This document shows, one piece after another, positions 1-64,000 of a stretch of DNA of 64,000 nt (position 1 is the stretch's first letter; each line of letters begins with the position of its first letter). Source of the DNA: Clostridia bacterium (GTDB lineage Bacteria > Bacillota > Clostridia > Oscillospirales > CAG-272). The position numbers were made by a program, and so were the translations under genes. The DNA lies in contig JAFTSU010000002.1 of NCBI GenBank assembly GCA_017467105.1, positions 40,588 to 104,587 of the forward strand, given 5' to 3'. A model generated the notes under the pieces. That model saw nothing but the letters and a program-made list of their open reading frames with translations. It had not been told where the DNA came from and ran no database searches.

Positions 1-315
1 GTCATCGTTTTCGTTAGGTCTGCGTACGGAGTAGAAATTCTTCTTTCCGTCCTTATCGTAGTACAGAACGTCAAGCGACTGTATGTCATCCTGATTGAAG
101 TTAGGATAAGCTATGGGATAGCTGCCGTAGAGAGCCTCTCCGTCTATTATCGTCGGAAGAGTCTCCGCGTCTTCTCCCTTTTCCTCGGCTGCCTTAAGCG
201 CGCCGACGATTGCGTTAACAGATGCGTATGCAATGATCAGAAAAACAAGCACAGAGGCGGATAAGATGATGTGAAAATGCTTTTTTTGTAAACTATTCTT
301 TCTATTTTTTATCAT
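1..315 (-). CDS. Membrane-anchored protein, N-terminal part only (runs off the window edge). Tail gene of the GldG/ABC operon, possibly DUF4340-like.
   Basis: ATG at 315 on the minus strand reads MIKNRKNSLQKKHFHIILSASVLVFLIIAYASV... with one N-terminal TM helix. The frame stays open to position 1. It lies directly downstream of two GldG-like genes. It is not in the ORF track because it is truncated. Confidence 0.4.
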   Translation of the reverse strand, partial: MIKNRKNSLQKKHFHIILSASVLVFLIIAYASVNAIVGALKAAEEKGEDAETLPTIIDGEALYGSYPIAYPNFNQDDIQSLDVLYYDKDGKKNFYSVRRPNENDD

Positions 316-327
316 TTTCGCACCTCC

Positions 328-2019
328 TTACTTATATTTGCGTTTTACGCGAACAACTATTCCTACTGTTGCTATTGCGGTGGGTACCAGCATAACCAGC
401 ACAGTAAGGAAGGTTTTGTCGCCGGAGGTGAGACCCCACTTAACTATCTCGTCGCGACCCGTTGCGGAGTTGTACTTCGTGGTTGCGGTCGCGCTTATAG
501 CGGTGTTTACAAACGGCTTTCCGCCAAGCTTATCGGAGTTCAAGGACGTGCCTCCCAGCTCCAGAGAAGCGTGCTCGTCAATTCTGGAAATATTCTCGAC
601 GAGAGCGGACATTATATCGTAGTTCGCGTATGAGGCATTACCGAGAATTTCGTTAGAGAACGCGTCCGCGCTGGGCGAGCAGAAGAGATAAGAATACTTA
701 TATTCGGAGGTCTTGTTGTTTATCTCCATTCTCGTGGTCACTCCCGCAATATCCATTCTACCGGAGTGGTAGGCGTCGTACTCTATCTCAGAGTAGTTGC
801 CGCCGGCGCCCTTGGCGTATGCCTTCGCTACGTCAGAGGAGTAGAAGAAGGGAGCGTAGTTTCTGTTGGTCACAACGCTGCCGGGCTCATTGGTGCTCAT
901 ACCGGGACCAAAGGAGCAGCTTATATATCCGGTATTCTGAAATACCATAGCGGGAGCGGAGGGCAAGGTAGCGTAATCCTCGTAGATAGCCATACCGTAG
1001 CTCTCCTCGTCAGTATCGTAGATGCCGATGATCTTGCCGTACTCAACGGCAGTATCGGACATCATATAGTTTTCCATATCCTTGACTATGCTGTCGCTGA
1101 TATCAAAGCCCCACTCATAGAGGAAGCCGTCGAGAACGGGAGCGTTAAGGGTTGGATCCTTCGATACCATTATAGCGCCCTGATTCTTAACGAGATATCT
1201 GTCAAGCATCTCGGTCTCGGAGATATACTCTATCGAATCGATCTTGTCCGGATCGTACTTAAAGTCCTCTCTGGGATTATTGATGACGAGAAGCACGCAA
1301 TCCTCGGGAACGCCTTTAACCTCGGGATCTGAAAGGTCAAGGGTCTTTACCTCAAGACCTCTCTCGGTAAGAAGATCATAGATGGACTGCGCCGCCGCGT
1401 TTTCAACTCTGGAGGGGTCTTTCGCGTCGTAGTAGGTCTCGCCGTGGTTGGTAACGAAATACGCGGCAGGTCTGTTTACCTTAGTGACGGACATAATGAC
1501 CGATGCCATCTTATACTCACCGTTGAAGGAGTAGAGATTACCGTCGGTATCGTTCACCCAGAAGCTCTCCGTATTTACTACTCTGTATCTGTCGCCGTAG
1601 GAGACTATCATATCTCCGGACTCTATTTTAGACAGAGAGTTTGCCTTGTATTTTGACACGGCCGTAGGGTTATACGCCACGTTGACCGTATCTACCTCAA
1701 CGTTATCGTATATGGCGTCAAGACCCAGCGCAAGAAAATACGGAAGTCTTGTGGATCTTGACATAGTGAGGAAATCGGGATCAGTGCAGAAGGTTATCCT
1801 GACCTTTCCCTCCAGACCGTCGATAAAGGAGGTGTGCTCTTTCATTTCCGGGGATACGGTGTAGAGCTCCTCGGGCGTCATATCCACAAACAGAAGCCCG
1901 GGCACACCGAAGTAGGTGACGAGAAGATTAAGCCCTATTATAAGAGCCAGAGCGACCGCCGTCACAACGGCGAGTGTGCCTTTTCCCATCCTTCCCCTTA
2001 TAAACTGTTTTATTTTCAT
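328..2019 (-). CDS. GldG-like ABC-transporter auxiliary protein (ABC_transp_aux type)
   Basis: 563-aa ORF with N- and C-terminal TM anchors and a large extracytoplasmic body. It lies in an operon downstream of an ABC-2 permease and ATPase. It is a paralogue of the next gene. Confidence 0.6.
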   Translation of the reverse strand: MKIKQFIRGRMGKGTLAVVTAVALALIIGLNLLVTYFGVPGLLFVDMTPEELYTVSPEMKEHTSFIDGLEGKVRITFCTDPDFLTMSRSTRLPYFLALGLDAIYDNVEVDTVNVAYNPTAVSKYKANSLSKIESGDMIVSYGDRYRVVNTESFWVNDTDGNLYSFNGEYKMASVIMSVTKVNRPAAYFVTNHGETYYDAKDPSRVENAAAQSIYDLLTERGLEVKTLDLSDPEVKGVPEDCVLLVINNPREDFKYDPDKIDSIEYISETEMLDRYLVKNQGAIMVSKDPTLNAPVLDGFLYEWGFDISDSIVKDMENYMMSDTAVEYGKIIGIYDTDEESYGMAIYEDYATLPSAPAMVFQNTGYISCSFGPGMSTNEPGSVVTNRNYAPFFYSSDVAKAYAKGAGGNYSEIEYDAYHSGRMDIAGVTTRMEINNKTSEYKYSYLFCSPSADAFSNEILGNASYANYDIMSALVENISRIDEHASLELGGTSLNSDKLGGKPFVNTAISATATTKYNSATGRDEIVKWGLTSGDKTFLTVLVMLVPTAIATVGIVVRVKRKYK

Positions 2020-2024
2020 TCGAA

Positions 2025-3542
2025 TTACCTGTTCTTTCTTCTGATAAGCACCACAGCTCCGACAACCGCAACGGCGGCGGGAATAACTAACAGAGCGGCG
2101 GTATACAGCTTTGCTGTACCCATAGTAAGATTTTCAAGCAGCAGACTGTCGTAAACTATGCTGTTGCAGCCATATGGCATATCGCCCATACCGTAGAACA
2201 CGTCAAAGACCGAGAAAAGAAAGTCCTTGTTTGCGTAGCCGTTTGTTACCATTGCGTCAGTCGCCGTAAGATAAATACTTGGGATAAAGAACAGCCTTGC
2301 GGTTTTTCCCGTCTCGCCGGTAAGCTCCGAGTAAGCCGCTATGGTATACGAGCCGGAGCTGTCAGACACCTGTCCGCCTGAATGACATACGGACGAGGAT
2401 GACGTCTCGAGAAGGGATTTTGCGGCACCGGTAACGTTCAGAGGAGACACGTCACGGAGTATTACTCTGCCGCCAAGATCAGAGAGCTTATCCTTTACCT
2501 TGTTGCCTATATAGGTGTCGGAATATTCCGCGACTATGGTATAGCCATCCGTGGTTATACCGTTGTCCACGTCCTTGACGGTCTGCATCTCTCCGTTCTC
2601 CGTGGTTTTGAGAGATATTCCGTACTCTCCGATAAACTCGTACAGAGCGTAAAGGCGCGTAGCATACGAGTCCAGAGTTACGAAGACCGAGCCGCCGTTG
2701 TCTCTGTAATGGCGAAGCTTGTCGAGCTCGCTCTTCACAGACGAGCCCTCTTCAAAATCGTTCACGGGGTTTGACACGACTACAAGCTCTGCGTCCTCAG
2801 GCACGGCAAGCACCTTGCTGTCGCGGAGATTCAGAGTATCTACGTAGTAGCCCGCGGCGGTCAGAACGTTGTAGAGCGACGCGCTGGCTGTTTCGCCGTG
2901 GCCTACCGTGAAGTATGCGGTGCCGTGCTTTTCCGTAAGCACCCAGGACACCATAGAGGCGAATACCTCCTCGCCGTTATACGAGGTTACGGAGAGGGAT
3001 GAATCAAGGGTGTAAAAGTCGGAGAAGCCAATCTTCGTCACACCGTCAGTCACCACTCTGTAGCTCGTATCGGTAGAAAAAATTACGGAGTGGGGCTTGA
3101 TTAGGGTAGGATTTCCCTTGACGTCCTTCTTGTATATCTCAAGCTCCTCGGAAACGTCGTTTCCGTCAGCGTCGGACATTCTGTATATGTTGATGAATCT
3201 GAGAGAAATAAGCTCCGGATACTTCTCCTCAAATTTTTTCGCAGTATTGTAAACGTACTCGCCGGTAGAGTGATTCTTCACGTCGGTCTCGTCCATACAG
3301 AAGGTGACAGTCACCTTCTTGCCAAGTCTGCCGGAGGCATCCGTAAACTTCTCCCTGAAGGTGTCGCTGATGCTGAAGTCCACCTGCTCCGGTACGTAGA
3401 AATACAGCTTGAAATAATCGCTGAGCGTATAGCAGATAATATTAATAAACACCACTGCCGCGATCAACAATGCAACCAGAAGTCCGGATGCAAAATTACG
3501 CCCACGCAGCACAGATGTAAGCTTTTGTTTGAAATTTCCCAT
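2025..3542 (-). CDS. GldG-like ABC-transporter auxiliary protein (second copy)
   Basis: 505-aa ORF with the same N-TM / C-TM architecture. RBS AAAGGA lies 9 nt upstream of the ATG. There is a 5-nt gap to the next gene. Confidence 0.6.
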   Translation of the reverse strand: MGNFKQKLTSVLRGRNFASGLLVALLIAAVVFINIICYTLSDYFKLYFYVPEQVDFSISDTFREKFTDASGRLGKKVTVTFCMDETDVKNHSTGEYVYNTAKKFEEKYPELISLRFINIYRMSDADGNDVSEELEIYKKDVKGNPTLIKPHSVIFSTDTSYRVVTDGVTKIGFSDFYTLDSSLSVTSYNGEEVFASMVSWVLTEKHGTAYFTVGHGETASASLYNVLTAAGYYVDTLNLRDSKVLAVPEDAELVVVSNPVNDFEEGSSVKSELDKLRHYRDNGGSVFVTLDSYATRLYALYEFIGEYGISLKTTENGEMQTVKDVDNGITTDGYTIVAEYSDTYIGNKVKDKLSDLGGRVILRDVSPLNVTGAAKSLLETSSSSVCHSGGQVSDSSGSYTIAAYSELTGETGKTARLFFIPSIYLTATDAMVTNGYANKDFLFSVFDVFYGMGDMPYGCNSIVYDSLLLENLTMGTAKLYTAALLVIPAAVAVVGAVVLIRRKNR

Positions 3543-3574
3543 TTTTTTGTTCCTTTACTTCGGTCTATCGCGTA

Positions 3575-4282
3575 TCAGTTATATCTTCTGCGGTCGTATA
3601 CACGAATAGTGAAATATACGAAGAGCGCAGAAACCGACAGGTAATATATGAAGGAGGACAGCTCAAAATATCCGTTTGTAAAGCTCTGGAATCTGGTGAA
3701 GACGGAGAGAGCCTCTACTACGAATCTGAACCAATAGTTTGCGGGAACGAGAGAGGATATCATGCCCACTCCCATAAACACGAGTATAATAGCTATCGTG
3801 CCGATAGCGGCAGAGAGCTGGTTTTCCGTCAGGGCGGAAACGAAAAGTCCGATGGTGATGAACACCATACCTACGAGAAGCAGCGCGATAATATTTCCAA
3901 CGAGTACCGAGATCTTTATAGTAGCGTAAGGTATAAGCAGAAGGAAATACAGAGATGAGAATATCAGAGCCGCCGCGTAAACGGTATATGAAGCGAGGAA
4001 TTTGCCGATAACCATAGAGGGTATGGACACGGGAGAGGTGAGCAGCAGCTGCTCAGTCTTCATCTTTCTCTCCTCGCTGAAGGATTTCATCGTCAGAACG
4101 GGAAGTATGATAGCTGAGAAAAGAAGCATTATCGTAAAATACGCCGTTGAGTCAGCGGACATAGAAAACAGGGTGGTGTATGCGAATATCACACCTGCCA
4201 CGGCAAGATACAGCACGAGGAACACGTAACCGATCACACCGGTGAAGTATCCCCGCATTTCTCTCTTATAAATCGCAAGCAT
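3575..4282 (-). CDS. ABC-2 type transporter permease (GldF-like)
   Basis: 235-aa polytopic membrane ORF beginning MLAIYKREMRGYF. A strong RBS (AAGGAGG) overlaps the end of the ATPase gene. Confidence 0.75.
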   Translation of the reverse strand: MLAIYKREMRGYFTGVIGYVFLVLYLAVAGVIFAYTTLFSMSADSTAYFTIMLLFSAIILPVLTMKSFSEERKMKTEQLLLTSPVSIPSMVIGKFLASYTVYAAALIFSSLYFLLLIPYATIKISVLVGNIIALLLVGMVFITIGLFVSALTENQLSAAIGTIAIILVFMGVGMISSLVPANYWFRFVVEALSVFTRFQSFTNGYFELSSFIYYLSVSALFVYFTIRVYDRRRYN

Positions 4283-4295
4283 TATCTATACCTCC

Positions 4296-5258
4296 TTATC
4301 TCGTTCTGCCGCCTAGGATCTTACGATCGGAGCGGTCCACGAGTCTAATAAATATCGATTCAAGATCTGTGCCCGTAGGCGCAAGACCTATCATAGGCCA
4401 GTTGTTCTGCGCGCACACGTTAAAAATAGCGCGACGCACGTCGGTGCTGCCCATTGTTTCCACGACGTAAATTCCGGCGTCACCGTCCTTGGTGCCGGTG
4501 GGCTCAACGCTCTTCACGCCGCTGATCTTCTTCAGAGCGGATATGACCTGACCCGTAGGACCGGATACTCTCACCTCATAGTGATAGCCGTCCTCTATGG
4601 TCTTGGTAAGATCCTCCGTGCGCTCGTCGGCGATGATCTTGCCCTTATTGATGATGATAACCCTCTCACACACCGCCTGGACCTCGGCGAGAATATGTGT
4701 GGAAAGAATTACCGTATGTCTCTGTCCGAGATTACGGATAAGGTTTCTGACCTCGAGTATCTGCTTCGGGTCAAGGCCTACGGTGGGCTCGTCGAAGATA
4801 ATCACCTTAGGGTCGCCGACCAGAGCCTGCGCGATTCCTACGCGCTGTCTGTAGCCCTTGGAGAGATTGCGGATGAGCCTGTCCTTCACGTCGGTAAGCT
4901 TAACGACGGAGAGTATCTCACCGAGGTGTCCCTCTCTGTCAAGCTTCACGCTCTTAAGCTCGTATACGAAATTCAGATACTCAAGCACCGTCATATCGGG
5001 ATATACGGGAGGCTGCTCGGGAAGAAAGCCTATGTATTTCTTTGCCTCGATCGGATCGTCGAGAATGTTGATCCCGTTTACGTACGCCGCGCCGGAGGTG
5101 GATGAGAGATAACCCGTAAGGATGTTCATCGCTGTGCTTTTGCCTGCGCCGTTAGGACCTAAGAGGCCTACTACCTCTCCCTCTCCTATTTCAAAGCTCA
5201 CGTCGTTCAACGCGTAATTTGAGCCGTATCTTTTTACAAGATTTTCTACTTTTACCAT
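4296..5258 (-). CDS. ABC transporter ATP-binding protein (GldA-like)
   Basis: Walker A GPNGAGKST, signature LSKGYRQR and Walker B IIFDEPTVGLD are present. The start is moved to MVKVENL (ATG 5258), which has GGAAAGG upstream. The ORF track extends to 5312. Confidence 0.9.
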   Translation of the reverse strand: MVKVENLVKRYGSNYALNDVSFEIGEGEVVGLLGPNGAGKSTAMNILTGYLSSTSGAAYVNGINILDDPIEAKKYIGFLPEQPPVYPDMTVLEYLNFVYELKSVKLDREGHLGEILSVVKLTDVKDRLIRNLSKGYRQRVGIAQALVGDPKVIIFDEPTVGLDPKQILEVRNLIRNLGQRHTVILSTHILAEVQAVCERVIIINKGKIIADERTEDLTKTIEDGYHYEVRVSGPTGQVISALKKISGVKSVEPTGTKDGDAGIYVVETMGSTDVRRAIFNVCAQNNWPMIGLAPTGTDLESIFIRLVDRSDRKILGGRTR

Positions 5259-5503
5259 AATTTTACCTTTCCGGGATACAGACGGTATCCCCGATGATAG
5301 CATTTTAGTCACTTTAATATAATAACATATAATTTTAAATAAAGTGTTAACGAATGAGCAAATTTTGAGTCTGAACTATAAATAATTTCCGTATTCCCTA
5401 TTAATTTTTCTTTTTTTCCTTCTTTTCTCTCAACCTGCGGTCATTACATCCCATAAGCCTTGCGGCGATCCGGTAACATTTTTCGGTTAATCGGAAAAAC
5501 GGC

Positions 5504-5532
5504 TTGACTTTTATCCGAAAGTGGTATATAAT
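5504..5532 (+). promoter_or_regulatory. Sigma-A type promoter of T-box leader 1
   Basis: TTGACT (5504-5509), 17-nt spacer, TATAAT (5527-5532). Confidence 0.6.
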
Positions 5533-5538
5533 ACTCCC

Positions 5539-5792
5539 GTAAACCGATGATGGAGAGTAGTAATCGCAGCCGTCACTCATTACAGAGAGCCGCGGAGCTG
5601 GGATGCGGTATGAGAGGTGCGACGAATGGACTCCTGAGGGCGAACCGAAAGCTTGGCGAGTAGGCTTCGACGGAGAGCAGCCGTTATCTATGCAACGCAT
5701 TTCGTGCGTGAGGAGGCTTATGCCTCGAACTTGGGTGGCACCGCGATAATTTCGCCCCGAGCAGTTTTTACTGCTTCGGGCTTTTTGTTTTT
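5539..5792 (+). promoter_or_regulatory. T-box riboswitch leader, tryptophan specifier (UGG)
   Basis: Specifier-loop context GAA-UGG-A with UGG at 5627-5629. T-box motif TTGGGTGGCACCGCG at 5731-5745. Terminator hairpin at 5753-5781 followed by a U tract. It is a paralogue of the leader at 20210-20465. Confidence 0.85.
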
Positions 5793-6066
5793 TCGCTCCT
5801 CCCGAACGGCAGAATATTGAGCTTGACTATAGTGAAGCGCAGCGCTTCCCGGCGGATCTGCCGTCTGAACCGATCGGTCCTCCCACACCGTATTCACACC
5901 CTGATATTTTGGGACGTACATACTGCGAACGAATGGGAGTGACTTCGGTTACAGCGGCAGAATCATAAGCCTTAAACCGATATCTCGATCCGATAATATG
6001 TAGATCGCCTCGGTCAGAAAACGGTGAATATTCAGGCAAAAAAACGCAAAAGTAGGATAACGTGTT

Positions 6067-7074
6067 ATGAAAATTCTGTTCGGCAAGTATAAGAATTGCT
6101 ATAAGGCAAACCTGCATTGCCACTCCACCTGCTCCGACGGAACGAAAACCCCGGAGGAACTGAAGGAGGCGTATAAATCACGCGGATACTCGGTTATCGC
6201 ATACACCGATCACGAGCATATAATCGCTCATCCCGAGCTGTGTGACAGCGACTTCGTAGCTATCTCCGCATGCGAGCTTGCCATCAAGGAATTTCCGGAG
6301 GAATCCACTCTGGTGAACAAGACCATGAAGGTCACTCATATCAATCTCTATGCCAAGGAGATAGACAACACCGTAACGCCCTGCTACTCCACCGTACAGG
6401 ACCATTTTAAGCGGGAGATGCTTCAGCATCTGATAAGGAAGGACGGAGAGTACAGTCGTAAATACTCGCCCGAGTGCATCAACGAAATGATAAGAATCGC
6501 TCACTCTCGGGGCTTCTTAGTTTCATATAATCACGCAAATTGGTCACTTGAGACCGCGGAGGATTATCTGAAATACGATGGCTTTGACTTCGTGGAGATA
6601 TACAATCACGGCTGTGTTGTGGATGGATACCAGGATGACGAGCACGTTTACTCAGATATGCTGATGCAGGGCAAGAGAGTTATGCCCACCGCCACCGACG
6701 ATAACCATAACAGACGAGATATTTTCGATCCCACGGGAGACTCCTTCGGCGGCTTCGTTATGATAAACGCGGACACACTTGACTACGGTAGCATCATAGA
6801 GGCGCTTGAGCGCGGAGAATTCTATGCATCCACGGGCGCGTATATCTATTCGATCACGAGGGACGGCGACACCGTCACCGTTAAAGCATCTCCGTCAAGC
6901 AAGATCGTTCTGCGCTACTCCCACAGAATTGTAAAGGCTGTGTATGATCCGGACGGAAATATGACGGAGGCGACCTTCACTCTACCGAGAGCTGATATGG
7001 ACTTTCGAATAACGGTACACGGCAGAAACGGCGAGAAGGCGTATTCTCAGTATTACAGAAGCCGCGAGGCGTAA
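6067..7074 (+). CDS. PHP-domain metal-dependent phosphoesterase (TrpH/YciV-like N-terminus)
   Basis: 335-aa ORF. The N-terminal motif NLHCHSTCSDG followed by YTDHEH is typical of the PHP fold. Confidence 0.7.
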   Translation: MKILFGKYKNCYKANLHCHSTCSDGTKTPEELKEAYKSRGYSVIAYTDHEHIIAHPELCDSDFVAISACELAIKEFPEESTLVNKTMKVTHINLYAKEIDNTVTPCYSTVQDHFKREMLQHLIRKDGEYSRKYSPECINEMIRIAHSRGFLVSYNHANWSLETAEDYLKYDGFDFVEIYNHGCVVDGYQDDEHVYSDMLMQGKRVMPTATDDNHNRRDIFDPTGDSFGGFVMINADTLDYGSIIEALERGEFYASTGAYIYSITRDGDTVTVKASPSSKIVLRYSHRIVKAVYDPDGNMTEATFTLPRADMDFRITVHGRNGEKAYSQYYRSREA

Positions 7075-7150
7075 ATACGGTCTATTAAATCTTTTGTTAC
7101 AAAAAATATAAATCCGTAAATCCATAGGTAAAATCAGGAATAATTATAAC

Positions 7151-7165
7151 AATTATTTACATTTT
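7151..7165 (+). repeat. AATTATTTACATTTT 15-mer, exact copy
   Basis: Intergenic, downstream of the + strand PHP gene. The 20-mer ATAACAATTATTTACATTTT is identical to the one at 27331-27350. Confidence 0.8.
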
Positions 7166-7217
7166 CCTTGTTTTTAATACGATTCTACTATAATAACAAA
7201 TCTGAAAGGACGATATT

Positions 7218-8213
7218 ATGATACAGGATAAAAAGGTTGTATTTTCCGGCGTTCAGCCGTCGGGAAATCTGACTATAGGAAACTATCTCGGAGCGATCAA
7301 AAACTTTTCTCGCTTCTCCGACGAGTACAAAACCTTCTATTGCGTTGTTGACCTTCACGCCATAACGGTAAGACAGGTTCCCGCTGATCTGCGCCGCCGC
7401 ACCTACGAAACGCTGGCGCTCTATATGGCGTGCGGCTTGGATGAAAAGAAGAACACGCTCTTCGTTCAGTCTCACGTACCCGCGCACGCTGAGCTTGGCT
7501 GGATGCTTGACTGCTACACGATGTTCGGTGAGCTCTCCCGCATGACGCAGTTCAAGGATAAAAGTCAGAAGCATGCGGAAAACATCAACGCAGGTCTGTT
7601 CACTTATCCCGCTCTTATGGCGGCGGATATCCTTCTCTACCAGACGGATCTGGTTCCCGTGGGCATTGATCAGAAGCAACATCTGGAGCTGACCCGTGAC
7701 GTAGCAATGAGATTTAATCAGGCATACGGCGATACCTTCGCTATCCCCGAGGGATATATTCCTACGGATACAATGAAAATCATGTCTCTGACCGAGCCTA
7801 CCTCAAAAATGTCAAAGTCCGATGAAAATCAGAATGCTGTCGTTTATATACTTGACTCCAAGGACGATATAATCCGCAAATTTAAGAAGGCCGTTACCGA
7901 CTCTGAGGCATCCGTAAGATACGCTCCTGAAAAGCCGGGAGTATCCAATCTTATGACCATTTACCGCGCCTTCACCGGTAAGAGCCTTGAGGATATTGAG
8001 CGCGAGTTCGACGGTAAGGGATACGGAGAGTTCAAGCTCGCGGTCGGCGAGGCTTGCGCTGACGGTCTCGCACCCGTTCGCGATGAGTTCGCAAGGCTGA
8101 TGGCGGATAAGGCTCACCTTGAATCCGTTATGAAGGCAGGAGCTGACGAGGCGGCATACTACGCAAGACGCACCATGTCCAAGGTAAGACGCAAGATCGG
8201 ATTTGTAAATTAA
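7218..8213 (+). CDS. trpS: Tryptophan--tRNA ligase
   Basis: 331 aa. The N-terminus FSGVQPSGNLTIGNYLG and the KMSKS motif (SKMSKSD) are present. Confidence 0.93.
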   Translation: MIQDKKVVFSGVQPSGNLTIGNYLGAIKNFSRFSDEYKTFYCVVDLHAITVRQVPADLRRRTYETLALYMACGLDEKKNTLFVQSHVPAHAELGWMLDCYTMFGELSRMTQFKDKSQKHAENINAGLFTYPALMAADILLYQTDLVPVGIDQKQHLELTRDVAMRFNQAYGDTFAIPEGYIPTDTMKIMSLTEPTSKMSKSDENQNAVVYILDSKDDIIRKFKKAVTDSEASVRYAPEKPGVSNLMTIYRAFTGKSLEDIEREFDGKGYGEFKLAVGEACADGLAPVRDEFARLMADKAHLESVMKAGADEAAYYARRTMSKVRRKIGFVN

Positions 8214-8281
8214 CCGTCCCATTACTTTTACAATCATACTTATTAATATAATTACTTTTACTATTATAATCATATTTGATA

Positions 8282-8337
8282 AAACAAATCTTTACAGGTG
8301 TTTTAACCGGCATTATGTAAAGATTTGTTTTCGTTTT
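8282..8337 (+). terminator. Intrinsic terminator after trpS
   Basis: 15-bp stem AAACAAATCTTTACA / TGTAAAGATTTGTTT followed by a T-rich tail. Confidence 0.7.
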
Positions 8338-8537
8338 AAGCCATTTTTACTCTTTAAAGAAATAGTCATCCAAACGGTTTTTGTTATGCTTTGCTTTCCG
8401 TTTAGTTAAACATCCTCAAAAAAAAGCAAGCCGTTCTCCGCCCCACTTTGACCGTTAGGTAAACGTCATACATTCGCCCGATTCCAATATCAAGTAATAC
8501 AGGTCTTATTTTCCAAAAAATATTTTTATTAAACTTA

Positions 8538-8566
8538 TTGACTTTTTTGTATATATAATATATAAT
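8538..8566 (+). promoter_or_regulatory. Sigma-A type promoter of the citrate synthase operon
   Basis: TTGACT (8538-8543), 17-nt spacer, TATAAT (8561-8566). Confidence 0.55.
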
Positions 8567-8576
8567 AGAGCCATAA

Positions 8577-8596
8577 ATTGTATACAAGGATACAAT
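8577..8596 (+). promoter_or_regulatory. Candidate GntR-family operator (palindrome)
   Basis: TTGTATACAA (8578-8587) is a perfect 10-bp palindrome of the GT-N-AC type. It is nested in ATTGTAT-N6-ATACAAT. It lies just downstream of the -10, and a GntR/FCD regulator is encoded in the operon. Confidence 0.35.
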
Positions 8597-8625
8597 CTTA
8601 TTTCCATAAGAAAGGATCAGAAAAA

Positions 8626-10008
8626 ATGATTGAAAAAAACAAGCACACTAATCTACTTGAAAAGGCACAGTATAAATATTCACTTCAGGACGTTGAGGAG
8701 CCAAACCTCTACCGTGACATTTACCCCTACGACGAGATACCCAAGGTCACCTTCAACCACCGCAGAGTTCCCTTTGCTATGCCTGACGATATCTGGATCA
8801 CAGACACCACCTTCCGTGACGGTCAGCAGTCCAGAGCTCCCTACACCGCAGCGCAGATAGAGACGCTCTTCACAATGCTCCACAAGCTTGGCGGACCCAA
8901 GGGTCTGATCCGTCAGAGCGAATTCTTCGTTTATACAAAGAAGGATCGTGAGGCGGTAGAGCGTTGTATGTCACTCGGGTACGAATTCCCTGAGGTTACC
9001 ACCTGGATCAGAGCCAAGAAGGAGGACTTCGCCCTGGTGCGTGATATCGGTATCAAGGAAACGGGCATTCTCGTATCCTGCTCCGATTACCATATTTTCA
9101 AGAAGCTGGGTCTGACGAGATCGGAGGCGCTGGACCACTATCTCGGAGTTGTAAAGAACGCCTTTGAGGCAGGTATTCGCCCCAGATGTCACCTTGAGGA
9201 CATTACCAGAGCAGACTACTACGGCTTCGTGGTTCCATTCGTTAACGAGCTGACCGAGCTTTCACACGAGGCAGGTATTCCGGTCAAAATAAGAATGTGC
9301 GATACTATGGGATACGGCGTTTCCTACCCCGGCGCATCCCTTCCCCGCTCCGTTCCCGGTATAGTCTACGGTCTGCACCATTACGCAGAGGTGCCCTCCG
9401 AAATGCTTGAGTGGCACGGTCACAACGATTTCTATCACGGCGTCACGAACGCGGTGAACGCTTGGCTTTACGGCGCATCCGCCGTCAACTGCTCTCTGCT
9501 TGGTATCGGTGAGCGTACGGGCAACATTCCCCTCGAGGCTATGGTTATGGAGTACGGCTCTATACGCGGTACGCTTGACGGTATGGATACGACGATGATC
9601 ACCGAGATAGCCGAGTATTTCAAGCACGAGATCGGTTACGAGATACCCCCGATGACCCCCTTCGTCGGTTCAGCCTTTAACCTGACACGCGCAGGCGTTC
9701 ACGCTGACGGTCTGATGAAGGATACGGAAATATACAACATCTTCAACACCGAGAAGATACTCAACCGTCCCGCAGAGGTTGCGATCTCCAACACCTCCGG
9801 AACCGCAGGTATTGCGTATTGGATGAACAAGCATTACGAGCGCACCCTCGGCCACACCTTTACAAAGCAGGATCCTATCGTAGTGAAGATAAAGGAAGAG
9901 ATCGACAGGCTCTACGCAGACGGCAGAACGACCCTTATGGGTGACGAAGAGCTTGAGCAAATCATCAGCTTCTACTATCCTCGTCTTCACGAGGAGGTAT
10001 GCAAGTGA
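8626..10008 (+). CDS. HMGL-like (homocitrate / isopropylmalate synthase family) enzyme, probable Re-citrate synthase
   Basis: The TDTTFRDGQQ motif is present. It clusters with aconitase and isocitrate dehydrogenase. The start is moved to MIEKNK (ATG 8626, RBS GAAAGGA). The ORF track starts at 8578. Confidence 0.7.
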   Translation: MIEKNKHTNLLEKAQYKYSLQDVEEPNLYRDIYPYDEIPKVTFNHRRVPFAMPDDIWITDTTFRDGQQSRAPYTAAQIETLFTMLHKLGGPKGLIRQSEFFVYTKKDREAVERCMSLGYEFPEVTTWIRAKKEDFALVRDIGIKETGILVSCSDYHIFKKLGLTRSEALDHYLGVVKNAFEAGIRPRCHLEDITRADYYGFVVPFVNELTELSHEAGIPVKIRMCDTMGYGVSYPGASLPRSVPGIVYGLHHYAEVPSEMLEWHGHNDFYHGVTNAVNAWLYGASAVNCSLLGIGERTGNIPLEAMVMEYGSIRGTLDGMDTTMITEIAEYFKHEIGYEIPPMTPFVGSAFNLTRAGVHADGLMKDTEIYNIFNTEKILNRPAEVAISNTSGTAGIAYWMNKHYERTLGHTFTKQDPIVVKIKEEIDRLYADGRTTLMGDEELEQIISFYYPRLHEEVCK

Positions 10009-10667
10009 TAGTAGACAAGAATATAAAATCTCTCGGCGAGAGCGTCTTTCTTCGTTTGGAGGAGGAGATTCTCAGCGGCGCGCTAAAAAAAGGCGATCTG
10101 CTGACCGAGATCTCTCTCTCCAAGCGGCTGGGAGTCAGCCGAACCCCGCTAAGAGCCGCCATTCATACCTTGGCAGAGGAGGGTCTGGTGGAGATCACCC
10201 CAAACAAGGGGGCGGTGGTCGTCGGAGTTGGCGCTGACGACCTGGTTGATATTTACGAGATCAGAATGCGCCTTGAGGGAATTGCCGCTAGAGCGGCGGC
10301 GAAAAACATCTCGGAGCAGGCAAAAAGGGAGCTTCGGGAATCAGTAGAGCTATCCGAGTTTTATCTGACGAAGAGGGACTACGATCACCTGAAGGAGCTG
10401 GACTCCGAGTTTCACAACATTATCTACAAGTCCTCCGGCAGCCGTCACCTCTACAAGATCCTCTCCGAGCTTCACAGAAATATCCGCTCCTACAGAAGAC
10501 TCTCACTTGCAGTACCTAAGAGACTCGAGGGCTCAGTCAACGAGCACAGGGAAATATTTGAAGCTATAGAACGTGCAGACGCAGATAGCGCTGAGCGCTT
10601 AACCGTCGATCATATTAAGGCGGCTCTAAACAATCTTATGTCTACGCTTGACCCTCTAAAACGATAA
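10005..10667 (+). CDS. GntR-family transcriptional regulator with FCD-type C-terminal domain
   Basis: The winged-HTH segment LSKRLGVSRTPLRAAIHTLAEEGLV is present. GTG 10005 lies 7 nt after GAGGAGG. The in-frame ATG at 9999 is only 1 nt from that SD. The gene overlaps the end of the upstream gene. Confidence 0.75.
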   Translation: MIVDKNIKSLGESVFLRLEEEILSGALKKGDLLTEISLSKRLGVSRTPLRAAIHTLAEEGLVEITPNKGAVVVGVGADDLVDIYEIRMRLEGIAARAAAKNISEQAKRELRESVELSEFYLTKRDYDHLKELDSEFHNIIYKSSGSRHLYKILSELHRNIRSYRRLSLAVPKRLEGSVNEHREIFEAIERADADSAERLTVDHIKAALNNLMSTLDPLKR

Positions 10668-10835
10668 TTTTGTAATTAAAGCTTTACATTTTCACATATT
10701 TATTCTAATTGTATTAGTTCGAATCATTTCAATAATATTGATTTATATTCATAATTACAATCAAACTCCAGCGTTACGCTGATCGCTTGGCGGATACGCT
10801 GTGACAAACCTAAGAAAATTCACGAGGAAAACAAA

Positions 10836-12767
10836 ATGGGATACACTATTGCGCAAAAAATAATTAAGAACCACCTGGTTTGCGGTGAGATGAAGGTCGG
10901 TGAGGAAATAGGCATAAGGATCGATCAGACACTCACACAAGACGCAACCGGTACTATGGCATATCTTCAGCTCGAGGCTATGGAAATAGACAGAGTTAAA
11001 ACGGAGCTGTCAGTCGCTTATATTGACCATAACACACTTCAGTCAGGCTTCGAAAACGCAGACGATCACCGTTACATACAGACCGTTGCAAAGAAGCACG
11101 GCATCAGATTTTCCCGTCCCGGAAACGGAATTTGCCATCAGGTACACCTTGAAAGATTCGGTATTCCCGGCAAGACCCTCATCGGCTCGGACAGCCACAC
11201 ACCCACAGCCGGTGGTATCGGTATGCTTGGCATGGGCGCCGGCGGTCTTGACGTTGCGGTTGCCATGGGCGGCGGTACATACTATATCACAATGCCAAAG
11301 ATCATCAAGGTTGAGCTTACCGGCAAGCTCTCCGACTACGTCAGCGCGAAAGATATCATCCTTGAGGTGCTGAGAATACTCGGCGTTAAGGGTGGTGTAG
11401 GAGCAATTATAGAATATTCCGGCGAGGGTGTCAAAACCCTGTCCGTTCCCCAGAGAGCGACCATCACCAATATGGGCGCTGAGCTTGGAGCCACAAGCTC
11501 TATCTTCCCCTCTGACGAGGCAACTCACGCCTTTCTTAAGGCCCAGGGCAGAGAGTGCGACTTCTCTCCTCTCGCTCCCGATGCGGATGCGGTGTACGAC
11601 GAGAGCTATACAGTAGATCTCTCCCTTCTTAAGCCCCTGGCGGCTTGCCCTCACAGCCCCGACAACATCAAATCCGTATCCGAGCTTGCGGGCAAGAGGA
11701 TCGACCAGGTCTGCATTGGCTCCTGCACGAACTCCTCTCTCTCCGATATGCTGACGGTTGCGGCTATCCTTAAGGGCAAGACCGTTCATCCCGACGTCTC
11801 CCTTTCCATCTCCCCCGGCTCAAAGCAGGTATACACAATGATGGCAAAGTGCGGCGCTCTGGCAGATATTATTGCCGCGGGAGCGCGCGTGCTGGAATGC
11901 GCCTGCGGACCCTGCATCGGTATGGGCTTCTCTCCGAAGTCCGGCGGAGTAAGCCTTCGTACCTTCAACCGCAACTTCCTCGCTCGCTCCGGCACTGCGG
12001 ACGCAAGCGTATATCTTGTCTCTCCCGAGGTAGCGGCAGCATCTGCTATCACAGGAGTATTCACCGACCCGACCTCTCTCGGCAAGGCGCCGGTTATTGA
12101 TATGCCACAGGAGTTCACCATTAACGACAATCTGGTTGAGCTTCCCGCATCTATAGACGAGGCGGCAGAGGTAACCGTGGAGCGCGGTCCTAACATCAAG
12201 CCGATTCCCAAGGGCGTATCTCCCGCTGAGGACCTGTCCTGCGAGATAATTCTGAAGGTTTCGGACAATATTACCACAGACCACATCATGCCCGCCGGCG
12301 CTAAGATACTTCCATATCGCTCAAACGTACCTAAGCTATCCGAGTTCTGCTTCACCGTTTGTGACAAGGACTTCCCCGAAAGAGCAAAGGCAAAGGGCGG
12401 CGGAATCGTCCTTGGCGGTCAGAATTACGGCCAGGGATCATCCAGAGAGCACGCGGCACTCGTACCACTCTATCTCGGCGTCAAGGCAGTTATCGCGAAG
12501 AGCTTCGCAAGGATCCATATGGCAAACCTTATAAACTTCGGTATAGCTCCCATAACTTTGAAAAACGAGAGCGATTACGATAAGATCAGCGAGGGCGAGA
12601 TGATACGTATCGACGGCTACAGATCAGCCATCGAGGGAAGCGACGAGGCATATCTTACCATAGAGAAAACAGGTGAAAGAATACCTCTTGTTCTCTCATA
12701 TTCCGAAAGACAGAGAAAAATTTTACTGGCGGGCGGAACACTTAATTATACAAAGAATTGTAAGTAA
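10836..12767 (+). CDS. Aconitate hydratase (about 640-aa clostridial type)
   Basis: 643-aa ORF with aconitase-family motifs (IDQTLTQDATG, GSDSHT, IGSCTNS). Confidence 0.85.
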   Translation: MGYTIAQKIIKNHLVCGEMKVGEEIGIRIDQTLTQDATGTMAYLQLEAMEIDRVKTELSVAYIDHNTLQSGFENADDHRYIQTVAKKHGIRFSRPGNGICHQVHLERFGIPGKTLIGSDSHTPTAGGIGMLGMGAGGLDVAVAMGGGTYYITMPKIIKVELTGKLSDYVSAKDIILEVLRILGVKGGVGAIIEYSGEGVKTLSVPQRATITNMGAELGATSSIFPSDEATHAFLKAQGRECDFSPLAPDADAVYDESYTVDLSLLKPLAACPHSPDNIKSVSELAGKRIDQVCIGSCTNSSLSDMLTVAAILKGKTVHPDVSLSISPGSKQVYTMMAKCGALADIIAAGARVLECACGPCIGMGFSPKSGGVSLRTFNRNFLARSGTADASVYLVSPEVAAASAITGVFTDPTSLGKAPVIDMPQEFTINDNLVELPASIDEAAEVTVERGPNIKPIPKGVSPAEDLSCEIILKVSDNITTDHIMPAGAKILPYRSNVPKLSEFCFTVCDKDFPERAKAKGGGIVLGGQNYGQGSSREHAALVPLYLGVKAVIAKSFARIHMANLINFGIAPITLKNESDYDKISEGEMIRIDGYRSAIEGSDEAYLTIEKTGERIPLVLSYSERQRKILLAGGTLNYTKNCK

Positions 12768-12780
12768 TTATTTACATTTT
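12766..12780 (+). repeat. AATTATTTACATTTT 15-mer, exact copy
   Basis: It overlaps the aconitase stop codon (TAA 12765-12767). Confidence 0.8.
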
Positions 12781-12809
12781 ACACCTTTATAAACAAAAGA
12801 GGTGATAAT

Positions 12810-13802
12810 ATTACAAACATACCTAAGCAATACGCGTGTCTGCATTTACACTCCACGCATTCTGATGGTGTATACACGCCAAGGGAGCTTGCCGAGATCG
12901 CAAGGGACGAGGGCTACGGCGCAATCGCTGTAACCGATCACGATACCGTTACCGCAAACGAGCCTCTTCTTCGCGAGTGTGATAAACTCGGTCTTGAGTG
13001 CATATACGGCGTTGAATTCAGCACGGTATCAGAAAAAAATAATATAAGCTACCATATGACCGCCTTTCATTTCGACCCTGAGCAGTCCGATATGAGAGAA
13101 TATCTCAGGATCCTAAGCGAAAGGGAAACTCATCAAACCAGGGTTCTTTTCGACCGTGGCGTCGAGATAGGATATTTAAAAAATATCACCTGGGATGAGG
13201 TAGAAAAATACAACGAAGGGGTCAGCTGGTTCTGCAACGAGCAGGTCTTCAGAGCTCTTAAGGCAAAGGGCCTTGCAACAGATAAGGATTACCCTGAATT
13301 CTGCCAAACCTGTTACGGTCCTCATAGAAGCTCGGTCAAGCCGCTCCATGACTTCAAATCCACGGAAGAGGTTATTAGACTAGTGCATAACGCCGGAGGT
13401 ATTATACTGATGGCTCATCTCTTCTGGAAGTGCCGGGAGGAGACGTTGCGTGACTTCGACCATTTTGCAGAGCTTTCTATTGACGGAATAGAGGTCTGGC
13501 ACCCGGACCACAGCGCAAAATACAGAAGGGTTGCCCTAGAGCTTGCCTTGAAGCACGATCTATACGTCTCCGGAGGCGCAGATCATTCAGGTCTGCTTGG
13601 CGGTCAGTACGCAAGATACGTAGACCCGACAAAGAGTCACCATTTCTTCCCTCCCTGCACCCTCGGAACAACCAAGTATTTCTTTGAGGAAATACGTGAC
13701 CGGATAAAAAAGCCGGACAGAGACTCAGTAATCAGCGCTCTGCTGTCCGACGATAGCATCTGGCAGATAACGGGCGGACTGATCGACGAGGATAATTTAT
13801 GA
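12810..13802 (+). CDS. PHP-domain phosphoesterase paralogue with a probable non-canonical ATT start (or a start-less pseudogene)
   Basis: The frame is open from 12768 and encodes ...CLHLHSTHSDGVYTPRELAEIARDEGYGAIAVTDHD, colinear with the N-terminus of the 13963 paralogue. There is no in-frame ATG/GTG/TTG before 13056. ATT 12810 lies 5 nt after SD AGAGGTG. Confidence 0.6.
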   Translation: MTNIPKQYACLHLHSTHSDGVYTPRELAEIARDEGYGAIAVTDHDTVTANEPLLRECDKLGLECIYGVEFSTVSEKNNISYHMTAFHFDPEQSDMREYLRILSERETHQTRVLFDRGVEIGYLKNITWDEVEKYNEGVSWFCNEQVFRALKAKGLATDKDYPEFCQTCYGPHRSSVKPLHDFKSTEEVIRLVHNAGGIILMAHLFWKCREETLRDFDHFAELSIDGIEVWHPDHSAKYRRVALELALKHDLYVSGGADHSGLLGGQYARYVDPTKSHHFFPPCTLGTTKYFFEEIRDRIKKPDRDSVISALLSDDSIWQITGGLIDEDNL

Positions 13803-13962
13803 TCTTTCCGTCGGTTATAAAAAAGGCCGAAAGTGATCCTAAGCGCAGCCGCGCTCAAGATAATGCGGCAAGGTAGCGCAGGATTCCGGATTTATATAAA
13901 ACTGTCAAAAGCGAGCCATAACGGCTTTACCGATTACAACTATATATAAAAGGTAAAAAACT

Positions 13963-14949
13963 ATGATGATACAGGATCATTACGCCAATCTGCATATGCA
14001 TTCAACCCATTCCGACGGACGCTACACTCCAGAGGAGCTGGCGCAGCTAGCAAAGGAAATAGGATACGGCGCAATCGCGGTAACCGATCACGATACCACA
14101 ACGGCTAACGCTCCCGCGATCGAGGCCTGTAAAAAGATAGGCTTAGAGTGTATTTTCGGCGTTGAGTTCTGCAGCAAGTATTGGGAAACGGGACACGTTA
14201 TGCATCTCACCGCATTTCATTTTGACCCGGAGCATCCGTACCTGAAGGAGCATATCTACCGTATGAGCGAGCGCTATGGCGGACTCACCCGTGATCTGTT
14301 CCACAGAGGTGTGTGCGAAGGCTTCATTAAGGGGATAACCTGGGATGAGGTGGAGAGCTTCAACGAGGGTATTCGATGGTTTACAGCCGCCCACGTTTTC
14401 AAGGCGATGAAAAACAAGGGTGTTATAAACGACGAGGGTAAGGAAGCGCTCTACGCGAATTGCTTCTCCAGAGAGCTGAAGCTCGCAACCCCTAAGCGAT
14501 ACGGCTTTCCGCCGATAGAGGAATTTATTCCTGCGGTTCACGATGCGGGCGGTATATTGCTTGTAGCTCACCCGCACGAAAGACTCGAGGACGTTAAGAT
14601 GCTTACGAAGCTTGATATAGACGGACTCGAGGTATGGCACAGCGAGCTGCCGGTTTGGGAGCGCAGAGAAGCTCTCAGAGTTGCTTTGGAGTACGATCTC
14701 TACGTTTCGGGAGGGGACGACCACTCAGGACTCCTTGGCGGAAGCTACAGCCCGGGCGAGCACCCGGTAGGACACAGACACTACTATCCGCCACGCTCTC
14801 TCGGCACGACGAAATATTTCTTTGAGGAAATAAGAGACGCAAGGAAGAAGCCCGACAGATCTGAATACATAAAGAGTCTTATCGATGATAACTCTATCTG
14901 GCAGAAGGCGGGCGGAATATCGGATAATATAGAGAAACCAAATCTTTAA
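13963..14949 (+). CDS. PHP-domain phosphoesterase paralogue
   Basis: 328 aa with NLHMHSTHSDG...AVTDHD. It aligns along its whole length with the 12810 gene. Confidence 0.75.
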   Translation: MMIQDHYANLHMHSTHSDGRYTPEELAQLAKEIGYGAIAVTDHDTTTANAPAIEACKKIGLECIFGVEFCSKYWETGHVMHLTAFHFDPEHPYLKEHIYRMSERYGGLTRDLFHRGVCEGFIKGITWDEVESFNEGIRWFTAAHVFKAMKNKGVINDEGKEALYANCFSRELKLATPKRYGFPPIEEFIPAVHDAGGILLVAHPHERLEDVKMLTKLDIDGLEVWHSELPVWERREALRVALEYDLYVSGGDDHSGLLGGSYSPGEHPVGHRHYYPPRSLGTTKYFFEEIRDARKKPDRSEYIKSLIDDNSIWQKAGGISDNIEKPNL

Positions 14950-15128
14950 GCGTTTTTTAACGTTTATTATAATTTTTATTTAAAGCAGTATTATGGGCGA
15001 GGTCCTTCCTCAAGACATCGCACGGCGGACAGGCGTCTTCGTTTTATCGCTTTAAAGATATAATATTTTTAACTTAAAATAATCGGCAGTTCAGTTAGTT
15101 TTTAAATTAAAACCCACAATTTGACAAT

Positions 15129-15143
15129 AATTAATTACATTTT
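15129..15143 (+). repeat. 15-mer variant AATTAATTACATTTT (14/15)
   Basis: Intergenic, downstream of the + strand PHP gene and 29 nt upstream of the GH20 start. Confidence 0.6.
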
Positions 15144-15171
15144 TACCGTTTTTAAACAGAAAGGGATTAAA

Positions 15172-17019
15172 ATGAAACTTAACTTTAATATCTCGTCTGA
15201 TCTGACCGTAGGTGTCACTAGACTCAGCGACGTGCTTGGATACACTCAGGTAAGCGACGGAGTAACCGTAAAGGACGTCAAGGGCGACAAAATAGGCGTC
15301 AGCTTTGACGGACAGGAAGCCGTGATCTACTACAAGAGCAAGCCTCAGTTCTACAGAGGTCTGTCTATCCTTATTGAAAAGGGTAGCGAGCCCTTCGAGT
15401 GCTTTGAGAGCGATCAATTTGATACTCTCGGCGTAATGCTTGACACCTCGCGCTGCGCGGCTCTTAATATGAGATCTCTCTATAAGTTCACAGATTATCT
15501 GGCGGTAATGGGATATAATATGATCTGGCTTTACGTTGAGGATTCCATAGTGTTAAGCGGCAGACCGTACTTTGGATATATGCGTCCGAAATACACCGAG
15601 GAGGAGCTTTCCGCCCTTGACGATTACGCATACGAATACGGTATTGAGGTCGTTCCCTGCCTTGAATGCTACGGTCATATGGCTCAGTATCTCAAGTGGC
15701 CCGAGGCTTCATCTATTAAGGACACGGACAGCGTGCTTTTAGCTAGAGAGCCGAAGACCTTCCAGTTCCTTGACGAGCTTATTTCTACCGTAGCAAGAAA
15801 CTTCCGCTCCCGCAGGATCCACGTAGGAATGGATGAGGCGTGGGATATGGGCAGAGGCAAATTTCTTGATAAGCACGGCTACGTTCCCCCCGCGGAGATA
15901 TTCAACGAATATATGAACGAGCTGACTAAGATAACCGACAAGTACGGTCTTAGACCGATGATGTGGAGCGATATGTACTTCCGTACCTGCTCTGTCGGAA
16001 ACCGTTATTACGAAAAGGATATAGTTATTCCCGACTATGTAAAGCAAAATATTCCGAAGGATATGGATCTCGTTTTCTGGCATTACGGAGAGATGCCCGG
16101 CTGCGACGGATATATGCTGGAAAAGCATATGGCGCTCGACAGACCCGTTATCTTTGCGGGAGGACTCTGGAGCTGGATCGGTCACTTTCCCGAGCACAAT
16201 TATGCTCTTGAAACCACCAGATTTTCCATCAATGCCTGCAGAAGCGCAAACGTCAAGGAGGCTGTAATGACCATATGGCTCAACGACAACGCGGAGTGCG
16301 ATGTGTTCGCGAATCTGTACGGACTTTCCTTTATGGCGGAGCTTGTATACGACGAGAATCCCTCTGCCAAAAAGCTCAAGGAAAGATTTGAAGCATCCAC
16401 CGGCGCTTCTGCTGACGCCTTCTACAAAATGAGCTATTATCACAACAAATTTGATGGTGTAAAGTACGATCACTACAGTCAGAGGTTCCTCGGAAAGCCG
16501 CTCTTCTGGCAGGATATACTCGAGGGTCTTTATGACTACGATCTGTTGAATTGCCCTATGAGCGAGCACTATATTGAGGCGGCGGAGAGTATTTCCTCGG
16601 CTATAAACGAGGACGACCGCTGGAATTATCTCTACGTGTTTGCCAAGGCTGTATTCGAATATATGAGCCTCAAGTGCTACGTTGCCGAAAATCTCACTCC
16701 CGCTTATAAGTCCGGCGACAAGGAAATGCTCTACGTTCTCGCAAAGGATTATCTGCCTGCCGTAAAGGAGAGCTGCGAAGAGGTTCACTCTCTCCACAAA
16801 AAAATGTGGTTCGAGAACAACAAGCCACTGGGATGGGGCAATATGGATATTCGCTACGGCGGCGTAGCGGCAAGATGCGACACCGCACAGGACCGCATTT
16901 TCGCATATCTGTCCGGCGAGATCGACAAAATCGAGGAGCTTGAGGAGCCCCGTCTTTACAAGTCTCATGGTGGATTCCTTCAGTACAACGCGATGTCCTC
17001 TCCCAATTTAAAAATCTGA
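15172..17019 (+). CDS. Glycoside hydrolase family 20-like beta-N-acetylhexosaminidase
   Basis: GVMLDTSR and HVGMDEAWD motifs (GH20 H-x-G-x-D-E type) are present. The start is moved to MKLNFN (ATG 15172, RBS AAAGGGA). Confidence 0.7.
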   Translation: MKLNFNISSDLTVGVTRLSDVLGYTQVSDGVTVKDVKGDKIGVSFDGQEAVIYYKSKPQFYRGLSILIEKGSEPFECFESDQFDTLGVMLDTSRCAALNMRSLYKFTDYLAVMGYNMIWLYVEDSIVLSGRPYFGYMRPKYTEEELSALDDYAYEYGIEVVPCLECYGHMAQYLKWPEASSIKDTDSVLLAREPKTFQFLDELISTVARNFRSRRIHVGMDEAWDMGRGKFLDKHGYVPPAEIFNEYMNELTKITDKYGLRPMMWSDMYFRTCSVGNRYYEKDIVIPDYVKQNIPKDMDLVFWHYGEMPGCDGYMLEKHMALDRPVIFAGGLWSWIGHFPEHNYALETTRFSINACRSANVKEAVMTIWLNDNAECDVFANLYGLSFMAELVYDENPSAKKLKERFEASTGASADAFYKMSYYHNKFDGVKYDHYSQRFLGKPLFWQDILEGLYDYDLLNCPMSEHYIEAAESISSAINEDDRWNYLYVFAKAVFEYMSLKCYVAENLTPAYKSGDKEMLYVLAKDYLPAVKESCEEVHSLHKKMWFENNKPLGWGNMDIRYGGVAARCDTAQDRIFAYLSGEIDKIEELEEPRLYKSHGGFLQYNAMSSPNLKI

Positions 17020-17089
17020 TGTTATTCAAATTCGTTAGATAACAAAACAAGTACAAGCGGAACAAGCTCAAAAACCAATACATGCAAAT

Positions 17090-17104
17090 AATTATTTACA
17101 AAAA
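17090..17104 (+). repeat. 15-mer partial copy (AATTATTTACA then AAAA)
   Basis: The first 11 nt match. It lies 14 nt upstream of the icd ATG region. Confidence 0.4.
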
Positions 17105-17117
17105 GAGGAAATAATCA

Positions 17118-18287
17118 ATGGAAAACTACAAAGATAATCTCGATCTCGCCTGCGAGAAATTCAGAGAAATTCTCACAAAACAGCTGACTCGCGTAGAGGA
17201 TATGAAGGCTCAGGGCGATTTCACCGACTACGAAAAGCTTGAAACGATCAAGATTGGCGTATGCGGCGGAGACGGCATAGGACCGATCATCACAAAGGAG
17301 GCGGCAAGAGTACTTGAGTTTATGCTCTCCGACCTTGTTGAGAGCGGAAAGGTATCCTTCGTTACTATCGACGGATTGACCCTGGAAAACAGAATTGCCT
17401 GCGGTAAGGCGATACCCGACGACGTTATGGCAGCCCTCAAGTCCTGCGACATTATTCTGAAGGGTCCCACCACCACGCCTCAGAAGGGCTCCGGAATGCC
17501 CAACATTGAGTCGGCAAACGTAGCTATGAGAAAGGCTCTTGATCTTTTCGCTAACATCAGACCCGTCAAGGTTCCCGAGGAGGGCATCAACTGGTGCATC
17601 TTCCGTGAGAATACAGAGGGCGGATACGCTGTCGGCTCATCAGGATTTAACGTTACCGAGGATTTGGCGGTTGACTTCACCATCACCACAAAGCAGGGCT
17701 CTGACAGAATCGCAAGGCTCGCTTACGATTATGCCAGAAAGAACGGCAGAACCAGAGTTTCCCTCGTTACCAAGGCAAACGTTATCAAGACTACAGACGG
17801 CAACTTCCTTGAGGATTGTCACAAGGTTGCCGCAGAATATCCCGAGATTACAACAGACGAGTGGTATGCGGATATTATGACCGCAAAGCTCGTTGACAAG
17901 AAGCGCCGCCGCGACTTCCAGGTGCTGCTGCTTCCAAACCTGTACGGTGATATCATCTCGGACGAGGCTGCAGAGTTCCAGGGCGGCGTAGGAACCGCCG
18001 GCTGCGCAAACATCGGTAAAAAATACGCAATGTTTGAGGCGATCCACGGCTCAGCTCCCAGAATGGTAAACGAGGGCAGAGCGATCTACGCAGACCCCTG
18101 CTCTATGCTTCGCGCGGCAGTTATGCTCCTCTCTCATATAGGTTATCAGGACAGAGCGGACAAGCTTGAGCGCGCGCTGGATATCTGTACCTTTGAGGAG
18201 AAGAAGCTCACCATCACCGGAAGAGCTGACGGCGCGACCTGCGAGGCGTTCGGCAACTACGTAATGGAGACTCTTAAGAGCCTTTGA
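17118..18287 (+). CDS. icd: Isocitrate/isopropylmalate dehydrogenase family enzyme, probable isocitrate dehydrogenase
   Basis: GDGIGPIIT and NLYGDIISDEAA motifs are present. It is in context with citrate synthase and aconitase. Confidence 0.75.
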   Translation: MENYKDNLDLACEKFREILTKQLTRVEDMKAQGDFTDYEKLETIKIGVCGGDGIGPIITKEAARVLEFMLSDLVESGKVSFVTIDGLTLENRIACGKAIPDDVMAALKSCDIILKGPTTTPQKGSGMPNIESANVAMRKALDLFANIRPVKVPEEGINWCIFRENTEGGYAVGSSGFNVTEDLAVDFTITTKQGSDRIARLAYDYARKNGRTRVSLVTKANVIKTTDGNFLEDCHKVAAEYPEITTDEWYADIMTAKLVDKKRRRDFQVLLLPNLYGDIISDEAAEFQGGVGTAGCANIGKKYAMFEAIHGSAPRMVNEGRAIYADPCSMLRAAVMLLSHIGYQDRADKLERALDICTFEEKKLTITGRADGATCEAFGNYVMETLKSL

Positions 18288-18446
18288 TCAGGATAAGTAA
18301 CGCACACCCATTCCAACAAGCAGATCACTCCGTCAATAACCAATTTAAGCCTATCAAATATACTTGACGGGATATAACGTCGAAGGTTTATCCAAAACGT
18401 TACAAGCCTTGAAAATAAATAGCTTATGTTAATTTTTACCTTATAC

Positions 18447-18475
18447 TTGACTATTTTCGCCGTATATGTTAAAAT
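18447..18475 (+). promoter_or_regulatory. Sigma-A promoter with extended -10
   Basis: TTGACT, 17-nt spacer, TGT-TAAAAT. Confidence 0.55.
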
Positions 18476-18547
18476 ATTAGCGTAAAGAAGCTGCAACCGT
18501 CTTGCCGAGCCCGGCAAGAGACAGCAGAAAAGAACAGGAGATCATAT

Positions 18548-18751
18548 ATGAAAAAATTACTCATACTCCTTCTCGTTATTTCTATCCTTGCAATTTCCCT
18601 TGTCGGCTGCGTAGATAATGGCGGCGGAGGCGAGCAGGGCGGCTCAGGTGAGCAAGGAAGCCAGGGTGGCGGATCCGAGGGCGGAGAAGGCTCCGAAGGA
18701 GAGGGCGAAGAAATACCCGAGCCCGACGAGGGTGGCTGGACAAAGCCATAA
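18548..18751 (+). CDS. Small lipoprotein with a Gly/Glu/Ser-rich tail
   Basis: Signal peptide with lipobox LVGC. RBS AGGAG. A terminator follows. Confidence 0.6.
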   Translation: MKKLLILLLVISILAISLVGCVDNGGGGEQGGSGEQGSQGGGSEGGEGSEGEGEEIPEPDEGGWTKP

Positions 18752-18775
18752 ATCAATCACACATTAAAACGATAA

Positions 18776-18810
18776 AACAGGTATCTACAAGACGTAGATA
18801 CCTGTTTTTT
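18776..18810 (+). terminator. Intrinsic terminator
   Basis: CAGGTATCTA...TAGATACCTG stem followed by TTTTTT. Confidence 0.7.
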
Positions 18811-18815
18811 GCTAC

Positions 18816-18830
18816 TATTATTTACATTTT
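18816..18830 (+). repeat. 15-mer TATTATTTACATTTT (14/15)
   Basis: It begins 6 nt after the terminator T tract, in a convergent intergenic region. Confidence 0.7.
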
Positions 18831-18945
18831 TGATGTTTTTAGCAGTTAATTGGATACGGATCATAGACCTCGTACCGTTATAACTCGTCCTATGTCCGTC
18901 ACAACCGGTTGAACGATTAGAGGAATCCTTATCAGAATTTTTCTA

Positions 18946-20163
18946 TCAGCGAATTCCGTAATTCTCTATGATGTAGTCCATATCCTTGTCACCCCTGCCG
19001 GACAGACATACAAGGATAGATCCGTGGGACATCTCCTTCGCAAGCTTGATGGCGTAAGCAACCGCGTGAGAAGACTCTATAGCGGGAATAATACCCTCAA
19101 GGCGAGACAGCGTAAAGAAGGCGTCTATCGTCTCTTCGTCACCGATAGCGTCATACTTCACTCTGCCAAGATCGTGAAGGAAGGCGTGCTCGGGCCCGGA
19201 TGACGGATAGTCAAGACCGCTTGCCACAGAGTACACGGGAGCGGGATCGCCATTCTCATCCTTCAGCATAATGCTGTTAAAGCCGTGCATAATACCCTCA
19301 GATCCATACTGAAGGCTTGCTGCGTGATCTCCAAGAGTCGCGCCGCGACCGAGAGGCTCGATACCGTAAATGTCGACGGGATCGTTTAAGAATCCGGAGA
19401 ACATTCCCATAGCGTTGGAGCCGCCGCCCACGCAGGCAACGACTGCGTCGGGAAGCTCACCCGTCATAGAAAGGAACTGCTCTCTCGCTTCTATTCCGAC
19501 AACGCTCTGGAAATCGCGGACCATCATAGGAAACGGATGAGGACCAACCACGCTACCTATACAGTAGATAGCATCCTTATACTCCTTAGAATAAGCGAGG
19601 AACGCTGCATCAACAGCCTCCTTAAGAGTCTGCAGACCCTCGGTAACCTCTATAACGTTGGCACCGAGTATCTTCATTCTGGCAACGTTTGGCGCCTGCT
19701 TTTTAATATCCACAGCACCCATATAGATATCGCACTCAAGTCCGAAGTAAGCGGCAGCAGTAGCCAGCGCAACGCCGTGCTGTCCGGCTCCAGTCTCCGC
19801 GATCACCTTCTTTTTACCCATGTATTTAGCAAGGAGAGCCTCGCCCATGCAATGATTGAGCTTGTGAGCACCGGTGTGGTTCAGATCCTCTCTCTTAACG
19901 TAGATCTGTACGTTGCCGATAGTACCGGAGAGACGCTCAAGATATGAGATAGGAGTAGGCCTGCCCTGAAACTCGCGACGTATCTTACGCAGCTCGCTTA
20001 TAAATTTTGATGATTTACAGATAGTGAAGTACGCCTCTGTGATCTCCTTCATAGCGTCGTAAAGCTCTTTTGAGATATACGCGCCTCCGTATTTTCCGTA
20101 ATAGCCCTCGCTATCGGGATAATTTTTAAGATAAGTATCAAAATCCACTCCGCCGAAATTCAT
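18946..20163 (-). CDS. trpB: Tryptophan synthase beta chain (stand-alone TrpB)
   Basis: HTGAHKLNH (PLP lysine), [10 protein letters not shown] and GGGSNAMG motifs are present. The start is moved to MNFGG (ATG 20163, RBS AAGGAG 8 nt upstream). Confidence 0.85.
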
Positions 20164-20209
20164 TTTTCTTCTCCTTTTCATTATAGCTCTCCGCATACGC
20201 GAAAGTTGT

Positions 20210-20465
20210 TATTAAAACAAAAAAAGCCCCGAGCAAAAACAGCTCGGGGCGAAATTATCGCGGTGCCACCCAAGTTCAAGGCGTAAGCCTCCTCACGCAC
20301 GAAATGCGTTGTGCAGATAACGGTTGCCCTCCGTCGAAGCCTACTTGCCAAGCTTTCGGTTCGCCCTCAAAAGTCCATTCACCAATGCTCCCGTACCGCA
20401 ATCACACCGCCTGCGGCTCTCTGAAACGTTATACGTTGGCTACTTCTCTTTATCACAGGTTATGT
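20210..20465 (-). promoter_or_regulatory. T-box riboswitch leader, tryptophan specifier (UGG)
   Basis: On the minus strand: GAA-UGG-A specifier (UGG is the complement of 20375-20377). T-box motif GGGTGGCACCGCG (20259-20273). Terminator at 20226-20250 plus a U tract. Confidence 0.85.
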
Positions 20466-20469
20466 GAAG

Positions 20470-20498
20470 ATTATACTACCTTCAAAAAAATTTGTCAA
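20470..20498 (-). promoter_or_regulatory. Sigma-A promoter of T-box leader 2
   Basis: On the minus strand: TTGACA, 17-nt spacer, TATAAT. Confidence 0.6.
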
Positions 20499-20581
20499 TA
20501 GGTTTTGAAAATTTTTTCTTCCAATTTCTAGCTTGTGGGGTCATTTTTATTTCTTTTATCATCAAAGTTAGCGAAATAGCT

Positions 20582-21160
20582 TTACACGGGTCCTCCCTTT
20601 TCGAGAAAAATAGGTCTGTACTGCATATCAGACACAGCCATTGATAAGCACTCGCCGATAAGAGACATTTCCGCCACCAATGAGTGAGGCTTGCCTATAG
20701 GGTCATCCTGACGCATAGGAACGAAATAAACGTTTTTCCGATTTATAAGCGCCGCAATGTTTTGCAAATTACGGGAGAGCGCGTCGTTTGTCGCAAGCGC
20801 TATAAGTAAGGGTCTGTCAGATCGCATATGCGCCTTAGCCGCCATTGTGACCGCGGTATCCGTTACGCCGACGGCAAGCTTTGACAGCGTATTTCCCGTG
20901 CAGGGAGATATGATCAGCGCATCCAGGGGTGTGGCGGGCCCCAATGGCTCGGCATCCTGCACCGTGTGTATTATTTTACGTCCCGTCAGTCTCTCAACTC
21001 TCTCCCGAAACTCCTTAGCGCTCTGAAAACGTGAGTCCTCGGAGTACGTTATCTCACTCATTATAGGCTGTACCTCATATCCTTCTCTGACAAGACTCTC
21101 CAGAGCGTCGCAGGAGCGCTTCAGAGTACAAAACGAACCGCAAAATGCATAACCAAGCAT
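20582..21160 (-). CDS. dpaB: Dipicolinate synthase subunit B (flavoprotein)
   Basis: 192 aa with N-terminus MLGYAFCGSFCT. It is adjacent to dpaA. Confidence 0.8.
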   Translation of the reverse strand: MLGYAFCGSFCTLKRSCDALESLVREGYEVQPIMSEITYSEDSRFQSAKEFRERVERLTGRKIIHTVQDAEPLGPATPLDALIISPCTGNTLSKLAVGVTDTAVTMAAKAHMRSDRPLLIALATNDALSRNLQNIAALINRKNVYFVPMRQDDPIGKPHSLVAEMSLIGECLSMAVSDMQYRPIFLEKGGPV

Positions 21161-21169
21161 ATTTTCCTC

Positions 21170-21898
21170 CTACAAGTGTTTTTTTATATATTCTGCGTAC
21201 AGTCTGCCGGCGCTTCTCGGATACATTCTCTCGGGCACAGAGGGCATTTTAATTACCCCTTCTATGTCTTCAAGATAATTTCCGGATGCCAGATCAATAA
21301 TTTTCAGTCCCGCGGGAATATCGGCATTTTCGGGGATAAGACGCTCCGGAGCCGTATTTATAAGCACGTCGAGATCAGACAGACTCATTTCACTGTATGC
21401 TGCGGCGTCCACGGATATTTCACATAGCGCGCGTATTACGTCCTCCCTGCCGGTGAATACCCTGACACTTCCCCCGAAAAACAGAAGCAGCCGACATAGC
21501 GCCATTCCTATTCTACCGTAGCCTATTATTCCAACTCGCAGCTCCCTCAGCCTGTATTTTCCGGAGCAAAGCAACGTACCCACAGCTCCCTCAGCCGTGA
21601 TCTGCGCGTTTTCAAGGAGAAACCCCTCGTCCAAAGCCGCATCGTAAATAACCCCACCCCGTGTATGAATTTCCCTGCATATTTCCTCGGGTATTCCATA
21701 TCCCGCAACAAGTGATGACGGCAATACGTAGCTATATATTTCAGAAAGATCTATATCCGTTCCGCTAACGCTTTTCTTATCTCTTGTTGTCGGAATGGGA
21801 AGTATTATGACCCTATCCGTAGTATTGCTCTTATGTCCCGTAAGTGCGGTCGAGCATTCCATTAAGCGCTCGCCGCCGCCAATCGTTACTATATCCAT
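21170..21898 (-). CDS. dpaA: Dipicolinate synthase subunit A (short form)
   Basis: 242 aa with Rossmann motif GIIGYGRIG, immediately upstream of dpaB. Confidence 0.7.
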   Translation of the reverse strand: MDIVTIGGGERLMECSTALTGHKSNTTDRVIILPIPTTRDKKSVSGTDIDLSEIYSYVLPSSLVAGYGIPEEICREIHTRGGVIYDAALDEGFLLENAQITAEGAVGTLLCSGKYRLRELRVGIIGYGRIGMALCRLLLFFGGSVRVFTGREDVIRALCEISVDAAAYSEMSLSDLDVLINTAPERLIPENADIPAGLKIIDLASGNYLEDIEGVIKMPSVPERMYPRSAGRLYAEYIKKHL

Positions 21899-22140
21899 AA
21901 TTATCCTTTCAAAAGGAGAACCTTCTCCGTTGACCGAGCCTCAAGCGGCTCTACGGTATTATATTCCTTTTTTTAAAAATTTGCTATCGCAGGCGCGGTG
22001 TAACCGGAGCGTTTTACAAAAAGTCAAATCTTCTTTTTGACCGTGAGTTAAAGAAAAAAAGGCATAGTAAAGCGGTGGGGATAACACTTATTAACCCTGT
22101 ATTCCGCATCTATCTATGCCTCTTTTTCCCAAGCTCCGAG

Positions 22141-22302
22141 CTATTTCTCGGTCGCCTTTTTAATTAACCCGGTCATCTCTCTGCCCTTGTCCTTGATAAA
22201 GCGCTTGGCTCTGTTAACTATATTGATCATACTCGCACCCGCCAGAGTAAATATCGCCAGCATAGCGTACGGGTGGTGCTTTCTGCCCACTGTTCTCTTC
22301 AT
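22141..22302 (-). CDS. Small (53 aa) basic protein with one hydrophobic helix, absent from the ORF track
   Basis: MKRTVGRKHHPYAMLAIFTLAGASMINIVNRAKRFIKDKGREMTGLIKKATEK. A strong RBS (AAAGGGGGA) lies 5 nt upstream. A hairpin plus T tract follows downstream. Confidence 0.45.
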   Translation of the reverse strand: MKRTVGRKHHPYAMLAIFTLAGASMINIVNRAKRFIKDKGREMTGLIKKATEK

Positions 22303-22447
22303 ACCTATCCCCCTTTCGTTAAATAACCCGATAAGGCTTTACGTTGCTAGTATGCGCAAAAGAGAGAAAATTATAATCAGATAATGCGTTTGAAGCGTTA
22401 TAACTTCAAATCTTTTTCCGTCGAGGGTCAAAATCTCTTTCTTTTGA

Positions 22448-22476
22448 TTGACAAAGAGCCGCCTTTGTAGTAAAAT
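22448..22476 (+). promoter_or_regulatory. Sigma-A promoter
   Basis: TTGACA, 17-nt spacer, TAAAAT. Confidence 0.55.
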
Positions 22477-22507
22477 ATAAAGAGAAAATATTTTTAGAGG
22501 TGAACAA

Positions 22508-24253
22508 ATGATCAAATGCCGTGAATGCGGACACACCGCAGATAAATTTCAGCTCACCTGCCCGAAATGTAACGCGGAATACTCCTTTACCAGACTTGAG
22601 ATAGAGGATGCTCTGGACGAGGCGCGCGCCTCTATGAAGAAAAGAGATTACGCATATTCCCTTGAAATATATAAGGCTCTCGCCGATATGGGCGTAACCG
22701 AGGCGGAGCGTGAATACGCGGGGCTTCTGGAGAGCGGAAGCGTTGCCCAGAGGGATCCGGACGGAGCTATGAAATACTTTTTTGCCGCAGCGAAGAAGAA
22801 CGATCCCTACTCCGCATACAGATATTCGAAGCTCGCCGCCAGAACCAGCGACAAGGCGTCAGAGTTCTGGCTGACCTATTCCGCACTGCTTGGCTGCAAG
22901 GACGCCTTTCTCTCTGCCGCGGAGCACTACGAGGATATGGCTGATGAGGAAACTGCCGGCTACTACTACGCGCTGGCCGCGGACGGCAACAGCACGGAGG
23001 CTATAGTGACCATGGCAAAGCGTTATTACAGCGGAACCGGCACCCAAAAGAACGATTCCTATGCCAAGTGGTATATGGACAAGCTAACGATACCTCCGCT
23101 CTACGCGATCAAGCTGGCTCTGAAGCTACGCGGAGTAACGGCGGTAATGCCGCCCGAGCCCGAGTTTACCTCTCGCAGCCGTGTGATACGCGCTCTCATA
23201 AGAGATGCCAAAAAATATTCCCTAGACTCCGCGCATCTCTTCCTTGCCGAGCTTCTTGCAAAGGGAGGCGGCGCAGATGCGCTCTACTCTCTCGGTGTTT
23301 TGTACGCGGAGGGAATTGCCGGCCATCAGAGGATAGAGGACGCCCTTGCTCTTCTGCGTCTGGCTGTTGAAAAGGGCAGCGCCGAGGCGGCAAAGTATCT
23401 TGGAAATATATACACCAGAGGTAAGCTTGTAGATAGAAATATCAAAGTGGCTATGGATTATTATAAGCGCTCGGCAGGACTTGGCGAGGGATCCGCATAC
23501 GAGATCATGGGCGATATGTTTGCCGAGGGTCAGGGCGTAGAGAAAAATCTCGCATACGCTATAGAGCTTTACGAGCTTGGCTTAAGAGAAGGCGACGCCG
23601 GATGCAGACTGAAGGCTACCCGTCTTCGAGAGAAGAGGGAGGAGCTTTTCCACAAGGCAAAGAGCCTTGAGAGTCAGAATCCCGAGGAGGCATTCGAGTG
23701 CTGCGCCTACTCCTGCTCTATGGGATATATCCCCGCGCACAAGGAGCTTGCCCGTATGTTCGAGCTGGGTCACGGAACGCAGAAGAATCGTAAGATGGCG
23801 CATCGCTGGTACTCCATGGCTGTAACGGGCGGTGATACCGACGCGCTATACGATCTCGGTAGATGCTATTCCCGAGGAATCGGAGTGCATTTCAATTTCG
23901 ATAAGGCAATAGAGATACTCACCAAGGCAAAGCGCTACGGAAGTCAGCAGGCAGAGCAGGAGATCCAAAGACTTCTATCCTCAAAGAAAAAGAATATGAT
24001 CCGCTCTCTCTTCTCAAACGGAGTGCAGCTGATTTACAACAAGAAGTTTGTCGATGCGTTCGAGCTTCTTTCCGCCTGCGCGGAGCTTGGATATGCGGAG
24101 GGTTCCTACGTGCTGGGTTGTATGTACGAGTTCGGTCTTGGAGTTCCGACCTCCAGAACTGCCGCGTTCGAGTGCTACAACGCAGCGTTTGACAAGGGCT
24201 TCAGAGATCCGAGGCAGGCGTATAAATTAAAAATACTTAAAATGGCGCGCTGA
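22508..24253 (+). CDS. Sel1-repeat (SLR/TPR-like) protein with N-terminal zinc ribbon
   Basis: CRECGH...CPKCN at the N-terminus. Repeated G-x-A-x-Y-x-LG-x-x-Y-x-x-G units follow. Confidence 0.75.
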   Translation: MIKCRECGHTADKFQLTCPKCNAEYSFTRLEIEDALDEARASMKKRDYAYSLEIYKALADMGVTEAEREYAGLLESGSVAQRDPDGAMKYFFAAAKKNDPYSAYRYSKLAARTSDKASEFWLTYSALLGCKDAFLSAAEHYEDMADEETAGYYYALAADGNSTEAIVTMAKRYYSGTGTQKNDSYAKWYMDKLTIPPLYAIKLALKLRGVTAVMPPEPEFTSRSRVIRALIRDAKKYSLDSAHLFLAELLAKGGGADALYSLGVLYAEGIAGHQRIEDALALLRLAVEKGSAEAAKYLGNIYTRGKLVDRNIKVAMDYYKRSAGLGEGSAYEIMGDMFAEGQGVEKNLAYAIELYELGLREGDAGCRLKATRLREKREELFHKAKSLESQNPEEAFECCAYSCSMGYIPAHKELARMFELGHGTQKNRKMAHRWYSMAVTGGDTDALYDLGRCYSRGIGVHFNFDKAIEILTKAKRYGSQQAEQEIQRLLSSKKKNMIRSLFSNGVQLIYNKKFVDAFELLSACAELGYAEGSYVLGCMYEFGLGVPTSRTAAFECYNAAFDKGFRDPRQAYKLKILKMAR

Positions 24254-24436
24254 CTAAAAGCTAAAAGACAACCCAAAAATACTTAAAACGGCGCTGACTG
24301 ACAGCTAAAATGGCGGCAGGCGCGGGACTGCTACGCGTAGCCTCGGTGAACTAACCTGCCGCCGCAATTTTGCCCATAATCCCCACTACACTTGTAAAAT
24401 GTGGAAGATTTTATAAATTTTCGGGAAAATATTTGG

Positions 24437-24465
24437 TTGACCGTCAGAGAAATAAAGCGTATAAT
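24437..24465 (+). promoter_or_regulatory. Sigma-A promoter
   Basis: TTGACC, 17-nt spacer, TATAAT. Confidence 0.5.
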
Positions 24466-24531
24466 AATTTCCGTCGGACAAAAAAACGATAATACTTTCA
24501 GACGGCAGACGCCTTATCTAAGGAGATTTGA

Positions 24532-25380
24532 ATGGAATTTTTATATCTTACAGTTACAATTTTCGCTATCGCTTTGCAGAGCGTGGTGAGAAAATCCTTT
24601 AACAGAAAGGTTCAGGACGGCGGAGTATTCATCTTCTCCTCAGTGTCGGTGCTTTCGGCTGCTCTCTTCTTCCTGTTTTCCGCAGGTCAGCCGCTCAATT
24701 TTACGGTAGAGATGATACCCTACTCTATTGGCTTCGGTCTTACATACTGCGTGGCGGTGATATTCAGCTTTCTCTCTATCCGCGAGGGTCCGCTTTCTCT
24801 TACCTCCCTCATAACATCCTTTTCACTTCTCATTCCGGCTTTGTTCGGTATATTATTCTTCAACGAGCCTATAAGTATATTTCTCTTTATAGGCCTTGCG
24901 TTTCTGATAGCCAGCCTTATACTTATTAACCTCAAGAACGAGGAATGTAAGATCACGTTAAAATGGCTTATTTTCGTTTCTATCACGTTCTTAAGCAACG
25001 GTATGTGCTCCGTCGTGCAGAACTCGTACGTAAAGCTGGGAATGGGCAATAAAAACGAATTTATGGTCATAGCGCTCGGTATAGCGTTTCTGATACTTAT
25101 CGTTCTCTCACTCTTTACGGAAAAAGAAAAATTTCCGAGCTCTCTAAAGGGCGGATGGATATATATGACTAGCTGCGGTATAGCAAACGGAGTGGCAAAT
25201 CTCTTCGTAATACTTCTGTCAGCTATAATGAGCGCATCCCTAATGTTCCCCCTCATCTCCGCCGGCGGAATAATAGTGACCTCGCTTATTTCGATATTCT
25301 ACTATAAGGAGAAACTGACTCCCACTCAGTACGTTGGTATGGTGCTCGGCATCGCGGCGACTGTGCTTTTAAATCTGTAA
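24532..25380 (+). CDS. EamA/DMT-family transporter
   Basis: 282 aa, about 10 TM segments, duplicated 5-TM architecture. Confidence 0.65.
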   Translation: MEFLYLTVTIFAIALQSVVRKSFNRKVQDGGVFIFSSVSVLSAALFFLFSAGQPLNFTVEMIPYSIGFGLTYCVAVIFSFLSIREGPLSLTSLITSFSLLIPALFGILFFNEPISIFLFIGLAFLIASLILINLKNEECKITLKWLIFVSITFLSNGMCSVVQNSYVKLGMGNKNEFMVIALGIAFLILIVLSLFTEKEKFPSSLKGGWIYMTSCGIANGVANLFVILLSAIMSASLMFPLISAGGIIVTSLISIFYYKEKLTPTQYVGMVLGIAATVLLNL

Positions 25381-25491
25381 TTAACAGCGATATTTGTGAT
25401 CTATTTGGGTTTTTGACTACAAATATTTACAATTACCTATACGGTTTACAAATATTTCTACTATTTTATTACATTTAGATTTCTCTTTTTA

Positions 25492-25560
25492 CCTGTTATA
25501 ATTAAATTAAAATATCCGTTATAATTAAATCAAATTACCCGTTATAATTAAATAAAAATC
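25492..25560 (+). repeat. Three tandem 23-bp direct repeats (core GTTATAATTAAAT)
   Basis: The core occurs at 25495-25507, 25518-25530 and 25541-25553, an exact 23-bp period. The array lies just upstream of the RBS of the DUF4091-like gene. Confidence 0.8.
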
Positions 25561-25587
25561 TGATACTTTATTATAAGAGGTGCCGAT

Positions 25588-27255
25588 ATGATAATGTACA
25601 AGATCATTTCTTCTCTCGATAAGGCGCTCCCAAACGGTAAGCTTGACGACTATAAGGTTCAGGATCATCTTTCCGTTATGCGCGGCGAAACCGCTTCATT
25701 CCAGCTTCTCTACACCAACGACGGAAACGAGGAGCTGTATCCCGCGTTTATCAAAATAAGATTATCCGGCTCTCTCGCTCCATACGCAACTCTTCGCGAG
25801 GTAGCGCCCGTTGTGGCTACGTCTATTTTGAGATGCAATATGGACGATGATTACATTATCTCCTCTCCGGCCGCCGTACCAGATATTCTTATGCCGATGA
25901 ACTACGTTGACGGCACGTACGCCTTGGCAAAGGATCTCAGAACTATCTGGATCGATATATCAGTGCCTCCGGATGTGACTCTGCCGGACGACAAATCCTT
26001 GACGGTATCACTGTACTACGCGGCTACAAAGTTCGAGGGAGAGAAGCTTATCGGCGATGCAAAGATGTCCGTCGAGATAATAGACTGCGCTCTTCCTGAG
26101 GGTACGCTGCTCTTCACCCAATGGTTCCATCACGATTGTCTATCGAACTATTACGGTGTAAAGATGTGGTCTGACGAGCATTTCTCTATCATCGAGAAAT
26201 TCGTAGCCTGCGCGGTAAAGAACGGAATAAACACTCTCCTAACTCCAATTATTACCCCACCTCTCGACAACATTTACGATACACGCAGCTTCCAGCTTGC
26301 CGAAGTAGAGCTTACGGACGGGGAATACAGCTTCAAATTTGACAGACTCGGCAGATGGATAGATATTTGCAACAAGCACTCGGTCAAATTTTTTGAGATC
26401 GGACATCTATTTACCCAGGGCGGCGCAAAATACGCGACCAAGGTGGTAGGCAAGGTAAGCGGCGAGTCCGTCCGTCTTTTCCCTGCGGATACTCCCTGCG
26501 ACGACCCGGAATACGTCAAATTCCTGCGCGCGCTCCTCACTGCACTCATCAGATATATGAAGGAGCGGGGCGAGGATAAGCGTATGATATTCCATATATC
26601 CGACGAGCCTAAAGCAGAGGATCTGGAAACCTACGGCAGAGCGCGAGCGGCCGTGTGGGATCTGATAAGCGATTACAGAGTATTCGACGCTCTATCCGAT
26701 TACAGCTTTTACGAGCAGGGGCTGGTCAGAACTCCCGTAGTGCTTATCAACAGAATCGAAAGCTTCATCGGCAAGGGAGTGGAGGACCTGTGGACCTACA
26801 CCTGTTGCGCCCCGGCGTCCGGCTATTCAAACCGATTCATTCCCATGTCGCTCTCACGAAACCGTTCCTTAAGCCTGATGCTTTATAAATACGATATCAA
26901 GGGCTTCTTGCATTGGGGCTACAATTTCTACAACAACACAGGCTCTGCGAAAAGCATCAATCCATTTATTGACTGTACCTCCGGCGGCGGATTCCCGGCA
27001 GGTGACGCCTTCTCCGTCTATCCGGGTGAGGACGGCGAACCTCTCGAATCTATGCGTCTTGTGAGCTTCAAGCAGGGACTTGACGACCTGCGCGCCTTTC
27101 GTCTTTGCGAGAAGCTATACTCAAGAGACGAGGTTATAGAAGCGCTCGAAAGCGAGATAGGCGGTGAAATAGTACCGAGCACATATATAAACGATTCGGA
27201 TAAAATGACCGCTCTGCGCGAGCGCATAAACCAAATGATCAAGGCAAAATTATAA
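25588..27255 (+). CDS. DUF4091-like (GH123-like) putative glycoside hydrolase
   Basis: 555 aa with FHISDEP and WTYTCCAP motifs. RBS AAGAGGTG lies 5 nt upstream. Confidence 0.5.
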   Translation: MIMYKIISSLDKALPNGKLDDYKVQDHLSVMRGETASFQLLYTNDGNEELYPAFIKIRLSGSLAPYATLREVAPVVATSILRCNMDDDYIISSPAAVPDILMPMNYVDGTYALAKDLRTIWIDISVPPDVTLPDDKSLTVSLYYAATKFEGEKLIGDAKMSVEIIDCALPEGTLLFTQWFHHDCLSNYYGVKMWSDEHFSIIEKFVACAVKNGINTLLTPIITPPLDNIYDTRSFQLAEVELTDGEYSFKFDRLGRWIDICNKHSVKFFEIGHLFTQGGAKYATKVVGKVSGESVRLFPADTPCDDPEYVKFLRALLTALIRYMKERGEDKRMIFHISDEPKAEDLETYGRARAAVWDLISDYRVFDALSDYSFYEQGLVRTPVVLINRIESFIGKGVEDLWTYTCCAPASGYSNRFIPMSLSRNRSLSLMLYKYDIKGFLHWGYNFYNNTGSAKSINPFIDCTSGGGFPAGDAFSVYPGEDGEPLESMRLVSFKQGLDDLRAFRLCEKLYSRDEVIEALESEIGGEIVPSTYINDSDKMTALRERINQMIKAKL

Positions 27256-27275
27256 GAAATATTAAACGCGTTTTT

Positions 27276-27320
27276 AAAAAAGGCAATATCAACCGTCAGC
27301 TCGGAAGATATTGCCTTTTC
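27276..27320 (+). terminator. Intrinsic terminator
   Basis: AGGCAATATC...GATATTGCCT stem plus a T tract. Confidence 0.65.
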
Positions 27321-27335
27321 GCCTATTTTAATAAC

Positions 27336-27350
27336 AATTATTTACATTTT
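27336..27350 (+). repeat. AATTATTTACATTTT 15-mer, exact copy
   Basis: It lies 16 nt after the terminator and overlaps the stop codon of the convergent MATE gene. Confidence 0.8.
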
Positions 27351-28749
27351 ATGCGTTTTTATCTGCTTGAGCCTGCTTATACTCTGACTCAAGCTTTTTA
27401 TACTCCGGCGATTTCCATTTGCCGCTCGCAAATATCACCGTGGCAAACGCTGCCTCCGTTATGTACGCTCCGCCCAGGGCGAGATGCACTCCGTATATTT
27501 TCATCTCCGGTGGCAAAACGGCAAAGAGAATATACGCGTAGATAACGTAGGACACGGCGTATATCAAGGTGGATATAAACATAAGCGTACCGGATCCGAC
27601 GGCTCTGAATATACCGTGGAACAGATTATTAAAAACGTTAAAGAATATAAGCGGGAAGAGAAATCTTATAGTGTTTACGCTGACGGATATGCTCTCCGCA
27701 TCCTTTATAGGATCCAAGAACAGAAGCGAAAATTTTTCCGCGAATACCATAAACAGTATAAGAGTGGCGAAGAAGACCGCCAGACCCTGAGCCACACCGA
27801 TTCTGATGCCCTCCTTTATCTTATCTATACGCCCGGCTCCCATAGCCTGACCGACCAGATTCGTATTTGCCTTACTTGAGCTCTGATATACCGCAAGTAT
27901 CAGATTTCTGGATTTATTCGCTACCGCGTAGCCTGACAGAGCGACGGATGAGCAGCTGTTCGTCAGAGGGGATACGAGCGTGGTGCAGGCGTACATCGCC
28001 ATCTGCTGAAGCATAGAGGGGCTGCCGTAGCCGACTGATACCCTGAGCGTTTCTCTGTTAAGCTTAAGTCCGCCGAGCTTGACGCCGAGCTTTTTGAAAA
28101 ATCCGGTATATATAACAAGATAAACTCCCGTGGTAACAGCGGAGGAGATAACAGTTGCCAGAACGCTGTATCCTATATCTAGCCTCATAAGAGAAAGAAA
28201 TACGTAATTCAGCAAAACGTTGATAACGCCCGTGGACACGGAAGCGGTCAGAGGTATCTTAGTCATACCCATTCCGTTTGAAATATACGTAAATCCCCAG
28301 TTAAACTGAAATACGAGATATCCGCAAACGTAGGTTCTGAAATAGATTTCCGCGTTTTCATACACGTCCTCGCCCACGTTCAGAAGGTCGAATATCTGAT
28401 GGCAAAATATATTGCATCCGAGAGAAATGATAAGCGCAAGGCTTCCCGATAACAGAAAATTTGCCTTAATAACGTTCAGCATTTTTTCATATTCGCCCCT
28501 GCCGTACAGGACAGAAACGTATATTCCTATACCCGTAAGATATCCGAAAAATACCGAGTTCAAAAGCTCAAGCAGCTCCGCCGTAACAGCCGTTGCCGCA
28601 AACGCCTCACTGCCTATAAATTTACCGATCATCATAGAGTTGATGAAGCTGTATGACTGCGACAGAAGTGACGTCAGTATAAGTGGTATGGCAAAGGTAA
28701 TATAGTTTAGCCGCATATTACCCTCGTATAGCTTTTTCTTTACGTTCAC
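27349..28749 (-). CDS. MATE-family efflux transporter
   Basis: 466 aa, 12 TM segments. GTG start with AAGGAG 7 nt upstream. Confidence 0.75.
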   Translation of the reverse strand: MNVKKKLYEGNMRLNYITFAIPLILTSLLSQSYSFINSMMIGKFIGSEAFAATAVTAELLELLNSVFFGYLTGIGIYVSVLYGRGEYEKMLNVIKANFLLSGSLALIISLGCNIFCHQIFDLLNVGEDVYENAEIYFRTYVCGYLVFQFNWGFTYISNGMGMTKIPLTASVSTGVINVLLNYVFLSLMRLDIGYSVLATVISSAVTTGVYLVIYTGFFKKLGVKLGGLKLNRETLRVSVGYGSPSMLQQMAMYACTTLVSPLTNSCSSVALSGYAVANKSRNLILAVYQSSSKANTNLVGQAMGAGRIDKIKEGIRIGVAQGLAVFFATLILFMVFAEKFSLLFLDPIKDAESISVSVNTIRFLFPLIFFNVFNNLFHGIFRAVGSGTLMFISTLIYAVSYVIYAYILFAVLPPEMKIYGVHLALGGAYITEAAFATVIFASGKWKSPEYKKLESEYKQAQADKNA

Positions 28750-28760
28750 TATAGTTCTCC

Positions 28761-28789
28761 TTGACTTTTACTTCGGACTATATTATAAT
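28761..28789 (+). promoter_or_regulatory. Sigma-A promoter
   Basis: TTGACT, 17-nt spacer, TATAAT. Confidence 0.55.
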
Positions 28790-28861
28790 GTTAGCAACGA
28801 AAAAAAGCAAGAATTGCGAATTTTTTTCAAAATAATCAAATTTAATCAAGTGAGGCTCGGT

Positions 28862-29611
28862 ATGTATCAGCAGGAAAGAATGGATGAAATACTTAAAATA
28901 CTGAAGCAAAATCACTACGTTACGGTGGATTATCTGGTGCAGAAGATCAGATACAGTCCGGCAAGCATCAGACGGGACCTGACCCTTTTGGAAAAGCAGG
29001 GGCTGGTGAAAAGAAGCTGGGGCGGAGTCACCTACAAGGATGCAAACGTATCCCCTTTTATATTCAGACAGCACAGTATGAAGACCGCTAAAAACGCAAT
29101 AGCCAGAGAGGCGGCAAAGCTGATAGGAAACGGCGACGTTATTTTTCTCGACGGCTCATCAACCACTCAGTATATGGGCAGGTACTTAATAGATAAGAAG
29201 GGAATCACCGTTATCACCTGCAATATGATTTTGGCAAATTTCCTCGGCGAGCACGGTGTACAGACCTATTGCACGGGAGGTAAGATCGTAGAGCACCCCG
29301 GTATACTCGGCGGAGAGCTGGCACTCGACACTCTCTCCAAATTCAATATAGACGTAGGCTTCTTCTCCTCTACCGCCTTTAATCTCAAGGGACAGATCCT
29401 ATCCGTCAGCGAGGCGGGCGTACACAATCACAACTGCTACAGAAAATATTCAAAAAAGCTGGTTTACCTCTGCGGCAGTGATAAATTTGAAACCGAAACT
29501 CATTTCGTCAGTATGACTCTCGGCGACGTGGATTGCTTTATAAGCGACGGAAAGCTTCCCGATAAGCTCAGAGAGGAATACAGCAAGACTAAATATATTT
29601 TTACAACCTGA
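28862..29611 (+). CDS. DeoR-family transcriptional regulator
   Basis: The N-terminus MYQQERMDEILKILKQNHYVTVDYLV is a DeoR HTH, followed by a sugar-binding C-terminal domain. The start is moved from 28814. Confidence 0.8.
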   Translation: MYQQERMDEILKILKQNHYVTVDYLVQKIRYSPASIRRDLTLLEKQGLVKRSWGGVTYKDANVSPFIFRQHSMKTAKNAIAREAAKLIGNGDVIFLDGSSTTQYMGRYLIDKKGITVITCNMILANFLGEHGVQTYCTGGKIVEHPGILGGELALDTLSKFNIDVGFFSSTAFNLKGQILSVSEAGVHNHNCYRKYSKKLVYLCGSDKFETETHFVSMTLGDVDCFISDGKLPDKLREEYSKTKYIFTT

Positions 29612-29678
29612 CAGGCTTACGCTAAAAAAACAGTCCTTTCGCCGCTCCAAAGTAAACGACTCTATCATTATTGATCAA

Positions 29679-29780
29679 TGAAAAACGCATCTCTAAACCT
29701 CATAGCTTAAGCAATTGATAAAAACGCATCTATCGCTAAAACTCACAGCTTAAGCAATTGATAAAAACGCATCATATTTC
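29679..29780 (+). repeat. About 2.4 tandem copies of a 39-43-bp unit (AAAAACGCATCT...AGCTTAAGCAATTG)
   Basis: The units span 29679-29717, 29718-29760 and 29761-29780. They lie in a convergent intergenic region. Confidence 0.75.
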
Positions 29781-29783
29781 AAT

Positions 29784-29826
29784 TAAAAAATCGGATCAAG
29801 GACAGCGCCAAGATCCGATTTTTCTA
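29784..29826. terminator. Bidirectional intrinsic terminator
   Basis: AATCGGATC...GATCCGATT stem flanked by an A tract and a T tract. Confidence 0.65.
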
Positions 29827-29849
29827 TTATATGACAACCAAAGATTACA

Positions 29850-30701
29850 TTATACACCGGAATATGCAGAAAATCCGCCGTCGATAGGAAGCACAACTCC
29901 GGTTATAAAGCCTGCTGCCTCATTGTTGACAAGGAAGAGCAGACCGCCCTCAAGCTCCTCGGATTTACCGAATCTGCCCATAGGGGTAGCTGCAAGTATC
30001 TTTCCTGTTCTGGCGGTGGGAGTGCCGTCGGGATTAAAGAGCAGCGCGGCATTCTGCTTCGTAGAGAAGAAGCCGGGCGCTATAGCGTTTACTCTGATAC
30101 CTACCTTTGAGAAATGAACCGCAAGCCACTGGGTAAAGTTGGATATAGCCGCCTTTGCTCCGGAGTATGCGGGGATCTTTGTCAATGGAGTGTACGCGTT
30201 CATAGAGGAGATGTTCAGGATATTGCATCCCTCTCTGCCTACCATCTGGCGAGCAAACGCCTGGGTGGGAATAAGAGTGCCAAGGAAGTTGAGATTAAAA
30301 ACAAAGCCAACTCCCGCGCTGTCAAGATCAAAGAAGCTCTTGGTATCGGCGTCAATATCGCCAAGCTCAAAATACTCCTTGTCGGTGGTCGCTCTCGGGT
30401 TGTTTCCGCCCGCGCCGTTTACGAGGATGTCGCACTTGCCGAGATCTCTCTCAACAGCATCAGCAACGGCATAGCAGGTTTCCTTCTCCAGAACGTTGCA
30501 GGCGTAAGCCTTAGCAACTCCGCCCTCTCTTACGATCTCCTCGGCAAACTGCTTTGCCGCAGCCTCGTTAAGATCGAGAAGCGCAACGGACGCGCCGGCT
30601 CTTGCCAACACCTTTGCAAAGTAGGAGCAAAGCACACCTCCCGCACCGGTAACGACCGCTACCTTACCGGTAAGATCGGTATTTAAAACGTTTTTGTTCA
30701 T
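29850..30701 (-). CDS. SDR-family oxidoreductase (mannonate/fructuronate reductase-like by context)
   Basis: TGAGGVLC cofactor motif and YSGAKAA catalytic motif are present. It lies downstream of uxuA. Confidence 0.7.
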   Translation of the reverse strand: MNKNVLNTDLTGKVAVVTGAGGVLCSYFAKVLARAGASVALLDLNEAAAKQFAEEIVREGGVAKAYACNVLEKETCYAVADAVERDLGKCDILVNGAGGNNPRATTDKEYFELGDIDADTKSFFDLDSAGVGFVFNLNFLGTLIPTQAFARQMVGREGCNILNISSMNAYTPLTKIPAYSGAKAAISNFTQWLAVHFSKVGIRVNAIAPGFFSTKQNAALLFNPDGTPTARTGKILAATPMGRFGKSEELEGGLLFLVNNEAAGFITGVVLPIDGGFSAYSGV

Positions 30702-30719
30702 TTTGATTATTCCTTTGTA

Positions 30720-31766
30720 TTATTTGTTAGCCTTCTCGCATGCCTCGAACAGACCGTTGATATAAGCCGCGCCAAGCGCTCTGTCATACAGACCGTAGCC
30801 GGGCTTGCCCGTCTCGCCCCAGATCATTCTGCCGTGGTCGGGTCTTACGTATCCGTCGAAGCCGGTCTCAACAAGCGCCTTTACGATTTCGTACATATCG
30901 ATAGATCCGCAAGCGGAGAGGTGACCCGACTCCTCGAAGCTTCCGTCGGGGAGAAGAGTTACGTTTCTGATATGCATAAACGCGATTCTGTCCATTGCGC
31001 TGTACTTGCGTACCATCTTAACTATATCGTTGGTTGCGGCACAGCCGAGAGAACCGGTGCAAAGACACAGGCTGTTTGCGGGGCTGTCCACGATCTTCAG
31101 GAATCTGTCGAGATTTTCCTCGCAGGTGATGATTCTGGGGAGACCGAAGATAGGATATGGCGGATCGTCGGGATGGATAGCCATGCGCACGCCGCACTCC
31201 TCCGCAACGGGAATAACCTTCTTCAAGAACTTCTCAAGATTTGCCCACAGGCCCTCTGCGCCAAGCTCGCCGTATGCGGAGATAAGCTCTCTTACCTCGT
31301 CACGAGTATAGCTGGAGTCCCAACCGGGCAGGTTGATATCGTCTACGAGAGGATCAAGGCCTCTCATCTGATCCCAATACATAACAAGACTGGTAGAGCC
31401 GTCGGGCGCAACCTTGTCAAGCTGTGTTCTGGTCCAGTCGAAAACGGGCATAAAGTTATAGGTCACGCACTTGATGCCATACTTCGCGCAGCGGCGCACG
31501 TTCTCGCAGTATACCTCTAGCAGCTCGTCCACGTTTCCTCTGCCAAGCTTGATATTTTCGTGCACGGGTATAGACTCAACGATATCAAACAGCATACCGT
31601 TTGCCTCTACGGCGTCCTTCATTTTCTTAATACTTTCCTCGGGCCAAACCTCACCGGGCTTTACGTCGTAAACCGCGGATACGATCGAGCGCATATTAGG
31701 TATCTGACGAATGTAACCGAGAGTTACGGGATCACCCTCGCCATACCATCTGAATGAAAGCTTCAT
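30720..31766 (-). CDS. uxuA: Mannonate dehydratase
   Basis: 348 aa with N-terminus MKLSFRWYGEGDPVTL, typical of UxuA. Confidence 0.85.
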   Translation of the reverse strand: MKLSFRWYGEGDPVTLGYIRQIPNMRSIVSAVYDVKPGEVWPEESIKKMKDAVEANGMLFDIVESIPVHENIKLGRGNVDELLEVYCENVRRCAKYGIKCVTYNFMPVFDWTRTQLDKVAPDGSTSLVMYWDQMRGLDPLVDDINLPGWDSSYTRDEVRELISAYGELGAEGLWANLEKFLKKVIPVAEECGVRMAIHPDDPPYPIFGLPRIITCEENLDRFLKIVDSPANSLCLCTGSLGCAATNDIVKMVRKYSAMDRIAFMHIRNVTLLPDGSFEESGHLSACGSIDMYEIVKALVETGFDGYVRPDHGRMIWGETGKPGYGLYDRALGAAYINGLFEACEKANK

Positions 31767-32081
31767 AGTATTACTCCTTTTATTACAAATATTATTATAA
31801 TATTACTCTAATTATTATACACGTTTTATGCCAAGTAGTCAATAAAAAAAGAAAAAAAGCGCAAAAGCTCAAGACAAATTTAATAATAATGTCATAAAAT
31901 GATTTAAATTCACTATATATTACAAACCGGTGAATACTAAAATTTTACTCACTCTTTTTATGCGACTGTTAAGAATCTTTTTTATAAACGGAGTTTTAAC
32001 CCCTGTTTTTTAGAGGTATAATATTAAAAGATTAAAAGGAGAAAACTGCTATTGAGATAAAAAGTCTTGTGATAGAATTCT

Positions 32082-32491
32082 ATGAATTATGACACTATTA
32101 TTATAGAATTGCTGGCGAAAGTTAAAATCTTGGAGAAGAGAATCAAAAGAATGGAAAAAAGCTCATTGAAGAAAGTGTTTGATGAGGACGATGCTTTCGA
32201 TGATGACTGGGATATAGAAATTAGCGAAAATCTCCCCGAACCTAAAAAAGAAAAAAATTACCACAGAAGATATACGAGTTTATATCAACAACATAATTGA
32301 AAGCGCACAAAACAAGGGGGGAAGCAAGTATTACAATTATTGCACGAGATATTCACAATAGTTTAAAACTTAAAAAATCGTATCCGATGGTGTGCAACGC
32401 AATGCGTCACTGTATGAAACGTGGAGATGCGGTGGTTCACTCTACCGAAAGTGGTTATTCTTCCACACCGGAAATCAAATATTACACATAA
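32082..32491 (+). pseudogene. Small ORF (about 135 aa if repaired) split into three frames at an A7 and a G6 tract
   Basis: Frame 0 ends ...PEPKKEKN. The +1 frame continues ITTEDIRVYINNIIESAQNKGG. The +2 frame continues SITIIARDIHNSLKLKKSYPMVCNAMRHC... The shifts coincide with A6-G-A7 (32244-32257) and G6 (32316-32321). Confidence 0.5.
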
Positions 32492-32539
32492 GTTATGGGG
32501 CGTGGCTTTGCTACGCCTCATTCATCTATCTAGAAATCA

Positions 32540-32572
32540 AAGGATGCGATGCTTTTTCGGCATCGCATCCTT
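32540..32572. terminator. Bidirectional terminator
   Basis: 13-bp stem AAGGATGCGATGC / GCATCGCATCCTT. Confidence 0.65.
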
Positions 32573-32632
32573 ATAAATATTATACGTATCTCTCGCCCTT
32601 TTTACAAAATTAGTGCGGGGGCGTGTCAAATA

Positions 32633-33940
32633 TTACTTGCCTGCCTGCATTTCCGCAATAGCCTCAAGCACTGCGTCTGCCATGTACTTTAGCTGATCCT
32701 CGGAGAGACCGTAAAGGGGAAGATGAGTGAATCTCTTGTAGAATACTTCCTCGCAAACCGGGCAAGACTTCGCGATCTCGTCCTGGTCGTAGCCCATGTC
32801 GCTCACAACCTTGAAGCGATAGAGAGGACCGAAATGAGGAATATTCGTAACGCTCTTCTCCTCCAGCTTGCGCTTGAGAGTCTGGATATCTCCGCCTGCC
32901 TTAGCGGGATCTATCTTAAGAAGGTAGAGATGGAAGGTGGGCTTGATATCGTCGCCGCCGAGACACTGAGGTATAATAGCGTCGCATTCAGCAAATCTCA
33001 TATTAAGGTATTCTGCGGCAGCCCGTCTTTCTGCGATGATCTCCTCGTTTCTCGCGATCTGAAGAGAAAGTCCAAGGCCCTGTATCTCGGTGGTAGAATA
33101 GTTAACCGCAACGAAGGGCTCACTCTTACCCTGAATAGGAGTAACGTTATAGAGCCAATCCTTGATAGGCTTGGAGAAATCAGTACCGAAGAAGCGGGCT
33201 CTCTTCATCTCCTTGCCGAAATCGGGAATGGTGGTGGTTGCGATACCACCCTCGCCAAAGGACGTGATATTCTTTACCTCGTGGAAGGAGAAGGATGCGA
33301 AATCACCGATAGTACCGATCTTCTTGCCCTTGTACATAGCGCCAAACGCATGCGCCGCATCCTCGAGAACAAGGATGTCATGCTTTCTGGCAAGCTCCAT
33401 AATCGGATCCATATCTACGGGATAGCCGCCGATATGCACGGGAACGATCATCTTGGTCTTAGGCGTGATCTTTCTCTCTACGTCCTTAGGGTCCATATTG
33501 ATGGTCACGGGATCTACGTCCGCAAATACAAGCTTTGCGCCGATGGAAAGAGGATACGCCATAGTTGCCACGAAGGTGATGGCGGGAACGATAACCTCAT
33601 CACCCGGCTTCAGATTTGCGTACTTGTACGCGATCTCAAAGCCTGCCGTGCAGTTGGTAAGGAAAGTAGCGGAGTCGGTGCCCAGATACTTGTTGCAAAG
33701 CTCCTCGCACTCCTCAACCTTGGTACCCAGAGAAAGCTTGCCGGGAGGTGTGGATATCTCTCCGAGAGCCTTGACCTCCTCGTATACACGGCTGATGGCA
33801 GTGTCGTACTCCTTGCCCTCGCCCTGCATCAGAAACTTGATGATCTCCATAAGATCGCTGACGTTGTAGTTTTCGCCTACCGCTGCCCACGGAACCTTAG
33901 TCGCTCCTGTGTTGTAGCGGAAATCTGTTTGCTTTCCCAT
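32633..33940 (-). CDS. DegT/DnrJ/EryC1/StrS-family PLP aminotransferase
   Basis: 435 aa with a SFHEVKNITSFGEGG lysine motif. Confidence 0.8.
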   Translation of the reverse strand: MGKQTDFRYNTGATKVPWAAVGENYNVSDLMEIIKFLMQGEGKEYDTAISRVYEEVKALGEISTPPGKLSLGTKVEECEELCNKYLGTDSATFLTNCTAGFEIAYKYANLKPGDEVIVPAITFVATMAYPLSIGAKLVFADVDPVTINMDPKDVERKITPKTKMIVPVHIGGYPVDMDPIMELARKHDILVLEDAAHAFGAMYKGKKIGTIGDFASFSFHEVKNITSFGEGGIATTTIPDFGKEMKRARFFGTDFSKPIKDWLYNVTPIQGKSEPFVAVNYSTTEIQGLGLSLQIARNEEIIAERRAAAEYLNMRFAECDAIIPQCLGGDDIKPTFHLYLLKIDPAKAGGDIQTLKRKLEEKSVTNIPHFGPLYRFKVVSDMGYDQDEIAKSCPVCEEVFYKRFTHLPLYGLSEDQLKYMADAVLEAIAEMQAGK

Positions 33941-34205
33941 AATTATTCTCCTTTATATACTTTATTTAGTTAAAAGGGGATATGCTGATTTGATTATACC
34001 ATACAGAACCTCCCCTTTACAATGACGGATTGTTGGCGAAAATCTTCATTTTGTTGTATTCACCCCTGTTTCTTACTCTTTTTTTGAAGATTTTTCCCAT
34101 ATTTCACGAAAAAGTCTTAAAAGCGTTCAAAATACTCACCCAAGGTTTATTTTACGAAAAAAATGCAATAATAAAATTATATCAAAAAAAGAAAAGAGTC
34201 TGTTT

Positions 34206-35612
34206 ATGCATACGAAAGCAAAAGCTCCATTCGGATGGAGAGACAAGATAGGATATCTTCTGGGCGATTTTGGAAACGATTTTACCTTTCTTCTCTCCTC
34301 CGGATTTCTACTGAAATTTTACACCGACGTAATGCACGTCAGCGCCGGCATCGTTGGTATCGTTATGATGCTGGCAAGGTTCGTGGACGCCTTTACCGAC
34401 GTGACTATGGGACGCATAGCCGATCACTCACGAGTCAGGGAAAGCGGAAAATTCAAGCCCTGGATACTCAGAATGTGCGGTCCCGTGGCGCTGGCATCCT
34501 TCCTGATATATCAGAGCGCTTTCGCCAACTACGCTCTTTGGTTTAAGGTGCTGTGGCTCGTGATCACGTATATTCTCTGGGGCTCGGTATTTTATACCGC
34601 TATAAATATTCCGTACGGCGCCGTGGCATCCGCCATATCTCCCGAGCCCTCCGACCGTCAGTCATTATCCACCTTCAGATCTATGGGAAGCGTGCTGGCG
34701 GGAGTTGTCGTAGGAGCGGGAATACCTCTGCTTGCCTATGATACGGTAACCGTTGGTGGAGTGGAGATCGCTGAGCTTAACGGTCAGAGATTTACGGTTA
34801 TCGCGGGAGTGTTCTCTATACTCGCAGTGCTGGCATACCTTGGCTGCTATTTTCTGATAACAGAGAGAGCAGTTCCGGAGCATAGACCGAAGGACAGCTC
34901 ACCCGGCGCGCTGAAGCTTATCTCAAATTCTCTGAAAAACCGCGCCCTGATATCTATTATCGTGGCGTCGGTCATAATGCTGTTTTCACAATTCACCCTG
35001 CAACAATTTGCAAACTATATCTATCCCGACTACTACTCCAGCCCGGAGGCGCAGTCCGCCTCGACCCTGGCTATGATGGCGGGAATGATAATATCCGCGG
35101 CGGGAGCTAAGCCTCTGGCTAAAAAATTCGGCAAAGCGGAGATCAGCGCCGCATCCTGCGTGCTGGCATCGGCGGTTTTATGGCTTCTGTTTTTCGTAAG
35201 ACCGGGAAACGTTTGGATATACGTTGCGTTCAGCTTATTCGCCTGGCTGGGTCTTGGTGTCTTTACGATGGTTTCCTGGGCACTGATAACCGACGTTATC
35301 GACGATGCGGAGGTCAGAAACGGTATCAGAGAGGACGGCTCCATCTACTCCCTCTACTCCTTCTCGCGAAAGCTGGGTCAGGCAGCCTCGGCAGGCACAA
35401 CGGGACTTCTGCTCACCGTTATAGGATATGAGAAAACCGGCGGAGCTCCGGTCTCGGATAGCGTGAAGGCGGGTCTGTTCAACGTTTCAACCGTCGTACC
35501 CGCCGTTGGCTTTGCTCTGCTGGCGGCTGTGCTGTGGTTCTACTACCCGCTACACAAGGACAGAGTAGACGCAAACGTAAGACTATTAAAGAGCAAAAGA
35601 GAGATCTCGTGA
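34206..35612 (+). CDS. GPH-family (glycoside-pentoside-hexuronide) cation symporter
   Basis: 468 aa, 12 TM segments. GYLLGDFGN and R..D...D motifs are present. Confidence 0.75.
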   Translation: MHTKAKAPFGWRDKIGYLLGDFGNDFTFLLSSGFLLKFYTDVMHVSAGIVGIVMMLARFVDAFTDVTMGRIADHSRVRESGKFKPWILRMCGPVALASFLIYQSAFANYALWFKVLWLVITYILWGSVFYTAINIPYGAVASAISPEPSDRQSLSTFRSMGSVLAGVVVGAGIPLLAYDTVTVGGVEIAELNGQRFTVIAGVFSILAVLAYLGCYFLITERAVPEHRPKDSSPGALKLISNSLKNRALISIIVASVIMLFSQFTLQQFANYIYPDYYSSPEAQSASTLAMMAGMIISAAGAKPLAKKFGKAEISAASCVLASAVLWLLFFVRPGNVWIYVAFSLFAWLGLGVFTMVSWALITDVIDDAEVRNGIREDGSIYSLYSFSRKLGQAASAGTTGLLLTVIGYEKTGGAPVSDSVKAGLFNVSTVVPAVGFALLAAVLWFYYPLHKDRVDANVRLLKSKREIS

Positions 35613-35640
35613 CAACCGTCACGAGATCTCTCTTATTAAA
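35598..35640 (+). terminator. Intrinsic terminator overlapping the stop codon
   Basis: 17-bp stem AAGAGAGATCTCGTGAC / GTCACGAGATCTCTCTT. Confidence 0.6.
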
Positions 35641-35774
35641 GATTTCTTTTTAGCGATTTTAAAGAAGCATTCGAAGGCATTCATAGGTCCTACCGGGTAA
35701 GAGGAGCAGAAGCCTACGGGCGTGGACGTTTCGGGAGAGCTTACTCACACAATCAAGCCCTTTACCGTCCCTCG

Positions 35775-36197
35775 TCAGATCTTAATATCAAATCTGTCGG
35801 AGCATCGCGGACATTTTACCGTATGCTCGCCTCGAACCTTTGGGAGTCTGAGTGTGCTTTTGCACCCGGGACACCTTTTATACACGTGGGTCTTTCTGTC
35901 TCTCCACTTGTTTTTCATCATCTTAAAATGAGCTGCGATTTTAGATCTTGCGTTGAGATAAAAACTGTTTTCAGCCTGTCTTTTGTAAATATTTCTTGAC
36001 ATTATGCGAAAAATTGACCACACAGCAACACAAAGCTCTATAACCGTGATCGCCCATAATTCCAAGAATAAATTTGCAATTATCAGCACAAGCCACAGAT
36101 AGAGAAGAAAGCTTCCCAGCTCGTCCTTGCCGTATCTTCCCGCCATAAATCTGTATATTCTTTCTCTGAAGCCGCCGCCTCTGCCAAAGTTATTCAT
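35775..36197 (-). CDS. Membrane protein with C-terminal zinc ribbon
   Basis: 140 aa with two TM helices, then CPGC...CPRC. Confidence 0.55.
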   Translation of the reverse strand: MNNFGRGGGFRERIYRFMAGRYGKDELGSFLLYLWLVLIIANLFLELWAITVIELCVAVWSIFRIMSRNIYKRQAENSFYLNARSKIAAHFKMMKNKWRDRKTHVYKRCPGCKSTLRLPKVRGEHTVKCPRCSDRFDIKI

Positions 36198-36518
36198 TTT
36201 TTTCTCCGCCCTTTCTTTTTTCGTATTTTAACACCGATCTTTACCTTTGTCAACAAGTTCCCGATTATATTAACATTTTCCCGATTATTATTTACTCTTC
36301 GTTAACAGAACGGCTTTTCTTAACGTTTGTTCACTATTTTTTCGTCGCACATTTTTTTCGATCAAAAACGCAAAGATTTCAGCCTTCAATTATCCAAAAT
36401 ACCGGCTTTTTCACTTTATTTTTGACCTATTTTTCAAATCCTATTGCATTATTTTTCAAATAGTGTATGATTAACTTAACCCCATAGCGAAGCTAAAGTT
36501 GGAAAGGATGCTAAGGTT

Positions 36519-38834
36519 ATGGATAAGTTTGAAATGATACTCAAGAACAAGCCCCTGCCTCAAGGCGCGCAGACTGTAGTCAACAAAATGCTAGAGGACG
36601 GAGATAACGTGCTTTTCGTCATAGTCGGAGATATGTCCCTCTCGGGAAGCTATGCGGAAACCGCCCTTATCTTCACAGACAAGACCGTGACGAGCTACTC
36701 CTCGGACGATGATTCAAAAAGAACCTACCGTTTCGACGAGCTCAAGGAGGTCAAGTCTAAGAGAATGTACGGTAACGCCACCCTCTCCGCCATAATGCCA
36801 AGCGGCAAGCGGGAGATCTTCTACCGCTACACGTACTCTATCGCAACCCTATGCGATAACGCCGCCCACTTTATAACAAACGTCAGAGACGGCAAAAACA
36901 TTCACGACGAGCTAGCGCTCATGGCAGTTATTTTTGAGCGGGCGCTGAGCGTTTGCTCCAAGTGCGGCAGAACCCTGCTCCATCCGGGCGCGGAGTGTAT
37001 TATGTGCCGCTCCAAGATCAAGGTTATCAAGAAGCTCTCCGTCTATATGCGGCCCGAGCTTAAGATGATCCTTTTGTGTATCTGTCTGTCCCTGGTAACC
37101 ACCGCTATGGCTCTCGTTCCGCCTACAATAACCGGCTTTATCGTGGACGTTGTGTTTCCTAACGGATCGGGCAGCTCTTCTATAGCTCCCTTCAATTACA
37201 TATACGAATCTCTCGGTCGTGATGGCTCTAAAACGCTGACGGCAATGATACTTCTCTTGCTCTCTACGTACGTTCTGCAGTACGGCATCGGTATTATCCG
37301 CGCGTATCACTTCCGCAGAATAGGTAACAAGTGCGTTTCCGCCCTCAGAAGCGATATCTACCGCAAGGCACAGTATCTGCCTATGAGCTTTTACGATAAG
37401 ACCTCAACGGGATCGGTTATAAACAGAATATCCTCCGACTCCGCGACCCTGCAGACCTTTATGCTTCGTATAACGCAGGAGGCTGTAGTTCACTTCTTCC
37501 AGCTGATAGGCATAGTAATCATTATGCTCACGCTGAACCCTGTATTAACGCTTCTGTCGCTCATTCCCGTAATTTTCATCGCTATTGCTACCAGAATATT
37601 CGGAAAAAGAATACGTCCCTTCTACCGCCGTATGTGGCGTAAGTGGACTAAGGTCACGTCCACCCTTACCGATTCCATCCCCTGCATCAAGGTGGTAAAG
37701 TCCTTTACAGGTGAGGAGAGGCAGACTGACAAGTTCAACGAGAAGCTGGAGGATTGGCTGGAGCTTGATAAGAAGCTTGGCAAGCTGACCACAGCCTTCC
37801 CTCAGATAGTATCCTTCTTAGTCACCTGCGGCTCTCTAATTATATGGGGCGTGGGCGGCAGCAAGGTAATCGCCGGGGAGAGCGGCTTCTCCGCCGGTCT
37901 GATAGTCAGCTTCATCTCCTACGCGTCTATGTTCTATAATCCCGTCACCTTCTTTGCTAACCTGTCAGACTCCTTCCAGAGCGCCCTGGCGTCCACTGAG
38001 AAGATACTTGATATTCTCGAAGCAAAGCCCGAGACTCAAGAGGAGGACTGCGTAGTTCCCGACAAGCTGAAGGGCAAGATAGAGTTTCTTCACACCACCT
38101 TTTCCTTTGATAAGACCAAGAAGGTGCTTGATGACGTCACGTTTACAATAAATCCCGGCGAGATCGTCGGCATCGTTGGAACGACGGGCTCGGGTAAATC
38201 CACCCTGGTCAACCTTCTGATGCGCTTTTACGGCGGTTACTCCGGCGAGATACTCGTAGACGGTCACAATATCAAAAACTTTGATCTCTCCGCATATCGG
38301 GCTCAGATAGGCTACGTACAGCAGGAGCCGCAGATGTTCGCGGATACGATATACAACAACATCGCCTACAGTCGCCCCGACGCCACGGTTGAGGAGGTAA
38401 TGGGTGCCGCGGACGTAGCGAACGCCCACGGATTTATAGCCAGACAACCCGACGGCTACGACACTATGCTCGGAGAACGGGGTGTCGGAGTATCCGGCGG
38501 CGAGAAGCAACGACTCTCTATTGCCAGAGCGGTTCTGATGAATCCGTCCATTCTTATCTTCGACGAAGCGACAGCGGCGGTGGACTCCGAGACCGAGCGG
38601 CTTATTCAGGACGCAATAGACAAGCTTATTGCGGGAAGGACCACTCTGATGATCGCCCACCGTCTCTCCACTCTTAAGCGGGCAACGAGAATAATAGTAG
38701 TGGATAACGGAAGAATCATAGAGAACGGCTCGCCCGACGAGCTTATGGCGATGAAGGGCAAATACTACAAGCTTGTGCAGATACAGTCTATGGCGCAGGA
38801 TGCCGACCGTATGAGAGAGGAGGAAAGATTCTGA
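36519..38834 (+). CDS. Fused ABC exporter (TMD-NBD) with an extra N-terminal domain of about 170 aa containing a CxxC...CxxC zinc ribbon
   Basis: Walker A GTTGSGKST, signature SGGEKQR and Walker B LIFDEATAAVD are present. Six TM segments. N-terminal CSKCGR...CIMCRS. Confidence 0.85.
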   Translation: MDKFEMILKNKPLPQGAQTVVNKMLEDGDNVLFVIVGDMSLSGSYAETALIFTDKTVTSYSSDDDSKRTYRFDELKEVKSKRMYGNATLSAIMPSGKREIFYRYTYSIATLCDNAAHFITNVRDGKNIHDELALMAVIFERALSVCSKCGRTLLHPGAECIMCRSKIKVIKKLSVYMRPELKMILLCICLSLVTTAMALVPPTITGFIVDVVFPNGSGSSSIAPFNYIYESLGRDGSKTLTAMILLLLSTYVLQYGIGIIRAYHFRRIGNKCVSALRSDIYRKAQYLPMSFYDKTSTGSVINRISSDSATLQTFMLRITQEAVVHFFQLIGIVIIMLTLNPVLTLLSLIPVIFIAIATRIFGKRIRPFYRRMWRKWTKVTSTLTDSIPCIKVVKSFTGEERQTDKFNEKLEDWLELDKKLGKLTTAFPQIVSFLVTCGSLIIWGVGGSKVIAGESGFSAGLIVSFISYASMFYNPVTFFANLSDSFQSALASTEKILDILEAKPETQEEDCVVPDKLKGKIEFLHTTFSFDKTKKVLDDVTFTINPGEIVGIVGTTGSGKSTLVNLLMRFYGGYSGEILVDGHNIKNFDLSAYRAQIGYVQQEPQMFADTIYNNIAYSRPDATVEEVMGAADVANAHGFIARQPDGYDTMLGERGVGVSGGEKQRLSIARAVLMNPSILIFDEATAAVDSETERLIQDAIDKLIAGRTTLMIAHRLSTLKRATRIIVVDNGRIIENGSPDELMAMKGKYYKLVQIQSMAQDADRMREEERF

Positions 38835-39319
38835 TGGCTAGAATTTATCTTTCATCATCCGATAAGATCATAGAGTGCGAAAACAATCTGGTAACCCTCA
38901 CTATGTCTGATGGCACCATTTACGACAGACTTGAGCCGCGCAGACTGTTCCCCGTAAGTCGCGAGGATGAATACATAACCCTCTTGGACGAGGGAGGCGT
39001 GGAGATCGCGGTAATAAGAAGACTCCGCGACGTAGATGATAACTCCGTCAAAATACTCAAAAAGAGCTTAGACGACTACTATTTGGTTCCCCATATCACG
39101 CGTATCATCTCCACGGCGGAGAAGTACGGTACGCTCCGCTGGACCGTGGAAACGGACAGAGGAATCAAGGTATTCGATATCAGAAACCGTAACCACGATA
39201 TCAGAGTATCGAAGAGCGGAACCGTCAGAGTCAGAGACGCGGACGATAACAGGTACACTATAGATAACTATCACGAGCTTGATCCGCACAGCAGAGCTCT
39301 TCTGGTGATGGATATCTGA
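38834..39319 (+). CDS. DUF1854-like protein, translationally coupled to the ABC exporter
   Basis: TGATG overlap with the upstream stop. 161 aa with RRLFPVS and LDPHSRALL segments. The family call is from memory only. Confidence 0.45.
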   Translation: MARIYLSSSDKIIECENNLVTLTMSDGTIYDRLEPRRLFPVSREDEYITLLDEGGVEIAVIRRLRDVDDNSVKILKKSLDDYYLVPHITRIISTAEKYGTLRWTVETDRGIKVFDIRNRNHDIRVSKSGTVRVRDADDNRYTIDNYHELDPHSRALLVMDI

Positions 39320-39428
39320 TAGCTCATATTAAGATCAGAGCGTTTTTCGAGCTCGACCAACCAGTTTGATGCGTCGGTGATCATTTTGTAAAAAATCAAT
39401 CGCATCATTTATTCTCGGTTTTACACCG

Positions 39429-39443
39429 AAAATGTAAACAATT
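39429..39443 (-). repeat. 15-mer AATTGTTTACATTTT (14/15) on the minus strand
   Basis: It lies 7 nt downstream (on the minus strand) of the GH2 terminator. Confidence 0.7.
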
Positions 39444-39449
39444 ATCCAC

Positions 39450-39497
39450 AAAAAGCTCACCCTTCGGTAAAAACCGTCGGGTGAGCTTTTTATTTTT
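39450..39497 (-). terminator. Intrinsic terminator of the GH2 gene
   Basis: AAAAGCTCACCC...GGGTGAGCTTTT stem. Confidence 0.7.
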
Positions 39498-39522
39498 TAG
39501 TCCTATTTATTGGACGGATATT

Positions 39523-41790
39523 TTATTTCTTTGCGCTCTTGGGCTTTCTGATGCGGTTGAGCTGCTTATTAAGCTTGAGAAGCTCCTCCTTCGTGAAGGA
39601 AACGTTCATCATAGCCATCATAGTAGTGAGACGAAGAACGGTAAAGCCGCCCATCATCTGCATAAGTCCGCCGCCGGAGGAAAGATCAACGTCAAAGCCG
39701 CCGGACTTCTTCTCGCCGCTCTTACCCTCGTTCATCTTCTTCTTGATCTTCAGACCCATTTTTACAAACCAAATCTTGCCGAAGAAGGTGTTCATAATAT
39801 CGCCAAGCTTATCGTTAAGAGAGAAGCGTCCCTCGGGTGCGTCGATGTCGAACCAGTTGAGAACCGCGCCCTTCTCTACGAGAACGTAGTCCATATTCAT
39901 CTCGTCTACCTTGCGGATCTTGCCCTCATCTGACAGCTCGCCCGCCTTGGCAACGATCGTGCTCTCACCAACATTCTTCACGTCGAAGTAGAAGAAGTGA
40001 TCGGGAGCGGTCTTCTTGCCGATAGACTCACCGTTTACAAACAGCTCTACCTCGGGTAGATTTGAATATACCGTTACCTTGGTAACGTCCTCAACTCTAT
40101 CAACGTATCTCTTGCCGCAAAGGTGTACGAAGGGCTCGTCGGAAAGCCAAGCCTTGTAAGCGTAGAAGGCATCCTTCTTGTACTTACGGTCCATAGTCAT
40201 AAGACCCTTGTGGTTCTGTCCGTTCTCACCGCCCTCTGCTCTCGCGTCCGCGCCGAAGTCGAACATATTCCATACGTGAGTCGCCCACATATATTTTCTC
40301 GTGAAGAGCTGCTTGATAAGCTCCTCGTGATAGAATGCCTGATACTCCTCGGTGTAGTCGCCCTGCTTTGGATCGGAGGTATGCCAGTTAAGCGCCTCGC
40401 AGCCGTACTCGGAGCAGCCGATCGGAATAGTGGGGTGAGTTTCATGGAACTTGTCAAACCAAGGTCCGTTCATAGACGTATCACCGCCGTACCAGCCGAA
40501 GTAGTGGTTATACGAAACAACGTCTGGGATCTGAAGGTAGGGATCGTCCATCTTACACATAGAAACAGCCGCGATCGTGGTCTTTCTGGTGCTGTCCATC
40601 TTGTGACAGAGATCGTTAAGAATTCTGTGGTTCTCGAGAAGGTCCTCGTCAGAGCCGCCGATAGAGATCTCGTTTGAAAGACCCCATACTACGATAGATG
40701 GGTGGTTATAGTTCTGGGCGATAAGCTCGGTCATCTGAGATACGGTGTTAGCGCGGCCTGCGGGCATATGCTTTGAGATATATGGGATCTCCGCCCAGAT
40801 AACAAGACCATTCTCGTCGCAAAGATCATAGAAATACTGATCGTGCTGATAGTGAGCCAGACGGATGGTGGTTGCGCCAACCTCCATAATAAGCTCGATA
40901 TCCTCCTTGTGATGCTCGGGAAGAAGAGCGTTACCAAAGCCGAATCTGTCCTGATGGCGAGATACGCCGCGAAGAGGATATTCCTCGCCGTTAAGTATAA
41001 ATCCGCGGTTGGGATCTATCTCGTAGGTACGTACGCCAAAGCGCGAGCAAACGTTATCTACTACCTCGTCGCCTCTTACAAGCTCTGCCTCACAGCAATA
41101 GAGGTAAGGATCGCGGCGGCCGTTCCAGAGGTGAACGTCCTTGATCTCAAAGACGATCTTCTTGTCAGTGGACTCGATTTTCTGAAGCTCATTCTCTTCC
41201 TTATCGTATAAGGTATAAACAATCTTCTCGCCATCCTTCAACTCGGTGGTGTAGACCTCAACCTCAACGAATGCGTCAGCGCCGTTTACCGCGGGAGTGA
41301 TCTTGATGCCGGGAGCACCGAAGTAATCAAGATCAAAGTGTGACTCGTCAACCGTAACGAGATAAACGTCACGGTACAATCCGCCGTAGAACGTGAAGTC
41401 AGCCATCTGAGGATACACGAAATCATTGGGCGCGTTGTCTACGATAATAGAGATCTCGTTGTCGCCGTCGGTAAGCGCGTCGGTAATATTAACTCTCCAG
41501 GTGGAGTAGCCGCCGTCGTGGTGAGCCAGCGCCTTGCCGTTTACGTAAACGTCAGCGGAGGAGTTCGCGCCGCGGATCTCGAGATAGTGAAGCCCCTCGG
41601 GAAGAGAGCCGGTATTAAGTGTTTTCTTATAAAGACAGCTGCCGCGGAAATAGTCGTTACCGCCGTCAAAGCCGTCCTCGGCATTATAGGTGTGGGGCAG
41701 ATCTACGGTTACAAACTCACCCTCTGCCGCAATATCTGAGGTGCCCTTAAGGAAGGACCAGCCCTCGTTAAGCTTGATAATGCTTCTCAT
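39523..41790 (-). CDS. Glycoside hydrolase family 2 enzyme (beta-glucuronidase/beta-galactosidase class) with a C-terminal extension of about 110 aa
   Basis: 755 aa. The GH2 sugar-binding, Ig-like and TIM-barrel order is present, with NHPSIVVWGLSNE. Context is a GPH transporter plus a divergent TetR regulator (uidR/uidA/uidB-like layout). Confidence 0.8.
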   Translation of the reverse strand: MRSIIKLNEGWSFLKGTSDIAAEGEFVTVDLPHTYNAEDGFDGGNDYFRGSCLYKKTLNTGSLPEGLHYLEIRGANSSADVYVNGKALAHHDGGYSTWRVNITDALTDGDNEISIIVDNAPNDFVYPQMADFTFYGGLYRDVYLVTVDESHFDLDYFGAPGIKITPAVNGADAFVEVEVYTTELKDGEKIVYTLYDKEENELQKIESTDKKIVFEIKDVHLWNGRRDPYLYCCEAELVRGDEVVDNVCSRFGVRTYEIDPNRGFILNGEEYPLRGVSRHQDRFGFGNALLPEHHKEDIELIMEVGATTIRLAHYQHDQYFYDLCDENGLVIWAEIPYISKHMPAGRANTVSQMTELIAQNYNHPSIVVWGLSNEISIGGSDEDLLENHRILNDLCHKMDSTRKTTIAAVSMCKMDDPYLQIPDVVSYNHYFGWYGGDTSMNGPWFDKFHETHPTIPIGCSEYGCEALNWHTSDPKQGDYTEEYQAFYHEELIKQLFTRKYMWATHVWNMFDFGADARAEGGENGQNHKGLMTMDRKYKKDAFYAYKAWLSDEPFVHLCGKRYVDRVEDVTKVTVYSNLPEVELFVNGESIGKKTAPDHFFYFDVKNVGESTIVAKAGELSDEGKIRKVDEMNMDYVLVEKGAVLNWFDIDAPEGRFSLNDKLGDIMNTFFGKIWFVKMGLKIKKKMNEGKSGEKKSGGFDVDLSSGGGLMQMMGGFTVLRLTTMMAMMNVSFTKEELLKLNKQLNRIRKPKSAKK

Positions 41791-41932
41791 TTTTTCTCCT
41801 TTTTCCTTTTGTCATAGCCGGGCAACCGAAACTCAAGCCGCCAAGCCGTATTGATCGCCGTAATGAATGATATACAATTGCTATTATAATTACAGTAAAC
41901 AGATATATTCATTTGATTAACAAAAATCAGGC

Positions 41933-41947
41933 GAAATGTAAATAATT
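41933..41947 (-). repeat. 15-mer AATTATTTACATTTC (14/15) on the minus strand
   Basis: It lies just downstream (on the minus strand) of the transporter terminator hairpin and upstream of the GH2 gene. Confidence 0.7.
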
Positions 41948-41950
41948 GTT

Positions 41951-41993
41951 TAAAATTGCGGCGCCCGACGCTTGTTTTTGCCGGACGCCGCAA
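41951..41993 (-). terminator. Imperfect GC-rich hairpin after the transporter gene
   Basis: TTGCGGCG...CGCCGCAA followed by TTTTA on the minus strand. Confidence 0.45.
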
Positions 41994-42018
41994 TACATTG
42001 ATTTGATGGAACTATTTA

Positions 42019-43626
42019 TTAAACAGACTCTGCAACGTCAGAAGTTTCCTTACGGGAAGCGAGATCCTCAGTCATTTTTACAAGAGTCTTTTGGTCGATG
42101 TTATAAATAACGGAAACACCTACGAACTGACATACGGCGCTCAGAGCATAAAGAGCAGCAACGAGCCAGCAAAGATTAGCCGCAGTCTCAGGAGACTGAC
42201 CGATAGTACCGAGTGAGGAAACGTAACCGATGAGGGGAGTTCCCATTATTGCGATAACCGCTGCAGGACCTACGCCCTGAGCCAGCTTTCTGAAGAATGA
42301 GTGAAGAGCGTATACTACGCTTTCCTCTCTCTTGCCGGTTTTCCATTCCTGATAATCGATAGCATCACCCATCATAGCCCAGGATACGCAGTTATAGAAG
42401 CCCATACCAAGACCGAAGAATATAAGACCGATCATATAGATGATGAGCTGGATATCCTTGGGGCAAAGCGGGAAGATGCAAAGAATTGCGGCACCGATAA
42501 GTCCGGCAATGGAGCCTATGGACGCAACCTCTTTTTTACCGTACTTTTTAACAAGCTTGGTAGCGAAGGGCATAAAGATGAACATAGGAAGGAATCCTAC
42601 CATCATTACAACACCGGAAAGAGACGCCTGACCGAAATGGGTCGCAAACATAATAGTGTTAGCAGTAGATGCAGATTGCATGCCAAGGAACATACCCATA
42701 GCAGCAACAGTACATCCGACAGCAGGTCTGTTCTTCACGAACGCGCCAAGGGACTTAATAAGATTAATCTTTTCACCGGTTTCCTGGTTAAGCTCTGCAT
42801 ACTCATTGCCGCGGATAGTGATATTCTTGATCATAAAGATGAAGAATACGAATGCGATAATACCCATAATAAGAGCTGCAAGGAATACTCTGTCTCCGAG
42901 AAGAACCTCTATCTGACCGCCGGTCAGGGGGCTGAGAACCTTGTCACCTGCCACGTATGCTTCACCGTTCGTGGGATTCTTAAGGAAGTTTTCAGGAGCG
43001 AATGCGCCCTCTGCGCCCTCGGGAATCTCGATCTTATCAAGGAACCAGGTTGGATTAGCGGGATCAAAAGTAACCTTCTGCCAAATAAGCATAGGAAGAA
43101 TGATACCGGGAACCATACCGCCAATCGCACCGCCGATAGATCTGAATACGGAGAGCTGTGCTCTCTCACCGGCATCGTCGGTAACGATATTGAGCATCGT
43201 GCCGTAAGGAACGTTCGCCATTGTATAGGCAGCATCCCAAATGATGTATCCAATAACGAAGAGTATAGCCTTAAGCCACATATCTGCTTTCGGGAAAGGA
43301 AGGAATACAGCCGCGCCACCTACGAGAAGGCCTATAGCGCCGATAAGTATATACGTTTTATACTTTCCCATTTTGTATTTTCTCTTATCCGCATCAATAA
43401 GAGAACCGATAAGCGGGTCGTTAACAGCGTCCCACGCCTGAACAAGCAGAAGAAGAATCGAGAAAAGTCCCGTCTCCATCATCATGTAAACAAGCCAGAA
43501 CGTCTGTACGGTAGACTTAAGACCGAAGCTTAAGTTACAGCCCGCGTCGCCTGCAGCATACGCAAGTTTATCTCTTATGCCAAACTTACGCTTGCCGTTA
43601 GCATCAAGTTGAACTTGTTTTGCCAT
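42019..43626 (-). CDS. GPH-family sugar/glucuronide transporter
   Basis: 535 aa, 12 TM segments with a long central loop. N-terminus DKLAYAAGDAG. Confidence 0.75.
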   Translation of the reverse strand: MAKQVQLDANGKRKFGIRDKLAYAAGDAGCNLSFGLKSTVQTFWLVYMMMETGLFSILLLLVQAWDAVNDPLIGSLIDADKRKYKMGKYKTYILIGAIGLLVGGAAVFLPFPKADMWLKAILFVIGYIIWDAAYTMANVPYGTMLNIVTDDAGERAQLSVFRSIGGAIGGMVPGIILPMLIWQKVTFDPANPTWFLDKIEIPEGAEGAFAPENFLKNPTNGEAYVAGDKVLSPLTGGQIEVLLGDRVFLAALIMGIIAFVFFIFMIKNITIRGNEYAELNQETGEKINLIKSLGAFVKNRPAVGCTVAAMGMFLGMQSASTANTIMFATHFGQASLSGVVMMVGFLPMFIFMPFATKLVKKYGKKEVASIGSIAGLIGAAILCIFPLCPKDIQLIIYMIGLIFFGLGMGFYNCVSWAMMGDAIDYQEWKTGKREESVVYALHSFFRKLAQGVGPAAVIAIMGTPLIGYVSSLGTIGQSPETAANLCWLVAALYALSAVCQFVGVSVIYNIDQKTLVKMTEDLASRKETSDVAESV

Positions 43627-43815
43627 TTTTGAGTTTCCTCCAAATTATTATTTTTTATATACAACCTTTTTAATTATAGCAAATAAAAAACAATAATAGA
43701 AGTCCCAAAGTGCCACTTTTGTGACACCCTATGACAAAATTTATTCATAAAATATAGTCAAAATGCACAATTTTTTAAACAATTTACTCAATTTTTGCCA
43801 TTTTTTGCATTTCTA

Positions 43816-43845
43816 TTGACTCGCGTTGCACTGATTTGGTATAAT
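43816..43845 (+). promoter_or_regulatory. Sigma-A promoter with extended -10
   Basis: TTGACT, 18-nt spacer, TGG-TATAAT. Confidence 0.5.
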
Positions 43846-43912
43846 TATAAAGGATAAACAGCTCAGAAATATATTACCTAATCAACGCGGTAGCGGCAGG
43901 ATAGGAGGCAGA

Positions 43913-44503
43913 ATGTATAAGCTTTGTAAAACCGAGCAATCCACCCTAAGACAACGGCAGATCGAGAGAGAGCTTCTCTCGTTAATGAATCAGAAGAGCT
44001 TTGAGGAAATAACAGTAACCGAGCTCTCTGACAGGCTCTCTATGCCGAGAAAGGCGTTTTACCGGTACTTTGACAGCAAGGAGGACGCGCTCTACGCTCT
44101 TATTGATCACACCATGGCAGAGTACACGGATATGACCATGGACAAAAGCGGTGAGACAAACCGTTCTCTCCTTAACGAGCTTGACGAGTATTTTAAATTC
44201 TGGGTAGAGAAAAAGGATCTGCTTTACGCTCTTGACAAATCGGGAATAATCGGCACACTGATAGAGCGGACCGTAAACTTTCCTCTGGGTGACAGAATAG
44301 CAGTGGCGAAGTTTCTGCCCGACGAGGATATGGAAACCAGAACCAGAATATTCAAATTTGCCTTTGCAGGACTGACCTACGTTATGATAGAGTGGTACAG
44401 AGGTGGTTTTTCCACGCCAACGAGAGATATGGCAAGGCTGGCTGTCAGAACCTTCTGTCAACCGCTGTTCCCCGTTCTGAAGGATTTCAATACCTGTAAA
44501 TAA
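43913..44503 (+). CDS. TetR/AcrR-family transcriptional regulator
   Basis: 196 aa with an N-terminal HTH (ITVTELSDRLSMPRKAFYRYF). It is divergent from the transporter/GH2 operon. Confidence 0.8.
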   Translation: MYKLCKTEQSTLRQRQIERELLSLMNQKSFEEITVTELSDRLSMPRKAFYRYFDSKEDALYALIDHTMAEYTDMTMDKSGETNRSLLNELDEYFKFWVEKKDLLYALDKSGIIGTLIERTVNFPLGDRIAVAKFLPDEDMETRTRIFKFAFAGLTYVMIEWYRGGFSTPTRDMARLAVRTFCQPLFPVLKDFNTCK

Positions 44504-44505
44504 AT

Positions 44506-44550
44506 AACGAGAGGCTGCCCGTTCGGAGCGGTCTCTCGTTTTATTTTTTC
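44506..44550 (+). terminator. Intrinsic terminator
   Basis: AACGAGAG...CTCTCGTT stem plus a T tract. Confidence 0.6.
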
Positions 44551-44675
44551 TTACTGTTAGATCAATCTTTTAATCAAATCGCCACGGCATAAGCGTAAGC
44601 ATTCCAACGATTATTTCTCTGTTTGATCATCTTAATCTTTTCCGCAACAAGCTTCAAATCAACGCAAAAACCTAT

Positions 44676-44690
44676 GTTTTGTAAATAATT
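44676..44690 (-). repeat. 15-mer partial copy (AATTATTTACA then AAAC) on the minus strand
   Basis: 11/15 match. It lies about 25 nt downstream of the methyltransferase stop codon. Confidence 0.4.
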
Positions 44691-44717
44691 ATTGTCATTT
44701 ATCCCATTCTCAGCTTT

Positions 44718-45833
44718 TTATCTCTTGAAGTATTGGTAGAGATAACAGGGCAGCATTCCATTATACAGCTTTCTCACCTTGTCCGCGCGCTTACCGTAGA
44801 ATCGCTCAAAGGATGGATGGGAGGTAATAACGTACACCTGCCAGGGAGAGAGAGAACGGAAATGCTCTCCGATCTCAACGTATAGCCTCTCCGCCTCGCT
44901 CCTGGTTCCAAGCCTTTCGCCGTACGGGGGATTTGTGACGATGGTTCCACGTCTTCCCTCAGCGGATATACGTCGTGCATCCATCGAAAACACCTTAACG
45001 GTATCACTGACACCCGCAAGCCTTACGTTCTTCTCCGCCAGAGCTACAGCCGAAGGATCAATATCAGACGCATACGCCTGAAATTCCGTCGGATGCTCGC
45101 CGTCTCTTGCCTCTTCCCTGGCGGATAGCCACAGCTTTTTATCAATAAACGGAAATTCCTCAGCGGCAAAGGACCGGCTCACGCCCGGAGCGATACCCCT
45201 CATCTGCATAGCTGCCTCGATGGCGATAGTGCCGCTGCCGCACATCGGGTCCCAGAGCAGCACGTTCTCACGGGGTCTCGAAATCGCCGCGATAGCCGCA
45301 GCCAGCGTTTCTCTTATCGGTGCGCCCAGCGCATCACGTCTGTACCCTCTCTTGTGAAGAGGTGTACCCGAGGTGTCGATCATAAGGGTAGCCATGTCGT
45401 TAAGTATGAAAAATTCAATCTGTAATTTAACACGCTCCTCGGGAAATACGGATATTCCATACCTTTCGCCAAGAGAGCGGACCACCGCCTTTTTCACTAT
45501 AGACTGACAGTCCGGGATAGAATGAAGCTTGGATTTTATGGCGTGTCCCTTAACGGGAAAGGCGTCGTCTCTGCCTATAAAGTTCGACCAAGGCAACGCT
45601 CGCGTTCCCTCAAACAGCTCGTCAAAGCTCTCCGCTCTGAACGAGCCTACCTTTATAAAGACCCTCTCCGCGTATCTCAAAAATATATTTGACAGGCATA
45701 CTGCCTCAAGGTCTCCGAGAAAGGTAATACGACCGTCTATCGTGGATATCCTCTCATATCCCAGCGCCTCGATCTCCTCGCCCAGAAGATGCTCCAGACC
45801 AAACAGACAGGTTGCGACAAGCTCAAGTTTCAT
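44718..45833 (-). CDS. THUMP-domain class I SAM-dependent RNA methyltransferase (RlmL/YpsC-like)
   Basis: The NPPYGERLG motif is present. The start is moved to MKLELVATCLFGLE (ATG 45833). Confidence 0.8.
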   Translation of the reverse strand: MKLELVATCLFGLEHLLGEEIEALGYERISTIDGRITFLGDLEAVCLSNIFLRYAERVFIKVGSFRAESFDELFEGTRALPWSNFIGRDDAFPVKGHAIKSKLHSIPDCQSIVKKAVVRSLGERYGISVFPEERVKLQIEFFILNDMATLMIDTSGTPLHKRGYRRDALGAPIRETLAAAIAAISRPRENVLLWDPMCGSGTIAIEAAMQMRGIAPGVSRSFAAEEFPFIDKKLWLSAREEARDGEHPTEFQAYASDIDPSAVALAEKNVRLAGVSDTVKVFSMDARRISAEGRRGTIVTNPPYGERLGTRSEAERLYVEIGEHFRSLSPWQVYVITSHPSFERFYGKRADKVRKLYNGMLPCYLYQYFKR

Positions 45834-46022
45834 ATATTTACTCCGTTTAGCTTTGATACGGCGGACCCTGAGCAGAGCTATCTCTGTGTCCGCCACAACA
45901 AATATTATACATTTCATCCGTCCGCTTGTCAAGAACAACGTCCGTCAGAGAAGGTAACGACCAGTATTTATCAAAAGTCTGACGGCAATTAAATCAGCGC
46001 CGGGTCAGCCACGCTTAAAGTA

Positions 46023-46051
46023 TTGACAAATCCCGGCTTTTCATTTATAAT
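46023..46051 (+). promoter_or_regulatory. Sigma-A promoter
   Basis: TTGACA, 17-nt spacer, TATAAT. Confidence 0.55.
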
Positions 46052-46114
46052 TATCCTATATTACGTTAAGCTTGTAAAGCTTAAGAAAATTTTACACGTT
46101 TTATGGAGGCAAAT

Positions 46115-47170
46115 ATGAATATTATCAAAAACGTAAGGCTGAACGGCGAGATCACAGACATTGGAATTGAGGACGGCGTTATCGTCAAGATCGGAAAAAT
46201 CGACGGCAACGGCACAGACTTCGGCGGCGCGGAGATCTATCCCGGACTTATAGATATACACACTCACGGCTGCGTGGGCAAGGACACTATGGAGTGCGAG
46301 CTTGAGGAAATGTCCCGTCATATGCTGGAGGTTGGCGTAACCACCTGGTACCCCACCACCATGACAATGAGTGAGGAGGAGATCATCAAGGCAACCGAGG
46401 TAGACATTACCAAGGTTGGCGGAGCCAATATCCCCGGCTTCCACCTTGAAGGCCCGTTCATCAACGTAGTATACAAGGGCGCCCAGAACGAAAAATACGT
46501 AATCCCCCCGAAGATGAGTCTAGTTAAAAAGTGCAAAAACGTGAAGAAGATCACGATCGCTCCCGAGATTGATGGAGCAATGGAATTTATCAAGGAATGT
46601 GACGCGGTGGTATCTATCGGTCACTCCACCTGCGACTACGACGTGGCTAAAGAGGCGTTCAAGAACGGCGCATCCTGTCTGACACACACGTACAACTGTA
46701 TGTCGCCTATGCACCACAGAAATCCCGGTCCCATCCCGGCAGGAGCAGAGTGCGGCGCATACGCAGAGCTGATATGCGACGGAATTCACGTTCATCCCGC
46801 TATGGTCAGACTTCTTGTCAAGCTCTACGGCGAGGACAGAGTTATACTGATCAGCGACTCTATGAGAGCCGCCGGACTTGATGACGGCATATACGACCTG
46901 GGCGGTCTTCCAATTACCGTAAAAGGCGGCGTTGCTCTCACTGAAAACGGTAAGCTCGCAGGCTCCACCACCAACGTTTTCGCCTGTGTGAAGAACGCAA
47001 TATCCTTCGGTATACCCAAGGACGTAGCCGTTAAGCTGGCTACCGAAAACCCCGCCAGACTTATGGGACTTGATAAAAAGGGAAAGATCGAGGTTGGGTA
47101 CGACGCGGACTTTATTATCGTTGACTCAGACTTCAACCTTATCCGCGCCATAGCTCGCGGTGAGATCTGA
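46115..47170 (+). CDS. nagA: N-acetylglucosamine-6-phosphate deacetylase
   Basis: GLIDIHTHG and HLEGPF motifs are present. The start is at MNIIKN with GGAGG 6 nt upstream. Confidence 0.85.
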   Translation: MNIIKNVRLNGEITDIGIEDGVIVKIGKIDGNGTDFGGAEIYPGLIDIHTHGCVGKDTMECELEEMSRHMLEVGVTTWYPTTMTMSEEEIIKATEVDITKVGGANIPGFHLEGPFINVVYKGAQNEKYVIPPKMSLVKKCKNVKKITIAPEIDGAMEFIKECDAVVSIGHSTCDYDVAKEAFKNGASCLTHTYNCMSPMHHRNPGPIPAGAECGAYAELICDGIHVHPAMVRLLVKLYGEDRVILISDSMRAAGLDDGIYDLGGLPITVKGGVALTENGKLAGSTTNVFACVKNAISFGIPKDVAVKLATENPARLMGLDKKGKIEVGYDADFIIVDSDFNLIRAIARGEI

Positions 47171-47254
47171 GACCGTCTAAAAAGAGAAAAATACACTAAA
47201 AAGTTACAAAAACGGCATCACGTGTGATGATTTTTGCGACAAAAGGAGAAATAA

Positions 47255-48046
47255 ATGGGTGAGCATTTCAGCGACAGAACACGATTAATGCTCGGTGACG
47301 ACGGCTTTTTCAGGCTCTCTCGCTCAAAAGTTTGCGTGTTCGGCGTAGGTGGTGTAGGCGGATATGCGGTCGAGGCTCTGGCGAGAGCCGGTATCGGAGA
47401 GATCCACCTCGTTGACTCGGATAAGGTTTCCGTAAGCAATATCAACCGTCAGATAATCGCCACCCATAGCACCGTAGGACAGTACAAAACTGAGGTGGCG
47501 AGGGATAGAATTTTATCAATCAATCCGGATTGCAGGGTGATCTGCTATAATCTTTTCTACTCAGAGGATACCGCAGAGAAAATAGACCTCTCCGTCTACG
47601 ATTATATAATCGATGCGATCGACTCGGTGGGATCAAAGATCTTTCTCATTGCAAGCGCAAAGGCAAAGGGTGTACCGATAATTTCATCCATGGGAGCAGG
47701 CAACAAGCTTGACCCCACAGCCTTCAAGGTCGCGGATATATCCAAGACAGCCGTATGTCCTCTGGCAAAGGCGGTAAGAGTTGGACTCAGAAAGCTAGGT
47801 ATAAATCACTTGAAGGTGGTCTACTCCGAGGAGCCGCCCGCTCTTAAGCAACGTAAGGCAGAGGCGTGTGCTGCAAAAATCCAACTCTCACAGAGTGATA
47901 AAGTCGGGACTGCGGATACCTCGCAAGGCGAAGAAAAAAGCTCTCCGACGGAGAAGCGCACCCCTCCCGGTAGCCTATCCTTCGTTCCATCGACAGTTGG
48001 TCTGATCATTGCCGGCGAAGTCATACTTGATCTTTCTATACGCTAA
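47255..48046 (+). CDS. tcdA: tRNA threonylcarbamoyladenosine dehydratase (ThiF/E1-like)
   Basis: GVGGVGGYAVEALARAGIG Rossmann motif and NINRQ are present. Confidence 0.8.
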   Translation: MGEHFSDRTRLMLGDDGFFRLSRSKVCVFGVGGVGGYAVEALARAGIGEIHLVDSDKVSVSNINRQIIATHSTVGQYKTEVARDRILSINPDCRVICYNLFYSEDTAEKIDLSVYDYIIDAIDSVGSKIFLIASAKAKGVPIISSMGAGNKLDPTAFKVADISKTAVCPLAKAVRVGLRKLGINHLKVVYSEEPPALKQRKAEACAAKIQLSQSDKVGTADTSQGEEKSSPTEKRTPPGSLSFVPSTVGLIIAGEVILDLSIR

Positions 48047-48060
48047 TCCCATGACACGAT

Positions 48061-48105
48061 AAAACCGCATCTGAGAAGATATTCGGATGCGGTTTTTGTT
48101 TTTTA
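48061..48105 (+). terminator. Intrinsic terminator
   Basis: AAAACCGCATC...GATGCGGTTTT stem plus a T tract. Confidence 0.7.
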
Positions 48106-48212
48106 AAACGCATAAAAATAGTGAAAACGAGATAAAATCATAATATTTAATTTTTAAATCGTTGATTTTAAAAAGAGATGGAGATATAATAAAGAAAAAC
48201 CAGGGGGTGAAA

Positions 48213-48995
48213 ATGAAAACCAAATACCCTATAGTCTTAGTCCACGGCATCATGCTGAAGGACGTTTTGTTTGTCAAGGCATTCGGAAAGATAGAGAAAA
48301 GGCTAAAGGAAAACGGCTTCTCGGTCCACACCGCCGATCACGACGGTATGGGAAGCATCGAGAATAACGCCCGTCAGCTGAAAAGCTTCATAGAAGGCGT
48401 CCTATCGTCAGAGGGGGCGGAAAAGGTCAATATTATCGCGCACTCAAAGGGCGGCCTCGATAGCCTTTATATGATAAACAACCTTGATGCTTCAGATAAA
48501 GTTGCCTCGATAACGTTTCTTTGTACCCCTCACAAAGGATCGGTAATAGCGGATAAGCTGTATTCTCTGCCAAAGATAGTCAGAGGACCGCTGGTCTTTT
48601 GGTTCAACCTATTCTACCGAATGTTCGGAGATGAAAGCCCCGATGCTCTGACCGTTTGCCGTCAGCTATGCACGTCTCCCGACGGAATACTCGCGGCAGA
48701 CGAGGAGAAAAGCGGCGGCATATTTATGCAAAGCTTTTCCTCTAAAATGGAAAGTCACAAGGACGACTTTCTGATGAGTATTCCTCACGTTATCTCCCAC
48801 TACTACTCAAGCGGAGAGACTGACGGTTTAGTGTCGACTGACTCATCAAAATTTGCGCTCTACAGAGGGCATTGCATAGAGGAGTCGGTGTCACATTCAG
48901 AGATCGTTGACTTTATGACCAAAAAGGATAAGAAGGAGAAGATATACGCCTTCTATACGGAGCTTTGCACAGAGCTCGCACAGCTGGGTTATTAA
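48213..48995 (+). CDS. Alpha/beta-hydrolase lipase/esterase
   Basis: PIVLVHGI and nucleophile elbow AHSKGG are present. The start is moved to MKTKYP (RBS GGGGGTG). Confidence 0.7.
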   Translation: MKTKYPIVLVHGIMLKDVLFVKAFGKIEKRLKENGFSVHTADHDGMGSIENNARQLKSFIEGVLSSEGAEKVNIIAHSKGGLDSLYMINNLDASDKVASITFLCTPHKGSVIADKLYSLPKIVRGPLVFWFNLFYRMFGDESPDALTVCRQLCTSPDGILAADEEKSGGIFMQSFSSKMESHKDDFLMSIPHVISHYYSSGETDGLVSTDSSKFALYRGHCIEESVSHSEIVDFMTKKDKKEKIYAFYTELCTELAQLGY

Positions 48996-49140
48996 TATAT
49001 CGGCGCCTTCTCATAGCGAGCAACTCTCAGGTCAATAAACAAATCCCAATTAATAAGCAGATTTCAAATCAATAAGCAGATCCTCGACAGATAATGCCAT
49101 TTTTATCATATTTGTAAATCATACTTGTCATTTTAATTAA

Positions 49141-49190
49141 AAAACAGCTTATCGCAATAAATGTACGCGATAAGCTGTTTTTGTTTTTTG
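49141..49190. terminator. Bidirectional terminator
   Basis: 15-bp stem AAAACAGCTTATCGC / GCGATAAGCTGTTTT. Confidence 0.7.
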
Positions 49191-49209
49191 TAATATTTTA
49201 TTCCGTATA

Positions 49210-50451
49210 TTATCTTTCACTCAGGGTAACGCTTTCCTTTTCATAAAGAGGAGCGTACTTATCTTGATAGTAATTCTCGTGTACTATAATGGGGGACGAA
49301 TCGGACACAGTAATAACCGTACAGCCTCTCTGATCACCCTGCCCTGCTATACCAAAGTATGCCAGATAATCAATGCTTAAGCCGTACGAGAGTGTTACGC
49401 CCTTGTATTTCAGAACGAAGTTATTTAAGTGATCGTGACCGTAGAACATAGCCTCTGTGCTGCCAAGCTCAAGTATTGTCTCGAACATATTTTCATCCTC
49501 CTCGGGACAGTAGACCACCTGATCACTCTCACCGTCCACACCGCCGAGATACTCTGTATTTTCCGTATTTTGTCTATTGTTACCTACGTATTCGTCATAC
49601 GCGGCCTTGACCTCACGGATCGGAATATGCATAAACACCATGCTTTTTACAGCAGAGTAACGGGAAATTACCTCGTCGGATAAATCAAGGGACAGCTCCG
49701 AGAGCAGACTCTCGTTATATTCCTGATAATACTCCACAACGCCACGGTACCATTCTATCTGATCGTCTCTTATGCGGTCATAATCCCAACCGAGACCCAA
49801 GGGATCATCCTCTGAATAAGCATTGGTATCTATCATAACAAAAAGCTCTCTTACAATGCCGGACGAGCCCCTCACGCTTATGGCGTGATTGCACTCTCCA
49901 AACACGCCGTCAGGACCGGAACTGAAGAGACAGTGCTCAAGCTCCTCGCGTGAGTAAAGCTCCGCTACCTCTCTCCTCGTATGATAGTTGTAATTTTCCG
50001 AATCGTGATTACCGAACGTAACCGTCCAATACACTCCAAGCCGCTCCATAAGCCTTGCGAAGAATCTATGAGCATAGCCGTTATTCAAGGTAGCTGTCGT
50101 CGGTATGGCAAACGATATATCTCCGGTCACAACCACAAGGTCGGGCTTCTCCTCCGTAACCATAGCAGCCACGGCGTTGATGGCCATTCTGTCATTCCAC
50201 GCCGAAAGCACTCCGCCGCCAATATGTACGTCCGTCAGATGCATAACCTTGAAATCCCCATCGGTTACAAAATACGCCTCTCCGTTCTCACCGTACTGAA
50301 CTGTCAGAGCGTTTTCCTTCTCCACGGAGGAAAAGCTGTCGATATAGCCGTTCATCACAACACCGTTTACAACGTTAGCTACAGTAAACAATCCGCATAA
50401 CGCTATAATACCAATAAAAATAAAAAATAAAACCTTAAGAAATTTTTTCAT
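49210..50451 (-). CDS. Calcineurin-like metallophosphoesterase, membrane-anchored
   Basis: DVHIGG, GDISF, GNHD and GHDH motifs are present. The start is moved to MKKFLKV (RBS GGGAGA). Confidence 0.8.
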   Translation of the reverse strand: MKKFLKVLFFIFIGIIALCGLFTVANVVNGVVMNGYIDSFSSVEKENALTVQYGENGEAYFVTDGDFKVMHLTDVHIGGGVLSAWNDRMAINAVAAMVTEEKPDLVVVTGDISFAIPTTATLNNGYAHRFFARLMERLGVYWTVTFGNHDSENYNYHTRREVAELYSREELEHCLFSSGPDGVFGECNHAISVRGSSGIVRELFVMIDTNAYSEDDPLGLGWDYDRIRDDQIEWYRGVVEYYQEYNESLLSELSLDLSDEVISRYSAVKSMVFMHIPIREVKAAYDEYVGNNRQNTENTEYLGGVDGESDQVVYCPEEDENMFETILELGSTEAMFYGHDHLNNFVLKYKGVTLSYGLSIDYLAYFGIAGQGDQRGCTVITVSDSSPIIVHENYYQDKYAPLYEKESVTLSER

Positions 50452-50567
50452 ATTATCTCCCTTCAAAATCAGTACCGGTAAATATGAGCGGAAATAAACA
50501 AAGCACCATTTGCGCGTCAAATCGCCGCTTTCCCGTTAAACATAACGAAGCTGTCAGATCGGTCTGA

Positions 50568-50984
50568 TCAGAGCTGCCGTCTTCTTCTCTCAAGCTCCGC
50601 CAAAAGCTCACCGTTTTCCTTTACGCTGACGCTCGTTACGTCAAAGGTATTGTATTTAATGTTCAAGTGCTCGAAGGAATTTTTCAGGCTCATCATAGAC
50701 TCTGAGTAAAAGGAGCGCTTTCTTTCAACCCCTCTTATTTTGTTGTACGGGATCTTCTTTTTTAAGAGAAGGCCGTATTTAATAAAAAGGCATTCCTCTC
50801 TTAATTCAACGTATCCAAAAAGCGGTGACAAAAGAAAATACAGCACCAAAAGATCCGAGAGTACCGTTATAAAAAGAGCAAGAGGCGATGGAAAGGATAT
50901 CAACGTGAGTACCGCCATCAGAGCAAGTGTTGGTACACATATTATATAAAACAATTTATCTACCATCGGCTTATATCTTTTCAT
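50568..50984 (-). CDS. Membrane protein with bacterial PH (YdbS-like) domain
   Basis: Two TM helices are followed by a basic beta-rich domain. The start is at MKRYKP with AAAGGGGA 5 nt upstream. Confidence 0.45.
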   Translation of the reverse strand: MKRYKPMVDKLFYIICVPTLALMAVLTLISFPSPLALFITVLSDLLVLYFLLSPLFGYVELREECLFIKYGLLLKKKIPYNKIRGVERKRSFYSESMMSLKNSFEHLNIKYNTFDVTSVSVKENGELLAELERRRRQL

Positions 50985-51105
50985 TTTTATCCCCTTTTTC
51001 AAATAATAATTGTACGTTTTTGTTTACATTTTCGAACTTTTATGCATTTTCTGTACATCAGTATAATTTACACGCGACAATCTTTTCCCAAATATAAATA
51101 AACAA

Positions 51106-51885
51106 TCACAAGATGAGCCTCGACTCCTTCAGGGGATCTCTCCCCTCGTACCTTCTATATATTCGCTCCAGCGTATCCTTTATAGAAGCAGCATCGCAAA
51201 GCAAAGCGTCGGAGTCACCGATCTTGCCGCTTCTCTGCGCACCTGCCTCACAGAAGCAGTCGTAATACTTGTTAAAATAGTGAGAGAAATCACCCTCGCT
51301 CTCGTCAAACATATAGATGTCGCGCTTATCCTCTCTGCCATCAGCATATCTGACGGCGAGCTTGCGCGGATAGCTCTCAAGTCTTGGTATACCCAGCATC
51401 TCGTCAACCGCGTGTAGATAGGTGTTGGCGCTGTGATCAACTCCGACAAGCAGCACCGATCCACCCTCTGAATACAGCTTACCGTAGCAGCCCTTCGGCG
51501 AGGTCGGCGTTTCCACACGTGCCTCGTTTTCTATAAAGCGGAGAGCTCTCTCCCTCTCGCCGAATACTACCAGCGAATGAGTTGGGTTTTCACTTCTGAT
51601 GCCGTCCTCTCTATCCAGCGCAAGCCTTGGTAAAAGTCCAAGATTCGTATATTTTTTTCCAAGATCCAGCGTAACGTCAGTCCTGTCTACCAGGTCCCAG
51701 GTATGAGTTGGAATACAAAAGAGTCCGCCATGGACGGTAAAATATTCTACCATTATGTCCAAAAACGCCTCGGGACCGCCATAAATATTTCCAACCTTGC
51801 TGTAAGCCGAGTGCATTATTACCACTCTGTCGCGCGGTGGTCCTATAGCGTTAAGCTGCTTTATTATATCTTCACGAGTGTACAT
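51106..51885 (-). CDS. AAC(3)-family aminoglycoside N-acetyltransferase-like protein
   Basis: The VVIMHSAYSKVG...GGPEAFLD...PTHT pattern is present. The start is at MYTRED (RBS AAAGGA). Confidence 0.7.
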   Translation of the reverse strand: MYTREDIIKQLNAIGPPRDRVVIMHSAYSKVGNIYGGPEAFLDIMVEYFTVHGGLFCIPTHTWDLVDRTDVTLDLGKKYTNLGLLPRLALDREDGIRSENPTHSLVVFGERERALRFIENEARVETPTSPKGCYGKLYSEGGSVLLVGVDHSANTYLHAVDEMLGIPRLESYPRKLAVRYADGREDKRDIYMFDESEGDFSHYFNKYYDCFCEAGAQRSGKIGDSDALLCDAASIKDTLERIYRRYEGRDPLKESRLIL

Positions 51886-51915
51886 ACTTTTCCTTTTCAA
51901 TACGCTGTGCTTTTT

Positions 51916-53232
51916 TCATGGCACCATTTTAAATATTATGGGAAACAGACTTTCTCTGCCGTAGGCATTCACGCCGTAAACCTTGACCGTGTATTTTTTG
52001 CCTTGTGTAAGCCCCGTTACACGAATATTCACCGTCTCGGGAGTCGGCACGAAAATATGCCCTGAAAGTGCGTAGAACGTGCCTACGTATTTTCCGCCGC
52101 AAAAGATCTTGGCGCGGTAGCTCTCTATGTAATCATCGGAGACTGCCTGTGGAACGGTAATTGTTACGCTTCCATCCTCCATAGAAGTATATTCGCATTT
52201 AGCGCCCTTTTTAAATTCGGGTCTGTCCGTGGTCATTTCCTTTACGCTGTTTGTCACAAACATCTTTTTGCTTGTAGGAGCGTCTATTCTCCTCTCAAAA
52301 AGACGCGCTCCGGACGTTATATCATATCCGGTAAGCAGCATATTTCCGATCCTGTCACACTCCATTATCTGAAACACTCCGTAATCCGATGCTCCGGAGC
52401 GGTGATCCATCTGATATCCTCCGTCCCGTCCCACAGGAAAAACGTAATCATCCGAAACTCCGTTCAAGCCCATCTCGACGTAGCTGACGGTTCCGGTGCC
52501 TATCGCGGTGAAATCTCCCTGCCACAACGAGCGCTCGTCCTGTATAGGAAAATGGGAGTGTCCCGAAAAGTCGACAGCCTGAGGATACTTTTGAAGCACC
52601 CCGTAAAGCCCTGCGGCGCCCCATCCGCCCGAGCCGTATATCGTACCGAAAGCGTTATGGTGCTGCATTACGAATATGGGAAGTGACGGTGCGTCGTTTG
52701 ACGCCTCCCAAAGCTGCTGCTCCAGCCAAGCAAGCTTGTCGCTATTGAAGGTATCCTTATACGGTGACGCCTTGATAAAATGAAAACCGGATATCACGAA
52801 ATGATCGTCAACGCTGTCACCGAACACGCTCTCGTGCCTAGACTCCGTCGTATCCGTATCGGTATAAAATTCGTGATTTCCAAGAGAAACCGCAAGCTTT
52901 GTTTCGGGTTTAATATTGCTGTCAACTATGCTTTTGAATTTCTGCATAGAGCTCAGCGTTCCCGCCTGTGTATAATCACCGACAAAAATCACCGCGTCCA
53001 GCTTATCATATCCAAGCTCGCTCTCACTTGAATGTCTGTAAGCAACCTCAAACAGCCTTGCGAGCCTCGCTTCCTCAACCTCCGAGCCGTTGTCGTCTAT
53101 ATGAACGTCGCTGGCAACCGCAAATCGCAGCACCGGCACGAATTCCTCGCTCTCTGAGCATCCCACAAGCGACAGAGGCATCGCAACAATCACGAGAATA
53201 AAAGCCAGAAATATCGAAACAATTCTTCGCAT
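51916..53232 (-). CDS. Metallophosphoesterase lipoprotein with a C-terminal beta-sandwich domain
   Basis: Lipobox LVGC is present, together with SDVHID, GDYTQ, GNHEF and GHSH motifs. Confidence 0.75.
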   Translation of the reverse strand: MRRIVSIFLAFILVIVAMPLSLVGCSESEEFVPVLRFAVASDVHIDDNGSEVEEARLARLFEVAYRHSSESELGYDKLDAVIFVGDYTQAGTLSSMQKFKSIVDSNIKPETKLAVSLGNHEFYTDTDTTESRHESVFGDSVDDHFVISGFHFIKASPYKDTFNSDKLAWLEQQLWEASNDAPSLPIFVMQHHNAFGTIYGSGGWGAAGLYGVLQKYPQAVDFSGHSHFPIQDERSLWQGDFTAIGTGTVSYVEMGLNGVSDDYVFPVGRDGGYQMDHRSGASDYGVFQIMECDRIGNMLLTGYDITSGARLFERRIDAPTSKKMFVTNSVKEMTTDRPEFKKGAKCEYTSMEDGSVTITVPQAVSDDYIESYRAKIFCGGKYVGTFYALSGHIFVPTPETVNIRVTGLTQGKKYTVKVYGVNAYGRESLFPIIFKMVP

Positions 53233-53441
53233 TTTTATTACCCAACCGTTAAATAAATTATACTTTACAGATCAATTATATCATATATCTGTCAATATTT
53301 CCAGCATTATATAAACTTTGTCACATTGTTTAATTGCATTAACGCCGATCGGATCGTCGCGCAAACAAAAAAGCAAGGCAGTTAGCCTTGCCGAAGCTTA
53401 TTTTCTGATCCTCTCGCGCCACAGATCGCAGAGAAGCGGTT

Positions 53442-53640
53442 GAAATACGAACCCATTTTCTCGGCTTCGCCTGCGAAAACTAGGTCGAGTCAATCGAGAC
53501 GGTTCGCCAAAGCAAAAGAGAGATAGCCGCGAGGGGTCATCTCTCTTTTGTTAGTGGGTCATGCTTAATCAAAATCGAACCGTTATAACTAATCACGCCC
53601 GTGGCGTGTATATAATCAAAACATAAGTTTCACAAAAAAA
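53442..53640. repeat. Left island-border module: copy of the tRNA-Met downstream flank, a hairpin, a tRNA-3'-like remnant and a truncated iteron element
   Basis: 53442-53485 matches 60329-60372 (44 nt, 3 mismatches). A hairpin lies at 53514-53549. TAGTGGGTCATGCTTAATCAAAATCGAACC at 53552-53581 belongs to the CCACCA...TCGAACC remnant family. 53582-53632 matches the first 50 nt or so of the element at 56081. Confidence 0.75.
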
Positions 53641-53714
53641 CTCCGGGACAGATAAACTGTTGAGTCCGCCGCAAAAAGCCATACAACCAAGTCTCTCAAA
53701 AAATCATTCAATCC

Positions 53715-55592
53715 TTAGCTTTTATTGTTTTTTAAAAGCAAATAACAATATTTTTCTTTCATGATTAACTTATTGGATACAGCTTCACCATATAAAACCT
53801 TTTCAATCGTATACTGATTATCGATAGAGAATTCCAACTCTGTATTATCCTCATTAAAATTATAAAGCATTACCCCTATCTTTTCATTATTCAATTTATG
53901 TGCCGTTTTAAAAACAAATTGATTCCGAATTGCAAAAATTTCCTTTTTCCCTTCAAAGAAACTTCCGTAAATTTTATATAAATTCGTCTTTTCGGGGTAA
54001 TACGATTGGGTATAAAACGTTTCCAACGGTGCATTGACAAACAAAACGAGCCCTTTCCCATATTGCTTTTTGGCAATCACAACGTTGCCTTCTTGATCTT
54101 TGGCAACTATTTGCGCCGCGATGTTTTCAACGAGCAATTTTTGCGATCTTTCAATTTTCAAAACGCTCTCTTGCAAATCAAACTCAATCGCATTTTCTAC
54201 TTTCTCATGCCCTAAAATGCGCAATCCCGTCCATTTTTCAAAATCTCTGATTGTTCCACCATTATAAGTAATCAAAAGATTCGCTCCGTCTTGAATCCTC
54301 TTTTCCAAGACTTCCCACTGACATTTAGGCAGCCCGTTCGCTCCCGAAACACACGGAAGTATATAATAATTGGCATTTTTTAACGGTTGTTCTTCATGGC
54401 AAAAATCAATATATTTTCCAGACTGTACGCCTAACATAAAAGCACCATACGCAATTTTCCAATGGTCATTTATTCCACTTAAAATACAAACTGCATCAGT
54501 TTCAGGTGCTGTTAATGAGCCTATTTCTTGAATCACTTTTTGTAATACACGCATTTTTAACAAGGCCGGTTTTGGTTCACAATCCGCATAACATAAGCCT
54601 AAGTGGGTTTCCATCCCCACCACATCATAAGGTGCAAAATTTAATGACTCTTGATCAAATGCACACCACCATAGAAAACCTTTTGTTCCTGTCATATACG
54701 ACGTAATTAATGCCGTTTCTAAATATTCGGGAACTTTTTCATCACATAAAGCATCTAAAACCCCTATCTCTTGTACCATAGACGGTTTCTGCGCAATAGA
54801 AGAATAATAGGAATTTTCTACCGCAGCGTGCATAGACGCTCGCATAGCCGTCAACCGTTCTCGATTACAATAGGGAGTAAAATTGGGATAAGGGTGTGGC
54901 GTAACCATATCGAAAATCTTACCTTGCGAAGACAAACTCCAAAGCCCCTTACATCGCGTTCCGTGCATTCCCGCATAAATGGGACGAGTCGGATCTGCCA
55001 ATCGAATTATTGACGTTATTGTTCTAAGCCATAATTCCGCTTGATATTGATCCACTTCACAGCTTAAGCAATTCGTTTCATTTCCGGGCTCGTAAGCAAT
55101 TATATTTTCAAACTCTTTAATTTCGGAAATTAAATCCGTAATAAACGCACATTCATACAAAACAACTTCAGCATCTTTTATTAAATCTCTATTGATAAAA
55201 GGATCCGGAACCAGCTTACGCCCACTCATCCAACCTGTAATGAAAGAAACAATAACCTGCAATCCGTTATTTTTCGCCACAGTGAGCAAATGCTTCATAT
55301 TTTTTACTTGTTTCTCGTCTAATCCACTATCGGGAAATTTTTGATAAACAAGCGGTTGATCGCCCGTTCTCATTCTAAAAGAACCGCTCTCTGCAGCTTG
55401 GGTATTAAAAAAGCGCATTTCCGTCAACGGTTGAAAATCTGGCCAAAGCGGAAAAATACGAATTGTATTGACACCATAAGACCGCAACATTTGTAAGTCC
55501 TTTTCTACGGTGCCTTCATCGTATCTTCTCCACATATATAACCCTGCATGCGAGGCCCAATAATTAGCCCCAAAGAAAAATTCTTCTTTCAT
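53715..55592 (-). CDS. TIM-barrel glycoside hydrolase (clan GH-A, GH5/GH42-like) with a C-terminal domain
   Basis: 625 aa with GVNTIRIFPLW and an NET catalytic-acid context. Composition is visibly AT-richer. The start is at MKEEFFF (RBS AGAGGAAGG). Confidence 0.6.
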   Translation of the reverse strand: MKEEFFFGANYWASHAGLYMWRRYDEGTVEKDLQMLRSYGVNTIRIFPLWPDFQPLTEMRFFNTQAAESGSFRMRTGDQPLVYQKFPDSGLDEKQVKNMKHLLTVAKNNGLQVIVSFITGWMSGRKLVPDPFINRDLIKDAEVVLYECAFITDLISEIKEFENIIAYEPGNETNCLSCEVDQYQAELWLRTITSIIRLADPTRPIYAGMHGTRCKGLWSLSSQGKIFDMVTPHPYPNFTPYCNRERLTAMRASMHAAVENSYYSSIAQKPSMVQEIGVLDALCDEKVPEYLETALITSYMTGTKGFLWWCAFDQESLNFAPYDVVGMETHLGLCYADCEPKPALLKMRVLQKVIQEIGSLTAPETDAVCILSGINDHWKIAYGAFMLGVQSGKYIDFCHEEQPLKNANYYILPCVSGANGLPKCQWEVLEKRIQDGANLLITYNGGTIRDFEKWTGLRILGHEKVENAIEFDLQESVLKIERSQKLLVENIAAQIVAKDQEGNVVIAKKQYGKGLVLFVNAPLETFYTQSYYPEKTNLYKIYGSFFEGKKEIFAIRNQFVFKTAHKLNNEKIGVMLYNFNEDNTELEFSIDNQYTIEKVLYGEAVSNKLIMKEKYCYLLLKNNKS

Positions 55593-55615
55593 GTACACCT
55601 TCCTCTTTTCAATTT

Positions 55616-55846
55616 CAATCTAAAAATTTACTTAACAATTTTTTTGAAATCTGCATGTATGCACAGAATTTATCACTTTCTGGCCCGATTAATCTATATA
55701 AATCGCCTTCAAGAACAAATTGTTCATTTTCACGGTATAAACACGAAAATTTATGTATTTCCACTTTTTCCGTCTCGGAATTTTGAGATACGTCTAGTTC
55801 GTATCCGTAAGTATCAAAGGACGCAACTAAATAACGGAATTATAAA
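55616..55846 (-). pseudogene. Start-less relic of a glycosidase C-terminus (GDLYRL motif, GH36 alpha-galactosidase-like)
   Basis: A 76-codon open frame without a start reads ...FDTYGYELDVSQNSETEKVEIHKFSCLYRENEQFVLEGDLYRLIGPESDKFCAYMQISKK. It ends 21 nt before the GH gene start. Confidence 0.3.
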
Positions 55847-56027
55847 GTAGATTCTCTTCCGCTTGTACACACTAGGTGATATACCATTGTATGTGATTTT
55901 GGCAAAAAAGTCAATAGCTAAATAAAATTATTAAAAAAATTAAAACACTCTTTAATTTAGTCTTCCTCATTCGATATTTCTTCTGACGCTGTTAGCAAAT
56001 TTACAATATTTTTTAGCACTTAACCCA

Positions 56028-56370
56028 GAAAGGGCTGACCTCTTTTTGTTGGTGGAGAATCTTCAACGAAAGTCGAACCGCTATAACTAATCACGCCCGT
56101 GGCGTGTATATCATCAAAACATAGTTTTGTATATCATCAACACAACGTGTTGTATAGACGCTCGCAAACTCGTTATACCGTCGCTACGCTCCTTACATCA
56201 AGTCGCAGATGAATGCACGCTAAAGCGTGATGATATACACCTTTGGTGATGAGATACAGACCAAAGTCTGATGATATACCAAGTCTGCGACTTGGATAAG
56301 AAAAAACCTCACCCTGTTAGGATGAGGTTTTTTCTGGTGGAGCATCTTCAACGAAAATCGAACCATATTG
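56028..56370. repeat. Iteron/mini-hairpin element, copy B, with flanking tRNA-3'-like direct repeats
   Basis: 56028-56056 is identical to 60416-60444 (29 nt). The flanks TGGTGGAGAATCTTCAACGAAAGTCGAACC (56050-56079) and TGGTGGAGCATCTTCAACGAAAATCGAACC (56336-56365) are direct repeats. The core has GTATATCATCA at 56106 and 56129, and its complement TGATGATATAC at 56228 and 56269. A bidirectional terminator hairpin lies at 56300-56334. Confidence 0.85.
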
Positions 56371-56385
56371 TTCAAAAGGGGTTGA

Positions 56386-56802
56386 TTACAATTTTTCTCC
56401 GCACCGGGAGCAAAACGTAGAATCAGCATCTATTCTCGCGCCGCAATGCTTACAAAACATCGTTTTCTGTACACCGTTTGCAATCGCATTTGCTGTTTTT
56501 GAGACAGCGTCACTCATAATTTCCGCGCTGTTGTTCGCGATAGCCGTCAGATCATCTTTGTTTTCTTCCTGAATATACCTTAAGGTTTTGGCTCTTGCTT
56601 TTGCGATTTCAGGACCAAAGCCGATCGCTATTCCCAATGCGGTCATCATCACTCCTATAACCGCCACAAAGCTTCCGATCATAAAATTGTTGCTTTCAAA
56701 ATCTCCAAGTCCCGCAACGGTTAATACTATTCCCGTGACCGTCGAGGCGGCGCCAATAACCCCGATGATCTTAAATATCCAAAAATGTCTCGGACGATTC
56801 AT
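56386..56802 (-). CDS. Membrane protein with C-terminal zinc ribbon
   Basis: 138 aa with two TM helices, then CKHCG...CSRCG. Confidence 0.6.
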   Translation of the reverse strand: MNRPRHFWIFKIIGVIGAASTVTGIVLTVAGLGDFESNNFMIGSFVAVIGVMMTALGIAIGFGPEIAKARAKTLRYIQEENKDDLTAIANNSAEIMSDAVSKTANAIANGVQKTMFCKHCGARIDADSTFCSRCGEKL

Positions 56803-56943
56803 TCAAATTCCTCCCAATTTTTATAGCAGCAGTTTGTATTGCTTTCCTTGATTTTATTTTACACTGTTTTATATATTTTGTCAATATGGAGTTAGAAGAT
56901 AAAAAATAAGGCACAGTGGCGGGCTCTTGGTGTTACGCACGGC

Positions 56944-57217
56944 ATCACGCCCGGGGCGTGTATATCATCAAAACATAGTTTTGTATATCACCAACACAAC
57001 GTGTTGTATAGACGCTCGCGAGCTCGCTATACCGTCGCTACGCTCCTTACATCAAGTCGCAGATGAATGCATGCTAAAGCGTGATGATATACACCTTCGG
57101 TGATGAGATACAGACCAAAGTCTGATGATATACCAAGTCTGCGACTTGGATAAACAAAAACCTCACCCTATTCGGATGAGGTTTTTGTTGGTGGAGCAAG
57201 CTTCAGGAAAGTCGAAC
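56944..57217. repeat. Iteron/mini-hairpin element, copy C
   Basis: It is colinear with 56090-56365, with about 8 substitutions in the first 205 nt. A terminator hairpin lies at 57156-57186. The remnant TGGTGGAGCAAGCTTCAGGAAAGTCGAAC lies at 57189-57217. It has no left-hand remnant. Confidence 0.85.
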
Positions 57218-57238
57218 TTAGTGCTTAGTTGGAAATCT

Positions 57239-57832
57239 TTATTTTTTTAACAATTTAAAAGTGTTTTCTTCCACATCCCATTCGTAAGGAGTATAATTGC
57301 ACTTTTTCCCATTCTTACCAACTTTGCTATCACCGAGCAACACCAAAAAACAACCATCACTGATATTTGCGACCTTATTACTTTCGACTATTGCTTTGCT
57401 GACATATTCCAAATACGGTTCTTTTGGTAGTGCTTTGGGAACATATCCTACAACAACTCGTAATGGACAACGAATGTGTAAAAGTTTTATGATCTCATCC
57501 ATCCAAAGTTTATCGTTGTTTTCGTGTTCAATTGCGATCTCGAGATCCCAACAATATGTTTGAAAACTGTAGCTTTTGTTTTCCGGCACCAGCAGCTTAT
57601 CTTTGATTTCTTTTCTTCTTTGTGTCCAACCCGTTAAGTCAATACGATAATACTCTTTAGAGGTTTCAAGCCCAATACCACCTTTATCTTTTGATCCAAT
57701 GATACCCTCCATCATTCCAATAATAAATTCGGTATAATCTTTGCTATAATTCCACTTCTCCTGTGCTTCGGCGTAAATATCTTTTTTATTCAACTTATCA
57801 CTGAAAGCTTTCCAAAACTCTTTTGCTGTCAT
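57239..57832 (-). CDS. Hypothetical protein (197 aa), family not recognised
   Basis: Its ATG overlaps the upstream stop by 4 nt (ATGA). It contains an acidic YYRIDL...WDLEIAIEHEN pattern. Confidence 0.55.
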   Translation of the reverse strand: MTAKEFWKAFSDKLNKKDIYAEAQEKWNYSKDYTEFIIGMMEGIIGSKDKGGIGLETSKEYYRIDLTGWTQRRKEIKDKLLVPENKSYSFQTYCWDLEIAIEHENNDKLWMDEIIKLLHIRCPLRVVVGYVPKALPKEPYLEYVSKAIVESNKVANISDGCFLVLLGDSKVGKNGKKCNYTPYEWDVEENTFKLLKK

Positions 57833-58194
57833 ATTTTGTTCTCCTTGTTTTTCGTATGATGAAACGCTAATTTACCGATTTTGATATCTTTTGGAAGATT
57901 TTTTATTTCTAACAAAAGACAATTACAGAAGGCAGCATCACCGATCTCTTCAAGCCCTTTGGGAAGTGTGATTCCCTCAAGATTTACACACTCCTGAAAA
58001 GCGCTCTTGCCAATTCTCTTGAGAGTTGACGGAAGCGTAATGCTTACAAGTCCGTCGCAAAAAACAAAAGCTTCGTCACCGATTTCTGTTACGCCCTCGG
58101 GGATAACAACCTTCTCTATATCGTCACGCCCTGCATACGCACCATTTTCTATATTTTTCGTTCCTTGGGGAAGGGTTAATACTTTTTCGCTCAT
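57829..58194 (-). CDS. BspA-type leucine-rich-repeat protein (short)
   Basis: Repeated IPEGVTEIGDEAF / LPSTLKRIGKSAF / LPKGLEEIGDAAF units. The start is moved to MSEKVL (RBS AAAGGAG 6 nt upstream). Confidence 0.6.
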   Translation of the reverse strand: MSEKVLTLPQGTKNIENGAYAGRDDIEKVVIPEGVTEIGDEAFVFCDGLVSITLPSTLKRIGKSAFQECVNLEGITLPKGLEEIGDAAFCNCLLLEIKNLPKDIKIGKLAFHHTKNKENKI

Positions 58195-58470
58195 ATAAGG
58201 CTCCTTTACGATGTTTTTTATAAGTATATCGTGTGTATTTGAACGAGAAGTAAACAAATTACGACCCTGCCATTTCCGAGCTCCTTAAAAACATCTTTTA
58301 CTCAATTATAACACAGTTTAGGTAATTATACAATATCTGATGCACCTTTTGCGGCTGTATTGCAATAAAAAACATAGTTCGGTGTGTCACAGAATAGACG
58401 TCGAAAAACCACAATTTGTTCATATTTGGTATGTAAAATATAAATCCAAATTTATAAAAGGAGAGCAGAA

Positions 58471-59241
58471 ATGGGTGGAATTTATAAGAAAATCGGAAAC
58501 TACAATTTAGTTAGAAATTGCGAATTTTTTGGGTTGACAGACAACGAAGGACAAATGCTTTTGCCATGCGAATATGACAGCATATTTTACGAAGGCGGAG
58601 GATTTATTATCACAAAAAAATCGAAGTCGGGATATATCAGATTCCACGAGAAAGTCCCGTCTCACGATGAATACGAAACGGTGTTCGGGTATCCTGAGAA
58701 ATGCGCAGAACAGTTTTTACCCTGCATTTATGATCGAATTGAGCCAACCAGAAACGGCTTGGTTCTCTATTCCATGACAAAGAATAAATATTACGGTGCA
58801 AAGCGCGAATGGTATGATTGCAAGTCAGGTAAAATTTACAAAAACCTGCATTTTTTGCGCAATTATGGTGAATTCGATAAATTTCTCGATACTGATAATC
58901 CTGAGGAAAATTCAAAGCTTAAAAAATCCGGGGAGGATAAATATATCGGTTTTCCGTTCAATATATCAGGAGAAATTTTATACGAAGTTTCACTTTACAA
59001 CGGAGGTGCGCGCTATTTCGTGTGTTCCGAGGATCTTTCTGACGAGGAAATCGAGTTAAAGGGGCATATATGCGAATACTTCTTTTTGATAATACTGCCG
59101 AACACTTATACGTTTACAGAACCAAAATCCGAAATAGCTTTAATCTTTGAGGATTTTCCGAGGCTTGCGAGCATTTGGGACAATGAAGCTAAAAAAGAAA
59201 AAGAACAAAATGAATACAAAAAAAGAAAGGAAAACGGATAA
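58471..59241 (+). CDS. Hypothetical protein, possibly WG-repeat-like
   Basis: 256 aa with RBS AAAGGAG. LPCEYDSI and LPCIYDRI repeats are present. The family call is weak. Confidence 0.5.
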   Translation: MGGIYKKIGNYNLVRNCEFFGLTDNEGQMLLPCEYDSIFYEGGGFIITKKSKSGYIRFHEKVPSHDEYETVFGYPEKCAEQFLPCIYDRIEPTRNGLVLYSMTKNKYYGAKREWYDCKSGKIYKNLHFLRNYGEFDKFLDTDNPEENSKLKKSGEDKYIGFPFNISGEILYEVSLYNGGARYFVCSEDLSDEEIELKGHICEYFFLIILPNTYTFTEPKSEIALIFEDFPRLASIWDNEAKKEKEQNEYKKRKENG

Positions 59242-59444
59242 TGACAAGCACAAGGCAGGAAATTTATGACGGCAAAGGAGCGCGCATCGGCTGGATAGAA
59301 ACCGACGAGCGCGGTAATAAAAGAGTTTACAGCTTTTCAAAAGGTTTAGTCGGATTTTATTACAAGGATGCCAACCGCACGGTAACAGTGAGTGGAAAAA
59401 TTGTAGCCTACTCAGATTGTATGACAGCATTATTATTTTCGTGA
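59241..59444 (+). CDS. Small hypothetical protein (67 aa)
   Basis: TAATG overlap with the upstream gene. The sequence is beta-rich. Confidence 0.4.
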   Translation: MTSTRQEIYDGKGARIGWIETDERGNKRVYSFSKGLVGFYYKDANRTVTVSGKIVAYSDCMTALLFS

Positions 59445-59454
59445 GGTGAAAGAA

Positions 59455-59952
59455 ATGAAAGTGAGTATATATTCAAGAAAAGAGATGGAAACGCTTATTT
59501 CAAGAGATGAAATTGAAAACACTGCTATTATCAGCTTTTACGATCCCATCGGATGCCGACGTAGATATCTTGAAGATTACGCGCCTATTGATTTTTCGGA
59601 CAAATCCGACCGAGTTATGCAGATTGCCATTCACGACCTTGATCTCGAGGCACTCTCGGATTTCGGCTTGTCGGTGGAAGCCTATTTTCCCGAAGCTGAC
59701 ACTCTTGCTGAGTTTATCTATAAGGCAAAAGAGGACGGACTTGACATCATCTGTCAATGTGAATACGGTCAATCCCGCTCCGCAGGCTGCGCCGCCGCGA
59801 TTTTGCAACATTTTTTTAAGAACGGAATCGACGTGTTCGCCGATTACCGATATTACCCAAATCAGCTAGTGTACCATAAGGTGTTTGATGCCCTTGAGAA
59901 ATTTAAAGGAATACTAAAAACAAATGGCAATCCCCCCCAAAAAAATATGTAG
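59455..59952 (+). CDS. Cys-X5-Arg phosphatase-like protein (PTP/DSP fold candidate)
   Basis: CEYGQSRS fits the C-X5-R-S/T P-loop. The start is at MKVSIY, 5 nt after GAGGTGA. Confidence 0.5.
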   Translation: MKVSIYSRKEMETLISRDEIENTAIISFYDPIGCRRRYLEDYAPIDFSDKSDRVMQIAIHDLDLEALSDFGLSVEAYFPEADTLAEFIYKAKEDGLDIICQCEYGQSRSAGCAAAILQHFFKNGIDVFADYRYYPNQLVYHKVFDALEKFKGILKTNGNPPQKNM

Positions 59953-60247
59953 CAATCAAACTCGGAAAACAAATCACCCGACGCTTCTGTTTCAACGCGG
60001 AGATGTTATCAAGAACAAACGCACGGGTGATATTGCTTGTGTAGATAGTTTACCGATTCTCAATTCACATTTGGATTTTAGCGATGAGTGCTATTATTGT
60101 CATTCGTTGGATTGCCAAATTACAGAACAGATAATACGGAATGGAAGTGTTCATCTACACATTCACGTGTTTGATGCTGTTGCGTGTGATATAAAAACTC
60201 TTTCGACAAAACAAAACGAAAACCAATCCTCTTTCGAGGTTCGATAG
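59924..60247 (+). CDS. Hypothetical ORF (107 aa), doubtful
   Basis: It overlaps the previous gene by 29 nt and has no clear RBS. Its stop lies 1 nt before the 12-nt att-like repeat. Confidence 0.25.
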   Translation: MAIPPKKICSNQTRKTNHPTLLFQRGDVIKNKRTGDIACVDSLPILNSHLDFSDECYYCHSLDCQITEQIIRNGSVHLHIHVFDAVACDIKTLSTKQNENQSSFEVR

Positions 60248-60248
60248 T

Positions 60249-60437
60249 GACCATCTAGGATTTTGACGGAGAGCGTCAATATTTCCACACTCTGCGCCTG
60301 ACAAGCGAGCTTGTCGATCTTCGAGTGGGAAATGCGAACCTATTTTCTTGGCTTCGCCTGCGAAAACTAGGTTCTCGCGGACTAGGAAGTCCACCAAAAC
60401 AAAAAGAGGTCAACCGAAAGGGCTGACCTCTTTTTGT
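60249..60437. repeat. tRNA-proximal mini-module: 12-nt direct repeat of the tRNA 3' part, the 44-nt conserved segment, an inverted tRNA-end copy and a terminator
   Basis: GACCATCTAGGA at 60249-60260 is identical to 60443-60454, inside the tRNA. An inverted repeat GTCCACCAA(AA)CAAAAAGAGGTCA / TGACCTCTTTTTGTTGGTGGAC spans 60389-60445. Confidence 0.75.
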
Positions 60438-60514
60438 TGGTGGACCATCTAGGACTCGAACCTAGGACCGACCGGTTATGAGCCGGTAGCTCTAACCAAC
60501 TGAGCTAATGGTCC
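60438..60514 (-). tRNA. tRNA with CAT anticodon (elongator Met type, could be lysidine-modified tRNA-Ile2)
   Basis: Cloverleaf by hand: acceptor GGACCAT/ATGGTCC, D stem GCTC/GAGC, anticodon stem ACCGG/CCGGT with loop CTCATAA, T arm CTAGG-TTCGAGT-CCTAG, encoded CCA. Confidence 0.9.
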
Positions 60515-60663
60515 GTATTTTTGACTAATATATTGTATCAAATAAATATGAATAAATCATTAACAAATAATTAATAAAGTACAAATACTTAATGCTTATT
60601 TGCTGTTTTTGCTATATATTTATATTTATGTCATAATTTTTAAAAAAATTCGGCGAAAATGTA

Positions 60664-60692
60664 TTGACAAAAATTTTTTGATTTGATATAAT
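60664..60692 (+). promoter_or_regulatory. Sigma-A promoter of tRNA-Thr
   Basis: TTGACA, 17-nt spacer, TATAAT. Confidence 0.55.
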
Positions 60693-60727
60693 ATAGTGCG
60701 TCACGGGGAAATATTCTCGTGGTAAAC

Positions 60728-60803
60728 GCTGCTATGGCTCAGCTGGTAGAGCACATCCTTGGTAAGGATGAGGTCCCCGGTCCGAATCCGGGTAGCAGCT
60801 CCA
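60728..60803 (+). tRNA. tRNA-Thr (GGT) with an atypical T loop
   Basis: Acceptor GCTGCTA/TAGCAGC, D stem GCTC/GAGC, anticodon stem CATCC/GGATG with loop TTGGTAA, T arm CCCGG-TCCGAAT-CCGGG (C at position 55), encoded CCA. Confidence 0.8.
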
Positions 60804-60818
60804 GACAACCCCGAAGGT

Positions 60819-61092
60819 AACACTTCGGGGCTTTGGTTTTTTTATTGGAGCTTAAGCTTTTCACAAGGCTTTTTCGGGGTTGGCCGGAGATGCTACTCTC
60901 GCTTCGAGCCGCGCCGCGCCACCCGTGCGCGCGATCCGGTCCGCATACTCCGCTCGGAAATCTGCAAGCTCGCTTGCTAGGTGAAGAGCGTGAGTATCTT
61001 CGCATAGCGAATACCCGGGTGCAACACTTCGGGGCTTTGTTTTTTTGAAGCTTAAGCTTTTTACAGTGTATATTTCGCGCAGCGAATACCCA
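60819..61092 (+). repeat. Direct repeats downstream of tRNA-Thr bracketing a GC-rich segment of about 130 bp
   Basis: AACACTTCGGGGCTTTG(G)TTTTTT..GAAGCTTAAGCTTTT occurs at 60819-60865 and 61023-61065. TCGC(A/G)(T/C)AGCGAATACCC occurs at 61000-61016 and 61076-61092. Confidence 0.7.
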
Positions 61093-61134
61093 TACGCTAA
61101 ATGCAATCAAAAACTGACAATAAAAGAGGCTTAT

Positions 61135-62184
61135 ATGTATATATTCTTTCTGATCACGCTACTAGTCCCTATGCTTGCTTTGCGACGCAGGACGGAGGCA
61201 GACGGTCCCGTTCTCGACTCACGCTCAACACAGTGTATAAAGGGTATACTATGCATATACGTTATGCTTCACAACCTGGGGCTTGATCTGCCAAACGATC
61301 AGTTCAAGGAGCTGATCTGCGAGCACGCGGGAGGCGTTGGTGTGGGACTCTTCTTCTTTCTCTCCGCCTTCGGCATCATCAGATCCTATCAGTCAAAGGG
61401 CAATAAATATCTACCAAAGCTACTCTTCATCCATATACCAAAGCTGTGGCTTGTGGCTGTCTTCATAAATGCGCTGACTTACTTTTCGTTTATGAGGGGA
61501 GAGCTTGAGCCGCTGGATGCTTGTCTCAGAATACTCAACCTTGATCTTTTCATCGGCTTCAACCGTATTAACCGCCACGGGTGGTATATCGCGTCTATCA
61601 TTGCGCTATATATAATCTTCGCTGTGATTTACTACCTTTTCAGCAAGCTGAAGACGGATAAAAAATTCGTAATCGCCGGTATCGTTATGGCACTTGTTCC
61701 GATAGCCTTCCGTATTGCCGCGAAGGTCGCACACCAGGGCGGAATGTACACTAGAGAGCTGCCCGCCTTTGCTATCGGATGTATATACGCAACCTTCTAC
61801 GATCAGATAAACAAGCTGGCAAAAAAGTATTACCTTCCCGCGCTATTGGTTTCTCTTATAGCCTTTGTGATCGGCTATGTAAGCATTGAGGCTATCGCAA
61901 CATACGCCTCAACCGTAATAGTTATTCTCATCTCTCAAAAGTATACTTATTACAATAAAGTTACTTATTTTCTTGGGAAGATCTGTATAGGAGTTTATCT
62001 GTTTTTACACTATTCTTCTATAGTTTTGCAAAGTTTTATTTACAACGAGTACCTTTGGGTGCTGCTCAACGCAGGATTTATTTTTGAGGCGGCAATATTT
62101 ATTTACGCAGCGCAATACTCTATCGAATGGCTGATACGTCGTGGCTCAAATATCATAAGCAAAGGAAAACAAAAAATAGCATAA
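61135..62184 (+). CDS. Acyltransferase family 3 (membrane O-acyltransferase)
   Basis: About 350 aa, about 10 TM segments. The start is at MYIFFL (RBS AAAGAGG 5 nt upstream). Confidence 0.6.
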   Translation: MYIFFLITLLVPMLALRRRTEADGPVLDSRSTQCIKGILCIYVMLHNLGLDLPNDQFKELICEHAGGVGVGLFFFLSAFGIIRSYQSKGNKYLPKLLFIHIPKLWLVAVFINALTYFSFMRGELEPLDACLRILNLDLFIGFNRINRHGWYIASIIALYIIFAVIYYLFSKLKTDKKFVIAGIVMALVPIAFRIAAKVAHQGGMYTRELPAFAIGCIYATFYDQINKLAKKYYLPALLVSLIAFVIGYVSIEAIATYASTVIVILISQKYTYYNKVTYFLGKICIGVYLFLHYSSIVLQSFIYNEYLWVLLNAGFIFEAAIFIYAAQYSIEWLIRRGSNIISKGKQKIA

Positions 62185-62212
62185 TAAAAAGCCCGGAAAA
62201 TTCCGGGTTTTT

Positions 62213-62737
62213 TTACGGGCCAATATTCAGATATGGTAAACTGGCGCGCTCCTTTGGCTTGATTTCATTATTTCCTATAACTATCGATCCGGACGGAACG
62301 TCTCGGTTAACGAAAGCTCCGGGAGCTATAAGTACATCGTCACCAACAGTGATACCTCCAACGATAGAGCTATTGTGACCTATGTATACTCTATCTCCGA
62401 TCCTCGGAGCATTATATCCATTTTTATGACCGTAGCCTATAACGCAGTTTACACCCATGGTACAATTGCAGCCTATCTCCGCCGCGCTAACAACAATTCT
62501 TACACCGTCGTGTAAAAAGCACAATCCTTTCCCGATTTTAGCGTCCAATGAAATCTGATATCCGTTTTTTCTGGCATTAAGCCATTTTAGTGACCAAATA
62601 GCTCTCGTTATTGGATTCTTTGATTTACATTTTATTTGTGCCTTTCGAAATATGACAAGATATTTTATTTCCGGATATAAAAAAATCTTTTTTATATAGT
62701 CAAGCAAACCCTTAAACGTCCTGTCTTCACACTTCAT
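62213..62737 (-). CDS. Hexapeptide-repeat (left-handed beta-helix) O-acetyltransferase, serine acetyltransferase-like
   Basis: IGDRVYIGHNSSIVGGITVGDDVLIAPGAFV hexapeptide repeats are present. The start is moved to MKCEDR (RBS GAGGA). Confidence 0.7.
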   Translation of the reverse strand: MKCEDRTFKGLLDYIKKIFLYPEIKYLVIFRKAQIKCKSKNPITRAIWSLKWLNARKNGYQISLDAKIGKGLCFLHDGVRIVVSAAEIGCNCTMGVNCVIGYGHKNGYNAPRIGDRVYIGHNSSIVGGITVGDDVLIAPGAFVNRDVPSGSIVIGNNEIKPKERASLPYLNIGP

Positions 62738-62875
62738 TTTTATCCTCGAATACCGGTTTTTTATAAAAAAACGAATTACAAGCGTACGTTGGTCAATTAT
62801 TAGTATACTATAGTATTTAATTATTGTCAAGCAATTTTTTATAATAGTATTGTAATAATTGATTAGAGGTGGGCA

Positions 62876-63184
62876 ATGTATAAATCATTGAACGAGAATA
62901 TTAAAGCTCTCCGACTCGAGCTGGGAATTAGCCAGGTTGACGTAGCAAGAAAGCTTTGCGTCTCAAAGCAATGTGTTTCAAATTGGGAAAACGATAACGT
63001 TTTACCATCCATTGAAATGCTGATTAAGCTGGCGGATCTATTCGGAGTGACTACTGATTATCTGCTTGGAAGAGAATCCAACACATATCTTGACGCCTCG
63101 GGGTTAACGCTCTCACAGTACACTCACATAAGCGAGCTTGTAAAGGAATTGTCCGCTCTTAATTTATCAAAAAAAATGATCTGA
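62876..63184 (+). CDS. XRE-family helix-turn-helix transcriptional regulator
   Basis: The HTH ISQVDVARKLCVSKQCVSNWEN is present. 102 aa. Confidence 0.8.
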   Translation: MYKSLNENIKALRLELGISQVDVARKLCVSKQCVSNWENDNVLPSIEMLIKLADLFGVTTDYLLGRESNTYLDASGLTLSQYTHISELVKELSALNLSKKMI

Positions 63185-63277
63185 TTCCGAAGGAAGTTGT
63201 TAAATTTTTCATTCATCTTGCATTTACTCAGACGGTATGATAGAATAAAATCGCAAATATAATTTTTGGAGTATCTT

Positions 63278-64000
63278 ATGAAATTTTCGCTCTACTCGGG
63301 TCTTGGATACCTGATAAACAACTACGGCTTTGAAGGCGCTGCAAGGCGCGCGAAGGAGCTCGGCTTCTCCGGAATAGAGTTATGCTATTTTCTTTCCGGA
63401 AAAGATCAGCTGTCACCGGACGAGGCAAAGGAGTACAAAAAAATCCTTGAAAAGTACAATCTTTCGGTTCCATGCTTCACCTGTGGAACAAGCGTTGTGA
63501 AGATAGACGAGCCCGACAGAATAAATATAGAAAACGTCAACCGTCTGTGCGAGTATCTGGAGGTGGCGTCATTACTTGGCTCTCCTCTGCTCCATCACAC
63601 CGTCTGTTACTCGATCAATCCCCCAAAAGAAGCTCCGGACTACGATATGATCTCGGAGCGCGCCGCAGAGGGATGCAAAATAGTTGCGGACTATGCAAAG
63701 CGGCTCGGCATCAGCGTTATTTACGAGCCTCAGGGCTTCGTTTTTAACGGCGTTTCTGGCCTTGGCGGCTTTTTTGAAAGAATGAAGGGGATATGTGATA
63801 ACGTTGGTATTTGCGGTGACGTTGGCAATACTCTGTTTTTCGACGAGTTCGCCGACGGACTGTTCAAAAAATATTCAAAGGACATTCTGCACGTTCATAT
63901 AAAGGATATGAAGCTCTTCCCCCGGAACAGAGATATGGGAAGCACAAAGCACTACCTCACCAAAGGCGGACAAAAGGCTATCGAGGTTGAGATCGGACAG
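63278..64000 (+). CDS. Sugar phosphate isomerase/epimerase (xylose isomerase-like TIM barrel), 3' end outside the window
   Basis: ATG at 63278 opens a frame that stays open to 64000: MKFSLYSGLGYLINNYGFEGAARRAKELGFSGIELC...YEPQGF...HVHIKD. Confidence 0.65.
   Translation, partial: MKFSLYSGLGYLINNYGFEGAARRAKELGFSGIELCYFLSGKDQLSPDEAKEYKKILEKYNLSVPCFTCGTSVVKIDEPDRINIENVNRLCEYLEVASLLGSPLLHHTVCYSINPPKEAPDYDMISERAAEGCKIVADYAKRLGISVIYEPQGFVFNGVSGLGGFFERMKGICDNVGICGDVGNTLFFDEFADGLFKKYSKDILHVHIKDMKLFPRNRDMGSTKHYLTKGGQKAIEVEIGQ

Follow-up and report, generated by a model that had tools for sequence, protein, structure and literature searches.

The REP and BIME elements of enterobacteria are short dispersed extragenic palindromic sequences, enriched 3' of genes in convergent and tandem gaps and rare in divergent promoter gaps; they are lineage-specific and are bound by gyrase and IHF. 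RefZ-RBM in Bacillus, RacA-ram, Noc-NBS and MatP-matS rely on few near-palindromic sites, which are unrelated to the function of the neighbouring genes and keep their positions across related species. GlnR/TnrA boxes (TGTNA-N7-TNACA) and cre sites (TGTAA-NCGN-TTACA) are operators with the arms TGTNA/TNACA, and GlnR controls the citrate synthase, aconitase and icd genes in streptococci. The uptake signals of Neisseria (DUS) and Pasteurellaceae (USS) combine a conserved core with a free spacer and a phased A+T-rich flank. They are often found within terminators or next to them, and related lineages share them; known uptake signals number hundreds to thousands per genome. The core sites of tyrosine recombinases have a layout resembling 9-6-9, and TTNTTT is the NusG-dependent pause word of Bacillus subtilis. 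The hexamer TTTACA is the -35 element of TcdR-family (group 5 sigma) clostridial promoters (PMC4031146).

We describe an element that resembles these systems in various respects and lies in a 64-kb stretch of DNA from an uncultured gut Clostridia bacterium, the whole of which is called the window below.

A recurrent 15-mer and the element around it

An earlier note on this DNA had drawn attention to a recurrent 15-mer, AATTATTTACATTTT, and this observation is confirmed. The window holds seven copies with at most one mismatch against 0.39 expected, the total is still seven when up to two mismatches are counted, and none of 100 shuffles reached seven matches. A first-order Markov model of the window's 11.1 kb of intergenic DNA (63% A+T), the comparison proposed in the earlier note and run here on the window, predicts about 0.03 copies in intergenic DNA alone. 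The scan found again the exact copies at 7151, 12766 and 27336 (+) and the 14/15 copies at 15129 and 18816 (+) and at 39429 and 41933 (-), and the identical 20-mer ATAACAATTATTTACATTTT at 7146 and 27331 is real. So are the partial copies at 17090 (+) and 44676 (-), genuine relatives of the 15-mer which both read AATTATTTACAAAA. The statement that all copies are intergenic held for five of the seven; the other two overlap stop codons, the one at 12766 lying on the aconitase stop, as had been reported. Strong copies are clustered, with seven in 38 kb and none in the window's other 26 kb or in 20 kb fetched upstream, a distribution that could equally reflect local history.

The 15-mer is the conserved core of an AT-rich DNA element of about 38 bp, TTTTG-n-AAAY / AATTATTTACA / TTTT-N4-GTTTTTA. 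The element is half-symmetrical: its degenerate dyad (TTTTG-n-AAAY-AA / TT-ATTTACA), whose left arm mirrors the right one imperfectly (TGTAA-N8-TTACA, with N8 at every site), carries the one-sided extension TTTT-N4-GTTTTTA. In a 39-column alignment of 17 sites the columns are invariant or nearly so, except for the freely varying N4, -5 and -4. Variation of N4 and of two left-arm positions between copies indicates position-specific constraint rather than recent copying. GTTTTT stands exactly 8 nt after TTTACA in seven matches, against 0-4 at other spacings. The three GTTTTTA boxes listed previously (7170, 18835, 27355) are all present; a fourth at 15148 had been missed, and the spacing, given as 4 to 5 nt, is exactly 4 nt 3' of the 15-mer at all four, with the box variants GATTTTTG at 41933 and GGTTTTTG at 44676. 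Similarity between copies extends from about 12 nt before to 27 nt after the 15-mer start, and no terminal repeats or target duplications were found at its ends. The copies and their relatives in the window are as follows.

7139..7177, + strand: full copy (15-mer 7151-7165, GTTTTTA box 7170-7176), between a PHP-domain gene and trpS
12754..12792, + strand: full copy with a good dyad, TGTAAGTAATTATTTACA, and the aconitase stop codon TAA inside; left edge of the PHP/GH20 insert
15117..15155, + strand: copy, AATTAATTACATTTT with GTTTTTA, its end 28 nt 5' of the GH20 start codon
17078..17116, strand ambiguous (near-equal score on both strands): copy with AAAA replacing TTTT (AATTATTTACAAAAA), 13 nt before the icd start codon
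18804..18842, + strand: full copy, TATTATTTACATTTT with GTTTTTA, in a convergent gap
27324..27362, + strand: full copy in a convergent gap, with the 15-mer overlapping the MatE stop codon and the GTTTTTA box within the last codons of the MatE gene
39417..39455, - strand: copy, AATTGTTTACATTTT, directly 3' of the GH2 terminator, in the convergent gap with the ABC/DUF1854 operon
41921..41959, - strand: copy, AATTATTTACATTTC, 3' of the MFS-gene terminator and 143 nt before the GH2 start
44664..44702, - strand: copy with AAAA replacing TTTT (AATTATTTACAAAAC, then GGTTTTTG), 28 nt 3' of the stop of the RlmL-like gene, in the convergent gap with the TetR gene
25410..25435, + strand: degenerate copy, TTTTTGACTACAAATATTTACAATTA, between the EamA and GH123 genes
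49099..49133, - strand: degenerate copy, ATGACAAGTATGATTTACAAATA, in a convergent gap directly 3' of a strong terminator
10667..10700, + strand: related dyad with the same spacing and a different centre (TGTAATTAAAGCTTTACATTTT), between the GntR and aconitase genes

Gene ends, terminators and relatives

The nine copies in the window comprise four at tandem co-oriented sites, the strand-ambiguous one at 17090, and four in convergent gaps, as previously claimed. By length, 12% of the intergenic DNA is convergent and has 4/9 copies, and 24% is divergent and has 0/9; from the lengths of the gap classes, nine random sites would all fall 3' of a co-oriented gene with a probability of about 6e-4. The adjoining genes have no shared function. 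The rule that the motif is always co-oriented with the gene upstream holds in the window, where it is trivial at the four convergent sites and rests on four clear tandem ones, and it is broken in other lineages by three full-length copies (L121, L136 and L164) which stand anti-oriented between tandem genes, their reverse complements ending 31-38 nt before a start codon. Counted together with six full-length copies from other lineages, seven sites are convergent, eight tandem and none divergent.

The suggested link to gene ends and terminators is supported. Strong hairpins (-22 to -32 kcal/mol) were found ending 4-16 nt before the copies at 18816, 27336, 39429 and 41933, where intrinsic terminators had been reported. 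Strong terminators lie directly 5' of these four sites and of one degenerate copy, and five window copies have no upstream hairpin. At the terminator-associated sites, the TTTT of the left arm is supplied by the terminator T-run.

18774..18808, + strand: two-way intrinsic terminator serving the small lipoprotein gene and trpB; its T-run is the left arm of the 18804..18842 copy
27278..27319, + strand: intrinsic terminator 3' of the GH123 gene
39448..39493, - strand: intrinsic terminator acting in both directions, for GH2 and for DUF1854 (about -30 kcal/mol; coordinates good to within about 2 nt)
41956..41993, - strand: intrinsic terminator 5' of the copy at 41933; compared with the sister species, the stem has compensatory changes

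The gene upstream of 18816 is the small lipoprotein gene at 18549-18752 (+), which a list of long ORFs misses. Depending on the site, the next start codon follows the motif at 13 to 290 nt. The trpS, GH20 and icd start codons lie 13-53 nt 3' of copies. Three sites abut start codons, so that some copies may have taken on a role in gene expression.

Two sister species, with genes 70-87% identical, keep eight of the nine sites, which answers the earlier proposal to compare motif positions in related genomes. Motif-anchored identity to the sisters is 0.46 at -60 to -20, 0.74 at -10 to 0 and 0.87, its peak, in the 11-mer core; shortly 3' of the core it drops to background, at 0.40 for +15 to +25 and 0.33 beyond. 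The copy at 27324..27362 is identical in the sister species and that at 39417..39455 is kept; at 41921..41959 the hairpin and motif form a conserved island with differing DNA on either side, and at 18804..18842 homology ends right 3' of the motif. The degenerate copy at 25410..25435 has a weak orthologous match in the sister species. For the copy at 17078..17116 the ancestor is an older dyad, which in more distant relatives surrounds the icd ribosome-binding site. The 7139..7177 copy is absent from the sister species, where the spacer is only 22 nt, the window having about 115 extra nt in this gap. The two sisters keep the copy at 15117..15155 without its GTTTTTA box, and the box at 18816 is likewise present in the window and absent in the sisters; such lack of conservation in orthologues implies that this part of the element turns over quickly or is lineage-specific. 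Sister-species copies drift from the consensus. The exact 25-mer occurs once in the whole genome of a sister species, and also in a few other Clostridia MAGs. The motif is missing from more distant relatives; about 100 kb from relatives with an 86-88% identical aconitase contain no copy, orthologous gaps included.

The nature of the element

What could such an element be? Its dyad cells are paired in register at 67%, against 20-50% when slid; the in-register value equals the shuffled one (67.1%), with only one double change. Folding found no consistent RNA hairpin across copies, the alignment of sites has no covariation, and no Rfam family matches the motif. Dyad symmetry without covariation fits a symmetric recognition consensus, not a hairpin. 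A promoter was rejected, as sigma-70 and TcdR geometry fail on both strands: seven of the nine sites lack a -10 element 15-19 nt away on either strand, in agreement with the earlier view that this is no simple promoter. GTTAAT follows TTTACA by 15 nt at 41933 and by 18 nt at 18816.

Among the possibilities named in the earlier note, a protein-binding DNA signal fits best. Our preferred reading, tentative at a probability of roughly 0.35, is a docking site on DNA for a putative dimeric protein at the ends of transcription units. A sequence-specific protein would read the element as double-stranded DNA, probably as a dimer that makes a further contact, or introduces a bend, on the T-rich side, and would be positioned at the downstream edges of transcription units, beside intrinsic terminators and in convergent gaps. 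Once bound, it would act on the DNA, either by forming a boundary or roadblock that limits read-through or by giving chromosome organisation an anchoring point; the element itself would neither start transcription nor fold in RNA. We infer the reader, and any effect of its binding, from an element that exists under position-specific constraint, with orthologous retention, biased placement, and neither promoter geometry nor RNA structure. The local TetR, GntR and DeoR regulators are tied to the motif by location only (guilt by location); the TetR gene among them resembles DhaS and neither RefZ nor SlmA.

Clade restriction, seen in the copy-free relatives with similar aconitase, would also be expected of a selfish or neutral short dispersed repeat (REP- or MITE-end-like) that spread by insertion in the ancestor of a small clade and survives where it is least harmful, in convergent gaps and at the ends of genes. 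If insertions are subject to purifying selection, divergent gaps would be expected to stay free of them, and the presence/absence difference at 7151 and the 20-mer shared by 7146-7165 and 27331-27350 point the same way. We regard this explanation as doubtful but far from negligible: similarity is confined to the narrow bounds given above without terminal repeats or target duplications, N4 and other free positions differ in every copy, which is unexpected for recent copies, in orthologues the core is better conserved than the flanks, relatives have very few copies, and the window has no transposase or recombinase. The relic of a small repeat suggested earlier fits poorly with the same constraint, free N4 and orthologous retention. 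The element could instead be a recombination or crossover site for gene-cassette swaps, with an att-like core, two arms and a 6-bp centre TAATTA, in a 9-6-9 layout like that of tyrosine-recombinase core sites. The PHP/GH20 insert splitting the ancestral aconitase-icd pair has copies at both its edges and inside, and one relative has a further 8-kb insert at this junction; window-sister homology breaks right 3' of TTTACA at four sites, and the gene 5' of the hairpin and motif at 41933 has unrelated genes in its place in the sister. Such a role is nevertheless unlikely, given that no integrase is nearby, that the same sites are stable in three species, that a 94%-identical window-sister block (23837-31856) has its copy mid-block and not at its ends, and that several copies separate genes also adjacent in motif-less relatives; the gene-to-gene differences in identity may be ordinary rate differences.

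The symmetric TGTAA/TTACA arms would suit an operator or promoter-type element, read by the GntR regulator of the citrate synthase-aconitase-icd cluster or, through TTTACA, by a TcdR-type sigma factor with that -35 element (PMC4031146). The related dyad in the GntR-aconitase gap, the older one around the icd ribosome-binding site, the copies close before trpS, GH20 and icd, the GTTAAT at 41933 and 18816 and the reverse complements of L121, L136 and L164 agree with it. It is rather unlikely all the same, with about half of the sites convergent and nothing to drive, none divergent, the 27336 element running into the end of a coding region, the -10 missing at most sites, a varying distance to the start codon and neighbours of no common function. 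A transcript or RNA polymerase signal at 3' ends, serving as back-up terminator or pause for read-through of the main hairpin, would explain why, throughout the window, the T-rich strand is sense with respect to the upstream gene and why four copies follow terminators so closely; TTATTT and GTTTTT also resemble the TTNTTT pause word. This suggestion of the earlier note is quite improbable in view of the anti-oriented copies in other lineages, the five window copies without an upstream hairpin and the lack of a consistent fold or covariation, and a T-rich pause needs neither a strictly conserved ACA core nor a two-sided dyad. The uptake-type signal for natural transformation, also raised there, has a bipartite conserved core with a free spacer, proximity to terminators and stop codons and the 25-mer in other Clostridia MAGs in its favour, but it is scarcely credible with one exact 25-mer per relative genome where known signals are far more numerous, no strong copy in the adjacent 20 kb, and drifting sister copies.

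Comparison with known systems

Set against the DUS and USS, whose core, flank and spacer it recalls, the element differs in density: those occur about once per kb genome-wide, whereas here long stretches are empty. With TcdR-family promoters it has the TTTACA hexamer in common, but theirs have a -10 (GTTATA/GTTAAT) at normal spacing, while the second block here is 8 nt away, GTTAAT occurs at 15-18 nt in 2/9 copies and half of the copies face converging gene ends. The arms of GlnR/TnrA boxes and cre sites are the same, but the spacing here is N8 rather than N7 (GlnR/TnrA) or N4 with a central CG (cre), and placement at gene ends is wrong for such operators. REP and BIME elements come close in their dispersal and their choice of gaps; REPs, however, are G+C-rich true hairpins in hundreds of copies, tied to RAYT transposases, whereas the motif is an A+T-rich dyad with no pairing covariation, its copy number looks low and no RAYT-like gene was seen. 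The RefZ-RBM type of docking site offers a parallel in its few near-palindromic, positionally conserved sites; there, cognate proteins accompany sites which have no sequence likeness to the motif and are not tied to terminators or convergent gaps, whereas the element described here has a putative reader and often follows terminators or lies in convergent gaps.

Copies and anatomy of the element

The 15-mer AATTATTTACATTTT is present in seven copies in the window at no more than one mismatch, against 0.39 copies in shuffles of the window. Because the motif is very A+T-rich and its copies are intergenic, the test was repeated on intergenic DNA alone, where a first-order Markov model (11.1 kb of intergenic DNA of the window, 63% A+T) gives an expectation of 0.03 copies.

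Copies of the 15-mer in the window (at most one mismatch)
7151, 12766, 15129, 18816, 27336; + strand; copy of the 15-mer
39429, 41933; - strand; copy of the 15-mer

The partial matches at 17090 and 44676, scored as 11/15 in the earlier note, are genuine relatives of these copies, and both read AATTATTTACAAAA. Other details of that note are also borne out: the 20-mer common to 7146 and 27331, the placement of the GTTTTTA box (the second conserved block) exactly 4 nt after the 15-mer, which is seen additionally at 15148, the aconitase stop codon within the 12766 copy, and, 4-16 nt before the copies at 18816, 27336, 39429 and 41933, the ends of strong terminators of -22 to -32 kcal/mol. Strong copies cluster between 7 and 45 kb of the window. 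None occurs in its last 19 kb or in the 20 kb upstream of it, where the only hit (13.5 bits) has its dyad built into a terminator stem. A convergent-gap terminator 15 kb upstream of the window in the same species (L178, 16610-16656) has a motif-like dyad, AAAACCCCGAAAAAGCAAACAAATATTTGCATTTTCGGGGTTTT, as its upper stem, and a mini-palindrome, TTTTGTTACAAAAAA, lies at 7093-7108, 45 nt 5' of the 7151 copy, with the outer arms of the motif and without its central 12 bp.

The whole unit measures about 38 bp and consists of TTTTG-n-AAAY, then AATTATTTACA, then TTTT (or AAAA)-N4-GTTTTTA. Similarity between copies stops at about -12 and +27 nt from the 15-mer start in pairwise local alignments of 255-nt stretches, ruling out a longer element or larger repeat. 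The two parts form a degenerate dyad, the left one being an imperfect inversion of the right (TGTAA-N8-TTACA): the arms pair in 67% of cells in register and in 20-50% when the partner is slid, the N8 spacing is found in all dyadic copies, and GTTTTT follows TTTACA at exactly 8 nt. The four nucleotides before the box and two left-arm positions vary in every copy, so that the agreement among the remaining columns reflects position-specific constraint and not recent copying. The same arm spacing is the commonest for these arms in more distant relatives, which have an older dyad, TTTTGCAAAGAAAGGTTTACAAAAA, around the icd ribosome-binding site. In relatives lacking the insert, the aconitase-icd spacer of 32-45 nt (L139, 11933-11964; L142, 11930-11974; L145, 11933-11964) contains a conserved dyad, TTTTGCAAA-GAAAGG-TTTACAAAA, centred on that ribosome-binding site.

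Placement and conservation

Five of the nine copies lie in tandem gaps, four in convergent gaps and none in divergent gaps, the A+T content being identical across the three classes.

Intergenic gaps of the window, and full-length copies in other lineages
Tandem gaps of the window; 26 gaps; 7075 nt
Divergent gaps of the window; 9 gaps; 2721 nt
Convergent gaps of the window; 8 gaps; 1345 nt
L133, L154, L163 (loci of other lineages); full-length copies in convergent gaps
L121, L136, L164 (loci of other lineages); full-length copies between tandem genes, anti-oriented

Half of the convergent gaps of the window hold a strong copy, and one more, the fifth such gap to carry the motif, has a degenerate copy 3' of its terminator (49109); at least four of nine copies would fall in convergent DNA by chance with a probability of about 0.016. 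Where genes converge, the element has a two-way terminator on one side and, on the other, the stop codon of the opposite-strand gene, a codon that the 27336 copy overlaps. A 25-mer pattern recovered six further full-length copies in other lineages, which score 22-27 bits on a 39-position model, as high as the copies of the window itself. At L163 the layout is again terminator, motif and stop codon, as at 27336; a look-up of the SurE protein of this locus gave nothing. Was the element always co-oriented with its upstream gene, as the earlier note had it? All four clear tandem copies of the window are, and 17090 scores equally on both strands, but the generalization fails at the three anti-oriented copies, where the reverse complement ends 31-38 nt 5' of the next start codon (that of thrS, a rubredoxin gene and a kinase gene). 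The combined tally for the window and the six other-lineage copies is seven convergent, eight tandem and none divergent. The robust placement rule is therefore that copies occupy gene ends and convergent gaps and never divergent gaps.

The positions were followed in related genomes, as the earlier note had proposed, in a sister species (JAZOTE010000086, loci L128, L138 and L150; genes 70-87% identical, one block 94%) and in a second relative (L143). Eight of the nine sites are kept at the same places, with a peak of conservation on the core; the sole missing site is 7151, where the sister spacer is 22 nt long. Anchored on the motif, identity is 0.46 far upstream, climbs to 0.74 immediately 5' of the core and reaches 0.87 within the 11-mer; it drops to 0.40 and then 0.33 within 10-20 nt downstream. 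At 18816, 39429 and 41933 terminator and motif form a conserved island whose stems show compensatory changes, and homology with the sister ends right after TTTACA. The GTTTTTA box is not conserved: at 15129 and 18816 it is present in the window and missing in both relatives. No copy was found in about 100 kb of more distant relatives (aconitase 86-88% identical).

Wider searches with the 25-mer pattern returned 17 hits among genomes taken one per species, mostly chance matches in A+T-rich genomes, and 24 hits in metagenomes, most of them from two conserved coding sequences found in A+T-rich organisms. Viral contigs gave only two chance hits, so the element is not phage-derived; the bare 15-mer gave chance matches there among the matches listed. 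Metagenome contigs aligned to 6000-20000 of the window yielded no empty-site joints at the motif in what was a noisy comparison, and the RNA runs searched for the stretch gave no match.

The region shows several other features. A small gene at 18549-18752 (+) encodes a 67-residue lipoprotein, rich in Gly and Glu, whose signal peptide ends in LVGC; the gene has its own promoter, TTGACT-17-TAAAAT, at 18447-18475; long-ORF lists omit it and give a spurious 95-residue antisense ORF. Between the terminator and motif behind this gene and trpB, the sister species and the second relative have a tandem repeat of about 105 nt (containing TTTTTAGATAAAAATCCCGCTCTCGACCCGAAGCTGTAGTTACCTACTGCGAGCGGG) in two to at least seven copies (L138, about 17280-17540; L143, 9090-9925), with none there in the window. 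Likewise absent from the window is a tandem array of a roughly 23-nt unit (GGATTAACCGATATTATCACYGC) that the sister species has at L138, 13555-13640, between its PHP gene and the motif copy preceding GH20.

Comparison with known element classes

The window (about 48% G+C, from an uncultured Clostridia/Eubacteriales bacterium of the gut, probably of a ruminant) uses ordinary TTGACA-17-TATAAT promoters and hairpin terminators. A sigma-70 (sigma-A) promoter would need a -35-like hexamer, a TAnnnT -10 at 16-18 nt and a gene or RNA downstream. The -10 is absent on either strand in seven of the nine copies, being found at 7151 (TTTACA-16-TACGAT) and weakly at 39429; four copies face converging gene ends, and the reverse strand has AATAAT with no -35. 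TTTACA is also the -35 of TcdR-family sigma promoters (PMC4031146), whose -10 is GTTATA or GTTAAT at promoter spacing. All copies contain TTTACA, but GTTAAT follows (15-18 nt away) at only two of nine (41933 and 18816), and the second conserved block sits 8 nt from TTTACA. The judgement that this is not a simple promoter thus stands. A perfect TTGACA-17-TATAAT match lies antisense inside the aconitase gene at 11406-11434 (-).

The spacing also departs from that of the GlnR/TnrA operator, TGTNA-N7-TNACA, all dyadic copies having N8. Other regulator boxes are rejected as well: the CodY box matches at 9 of 15 positions, Rex misfits the aligned sites with a centre 2 bp shorter, and arms and spacing are not both fitted by the ARG box, Fur/PerR 7-1-7, PadR (ATGT-N8-ACAT), NrdR, OhrR, DnaA boxes or PhoP/WalR direct repeats. 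The local TetR gene has DhaS-type regulators as its best structural relatives, which rejects it as a RefZ/SlmA-like protein. We regard an operator or promoter as a rather unlikely identity for the element.

A signal for the polymerase or in the RNA 3' end has a slimmer chance. A terminator or structured RNA would form a stable hairpin from the motif itself, with compensatory changes; the element is no such structure, for the motif folds at 0 to -7 kcal/mol, differently in each copy, its pairing equals that of shuffled controls, and one double change was seen in 119 cells. Rfam has no hit at any copy, the window containing only two T-boxes and two tRNAs. A small peptide downstream is rejected, as start codons fall in differing frames. 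Integron attC sites are imperfect hairpins with paired RYYYAAC/GTTRRRY cores, 3' of co-oriented cassettes and near intI/attI; here the neighbouring hairpins are ordinary terminators, G+C-rich and with T-runs, the integrase is absent, the genes form no co-oriented array and the sites have stayed in place in three species. DNA uptake sequences (DUS/USS) are present as hundreds to thousands of near-consensus copies across a genome. The uptake-type signal considered in the earlier note does not survive this comparison, with one exact 25-mer in the whole sister genome and no strong copy in the flanking 20 kb upstream or the last 19 kb of the window, and we hold it to be highly improbable. A literature search for the motif strings gave nothing relevant.

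Gene turnover and possible readings

More distant relatives have citrate synthase, GntR, aconitase and icd side by side; in the clade of the window a PHP/GH20 segment separates aconitase from icd, with motif copies at both of its edges and in its interior. A further 8 kb lies at the aconitase junction in one relative (L144), and the position after aconitase looks like an insertion hot spot. This extra segment (L144, 11933-20339), between aconitase and the PHP/GH20 pair, comprises two 340-residue genes, an AraC gene, a GNAT_C gene and a 903-residue gene. GH2 has a copy on each side. The gene upstream of it encodes a 535-residue MFS transporter in the window (42019-43626), while the sister (L150, 17782-20456) has an unrelated sugar-binding-protein gene together with a different MFS gene, the two genomes sharing here no more than the final few codons, the terminator and the motif. 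The EamA-GH123-MatE-DeoR-SDR-UxuA block (window 23837-31856; L150, 2-8113) is 94% identical against 80-87% in neighbouring DNA, which suggests that the two lineages exchanged it recently. EamA, GH123, MatE and DeoR are all missing from a more distant relative (L151).

The copies at the edges of the PHP/GH20 segment and the gene replacement in the sister upstream of the 41933 island keep alive the reading of the element as a crossover site for recombination. Against this, the same sites persist in three species, the copy in the 94% block is a central one, and an integrase is absent; we find this reading unlikely. A short selfish repeat is a doubtful but somewhat better candidate. REP and REPIN elements are hairpin-forming palindromes that recur many times in a genome and go with a RAYT gene; the hairpin is unsupported here, pairing being equal to shuffled sequence, and the element is not visibly mobile, the window having no transposase-like gene, nor any transposase or recombinase gene. 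The constraint on particular columns, as noted, speaks against recent copying. Were the element a decaying short repeat, it would be a modest addition to the known bacterial intergenic repeats.

We tentatively favour, at a probability of roughly 0.35, a double-stranded DNA site placed at the 3' margins of transcription units and read by a putative protein. The position-specific constraint with free spacers, the symmetry without covariation, the sharp peak of conservation at sites kept in orthologous gaps, the avoidance of promoter gaps, the fusion of the left arm with terminator T-runs and the lack of any function common to the neighbouring genes all fit it. Binding might act as a barrier to read-through, as topological relief between converging genes or as a chromosome anchor. 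If a protein does dock here, uncultured gut Clostridia would have lineage-specific DNA signals marking where their transcription units end, a form of genome punctuation that to our knowledge has not been described for Firmicutes. The element would then offer a concrete bait sequence for finding the protein, and docking may be the reason, too, that breakpoints of gene gain and loss here fall so often on one short sequence.

In a narrower version, which we think rather improbable, the element would be a dedicated boundary signal of transcription units: the A+T-rich dyad, starting in the terminator's own T-run, would be bound by a sequence-specific protein that halts read-through polymerase or relieves the torsional clash of converging genes. 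Roadblock termination is known in eukaryotic and mitochondrial systems, and such a boundary would be its bacterial counterpart. The putative protein-read site more generally resembles position-conserved docking sites of the RBM, ram and NBS type, which are near-palindromic, kept at the same chromosomal positions in relatives and flanked by functionally unrelated genes: here eight of the nine sites are kept in the sister species, and the genes next to the copies have no function in common.

Follow-up and report, generated by a model that had tools for sequence, protein, structure and literature searches.

Foreign gene cassettes with fake tRNA tails form a patchwork behind tRNA-Met in an uncultured gut Clostridia bacterium

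Modules behind the tRNA-Met gene

In the window, the whole stretch of 64,000 nucleotides that was analysed, ARAGORN located tRNA-Met(CAT) at 60438-60514 (minus strand) and tRNA-Thr(GGT) at 60728-60803 (plus strand). tRNA-Met scored 70.6 bits against Rfam tRNA. Behind it, foreign gene cassettes form a patchwork, and each of them ends in a fake tRNA tail. A windowed G+C check bore out the sequence-only reading, which had called the region AT-richer than its flanks: G+C was 38.9% in 53442-60437 as against 47.6% in 1-53441, and the minimum of other 7-kb windows was 45.3%. The segment is compositionally foreign.

The CCA end of tRNA-Met (60438-60440) anchors the module array. It adjoins the bidirectional hairpin terminator T1 (60398-60438; inverted repeat I8), whose palindrome reaches TCCACCA (60391-60397) and TGGTGGA (60438-60444). 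In some contigs of metagenomes X5 and X8, 60372 is joined straight to 60437, without T1. The mini-element E2 (60261-60397, minus strand) is a series of hairpins (RNA fold z = -3.9) that contains a 44-mer (60329-60372) and the short hairpin TTGACG-N5-CGTCAA (60263-60279). After it the tRNA-Met 3' end is duplicated in shortened form (60249-60260, minus strand), with 12 of the 17 nt found in X8. A second E2-type insert, an inverted match (I1) to the one at tRNA-Met, lies behind tRNA-Thr (60804-61062, plus strand). Its edges are direct repeats of about 40 nt of the terminator 3' half (60819-60860 and 61025-61062), and the terminator scan found two terminator-like hairpins in it.

Module M2 (57218-60248) holds six genes. 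Those encoding a 107-aa protein (59924-60247), a DSP-like CX5R protein (59446-59952), a 67-aa protein (59241-59444) and a WG-repeat protein (58471-59241) are on the plus strand, those for an LRR_5 protein (57829-58257) and a 197-aa protein (57239-57832) on the minus strand. PADLOC gave no match for the M2 genes. All further modules are on the minus strand. The distal M2 end is pseudo-tRNA core C (TGGTGGAGCAAGCTTCAGGAAAGTCGAAC; 57189-57217), followed at 56944-57189 by terminator T2 (57153-57189) and hairpin array C (56944-57149; D1, I13 and linker counts). The next unit (56386-56884; promoter scan, Pfam) has an outward promoter (56884-56856) agreeing with the consensus at 11 of 12 positions and a gene for a zinc-ribbon membrane protein (56386-56802); bovine-gut metatranscriptome contigs cover 56343-56915 at about 96-97% identity. 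It ends in core B-right (56335-56364), of which an RNA contig of run X22 carries a hybrid, C-like in the left half and B-right-like in the right.

Terminator T2' (56299-56335) and array B (56090-56295) follow at 56090-56335 (D1, I12; ssDNA fold z = -7.8). Locus L068 has the same T2' and array, but after unrelated sequence. At 56028-56079 (D7) core B-left (56050-56079) is joined to part of a T1-type terminator, namely its loop and 3' arm. The next unit (53715-55914; promoter scan, Pfam) consists of a promoter (55914-55886), a leader with an alpha-galactosidase (Melibiase) relic at about 55640-55860 and a 627-aa GH-like gene (53715-55598). Beyond it, at 53517-53630 (D2), lie a remnant of array A (53592-53630), core A (53552-53581) and terminator T3 (53517-53552); in other metagenomes T3-type terminators adjoin core C or a tRNA-Met fragment. 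The E2' remnant (a 44-mer, 53442-53485) and terminator T4 (53372-53392), at 53370-53485 (D4, terminator scan), are the native end of the region, ahead of a metallophosphoesterase gene.

The cargo assignments of the earlier reading found matches in Pfam: LRR_5 (E 1.6e-25), zinc ribbon (7e-8) and WG repeat, and weakly DSPc (3e-4), GH5 (6e-3) and, for the glycosidase relic, Melibiase (6e-3). Its statement that the window lacks an integrase or transposase agrees with both searches. Pfam detected no integrase, resolvase or transposase family among window ORFs of at least 140 aa, and phmmer with tyrosine- and serine-recombinase seeds returned no match at E<=10.

Repeat pairs and pseudo-tRNA cores

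Sequence comparison confirmed the three direct-repeat pairs that had been claimed to tie the region to the tRNA. Repeat (a), GACCATCTAGGA, occurs in the window only at 60249 and 60443; with at most one mismatch, shuffling predicts 0.2 matches, and in 100 shuffles two were never reached. Taken alone it is weak evidence. An X8 contig, from another metagenome, lengthens the fragment to TGGTGGACCATCTAGGA with a terminator ahead, and the X8 loose end ahead of 60249 reads ATCTCTCTTTTGTTGGTG. In repeat (b), 56028-56062 and 60416-60450 are 94% identical and the leading 29 nt (56028-56056) fully so; these 29 nt are a hybrid of T1, TGGTGGA and core. The 44-mers of repeat (c), at 53442 and 60329, are 93% identical, and at both sites a hairpin and then a tRNA or tRNA-like 3' end follow, as the earlier reading had it. 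This 44-mer is part of a second small element, E2, whose end duplicates 17 nt of the local tRNA tail: the E2 homologue of locus L135 has the same terminal hairpin followed by a 17-nt tRNA-Val 3' fragment, and in X5 the E2 hairpin adjoins another tRNA fragment.

The four CCACCA...TCGAACC remnants noticed earlier are present as well, as parts of a longer repeat that had been overlooked. It spans 274 nt (56090-56363 and 56944-57217, 93% identical) and has a partial third copy at 53546-53630. The idea that the 30-nt remnants are decayed tRNA-Met 3' ends was rejected, because the spacing from TGGTGGA to TCGAACC is 5 nt longer and near-identical versions occur in the unrelated metagenome loci L135 and L140. 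They are a conserved pseudo-tRNA module, which travels with the terminator and hairpin array. Cores A, B and C are about 70-90% alike and share with tRNA-Met only TGGTGGA and TCGAAC(C), so the identity segment for a tyrosine recombinase would be at most 7 nt.

A family of hairpin arrays behind tRNAs

The hairpin arrays belong to a large, apparently undescribed family of tRNA-trailer repeats in gut bacteria, with more than 120 copies in metagenome contigs. The family layout is tRNA-CCA, terminator, palindrome array with GTATATCATC/GATGATATAC linkers, outward promoter and accessory gene (often 23S_rRNA_IVP). A complete tRNA ends 34-48 nt ahead of the array in 49 of about 100 informative loci, with 24 anticodon types represented, and 14 element pairs of at least 90% identity have both flanks unrelated. 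Locus L135 reads tRNA-Val, terminator, array, E2, 17-nt tRNA-Val duplicate, terminator, array, window-type core, terminator; L140 and L068 have similar cores or junctions. In most members the genes after the array are ordinary and no core closes the far side, so that cassettes with a core are documented only in the window, L006, L135 and L140.

An array has about three forward and three inverted linkers, which are conserved, and stems of more than 40 types; hairpin units are shuffled among positions across different arrays. Compensatory changes keep the hairpins, with 97.9% of cells paired and double changes in 19 of 40 pairs, as against 1-6 in shifted controls. This conservation favours a role as RNA, in which the arrays would act as Gut-1-like small RNAs or tRNA read-through trailers, the cores would be tRNA-mimicking 3' UTR elements recruiting tRNA-processing or CCA-adding enzymes, and their boundary position would be a by-product. 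The Gut-1 motif (RF01706), of unknown function and found only in gut metagenomes, consists of hairpins with the repeated linker GUGAAAU (Weinberg et al. 2010, PMC2864571). The arrays match it weakly and have the same hairpin-linker design; moreover, array-containing contigs and zinc-ribbon mRNA with its core occur in metatranscriptomes. However, the RNA runs are unstranded contigs that may contain DNA, and the Gut-1 scores (24-27 bits) fall below the threshold of 50. The linker differs too, and the arrays are twice as long with the second half inverted. This inversion of the linker motif, seen in every array, confers a two-fold symmetry that fits double-stranded DNA. The arrays also sit between terminator and promoter, and triloops predominate (200 of 322 segments), often as GAA or GCA. 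We regard the RNA explanation, taken as a whole, as quite improbable. Our best guess is that the arrays are a DNA-level, REP/BIME-like palindromic module serving as terminator, insulator or promoter and as recombination substrate.

M2 in other metagenomes and cassette differences between strains

Module M2 (3 kb, 57.2-60.2 kb) has spread horizontally. It is present at 98-99% identity in the ruminant-gut metagenomes X4, X5 and X8, which have zero depth over the flanks at 51-56 kb and 61-63 kb, and its homology there ends at 57182-57188, the start of core C. For empty sites the evidence is short Logan contigs, and 30-nt consensus sequences of loose ends, from other organisms: in X4, X5, X8 and RNA run X25 a T3-like terminator lies directly ahead of core C, so in the three metagenomes the 3.6-kb block 53552-57188 is missing exactly between two cores. 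In X8 a T2-like terminator directly precedes the real tRNA-Met 3' end, and a T3-like one the 17-nt tRNA-Met fragment. At least four terminator types are freely paired with tRNA-Met, cores or tRNA fragments, and the join is always at TGG(TGGA). Distant homologues of the LRR and 197-aa gene pair occur in contexts without tRNA or arrays.

Conspecific strains differ from the window at cores or arrays. L002 lacks the zinc-ribbon cassette and has a different array allele (about 8%) between flanks of 99.96% identity. In L006 another terminator and gene stand to the left of about 56045-56050 (core B-left). In L214 a different, also GH-like DUF4832 gene replaces the GH-like gene, homology returns at 53649, and the T4 loop holds a 355-nt insert. 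The comparison with relatives proposed earlier thus placed boundaries exactly at tRNA-3'-like ends in X4, X5 and X8, and strain differences at cores or arrays. Among the contigs compared, none from the same species showed a repaired empty site, and the loose contig joints examined gave no usable evidence of an excised circle.

Related loci contain conventional mobile elements. L086 and L128 carry a classical element between tRNA and array, with a tyrosine integrase and a tRNA-Asn duplicate of 46 nt, and comparison with L118 shows its distal junction to be tRNA fragment, terminator and array; the viral contigs L044 and L045 have large serine recombinases beside array remnants. Together with the Melibiase relic and the truncated repeats, these loci suggest that the region might be the decayed wreck of ordinary integrase-bearing islands or prophages in tRNA-Met and another tRNA. 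The latter's trailer would have been carried along, the integrase genes and most element DNA later deleted, and nothing would be mobile now. We consider this unlikely: the constant left boundary and high identity of M2 in several metagenomes without the flanks indicate that it moved recently as a unit with no internal integrase, and whole cassettes differ between conspecific strains.

Proposed serial stacking of cassettes at the tRNA-Met CCA end

The explanation that we prefer, with roughly even confidence, is that non-autonomous cassettes have accreted in 53.4-60.4 kb, with the tRNA-Met CCA end as their anchor. Read on the tRNA strand, every unit opens with its own intrinsic terminator, followed in two and a half cases by a palindrome array and outward promoter. 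It next has zero to six accessory genes and closes with a tRNA-3'-like sequence finishing ...TCCACCA, either the true tRNA-Met fragment (60249-60260) or a 30-nt pseudo-tRNA core (57189, 56335, 56050, 53552). As each cassette brings a new ...CCA end, the next could join behind it and the cassettes would stack. The joining step would depend on a recombinase encoded elsewhere and supplied in trans, most probably one of the tyrosine type that acts on the tRNA 3' end, and homologous recombination between the 93%-identical arrays would have added deletions and duplications. Of the earlier proposal of serial integration at the tRNA 3' end, the modular build and the boundaries at tRNA-3'-like ends stand; integrase-driven, site-specific integration and the trans-acting recombinase are inferred.

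Homologous recombination among dispersed repeats could explain much of the same pattern. It is possible, if rather unlikely, that no dedicated site-specific system exists and that the modules are dispersed REP/BIME-like repeats made mosaic by homologous and illegitimate recombination, gene conversion and tandem duplication, with foreign DNA entering by transformation or transduction and recombining at shared repeats. Arrays B and C, at 93% identity over 274 nt, would suffice for RecA-dependent exchange; L002 resembles a deletion between them, and its divergent array allele within nearly identical flanks looks like gene conversion. The shuffled hairpin units and the recombinase-free window point the same way. 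However, the joints between unrelated partners coincide at the CCA end, where the partners have just 7 nt in common, and for tRNA-Val and tRNA-Met alike the local tail is duplicated over 17 nt in the same register, a signature of site-specific integration rather than homologous exchange.

Relation to known systems

Williams, in 2002, reportedly defined sublocation classes of tRNA-targeted islands with tyrosine integrases. The cassettes resemble such islands, of which L086/L128 present the classical case, in their direct repeats of the tRNA 3' part (a 17-nt duplicate from the T-loop end), AT-rich accessory cargo and presence or absence between strains. Unlike them, they have no integrase in island or window, most repeats are the conserved pseudo-tRNA core and not copies of the local tRNA, many junctions are at the very CCA end, and cassettes can be as small as 180-370 nt. 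CIMEs, with accretion-mobilisation at ICESt1/ICESt3 sites of Streptococcus thermophilus, are said to have been described by Pavlovic in 2004 and Bellanger in 2011. Like these, the cassettes are bounded by att-type repeats, lack recombination genes, stack in tandem at one site and are presumably moved by a related autonomous element, although none related to the window cassettes was identified here. Unlike CIMEs, the cassettes sit at a tRNA CCA end or pseudo-tRNA core and bring along modules of terminator, array and promoter.

Integron attC cassettes and Xer-dependent pdif modules are likewise small and recombinase-less, each with a recombination site of its own at one end, arranged head to tail and shuffled among contexts. 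The present cassettes differ from them in having no intI/attI platform, no attC-type R''-L''/L'-R' structure and no dif-like sequence. To our knowledge, classical integrons have not been reported in Firmicutes, the phylum of the host.

With the REP/BIME/REPIN sequences of Proteobacteria the arrays share multi-copy extragenic palindrome clusters with conserved linkers, location at operon ends, mosaic unit order and a role as insertion targets. Here, however, the linker is conserved and the stems vary, the arrays are strictly two-fold, and they occur in tight association with tRNA CCA ends and bring their own terminator and outward promoter; a RAYT transposase was not seen. The 178-bp repeats distal to E. 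coli tyrT (rtT RNA) are a local tandem duplication. They too lie behind a tRNA gene and each ends in a copy of the tRNA 3' terminus, but they have no sequence relation to the arrays, which are a dispersed family with cargo genes.

Repeats, composition and gene content of the region behind tRNA-Met

The window carries two tRNA genes, tRNA-Met(CAT) (60438-60514, minus strand) and tRNA-Thr(GGT) (60728-60803, plus strand). The sequence-only reading had interpreted the DNA behind tRNA-Met as an AT-richer island tied to the tRNA by three pairs of direct repeats. Its G+C content (38.9% in 53442-60437, vs 47.6% in the remainder of the window) lies outside the range of the other 7-kb windows, the lowest of which has 45.3%. 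All three repeats were recovered. The 44-mer (53442/60329) gave a 44-nt match with 93% identity, and the 29-mer (56028/60416) proved to be part of a 35-nt match (94%), the first 29 nt of which are identical. The 12-mer shared with the tRNA tail (60249/60443) occurs at these two sites only, shuffled sequences yielding 0.2 matches at up to one mismatch; we regard it as real because in a contig of sequencing run X8 the fragment, preceded by a terminator, extends to TGGTGGACCATCTAGGA (17 nt).

Pfam searches supported the cargo genes (LRR_5, zinc ribbon and WG repeat; DSPc with its CX5R motif and GH5 weakly), and the glycosidase relic showed a weak match to the C-terminal part of Melibiase. The reported lack of a recombinase was borne out: integrase, resolvase and transposase families had no Pfam match among window ORFs of at least 140 aa, and a phmmer search of the window with one tyrosine and three serine recombinases from related loci found no match. 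PADLOC run on the island proteins also gave no match. The proposed origin by serial integration at the tRNA 3′ end was supported in part. The region shares with integrase-mediated tRNA islands the tail repeat (12 nt of tRNA-Met) and the deviant composition, whereas such islands carry an integrase inside; here there is none, and four tRNA-like remnants in the region are not copies of tRNA-Met.

A 197-aa protein was considered as possible machinery and rejected as cargo, its homologues sitting in contexts without tRNA or arrays. In these homologues an LRR_5 gene is always alongside. The family (window 57239-58257; loci L171, L175 and L176) has 35 members, contains no Pfam domain and directly follows an LRR_5 (BspA-type) gene, often with a divergent WG-repeat gene beside the pair; the two genes look like a conserved accessory gene pair.

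Behind tRNA-Met on the tRNA strand (window minus strand) lie terminator T1 and E2, a hairpin-rich element of 137 nt (60261-60397), which contains the 44-mer and has a small hairpin, TTGACG-N5-CGTCAA, at its end. Then come the 12-nt tRNA-Met tail fragment and the six-gene module M2 (57218-60248), closing with pseudo-tRNA core C (57189). Terminator T2, hairpin array C, a promoter matching 11 of 12 consensus positions and the zinc-ribbon gene (promoter and gene, 56386-56884) lead to core B-right (56335). T2′ and array B lead to core B-left (56050); the fusion of this core with a T1-type terminator, of which the loop and 3′ arm are present, constitutes the 29-nt repeat. A promoter, the Melibiase relic and a GH-like gene follow, and behind these lie a remnant of array A, core A (53552), T3, the second 44-mer, T4 and a metallophosphoesterase gene. 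At least five modules stand in tandem, every one closing with ...TCCACCA and none carrying a recombinase. tRNA-associated islands are known already, as are att-bounded elements that lack a recombinase (CIMEs), and the window shares with CIMEs and accretion arrays the att-bounded organization, the absence of recombination and transfer genes and the tandem arrangement at one site.

Pseudo-tRNA cores and tRNA-tail duplicates in other loci

The four remnants had been taken for decayed tRNA-Met tails. They exist, but their descent from tRNA-Met was not upheld: they represent a conserved 30-nt module. Three of them are the ends of a longer repeat (56090-56363 vs 56944-57217, 274 nt, 93%), of which 53546-53630 is a partial copy. 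The distance from TGGTGGA to TCGAACC is 5 nt longer in the cores than in the tRNA tail, and neither ARAGORN nor Rfam recognized the cores as tRNA, the window containing two true tRNAs only.

Three other loci are informative. In L135 tRNA-Val is followed by a terminator, an array and an E2-homologous segment with the same small hairpin. Next come 17 duplicated nt of tRNA-Val, a repeat of the terminator and another array; behind this second array stand AATTCGAATTTCGTTGAAGAGGCTCCACCA, a close relative of the window cores, and a terminator. In L140 GGTTCGATTTTCGTTACACTCCCTCCACCA precedes a terminator and array, and in L068 T2′ and the array are exactly those of the window and stand behind unrelated sequence ending in CTCCACCA. 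It follows from this comparison that the 44-mer and the rest of E2 form the far end of a small insert duplicating 17 nt of whatever tRNA stands before it, and that the 30-nt cores are a conserved module. The 17-nt tRNA-Val duplicate is in the same register as the tRNA-Met duplicate of X8 (17 nt). L039, L065 and L105 also have inserts, of 110-250 nt, after which 17-24 nt of the local tRNA tail are duplicated. The same-register 17-nt duplicates fit the T-loop class that Williams (2002) is reported to have described among tRNA integration sites.

Decay of formerly autonomous islands, the second rival explanation, we consider rather improbable.

Classical integration can be seen at the same kind of site. 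L118 has the layout tRNA-Asn, terminator, array and IVP gene; in L086 and L128 the same terminator, array and genes are preceded by a tyrosine-integrase element and the last 46 nt of tRNA-Asn, which is integration between tRNA and trailer. Two viral contigs (L044, 9026-10702; L045, 9098-12029) carry large serine recombinases on the tRNA side of array remnants, and L045 also codes for a capsid and a D5-type primase. Elements of this type appear to use the space between tRNA and array for insertion.

Variation among strains and metagenomes

The window stems from a gut bacterium that has not been cultured, and a 275-kb metagenome scaffold (L001) is 99.99% identical to it. The TrpRS of the window is 89-93% identical to MAG proteins labelled Clostridia, Ruminococcaceae or Oscillospiraceae, and the flanking metallophosphoesterase found a single match among species-representative genomes (L005, an Acutalibacteraceae MAG; 39%, non-syntenic). 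Parts of the locus were present in runs from bovine, sheep, goat and other gut metagenomes.

Runs X4, X5 and X8 cover 57183-60222/60298 at ~98-99% identity but have no coverage at all of 51-56 kb or 61-63 kb, and the homology of M2 stops in them at 57182-57188. In these runs and in the RNA run X25 a T3-type terminator (...GGGCTATCTCTC TTTTGT) stands directly before core C in short contigs or loose ends. Compared with them, the window would contain an additional block of 3.6 kb (53552-57188) that separates T3 from core C and is bordered at both ends by a core. Other combinations occur as well. In X8 a T2-type terminator directly precedes the true tRNA-Met tail and a T3-type terminator precedes a 17-nt tRNA-Met fragment with the E2 hairpin; in X5 a T2-type terminator precedes a fragment of another tRNA with the E2 hairpin, and X22 has a hybrid core. 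Counting the 29-nt repeat of the window (T1, TGGTGGA and a core), at least four terminator types pair with five or more right-hand partners, and every joint falls at TGG(TGGA), the CCA end. Conspecific strains vary at these points too. In L002, flanks of 99.96% identity enclose a single array, of another allele, and the zinc-ribbon cassette is missing; L006 has a different gene and terminator left of core B-left; and in L214 the sequence left of 53649 is a different GH-like gene (DUF4832). None of these comparisons, which consist of short contigs and loose ends, contained a full-length empty site from the same species.

Some candidate junctions were discarded. The end of L007 at 60430, considered as an empty site, is an assembly break, scaffold L168 from the same sample overlapping across the tRNA. 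Contig joints with 18-41 nt on one side (e.g. 53614 to 56196, 56362 to 60457) were taken as other copies of the repeats and not as deletions.

In the best-supported reading, to which we give an even chance, the region consists of stacked non-autonomous cassettes whose joints lie at tRNA-like CCA ends. The head of each cassette would bring a terminator and its tail a new ...TCCACCA end, and the joining enzyme would be a recombinase acting in trans and encoded outside the window. Such an enzyme is suggested by the shuffling at a single point together with the 17-nt tRNA duplicates in the same register. Exchange between arrays by homologous recombination very probably contributes to the variation too; as the sole mechanism, with the differing array allele of L002 on its side and the single-point joints and same-register duplicates on the other, it is the main rival to the stacked cassettes and in our view unlikely. 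Metatranscriptome contigs span the zinc-ribbon gene together with its promoter region and the core behind it, and therefore at least this cassette appears to be expressed in relatives.

Structure of the hairpin array

The arrays are intergenic and consist of about three units on either side of a centre, AAGYCGCAG. Each unit of the first half comprises a palindrome, CA-stem-loop-stem-TG, and the linker (G)TATATCAT(C); in the second half, again of about three units, the linker is inverted (GATGATATRC), and the array ends with the hairpin CCAAGYCTGCGRCTTGG. With up to one mismatch the linker occurs 19 times in the window vs 4.2 expected, 11 of the 19 lying within 55875-57133. Among the matches listed, the 3+3 design was found in 52 of 102 arrays, and 242 of 322 inter-linker segments contained perfect stems of at least 4 bp vs 16 of 322 after shuffling. 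There are more than 40 stem sequences, mostly with triloops, and identical hairpin types recur at differing positions.

Folded as ssDNA, array B is far more stable than shuffled sequences (z = -7.8). In an RNAalifold structure computed on a MAFFT alignment of 49 arrays, 97.9% of the cells are paired, and compensatory double changes were found in 19 of 40 pairs vs 1-6 in shifted controls. Linker-to-linker pairing, predicted by folding, was rejected as unsupported, variant linkers (e.g. in L146; third forward vs first reverse linker) showing no covariation. A strand test on hairpin mismatches counted 23 G-T vs 39 A-C, with one hairpin type dominating the counts.

The paired stems and compensatory changes would also suit an RNA function for arrays and cores, the third rival explanation, which we judge improbable. 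We favour a role at the DNA level, similar to REP/BIME elements, because the linkers are arranged with two-fold symmetry, the array lies between terminator and promoter, and GNA-type triloops prevail. Triloops of this type are stable in DNA. The arrays share with REP/BIME-like repeats the multi-copy extragenic palindromic units and a conserved adjoining motif; the RAYT (TnpA_REP) associated with REP/BIME was not seen near arrays in the inspected loci. Unlike integrons, the arrays have no attC layout when the sequence is read by eye; the cores are 30-nt pseudo-tRNA ends, and no integrase family occurs in the window.

No Rfam family reached threshold for the arrays. Gut-1 (RF01706) was the only recurrent weak match, with 24.1 and 21.6 bits in the window and 27.3 in L062, at a gathering threshold of 50. 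The Gut-1 consensus has three hairpins with a short repeated linker between them (PMC2864571), a design common to it and the arrays.

Some arrays depart from the common form. In L146 the first-half linkers read GTATGGAATC or GGATGAAATC and GATGATATRC is retained in the second half, so the two halves can diverge independently. Arrays B (56152-56195) and C (57006-57049) have in common a ~41-nt insertion (GACGCTCGC...CCTTACA) in the third linker, missing from the L002 allele and from canonical family members. The conspecific strain L214 carries a 355-nt MITE-like insert (733-1091) in the loop of T4, at about window 53380. Its terminal inverted repeats are imperfect and 28 nt long, and TAA stands at either junction. 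Inside are a terminator and an array of a second family, with four forward CAGTGAAGTT and three inverted AAACTTCACT linkers and palindromic spacers; the CAGTGAAGTT linker does not occur in the window.

A family of arrays trailing tRNA genes

A 25-nt array-end pattern matched three times in viral contigs; in metagenome contigs it matched at least 120 times. Among the matches listed, a complete tRNA lies 34-48 nt before the array in 49 of the ~100 loci with enough sequence, and 24 anticodon types are represented. Only a terminator, beginning directly after CCA, occupies the gap. The conserved part closes with an outward promoter (-35 TTGATT overlapping the first hairpin, 17-nt spacer, TGnTATAAT), with an RBS and an ORF behind it. 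Among the loci listed, this first ORF encodes 23S_rRNA_IVP (PF05635, E 1.5e-18) in 22 of 75 (including L052, L067, L086 and L118), a four-helix bundle of 115 aa (range 113-117); its gene is mostly the first of a two-gene unit, its stop often overlapping the start (ATGA) of the variable second gene. Diverse small proteins or ordinary genes lie downstream of the remaining arrays.

Fourteen element pairs among the matches listed are at least 90% identical over at least 200 nt with both flanks unrelated, and L066 and L118 have array and downstream gene in common (96-97%) behind different tRNAs. The array module therefore spreads from one tRNA locus to another. No blastn match to it was obtained among cultured phages and plasmids. 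Two looser searches of viral contigs were set aside: the pattern GTATATCATC-N-GTATATCAYC matched mostly unrelated sequence, L039 alone being real, and the E2 hairpin pattern had 36 matches, all in unrelated coding sequence.

A wider reading, tentative and on balance doubtful, is that gut Oscillospirales have a cassette system that is integron-like but unrelated to integrons, in which small recombinase-less cassettes are inserted, stacked and exchanged at the CCA ends of many tRNAs by a recombinase encoded elsewhere, and the hairpin arrays (the GTATATCATC family, the CAGTGAAGTT family and Gut-1) are an accessory recombination or structural module. The cassette order would be terminator, palindrome array, outward promoter, cargo and pseudo-tRNA ...TCCACCA end. 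The conserved pseudo-tRNA tail as a cassette end, the joints at the CCA end and a large tRNA-trailing array family with its own terminator and promoter appear to be new; a limited literature search yielded only the original Gut-1 listing and found none of these three features described. If the cassette reading is true, it shows the capture and expression of accessory genes behind tRNAs in dominant, poorly studied gut bacteria, and mobile DNA without a recombinase gene whose attachment site is renewed by every cassette. Whatever the mechanism, the array family is a concrete and easily searchable object (at least 120 copies, 24 anticodon types, own terminator and promoter, IVP gene often next). 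It may supply the genomic context of the orphan Gut-1 motif, and it accounts for assembly breaks behind tRNA genes in genomes of this group.

Further features of the tRNA genes and of the window

Behind tRNA-Thr (60804-61062) an E2-type insert of ~165-200 nt lies between ~40-nt direct repeats of the terminator 3′ half (60819-60860, 61025-61062); both tRNAs of the window therefore bear small inserts at their 3′ ends. At 60373-60445 the T1 hairpin is lengthened by an inverted copy of the last 7-8 nt of the tRNA (TCCACCA/TGGTGGA), and on the plus strand a small stem, GGACT/AGTCC, followed by ACCA resembles a minihelix with a CCA tail. A 64-nt piece of this segment is missing from some X5 and X8 contigs.

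The tRNA called Met(CAT) at 60438-60514 has the acceptor start GGACC... and the anticodon loop CTCATAA, and we take it to resemble tRNA-Ile2 (lysidine) of Firmicutes; the CAT anticodon by itself does not discriminate between Met and Ile2. Two T-box leaders scored above the Rfam threshold, one (5538-5762, plus strand, 104 bits) upstream of a PHP-domain gene and TrpRS, the other (20242-20465, minus strand, 114 bits) upstream of a gene for a PLP-dependent enzyme.

Follow-up and report, generated by a model that had tools for sequence, protein, structure and literature searches.

Hairpin-and-repeat elements at tRNA and tmRNA 3' ends in gut Clostridia, with an architecture like that of the Gut-1 motif

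We detected a real and widespread non-coding element in gut Clostridia, in which an 11-base repeat alternates with small hairpins. It is present in two full copies (A and B) and one truncated copy in the window, i.e., the whole stretch of 64,000 nucleotides of a Clostridia bacterium analysed here (contig JAFTSU010000002.1), and it recurs in many other genomes, mostly beside tRNA or tmRNA genes. We tentatively propose that these modules are the tRNA-proximal end of small integrase-less islets located at tRNA and tmRNA 3' ends, and that they act as DNA; this is the reading that we favour, held at somewhat short of an even chance.

Results

Copies of the element in the window

Copies A and B form a direct repeat (D1, 56090-56363 vs 56944-57217), and their parts are listed in Table 1. 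The preliminary description of this DNA put their identity at about 96%, which holds for the core from ATCA to GGAT (96.6%, 7 differences in 208) but not for the full length (93.5% over 275 columns in a global alignment). The truncated third copy that it reported was found at 53592-53632; the stretch 53546-53630 is 84% identical to 56044-56128, and the spacer GCTATAACTA recurs unchanged at 53582-53591. The 11-nt repeat TGATGATATAC, with at most one mismatch, has 12 matches in the window against 1.2 expected, i.e., about 10-fold over chance and equalled by none of 100 shuffles. Eleven of the 12 lie inside the three copies, where the iterons had been placed, and the different hairpins described as abutting each iteron are all present in the sequence and perfect. 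Both strands fold better than shuffled sequences (z = -4.6 and -5.6). The loop substitutions noted between A and B (cgt/cgg and ttt/ttc) were likewise confirmed, as was a C to T change in a stem at 56218, which gives a G-T pair.

Two supposedly degenerate iterons had to be reinterpreted. In the left arm, GTATAGACGCT is an ordinary third iteron into which 39 nt have been inserted. A strain of the same species has an uninterrupted GTATATCATCA at the L3 position; the insert is missing in a same-species strain and lies at the identical position in locus L025. The right-arm AGATGAATGCA at 56207 falls within a semi-conserved ..ATRCAC before the first right-arm hairpin and is no full iteron. Within the centre, CAAGTCGCAG (56199-56208) complements the terminal hairpin over its 3' half and loop (helix 6 of RNAalifold).

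Table 1. Positions of the element copies and neighbouring features in the window (., no strand assigned).
Feature	Position	Strand	Details
Truncated third unit	53520..53632	.	Terminator ~53520-53550; degenerate fragment 53552-53581; spacer; ATCA and first hairpin; iteron 53608-53618 (1 mismatch); part of second hairpin
Terminator right half and T-run	56020..56049	-	Homologous to tRNA-Met terminator 60408-60437 (alignment); remnant accompanying the displaced tRNA fragment
Degenerate tRNA-Met 3' fragment	56050..56079	-	CCA end to T loop; TGGTGGAG...TCGAACC on + strand; left direct repeat of copy A
Spacer GCTATAACTA	56080..56089	.	10 nt, between the fragment's T-loop end and the element's ATCA
Copy A, left arm	56090..56156	+	ATCA; CACGCC-cgt-GGCGTG; iteron L1 56106-56116; CAAAAC-ata-GTTTTG; iteron L2 56129-56139; CAACAC-aac-GTGTTG; GTATA, first half of L3
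Copy A, insert splitting iteron L3	56157..56195	.	39 nt, GACGCTCGCAAACTCGTTATACCGTCGCTACGCTCCTTA
Copy A, second half of L3 and centre	56196..56215	+	L3 second half CATCA
Copy A, right arm	56216..56279	+	CACGCT-aa-AGCGTG; iteron R1 56228-56238; CACC-ttt-GGTG; R2 56247-56257; CAGAC-caaa-GTCTG; R3 56269-56279; weak Gut-1 match 56206-56282
Copy A, terminal hairpin and right end	56279..56297	+	CCAAGTC-tgc-GACTTGG and GGAT; TGGATAA invariant in family alignment
Copy A, bidirectional intrinsic terminator	56298..56335	.	A-run, imperfect hairpin, T-run; I5 arms 56299-56315, 56319-56335
Copy A, right tRNA-Met-like 3' fragment	56336..56364	-	Right direct repeat of copy A
138-aa zinc-ribbon membrane protein gene	56386..56802	-	Between A and B
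Copy B, ATCA to GGAT	56944..57151	+	Iterons 56960, 56983 (1 mismatch), 57082, 57101, 57123; same 39-nt insert 57011-57049; terminal hairpin 57133-57149
Copy B, bidirectional terminator	57152..57189	.	I6 arms 57153-57168, 57174-57189
Copy B, right tRNA-Met-like 3' fragment	57189..57217	-	A/B homology stops here, at TCGAAC
tRNA-Met gene and terminator	60400..60514	-	Intact gene 60438-60514; terminator ~60400-60437

As had been described, each copy ends in a terminator hairpin followed by a tRNA-3'-like remnant (56299-56335/56336-56364 and 57153-57189/57189-57217). Both terminators have the intrinsic pattern of a G+C-rich hairpin between an A-run and a T-run, and a simple terminator scanner missed them because their stems are imperfect. 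The four tRNA-Met-like 3' fragments listed in Table 1 are homologous to the 3' end and terminator of tRNA-Met, and the intact gene at 60438-60514 is the one whose 3' end they copy and the anchor of the variable region; within the window A and B adjoin fragments only, the intact gene lying 3.2 kb off. The remnant had been thought to flank copy B on both sides. It is copy A that is so flanked (its two direct repeats have 1 mismatch in the first 18 nt), while the 138-aa gene, with a promoter-like site at 56884..56856 on the minus strand, separates B from the left fragment. The order in the window is thus element, 138-aa gene, element, 625-aa gene, truncated element.

A family in gut and rumen Clostridia

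The family was gathered by a pattern scan with a strict repeat pattern, so divergent or decayed members are under-sampled. At least 120 loci were retrieved, nearly all in MAGs of gut or rumen Clostridia, and the feared outcome that no further copies exist in any genome did not occur. Chance or a purely local duplication is ruled out by these loci and the roughly 10-fold excess of the repeat in the window. The conserved plan runs from ATCA through three hairpin/GTATATCATCA units to a centre, then through three hairpin/TGATGATATAC units and a terminal hairpin to GGAT and a bidirectional terminator, usually followed by a convergent tRNA or tmRNA 3' end, with a module length of about 190-280 bp. 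Among the matches listed, the arm order is invariably left then right, 57 of 85 elements have 3+3 repeats, array length ranges from 3 to more than 11 units, and one-armed arrays also occur. The architecture is modular: paralogues have a common left arm but differing centre-plus-right modules, and in locus L073 centre and terminal types are exchanged between paralogues.

In the family alignment, 97% of the stem cells are paired and double changes occur in 29 of 44 pairs; the 11-bp helix between centre and terminal hairpin also covaries. Stems changing without compensation and unconserved iterons had been named as grounds for doubt, and the opposite was seen, i.e., strong covariation and invariant linkers. 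The left and right linkers are mutually complementary yet do not covary. The idea that left and right repeats pair into one long hairpin was rejected, as the variants are not complementary within elements and give no signal relative to shuffling. No complementarity between repeat and tRNA was observed (best match, 3 mismatches in 11). The right arm is flanked by 11-bp inverted repeats, and an invertible switch was also considered and discarded: left-type repeats lie beside GGAT in 1 of 96 right ends among the matches listed, apparently through deletion.

Linkage to tRNA and tmRNA 3' ends

The tRNA linkage formed no part of the search pattern. Among the matches listed, 80 right ends were evaluable: 39 adjoin a full convergent tRNA, with more than 13 anticodons, 3 a tmRNA and 22 a tRNA-3'-like fragment, i.e., 64 of the 80 members adjoin a tRNA or tmRNA 3' end or 3' fragment. 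Identical terminator hairpins stand beside different tRNAs, the terminator-plus-element module is found beside many of them, and the terminator is retained even in members without a tRNA. The tRNA, terminator, element and next gene lie on one strand in 57 of 69 loci (among the matches listed).

Copy A and the element of locus L061 are each enclosed, without further genes, by direct repeats of tRNA 3' segments (18-37 nt) whose end lies in or near the T loop; in locus L012, such repeats enclose the element together with genes. Such T-loop-ending repeats are a signature of tDNA islands (PMC4383910). T-loop-like remnants 8-20 nt from ATCA were seen in about 8 further loci among the matches listed; as a general feature, a T-loop remnant beside ATCA was rejected, being present in about 10% of the loci (among the matches listed), and in most of the members listed a left direct repeat could not be detected. 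Precisely at the tRNA-fragment points, strains of the window's own species differ, with locus L121 diverging from the window left of the 56050 fragment and locus L159 carrying a single element in place of A, the 138-aa gene and B. Small inserts ("X") between the tRNA and the fragment-plus-terminator-plus-element intervene in 7 loci among the matches listed, so some fragments have been displaced by other elements. A direct repeat at -1112 in locus L034 was discarded as an island end, being part of a separate 175-nt insert absent from the orthologous locus L087.

Loops, base pairs and promoters

Loops of the c-GNA-g and c-GNNA-g types, which are stable DNA mini-hairpin classes (PMC13037366, PMC3201870), make up 89 of 190 on the GTATATCATCA-reading strand, in both arms, and 2 of 190 on the other strand (among the matches listed). 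The loop preference is mirrored between the arms because the favoured strand reads GTATATCATCA in both. On the plus strand, the left arm has GNRA and CUUG loops and the right arm the complement of the stable classes, the minus strand being optimised there. The stems are 99% Watson-Crick, with 11 one-sided (G-U) changes in 1986 cells, vs 7.9% G-U in the tRNAs of the same loci. The neighbouring bidirectional terminators, taken as a control, are also nearly without G-U (574 of 579 pairs Watson-Crick), which weakens the absence of G-U as a proof of DNA; this absence alone does not separate DNA from RNA.

No inward promoter is conserved in position among 64 loci, where inward promoter-like sites are scattered, and neither an inward -35 nor an inward extended -10 is conserved (64 loci, among the matches listed). 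On the outward strand, 21 of 64 loci have a -10 whose start lies exactly 18 nt from ATCA, and 28 of 64 have a TGn-extended -10 (both among the matches listed). The -35 of the outward promoter is formed by the left end of the element in about one third of the members, and the fixed-distance -10 is nearly symmetric (TATAATA). Judged from these motifs, promoter placement does not seem to favour expression of the element as a non-coding RNA.

Relation to Gut-1

An Rfam search at the element returned nothing at gathering threshold. Matches to Gut-1 (RF01706) scored 24.1 bits (56206-56282) and 21.6 bits (57060-57136), both on the plus strand, the gathering threshold being 50 bits; weak matches to EF3314_EF3315, Thr-leader and rimP cover the terminator only and were rejected. 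A true Gut-1 element (63.7 bits) lies directly after a tRNA and its terminator in locus L073, where it stands in tandem with a member of the present family after that one tRNA, with a T-loop remnant and a second terminator between the two. Both families have three variable-sequence hairpins separated by a short invariant single-stranded linker. In the published Gut-1 sequences, taken with their flanks, a terminator that often follows a tRNA precedes three units of hairpin plus linker; next come a centre whose sequence complements that of the first hairpin and 3-4 further units in inverted orientation. Gut Clostridia are host to both families, neither of which has a known function. They differ in the linker, GUGAAAU/GUGAUAU in Gut-1 vs UGAUGAUAUAC here, and in the arms, which are reversed relative to the terminator, so that the ATATCA-reading strands point outward in Gut-1 and inward in the present family. 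The Rfam model, moreover, takes in one arm only and treats as RNA a motif that its discoverers judged to be RNA (Weinberg et al. 2010, PMC2864571). Because Gut-1 has the same architecture with a different repeat and the match is below threshold, the present family is a sister of Gut-1. The initial view that the element belongs to no named family is thus correct with regard to the Rfam threshold, but it overlooked this relative of the same architecture.

Search for a mobilising partner

Among the matches listed, no recombinase or transposase recurs in the 8-kb loci. A scan of 121 loci for tyrosine-recombinase motifs gave one candidate ORF, which lies upstream of its tRNA, on the wrong side. When 2322 ORFs of the loci were clustered all against all, no recurrent partner family emerged, with few exceptions: spurious ORFs that run across the element, an HTH family (10 loci) and a 4-helix-bundle gene. 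The last of these is itself an indel in the comparison of L034 and L087. BLAST of phage and plasmid collections gave no matches. A phage or plasmid origin was discarded, the 37 pattern matches in IMG/VR being mostly giant-virus contigs and all without the canonical architecture, and no related autonomous transposase element was found in the loci, IMG/VR, phages or plasmids. CRISPR arrays have repeats of at least about 23 nt, unique non-palindromic spacers and cas genes. Here, the repeat is 11 nt long, hairpins of 8-20 nt take the place of spacers and the neighbourhood has no recurring protein family, and a CRISPR array was rejected.

Discussion

A DNA-level role is favoured because of the tRNA 3' direct repeats, the strain polymorphism at these points and the mirrored strand preference of the loops, and also because no inward promoter is conserved while an outward promoter incorporates the left end. 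Along the tRNA strand, the module comprises a regenerated or displaced tRNA 3' segment, then the bidirectional terminator, the hairpin-plus-GTATATCATCA array, the centre and the second array inverted, with an outward promoter in about one third of cases. The 11-bp repeats may be sequence-specific protein sites, and the short perfect hairpins may be read on one strand of transiently single-stranded DNA. The reader would be a two-fold symmetric complex of a recombination machinery supplied in trans, which could insert, excise or exchange islets, acting at the T loop of the tRNA and between copies of the element. Present mobility, action as DNA rather than RNA and the nature of the binding protein are what we infer beyond the observations. 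Several observations count against the islet reading. Classic attP arms flank the crossover, whereas cargo-bearing members have both arrays to the same side of the presumed one, and a structured RNA would be expected to have features such as the covarying 11-bp helix and the attached terminator. The search for a recurring recombinase or transposase in the listed loci and for copies in IMG/VR, phage and plasmid collections was negative, and a left direct repeat went undetected in most of the members listed. Of the three hypotheses in the preliminary description, an integrase-less mini-element at a tRNA 3' end fits best in outline, given the tRNA/tmRNA linkage (64 of 80, among the matches listed), the direct repeats of copy A and L061 and the strain differences; the iterons as arm-type recombinase sites are a conjecture within it, and no recombinase was found.

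The most serious rival, possible though rather unlikely in our estimation, is a structured sRNA of the Gut-1 class, whose plus-strand transcription would start at a weak promoter divergent from the outward one and stop at the intrinsic terminator, with hairpins that would display the single-stranded 11-nt linkers to a protein or RNA as a sponge or scaffold. Compensated variable helices adjoining invariant linkers, a right domain closed by the covarying long-range helix, an intrinsic terminator with T-run that is integral to the element even without a tRNA, and an array length that varies, like that of sponge RNAs, between 3 and more than 11 units would all suit such a molecule, as would the judgement of Gut-1's discoverers (PMC2864571), the GNRA and CUUG loops on the plus strand of the left arm and a near-symmetric -10 that could fire inward too. 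However, one transcript cannot explain both arms, since the right-arm loops are optimised on the minus strand, and a minus-strand transcript would have to read through the strong terminator. The scattered inward sites with no conserved -35 or extended -10, the near absence of G-U compared with tRNAs, and the complementary linkers without covariation also argue against it, and it leaves the tRNA-fragment direct repeats and strain indels unexplained. The sRNA hypothesis put forward earlier is kept as a serious rival, shorn of a conserved inward promoter and of plus-strand optimisation in the right arm.

It is improbable that the element is instead a fixed boundary that acts in cis as DNA and separates a strongly transcribed tRNA gene from the gene that follows, uniting terminator, operator array and promoter, with the nearby tRNA fragments left by unrelated islands in the same tRNA genes. 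The same-strand order in 57 of 69 loci, the element end serving as outward -35 in 21 of 64 and the displaced fragments behind "X" inserts in 7 (all among the matches listed) agree with it; against this, elements alone are bracketed by tRNA-segment repeats in copy A and L061, the same terminator-plus-element module stands beside many tRNAs, the fixed-distance promoter is absent from many members, and variable 5-7-bp palindromes have no role in double-stranded DNA binding. Even less probable, indeed very unlikely, is a cargo-less MITE-like mini-transposon with ends ATC[A/C]A and inverted subterminal sites, mobilised by a DDE or HUH transposase with a preference for terminator-adjacent sites. Its ends are inverted-repeat-like (ATCA-hairpin-GTATATCATCA vs the complement at the GGAT end), the 3+3 sites resemble Mu/Tn7, the hairpin strand preference is mirrored between the ends and both flanks are A-rich, but by eye these A-rich flanks contain no consistent short target-site duplication, the terminator travels with the element although outside the putative ends, and one-armed arrays exist. 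With tRNA 3' segments of 18-37 nt as the sole repeats and no related transposase gene nearby or in mobile-element collections, the two-ended mini-transposon suggested in the preliminary description is not supported.

The favoured islet reading has parallels in known systems. As in the islands, and their integrase-less derivatives, that tyrosine integrases place in tRNA/tmRNA genes (Islander definition, PMC4383910), the element adjoins tRNA and tmRNA genes at their 3' ends, island DNA comes after the regenerated gene end, direct repeats consist of displaced 3' fragments that stop in the T loop, tandem arrays occur and strains differ at these points; in contrast, the present units have no integrase in or near them, can be as small as about 285 bp, and belong to one module family beside many different tRNAs. 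Integron attC sites, which like certain other recombination sites are recognised in a folded single-stranded form, are likewise imperfectly palindromic non-coding sites that conserve structure over sequence and alternate with short gene cassettes, whereas the present elements lack R/L boxes (GTTRRRY), an integron integrase and attI, show no selected left-right repeat pairing, are anchored in arrays at a tRNA gene, and each have their own terminator and often a promoter. Mu/Tn7 ends and iteron plasmid origins share several sites of about 11-22 bp with a period of about 22-25 bp in two inverted sets; their spacers, however, contain no hairpins, and a transposase or Rep gene is adjacent, neither of which was seen here. 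To our knowledge, iteron/hairpin arrays are no feature of described attP sites, and we know of no recombination site with hairpins between its protein sites. A bolder hypothesis, which we regard as unlikely, is that Gut-1 and the present family are recognition sites of an undescribed integron-like recombination system acting on folded single-stranded DNA, each repeat family with its own trans-acting recombinase, that is anchored at tRNA genes and would shift small gene cassettes and cargo-less islets in and out at tRNA and tmRNA 3' ends.

Conclusions

Gut-1, an orphan "RNA motif" since 2010 without context or function, is one arm of a larger two-armed element, and a second widespread family with a different repeat occurs in the same bacteria. 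Both families are tied to tRNA/tmRNA 3' ends, terminators and strain-variable mini-islets. If the RNA reading is true, they would constitute a new class of sRNAs built as repeat arrays, in which a defined 11-nt sequence is the ligand site. If the elements are sites of a recombination system, Gut-1 becomes a DNA site, and if they act as DNA, they would point to an unrecognised route for shuffling small gene cassettes in abundant gut Clostridia.

Copies and parts of the element in the window

The two full copies and the truncated third unit of the non-coding element that had been reported previously were all found (Table). The reported copy identity of about 96% holds for the core from ATCA to GGAT (96.6%, 7 differences), whereas the full-length alignment of copies A and B gives 93.5%. 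With at most one mismatch, the 11-mer TGATGATATAC matches 12 times in the 64 kb against 1.2 expected, and 11 of the 12 matches fall inside the three units, minus copies making up the left arm and plus copies the right arm, as the inverted arrays of an 11-bp iteron in the preliminary description had implied. Its differing hairpins were likewise confirmed, since every repeat in the window copies is adjoined by a short perfect hairpin and all hairpin sequences differ. Besides, both strands of the element folded better than shuffled controls.

Features located in the window
Feature	Positions	Strand	Remarks
Copy A	56090-56363		Direct repeat with copy B
Copy B	56944-57217		Direct repeat with copy A
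Truncated third unit	53546-53630		84% identity to 56044-56128
39-nt insert, copy A	56157-56195		Splits third left iteron
39-nt insert, copy B	57011-57049		Same insert as in copy A
Half terminator	56020-56049		Homologous to tRNA-Met terminator
tRNA-Met 3' fragment	56050-56079
tRNA-Met 3' fragment	56336-56364
Intact tRNA-Met gene	60438-60514		3' end and terminator homologous to fragments and half terminator
Region between copy B fragment and tRNA-Met	57218-60437		3.2 kb
T-box leader	5538-5762	+	Above Rfam threshold; unrelated to element
T-box leader	20242-20465	-	Above Rfam threshold; unrelated to element

The third left iteron, previously described as degenerate, is actually a normal iteron interrupted by a 39-nt insert, and it is intact in L159, a contig of the window's own species. 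This G+C-rich insert (GACGCTCGC...CGTCGCTACGCTCCTTA) has an identical split point in A, B and the element centre of L025, a locus of an unrelated MAG, and may represent either a subfamily domain or a tiny site-specific insertion.

The terminator and the tRNA-3'-like remnant reported at the end of each copy were both seen. An A-run, a hairpin and a T-run directly follow each full copy (hairpins I5 and I6), and after the T-run come about 29 nt like the reverse complement of a tRNA 3' end. Two tRNA-Met 3' fragments bracket copy A directly.

Extent and plan of the family

Rfam at its thresholds gave no match at the element, in agreement with its previous description as unnamed, and BLAST against phage and plasmid collections found no match to it either. 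A search of a single genome from each species for pairs of repeats spaced by 6-20 nt, a strict pattern that selected mostly MAG fragments, yielded at least 120 loci, so that the element is more than a local duplication. Among the matches listed, nearly all loci are from gut or rumen Clostridia MAGs labelled Acutalibacteraceae, Oscillospiraceae, Eubacteriales or Ruminococcus. The plan is constant: ATCA, then a hairpin and G[T/C]ATATCATCA, usually three times, the centre, then a hairpin and TGATGA[T/G]AT[A/G]C, again usually three times, a terminal hairpin, GGAT, A6-7, a hairpin and T6-7. Among these matches, minus copies almost always precede plus copies, and 57 of 85 elements have 3+3 repeats. 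One-armed arrays reach 10 units (L046:760-1180, L081:520-900, L110, L041), one arm has grown to at least 11 units (L098:1-300), and two-unit blocks are duplicated; these long arrays expand like minisatellites. The feature is real, conserved and widespread.

Selection on structure

Watson-Crick pairs account for 1281 of 1298 stem pairs in about 200 distinct inter-repeat hairpins among the matches listed. For an alignment of 46 canonical elements, RNAalifold predicted 44 pairs, with compensatory double changes in 29; 97.3% of cells were paired in this structure against 78.3% in shuffles (0 of 500 reaching the observed value), and the proportion dropped to 31-41% when partners were slid. Double-change cells numbered 344 against 103 expected, with only 11 one-sided changes, and the stems thus mutate with compensation. 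In 80 distinct elements the centre (e.g., CAAGCCGCAGG, CATTGCGAAAG or CAAGCCGACAG) is complementary to the 3' half and loop of the terminal hairpin, over a modal length of 11 bp and with 841 of 849 pairs Watson-Crick; a covarying inverted repeat therefore encloses the right arm and competes with the terminal hairpin. Since no complementarity was found between left and right repeat variants within elements, the repeats are conserved as sites and not as pairing partners. The structure of the element is under selection.

tRNA and gene context

Although the search pattern contained no tRNA features, a complete tRNA gene lies within 70 nt at 39 of 80 evaluable right ends among the matches listed, a tmRNA gene at 3 of 80, and a T-run followed by a TGG... 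tRNA 3'-end fragment at 22 of 80. All 39 adjoining tRNA genes are convergent and cover more than 13 anticodons; by our own estimate, a random site would meet a tRNA in such an arrangement in well under 1% of cases. Identical terminator hairpins occur next to different tRNAs, and the terminator thus belongs to the element. Two conserved right-flank sequences recur directly behind the terminator in loci without a tRNA there: TGGGTAGTT[C/T]GAACTTAATGACACGAAT...GCCTGAAAAC (L021, L058, L105 and two copies in L073), which may be a collapsed tRNA remnant, and GTGTTTACAG[C/A]TTAAAATAGCAACA (L042, L055, L086, and also L034/L087 near the insertion site of element 'X', described below). A weak match of 57109-57242 (-) to the Enterococcus sRNA EF3314_EF3315 model (25 bits, cut-off 100, E = 0.008) spans the fragment, terminator and terminal hairpin and is probably driven by the terminator; the common 'UUGUUUAUC' after the terminator is curious.

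On the far side, also among the matches listed, 57 of 69 genes share the strand of the tRNA. In 21 of 64 loci the outward strand has a -10 hexamer whose start lies precisely 18 nt from ATCA and whose -35 (TTGAT[T]) is provided by the element's end, and a TGn-extended -10 occurs on this strand in 28 of 64; inward promoter-like sites showed no positional pattern in these 64 loci. A four-helix-bundle gene (PF05635/TIGR02436) is the first gene past the element in about 13 loci (~20%) among these matches and is an indel between the orthologous loci L034 and L087. It encodes 115 aa, immediately left of the element and first after the outward promoter (L012, L034, L053, L055 and about nine more). DGR Avd proteins are relatives of this '23S rRNA intervening-sequence protein' family. 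It takes its name from genes inside rRNA-gene insertions, so that a possible connection with insertions at stable-RNA genes may merit attention.

Signs of mobility or recombination

In copy A and L061 the element by itself is enclosed by direct repeats of a tRNA 3' segment that stop within or close to the T loop, and in L012 such repeats enclose the element together with genes; they are the signature defining tDNA islands (PMC4383910). About eight further loci among the matches listed carry a T-loop-like remnant 8-20 nt from ATCA. Next to a tRNA-Ser, L049 has a remnant similar to the one in L020 that derives from a tmRNA, which suggests that it was carried over from another site. Seven of the listed loci have a different small insert between the tRNA and the fragment, terminator and element.

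A second small element, 'X', of about 130-300 nt, begins with a tRNA 3' end in reverse complement and has its own terminator; in L034 and several others, an inverted T-arm copy lies close to the opposite end. The insertion point is either immediately behind the T-run of a terminator or between a tRNA and its displaced 3' fragment (L034:968-1146, with similar inserts in L015, L019, L039, L058, L063, L084 and L099), and the filled site in L034 forms a clean pair with the empty orthologous site L087:1285-1290.

Within the window's species, contig L121 is 99.9% identical right of a break and unrelated left of the 56050 fragment. L159 fuses 48715-56156 to 57050-57250 and has a single uninterrupted canonical element where the window has A, a 138-aa gene and B. 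Paralogues in L055 and L058 have common left arms and differing centre-plus-right modules, and those in L073 have centre and terminal types swapped. Considering these direct repeats, remnants, strain differences and module swaps, the sequence between 53.5 kb and the tRNA-Met at 60.5 kb looks like a stack of units that varies between strains, each unit starting with a tRNA-Met 3' fragment and terminator. The stretch between the copy B fragment and tRNA-Met encodes BspA-type LRR, WG-repeat and phosphatase-like proteins and proteins without a Pfam match; as the tRNA-Met 3' end and the corresponding fragment delimit this stretch, it may constitute another islet, one lacking the hairpin/repeat module.

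Relation to Gut-1

Apart from weak matches around the terminator, the element resembles only one Rfam entry, the orphan RNA motif Gut-1, against which the right arm scores 24.1 bits, below the cut-off of 50. The published Gut-1 alignment carries flanking sequence that follows the plan of our element (PMC2864571, supplementary file 95): a tRNA or gene end, a terminator, hairpins with GUGAUAUU or GUGAAAU between them three times, a centre that complements the first hairpin, and an inverted array (AAUAUCAC) three or four times. However, the repeats differ and the arms are oppositely oriented relative to the terminator. A true Gut-1 match (63.7 bits) follows a tRNA and terminator in L073, where Gut-1 and an array of the present GTATATCATCA family stand in tandem after one tRNA (L073:1790-2110), with a sense-oriented T-loop-like remnant (GAGTTCGAATTC) and a second terminator between them. 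The two families thus co-occur, and a tandem at a single tRNA is possible. Based on the shared plan, this tandem and the differing repeats, the element represents a new sister family of Gut-1 and not a Gut-1 member.

DNA or RNA

The main rival explanation, which we regard as somewhat less likely than a role as DNA, is an sRNA of the Gut-1 type. The terminator integral to the element, the covarying closing helix and the invariant linkers favor it, as does the judgment of Gut-1 as an RNA by its discoverers. However, loops of the form c-GNA-g, c-GNRA-g or c-GNYA-g occur in 89 of 190 cases on the GTATATCATCA-reading strand and in 2 of 190 on the other (among the matches listed), the preferred strand being plus in the left arm and minus in the right, so that the two favored sets never lie on one transcript. 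This mirrored bias would follow naturally from a protein-DNA complex with two-fold symmetry. To our knowledge, GNYA loops, found in the right arm, are not a class favored in RNA. C-G-closed GNA triloops and GNNA tetraloops are classic, very stable DNA mini-hairpins (PMC13037366, PMC3201870). G-U pairs are almost absent from the element, compared with 7.9% in the tRNAs of the same loci, but the bidirectional terminators next to it lack them to the same degree, and their absence therefore argues for a constraint on both strands and not for DNA in particular. As relaxed duplex DNA is not expected to extrude stems of 5-7 bp, a role in DNA implies transient single strands.

An element acting as a fixed boundary or operator is less likely still, as is a mini-transposon, which was also proposed previously. 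The integrase-less miniature integrative element of the preliminary description comes closest to our own reading through the tRNA-end direct repeats and the strain differences, but its expected recombinase partner did not emerge: no recurrent protein family was found near the elements among the matches listed, and only one tyrosine-recombinase-like ORF occurs in 121 loci, upstream of its tRNA. Overall, the best-supported reading, which we put forward tentatively, is a DNA-level module forming the tRNA-proximal end of integrase-less islets, in which proteins would bind the repeats, and the hairpins would be recognized in single-stranded form.
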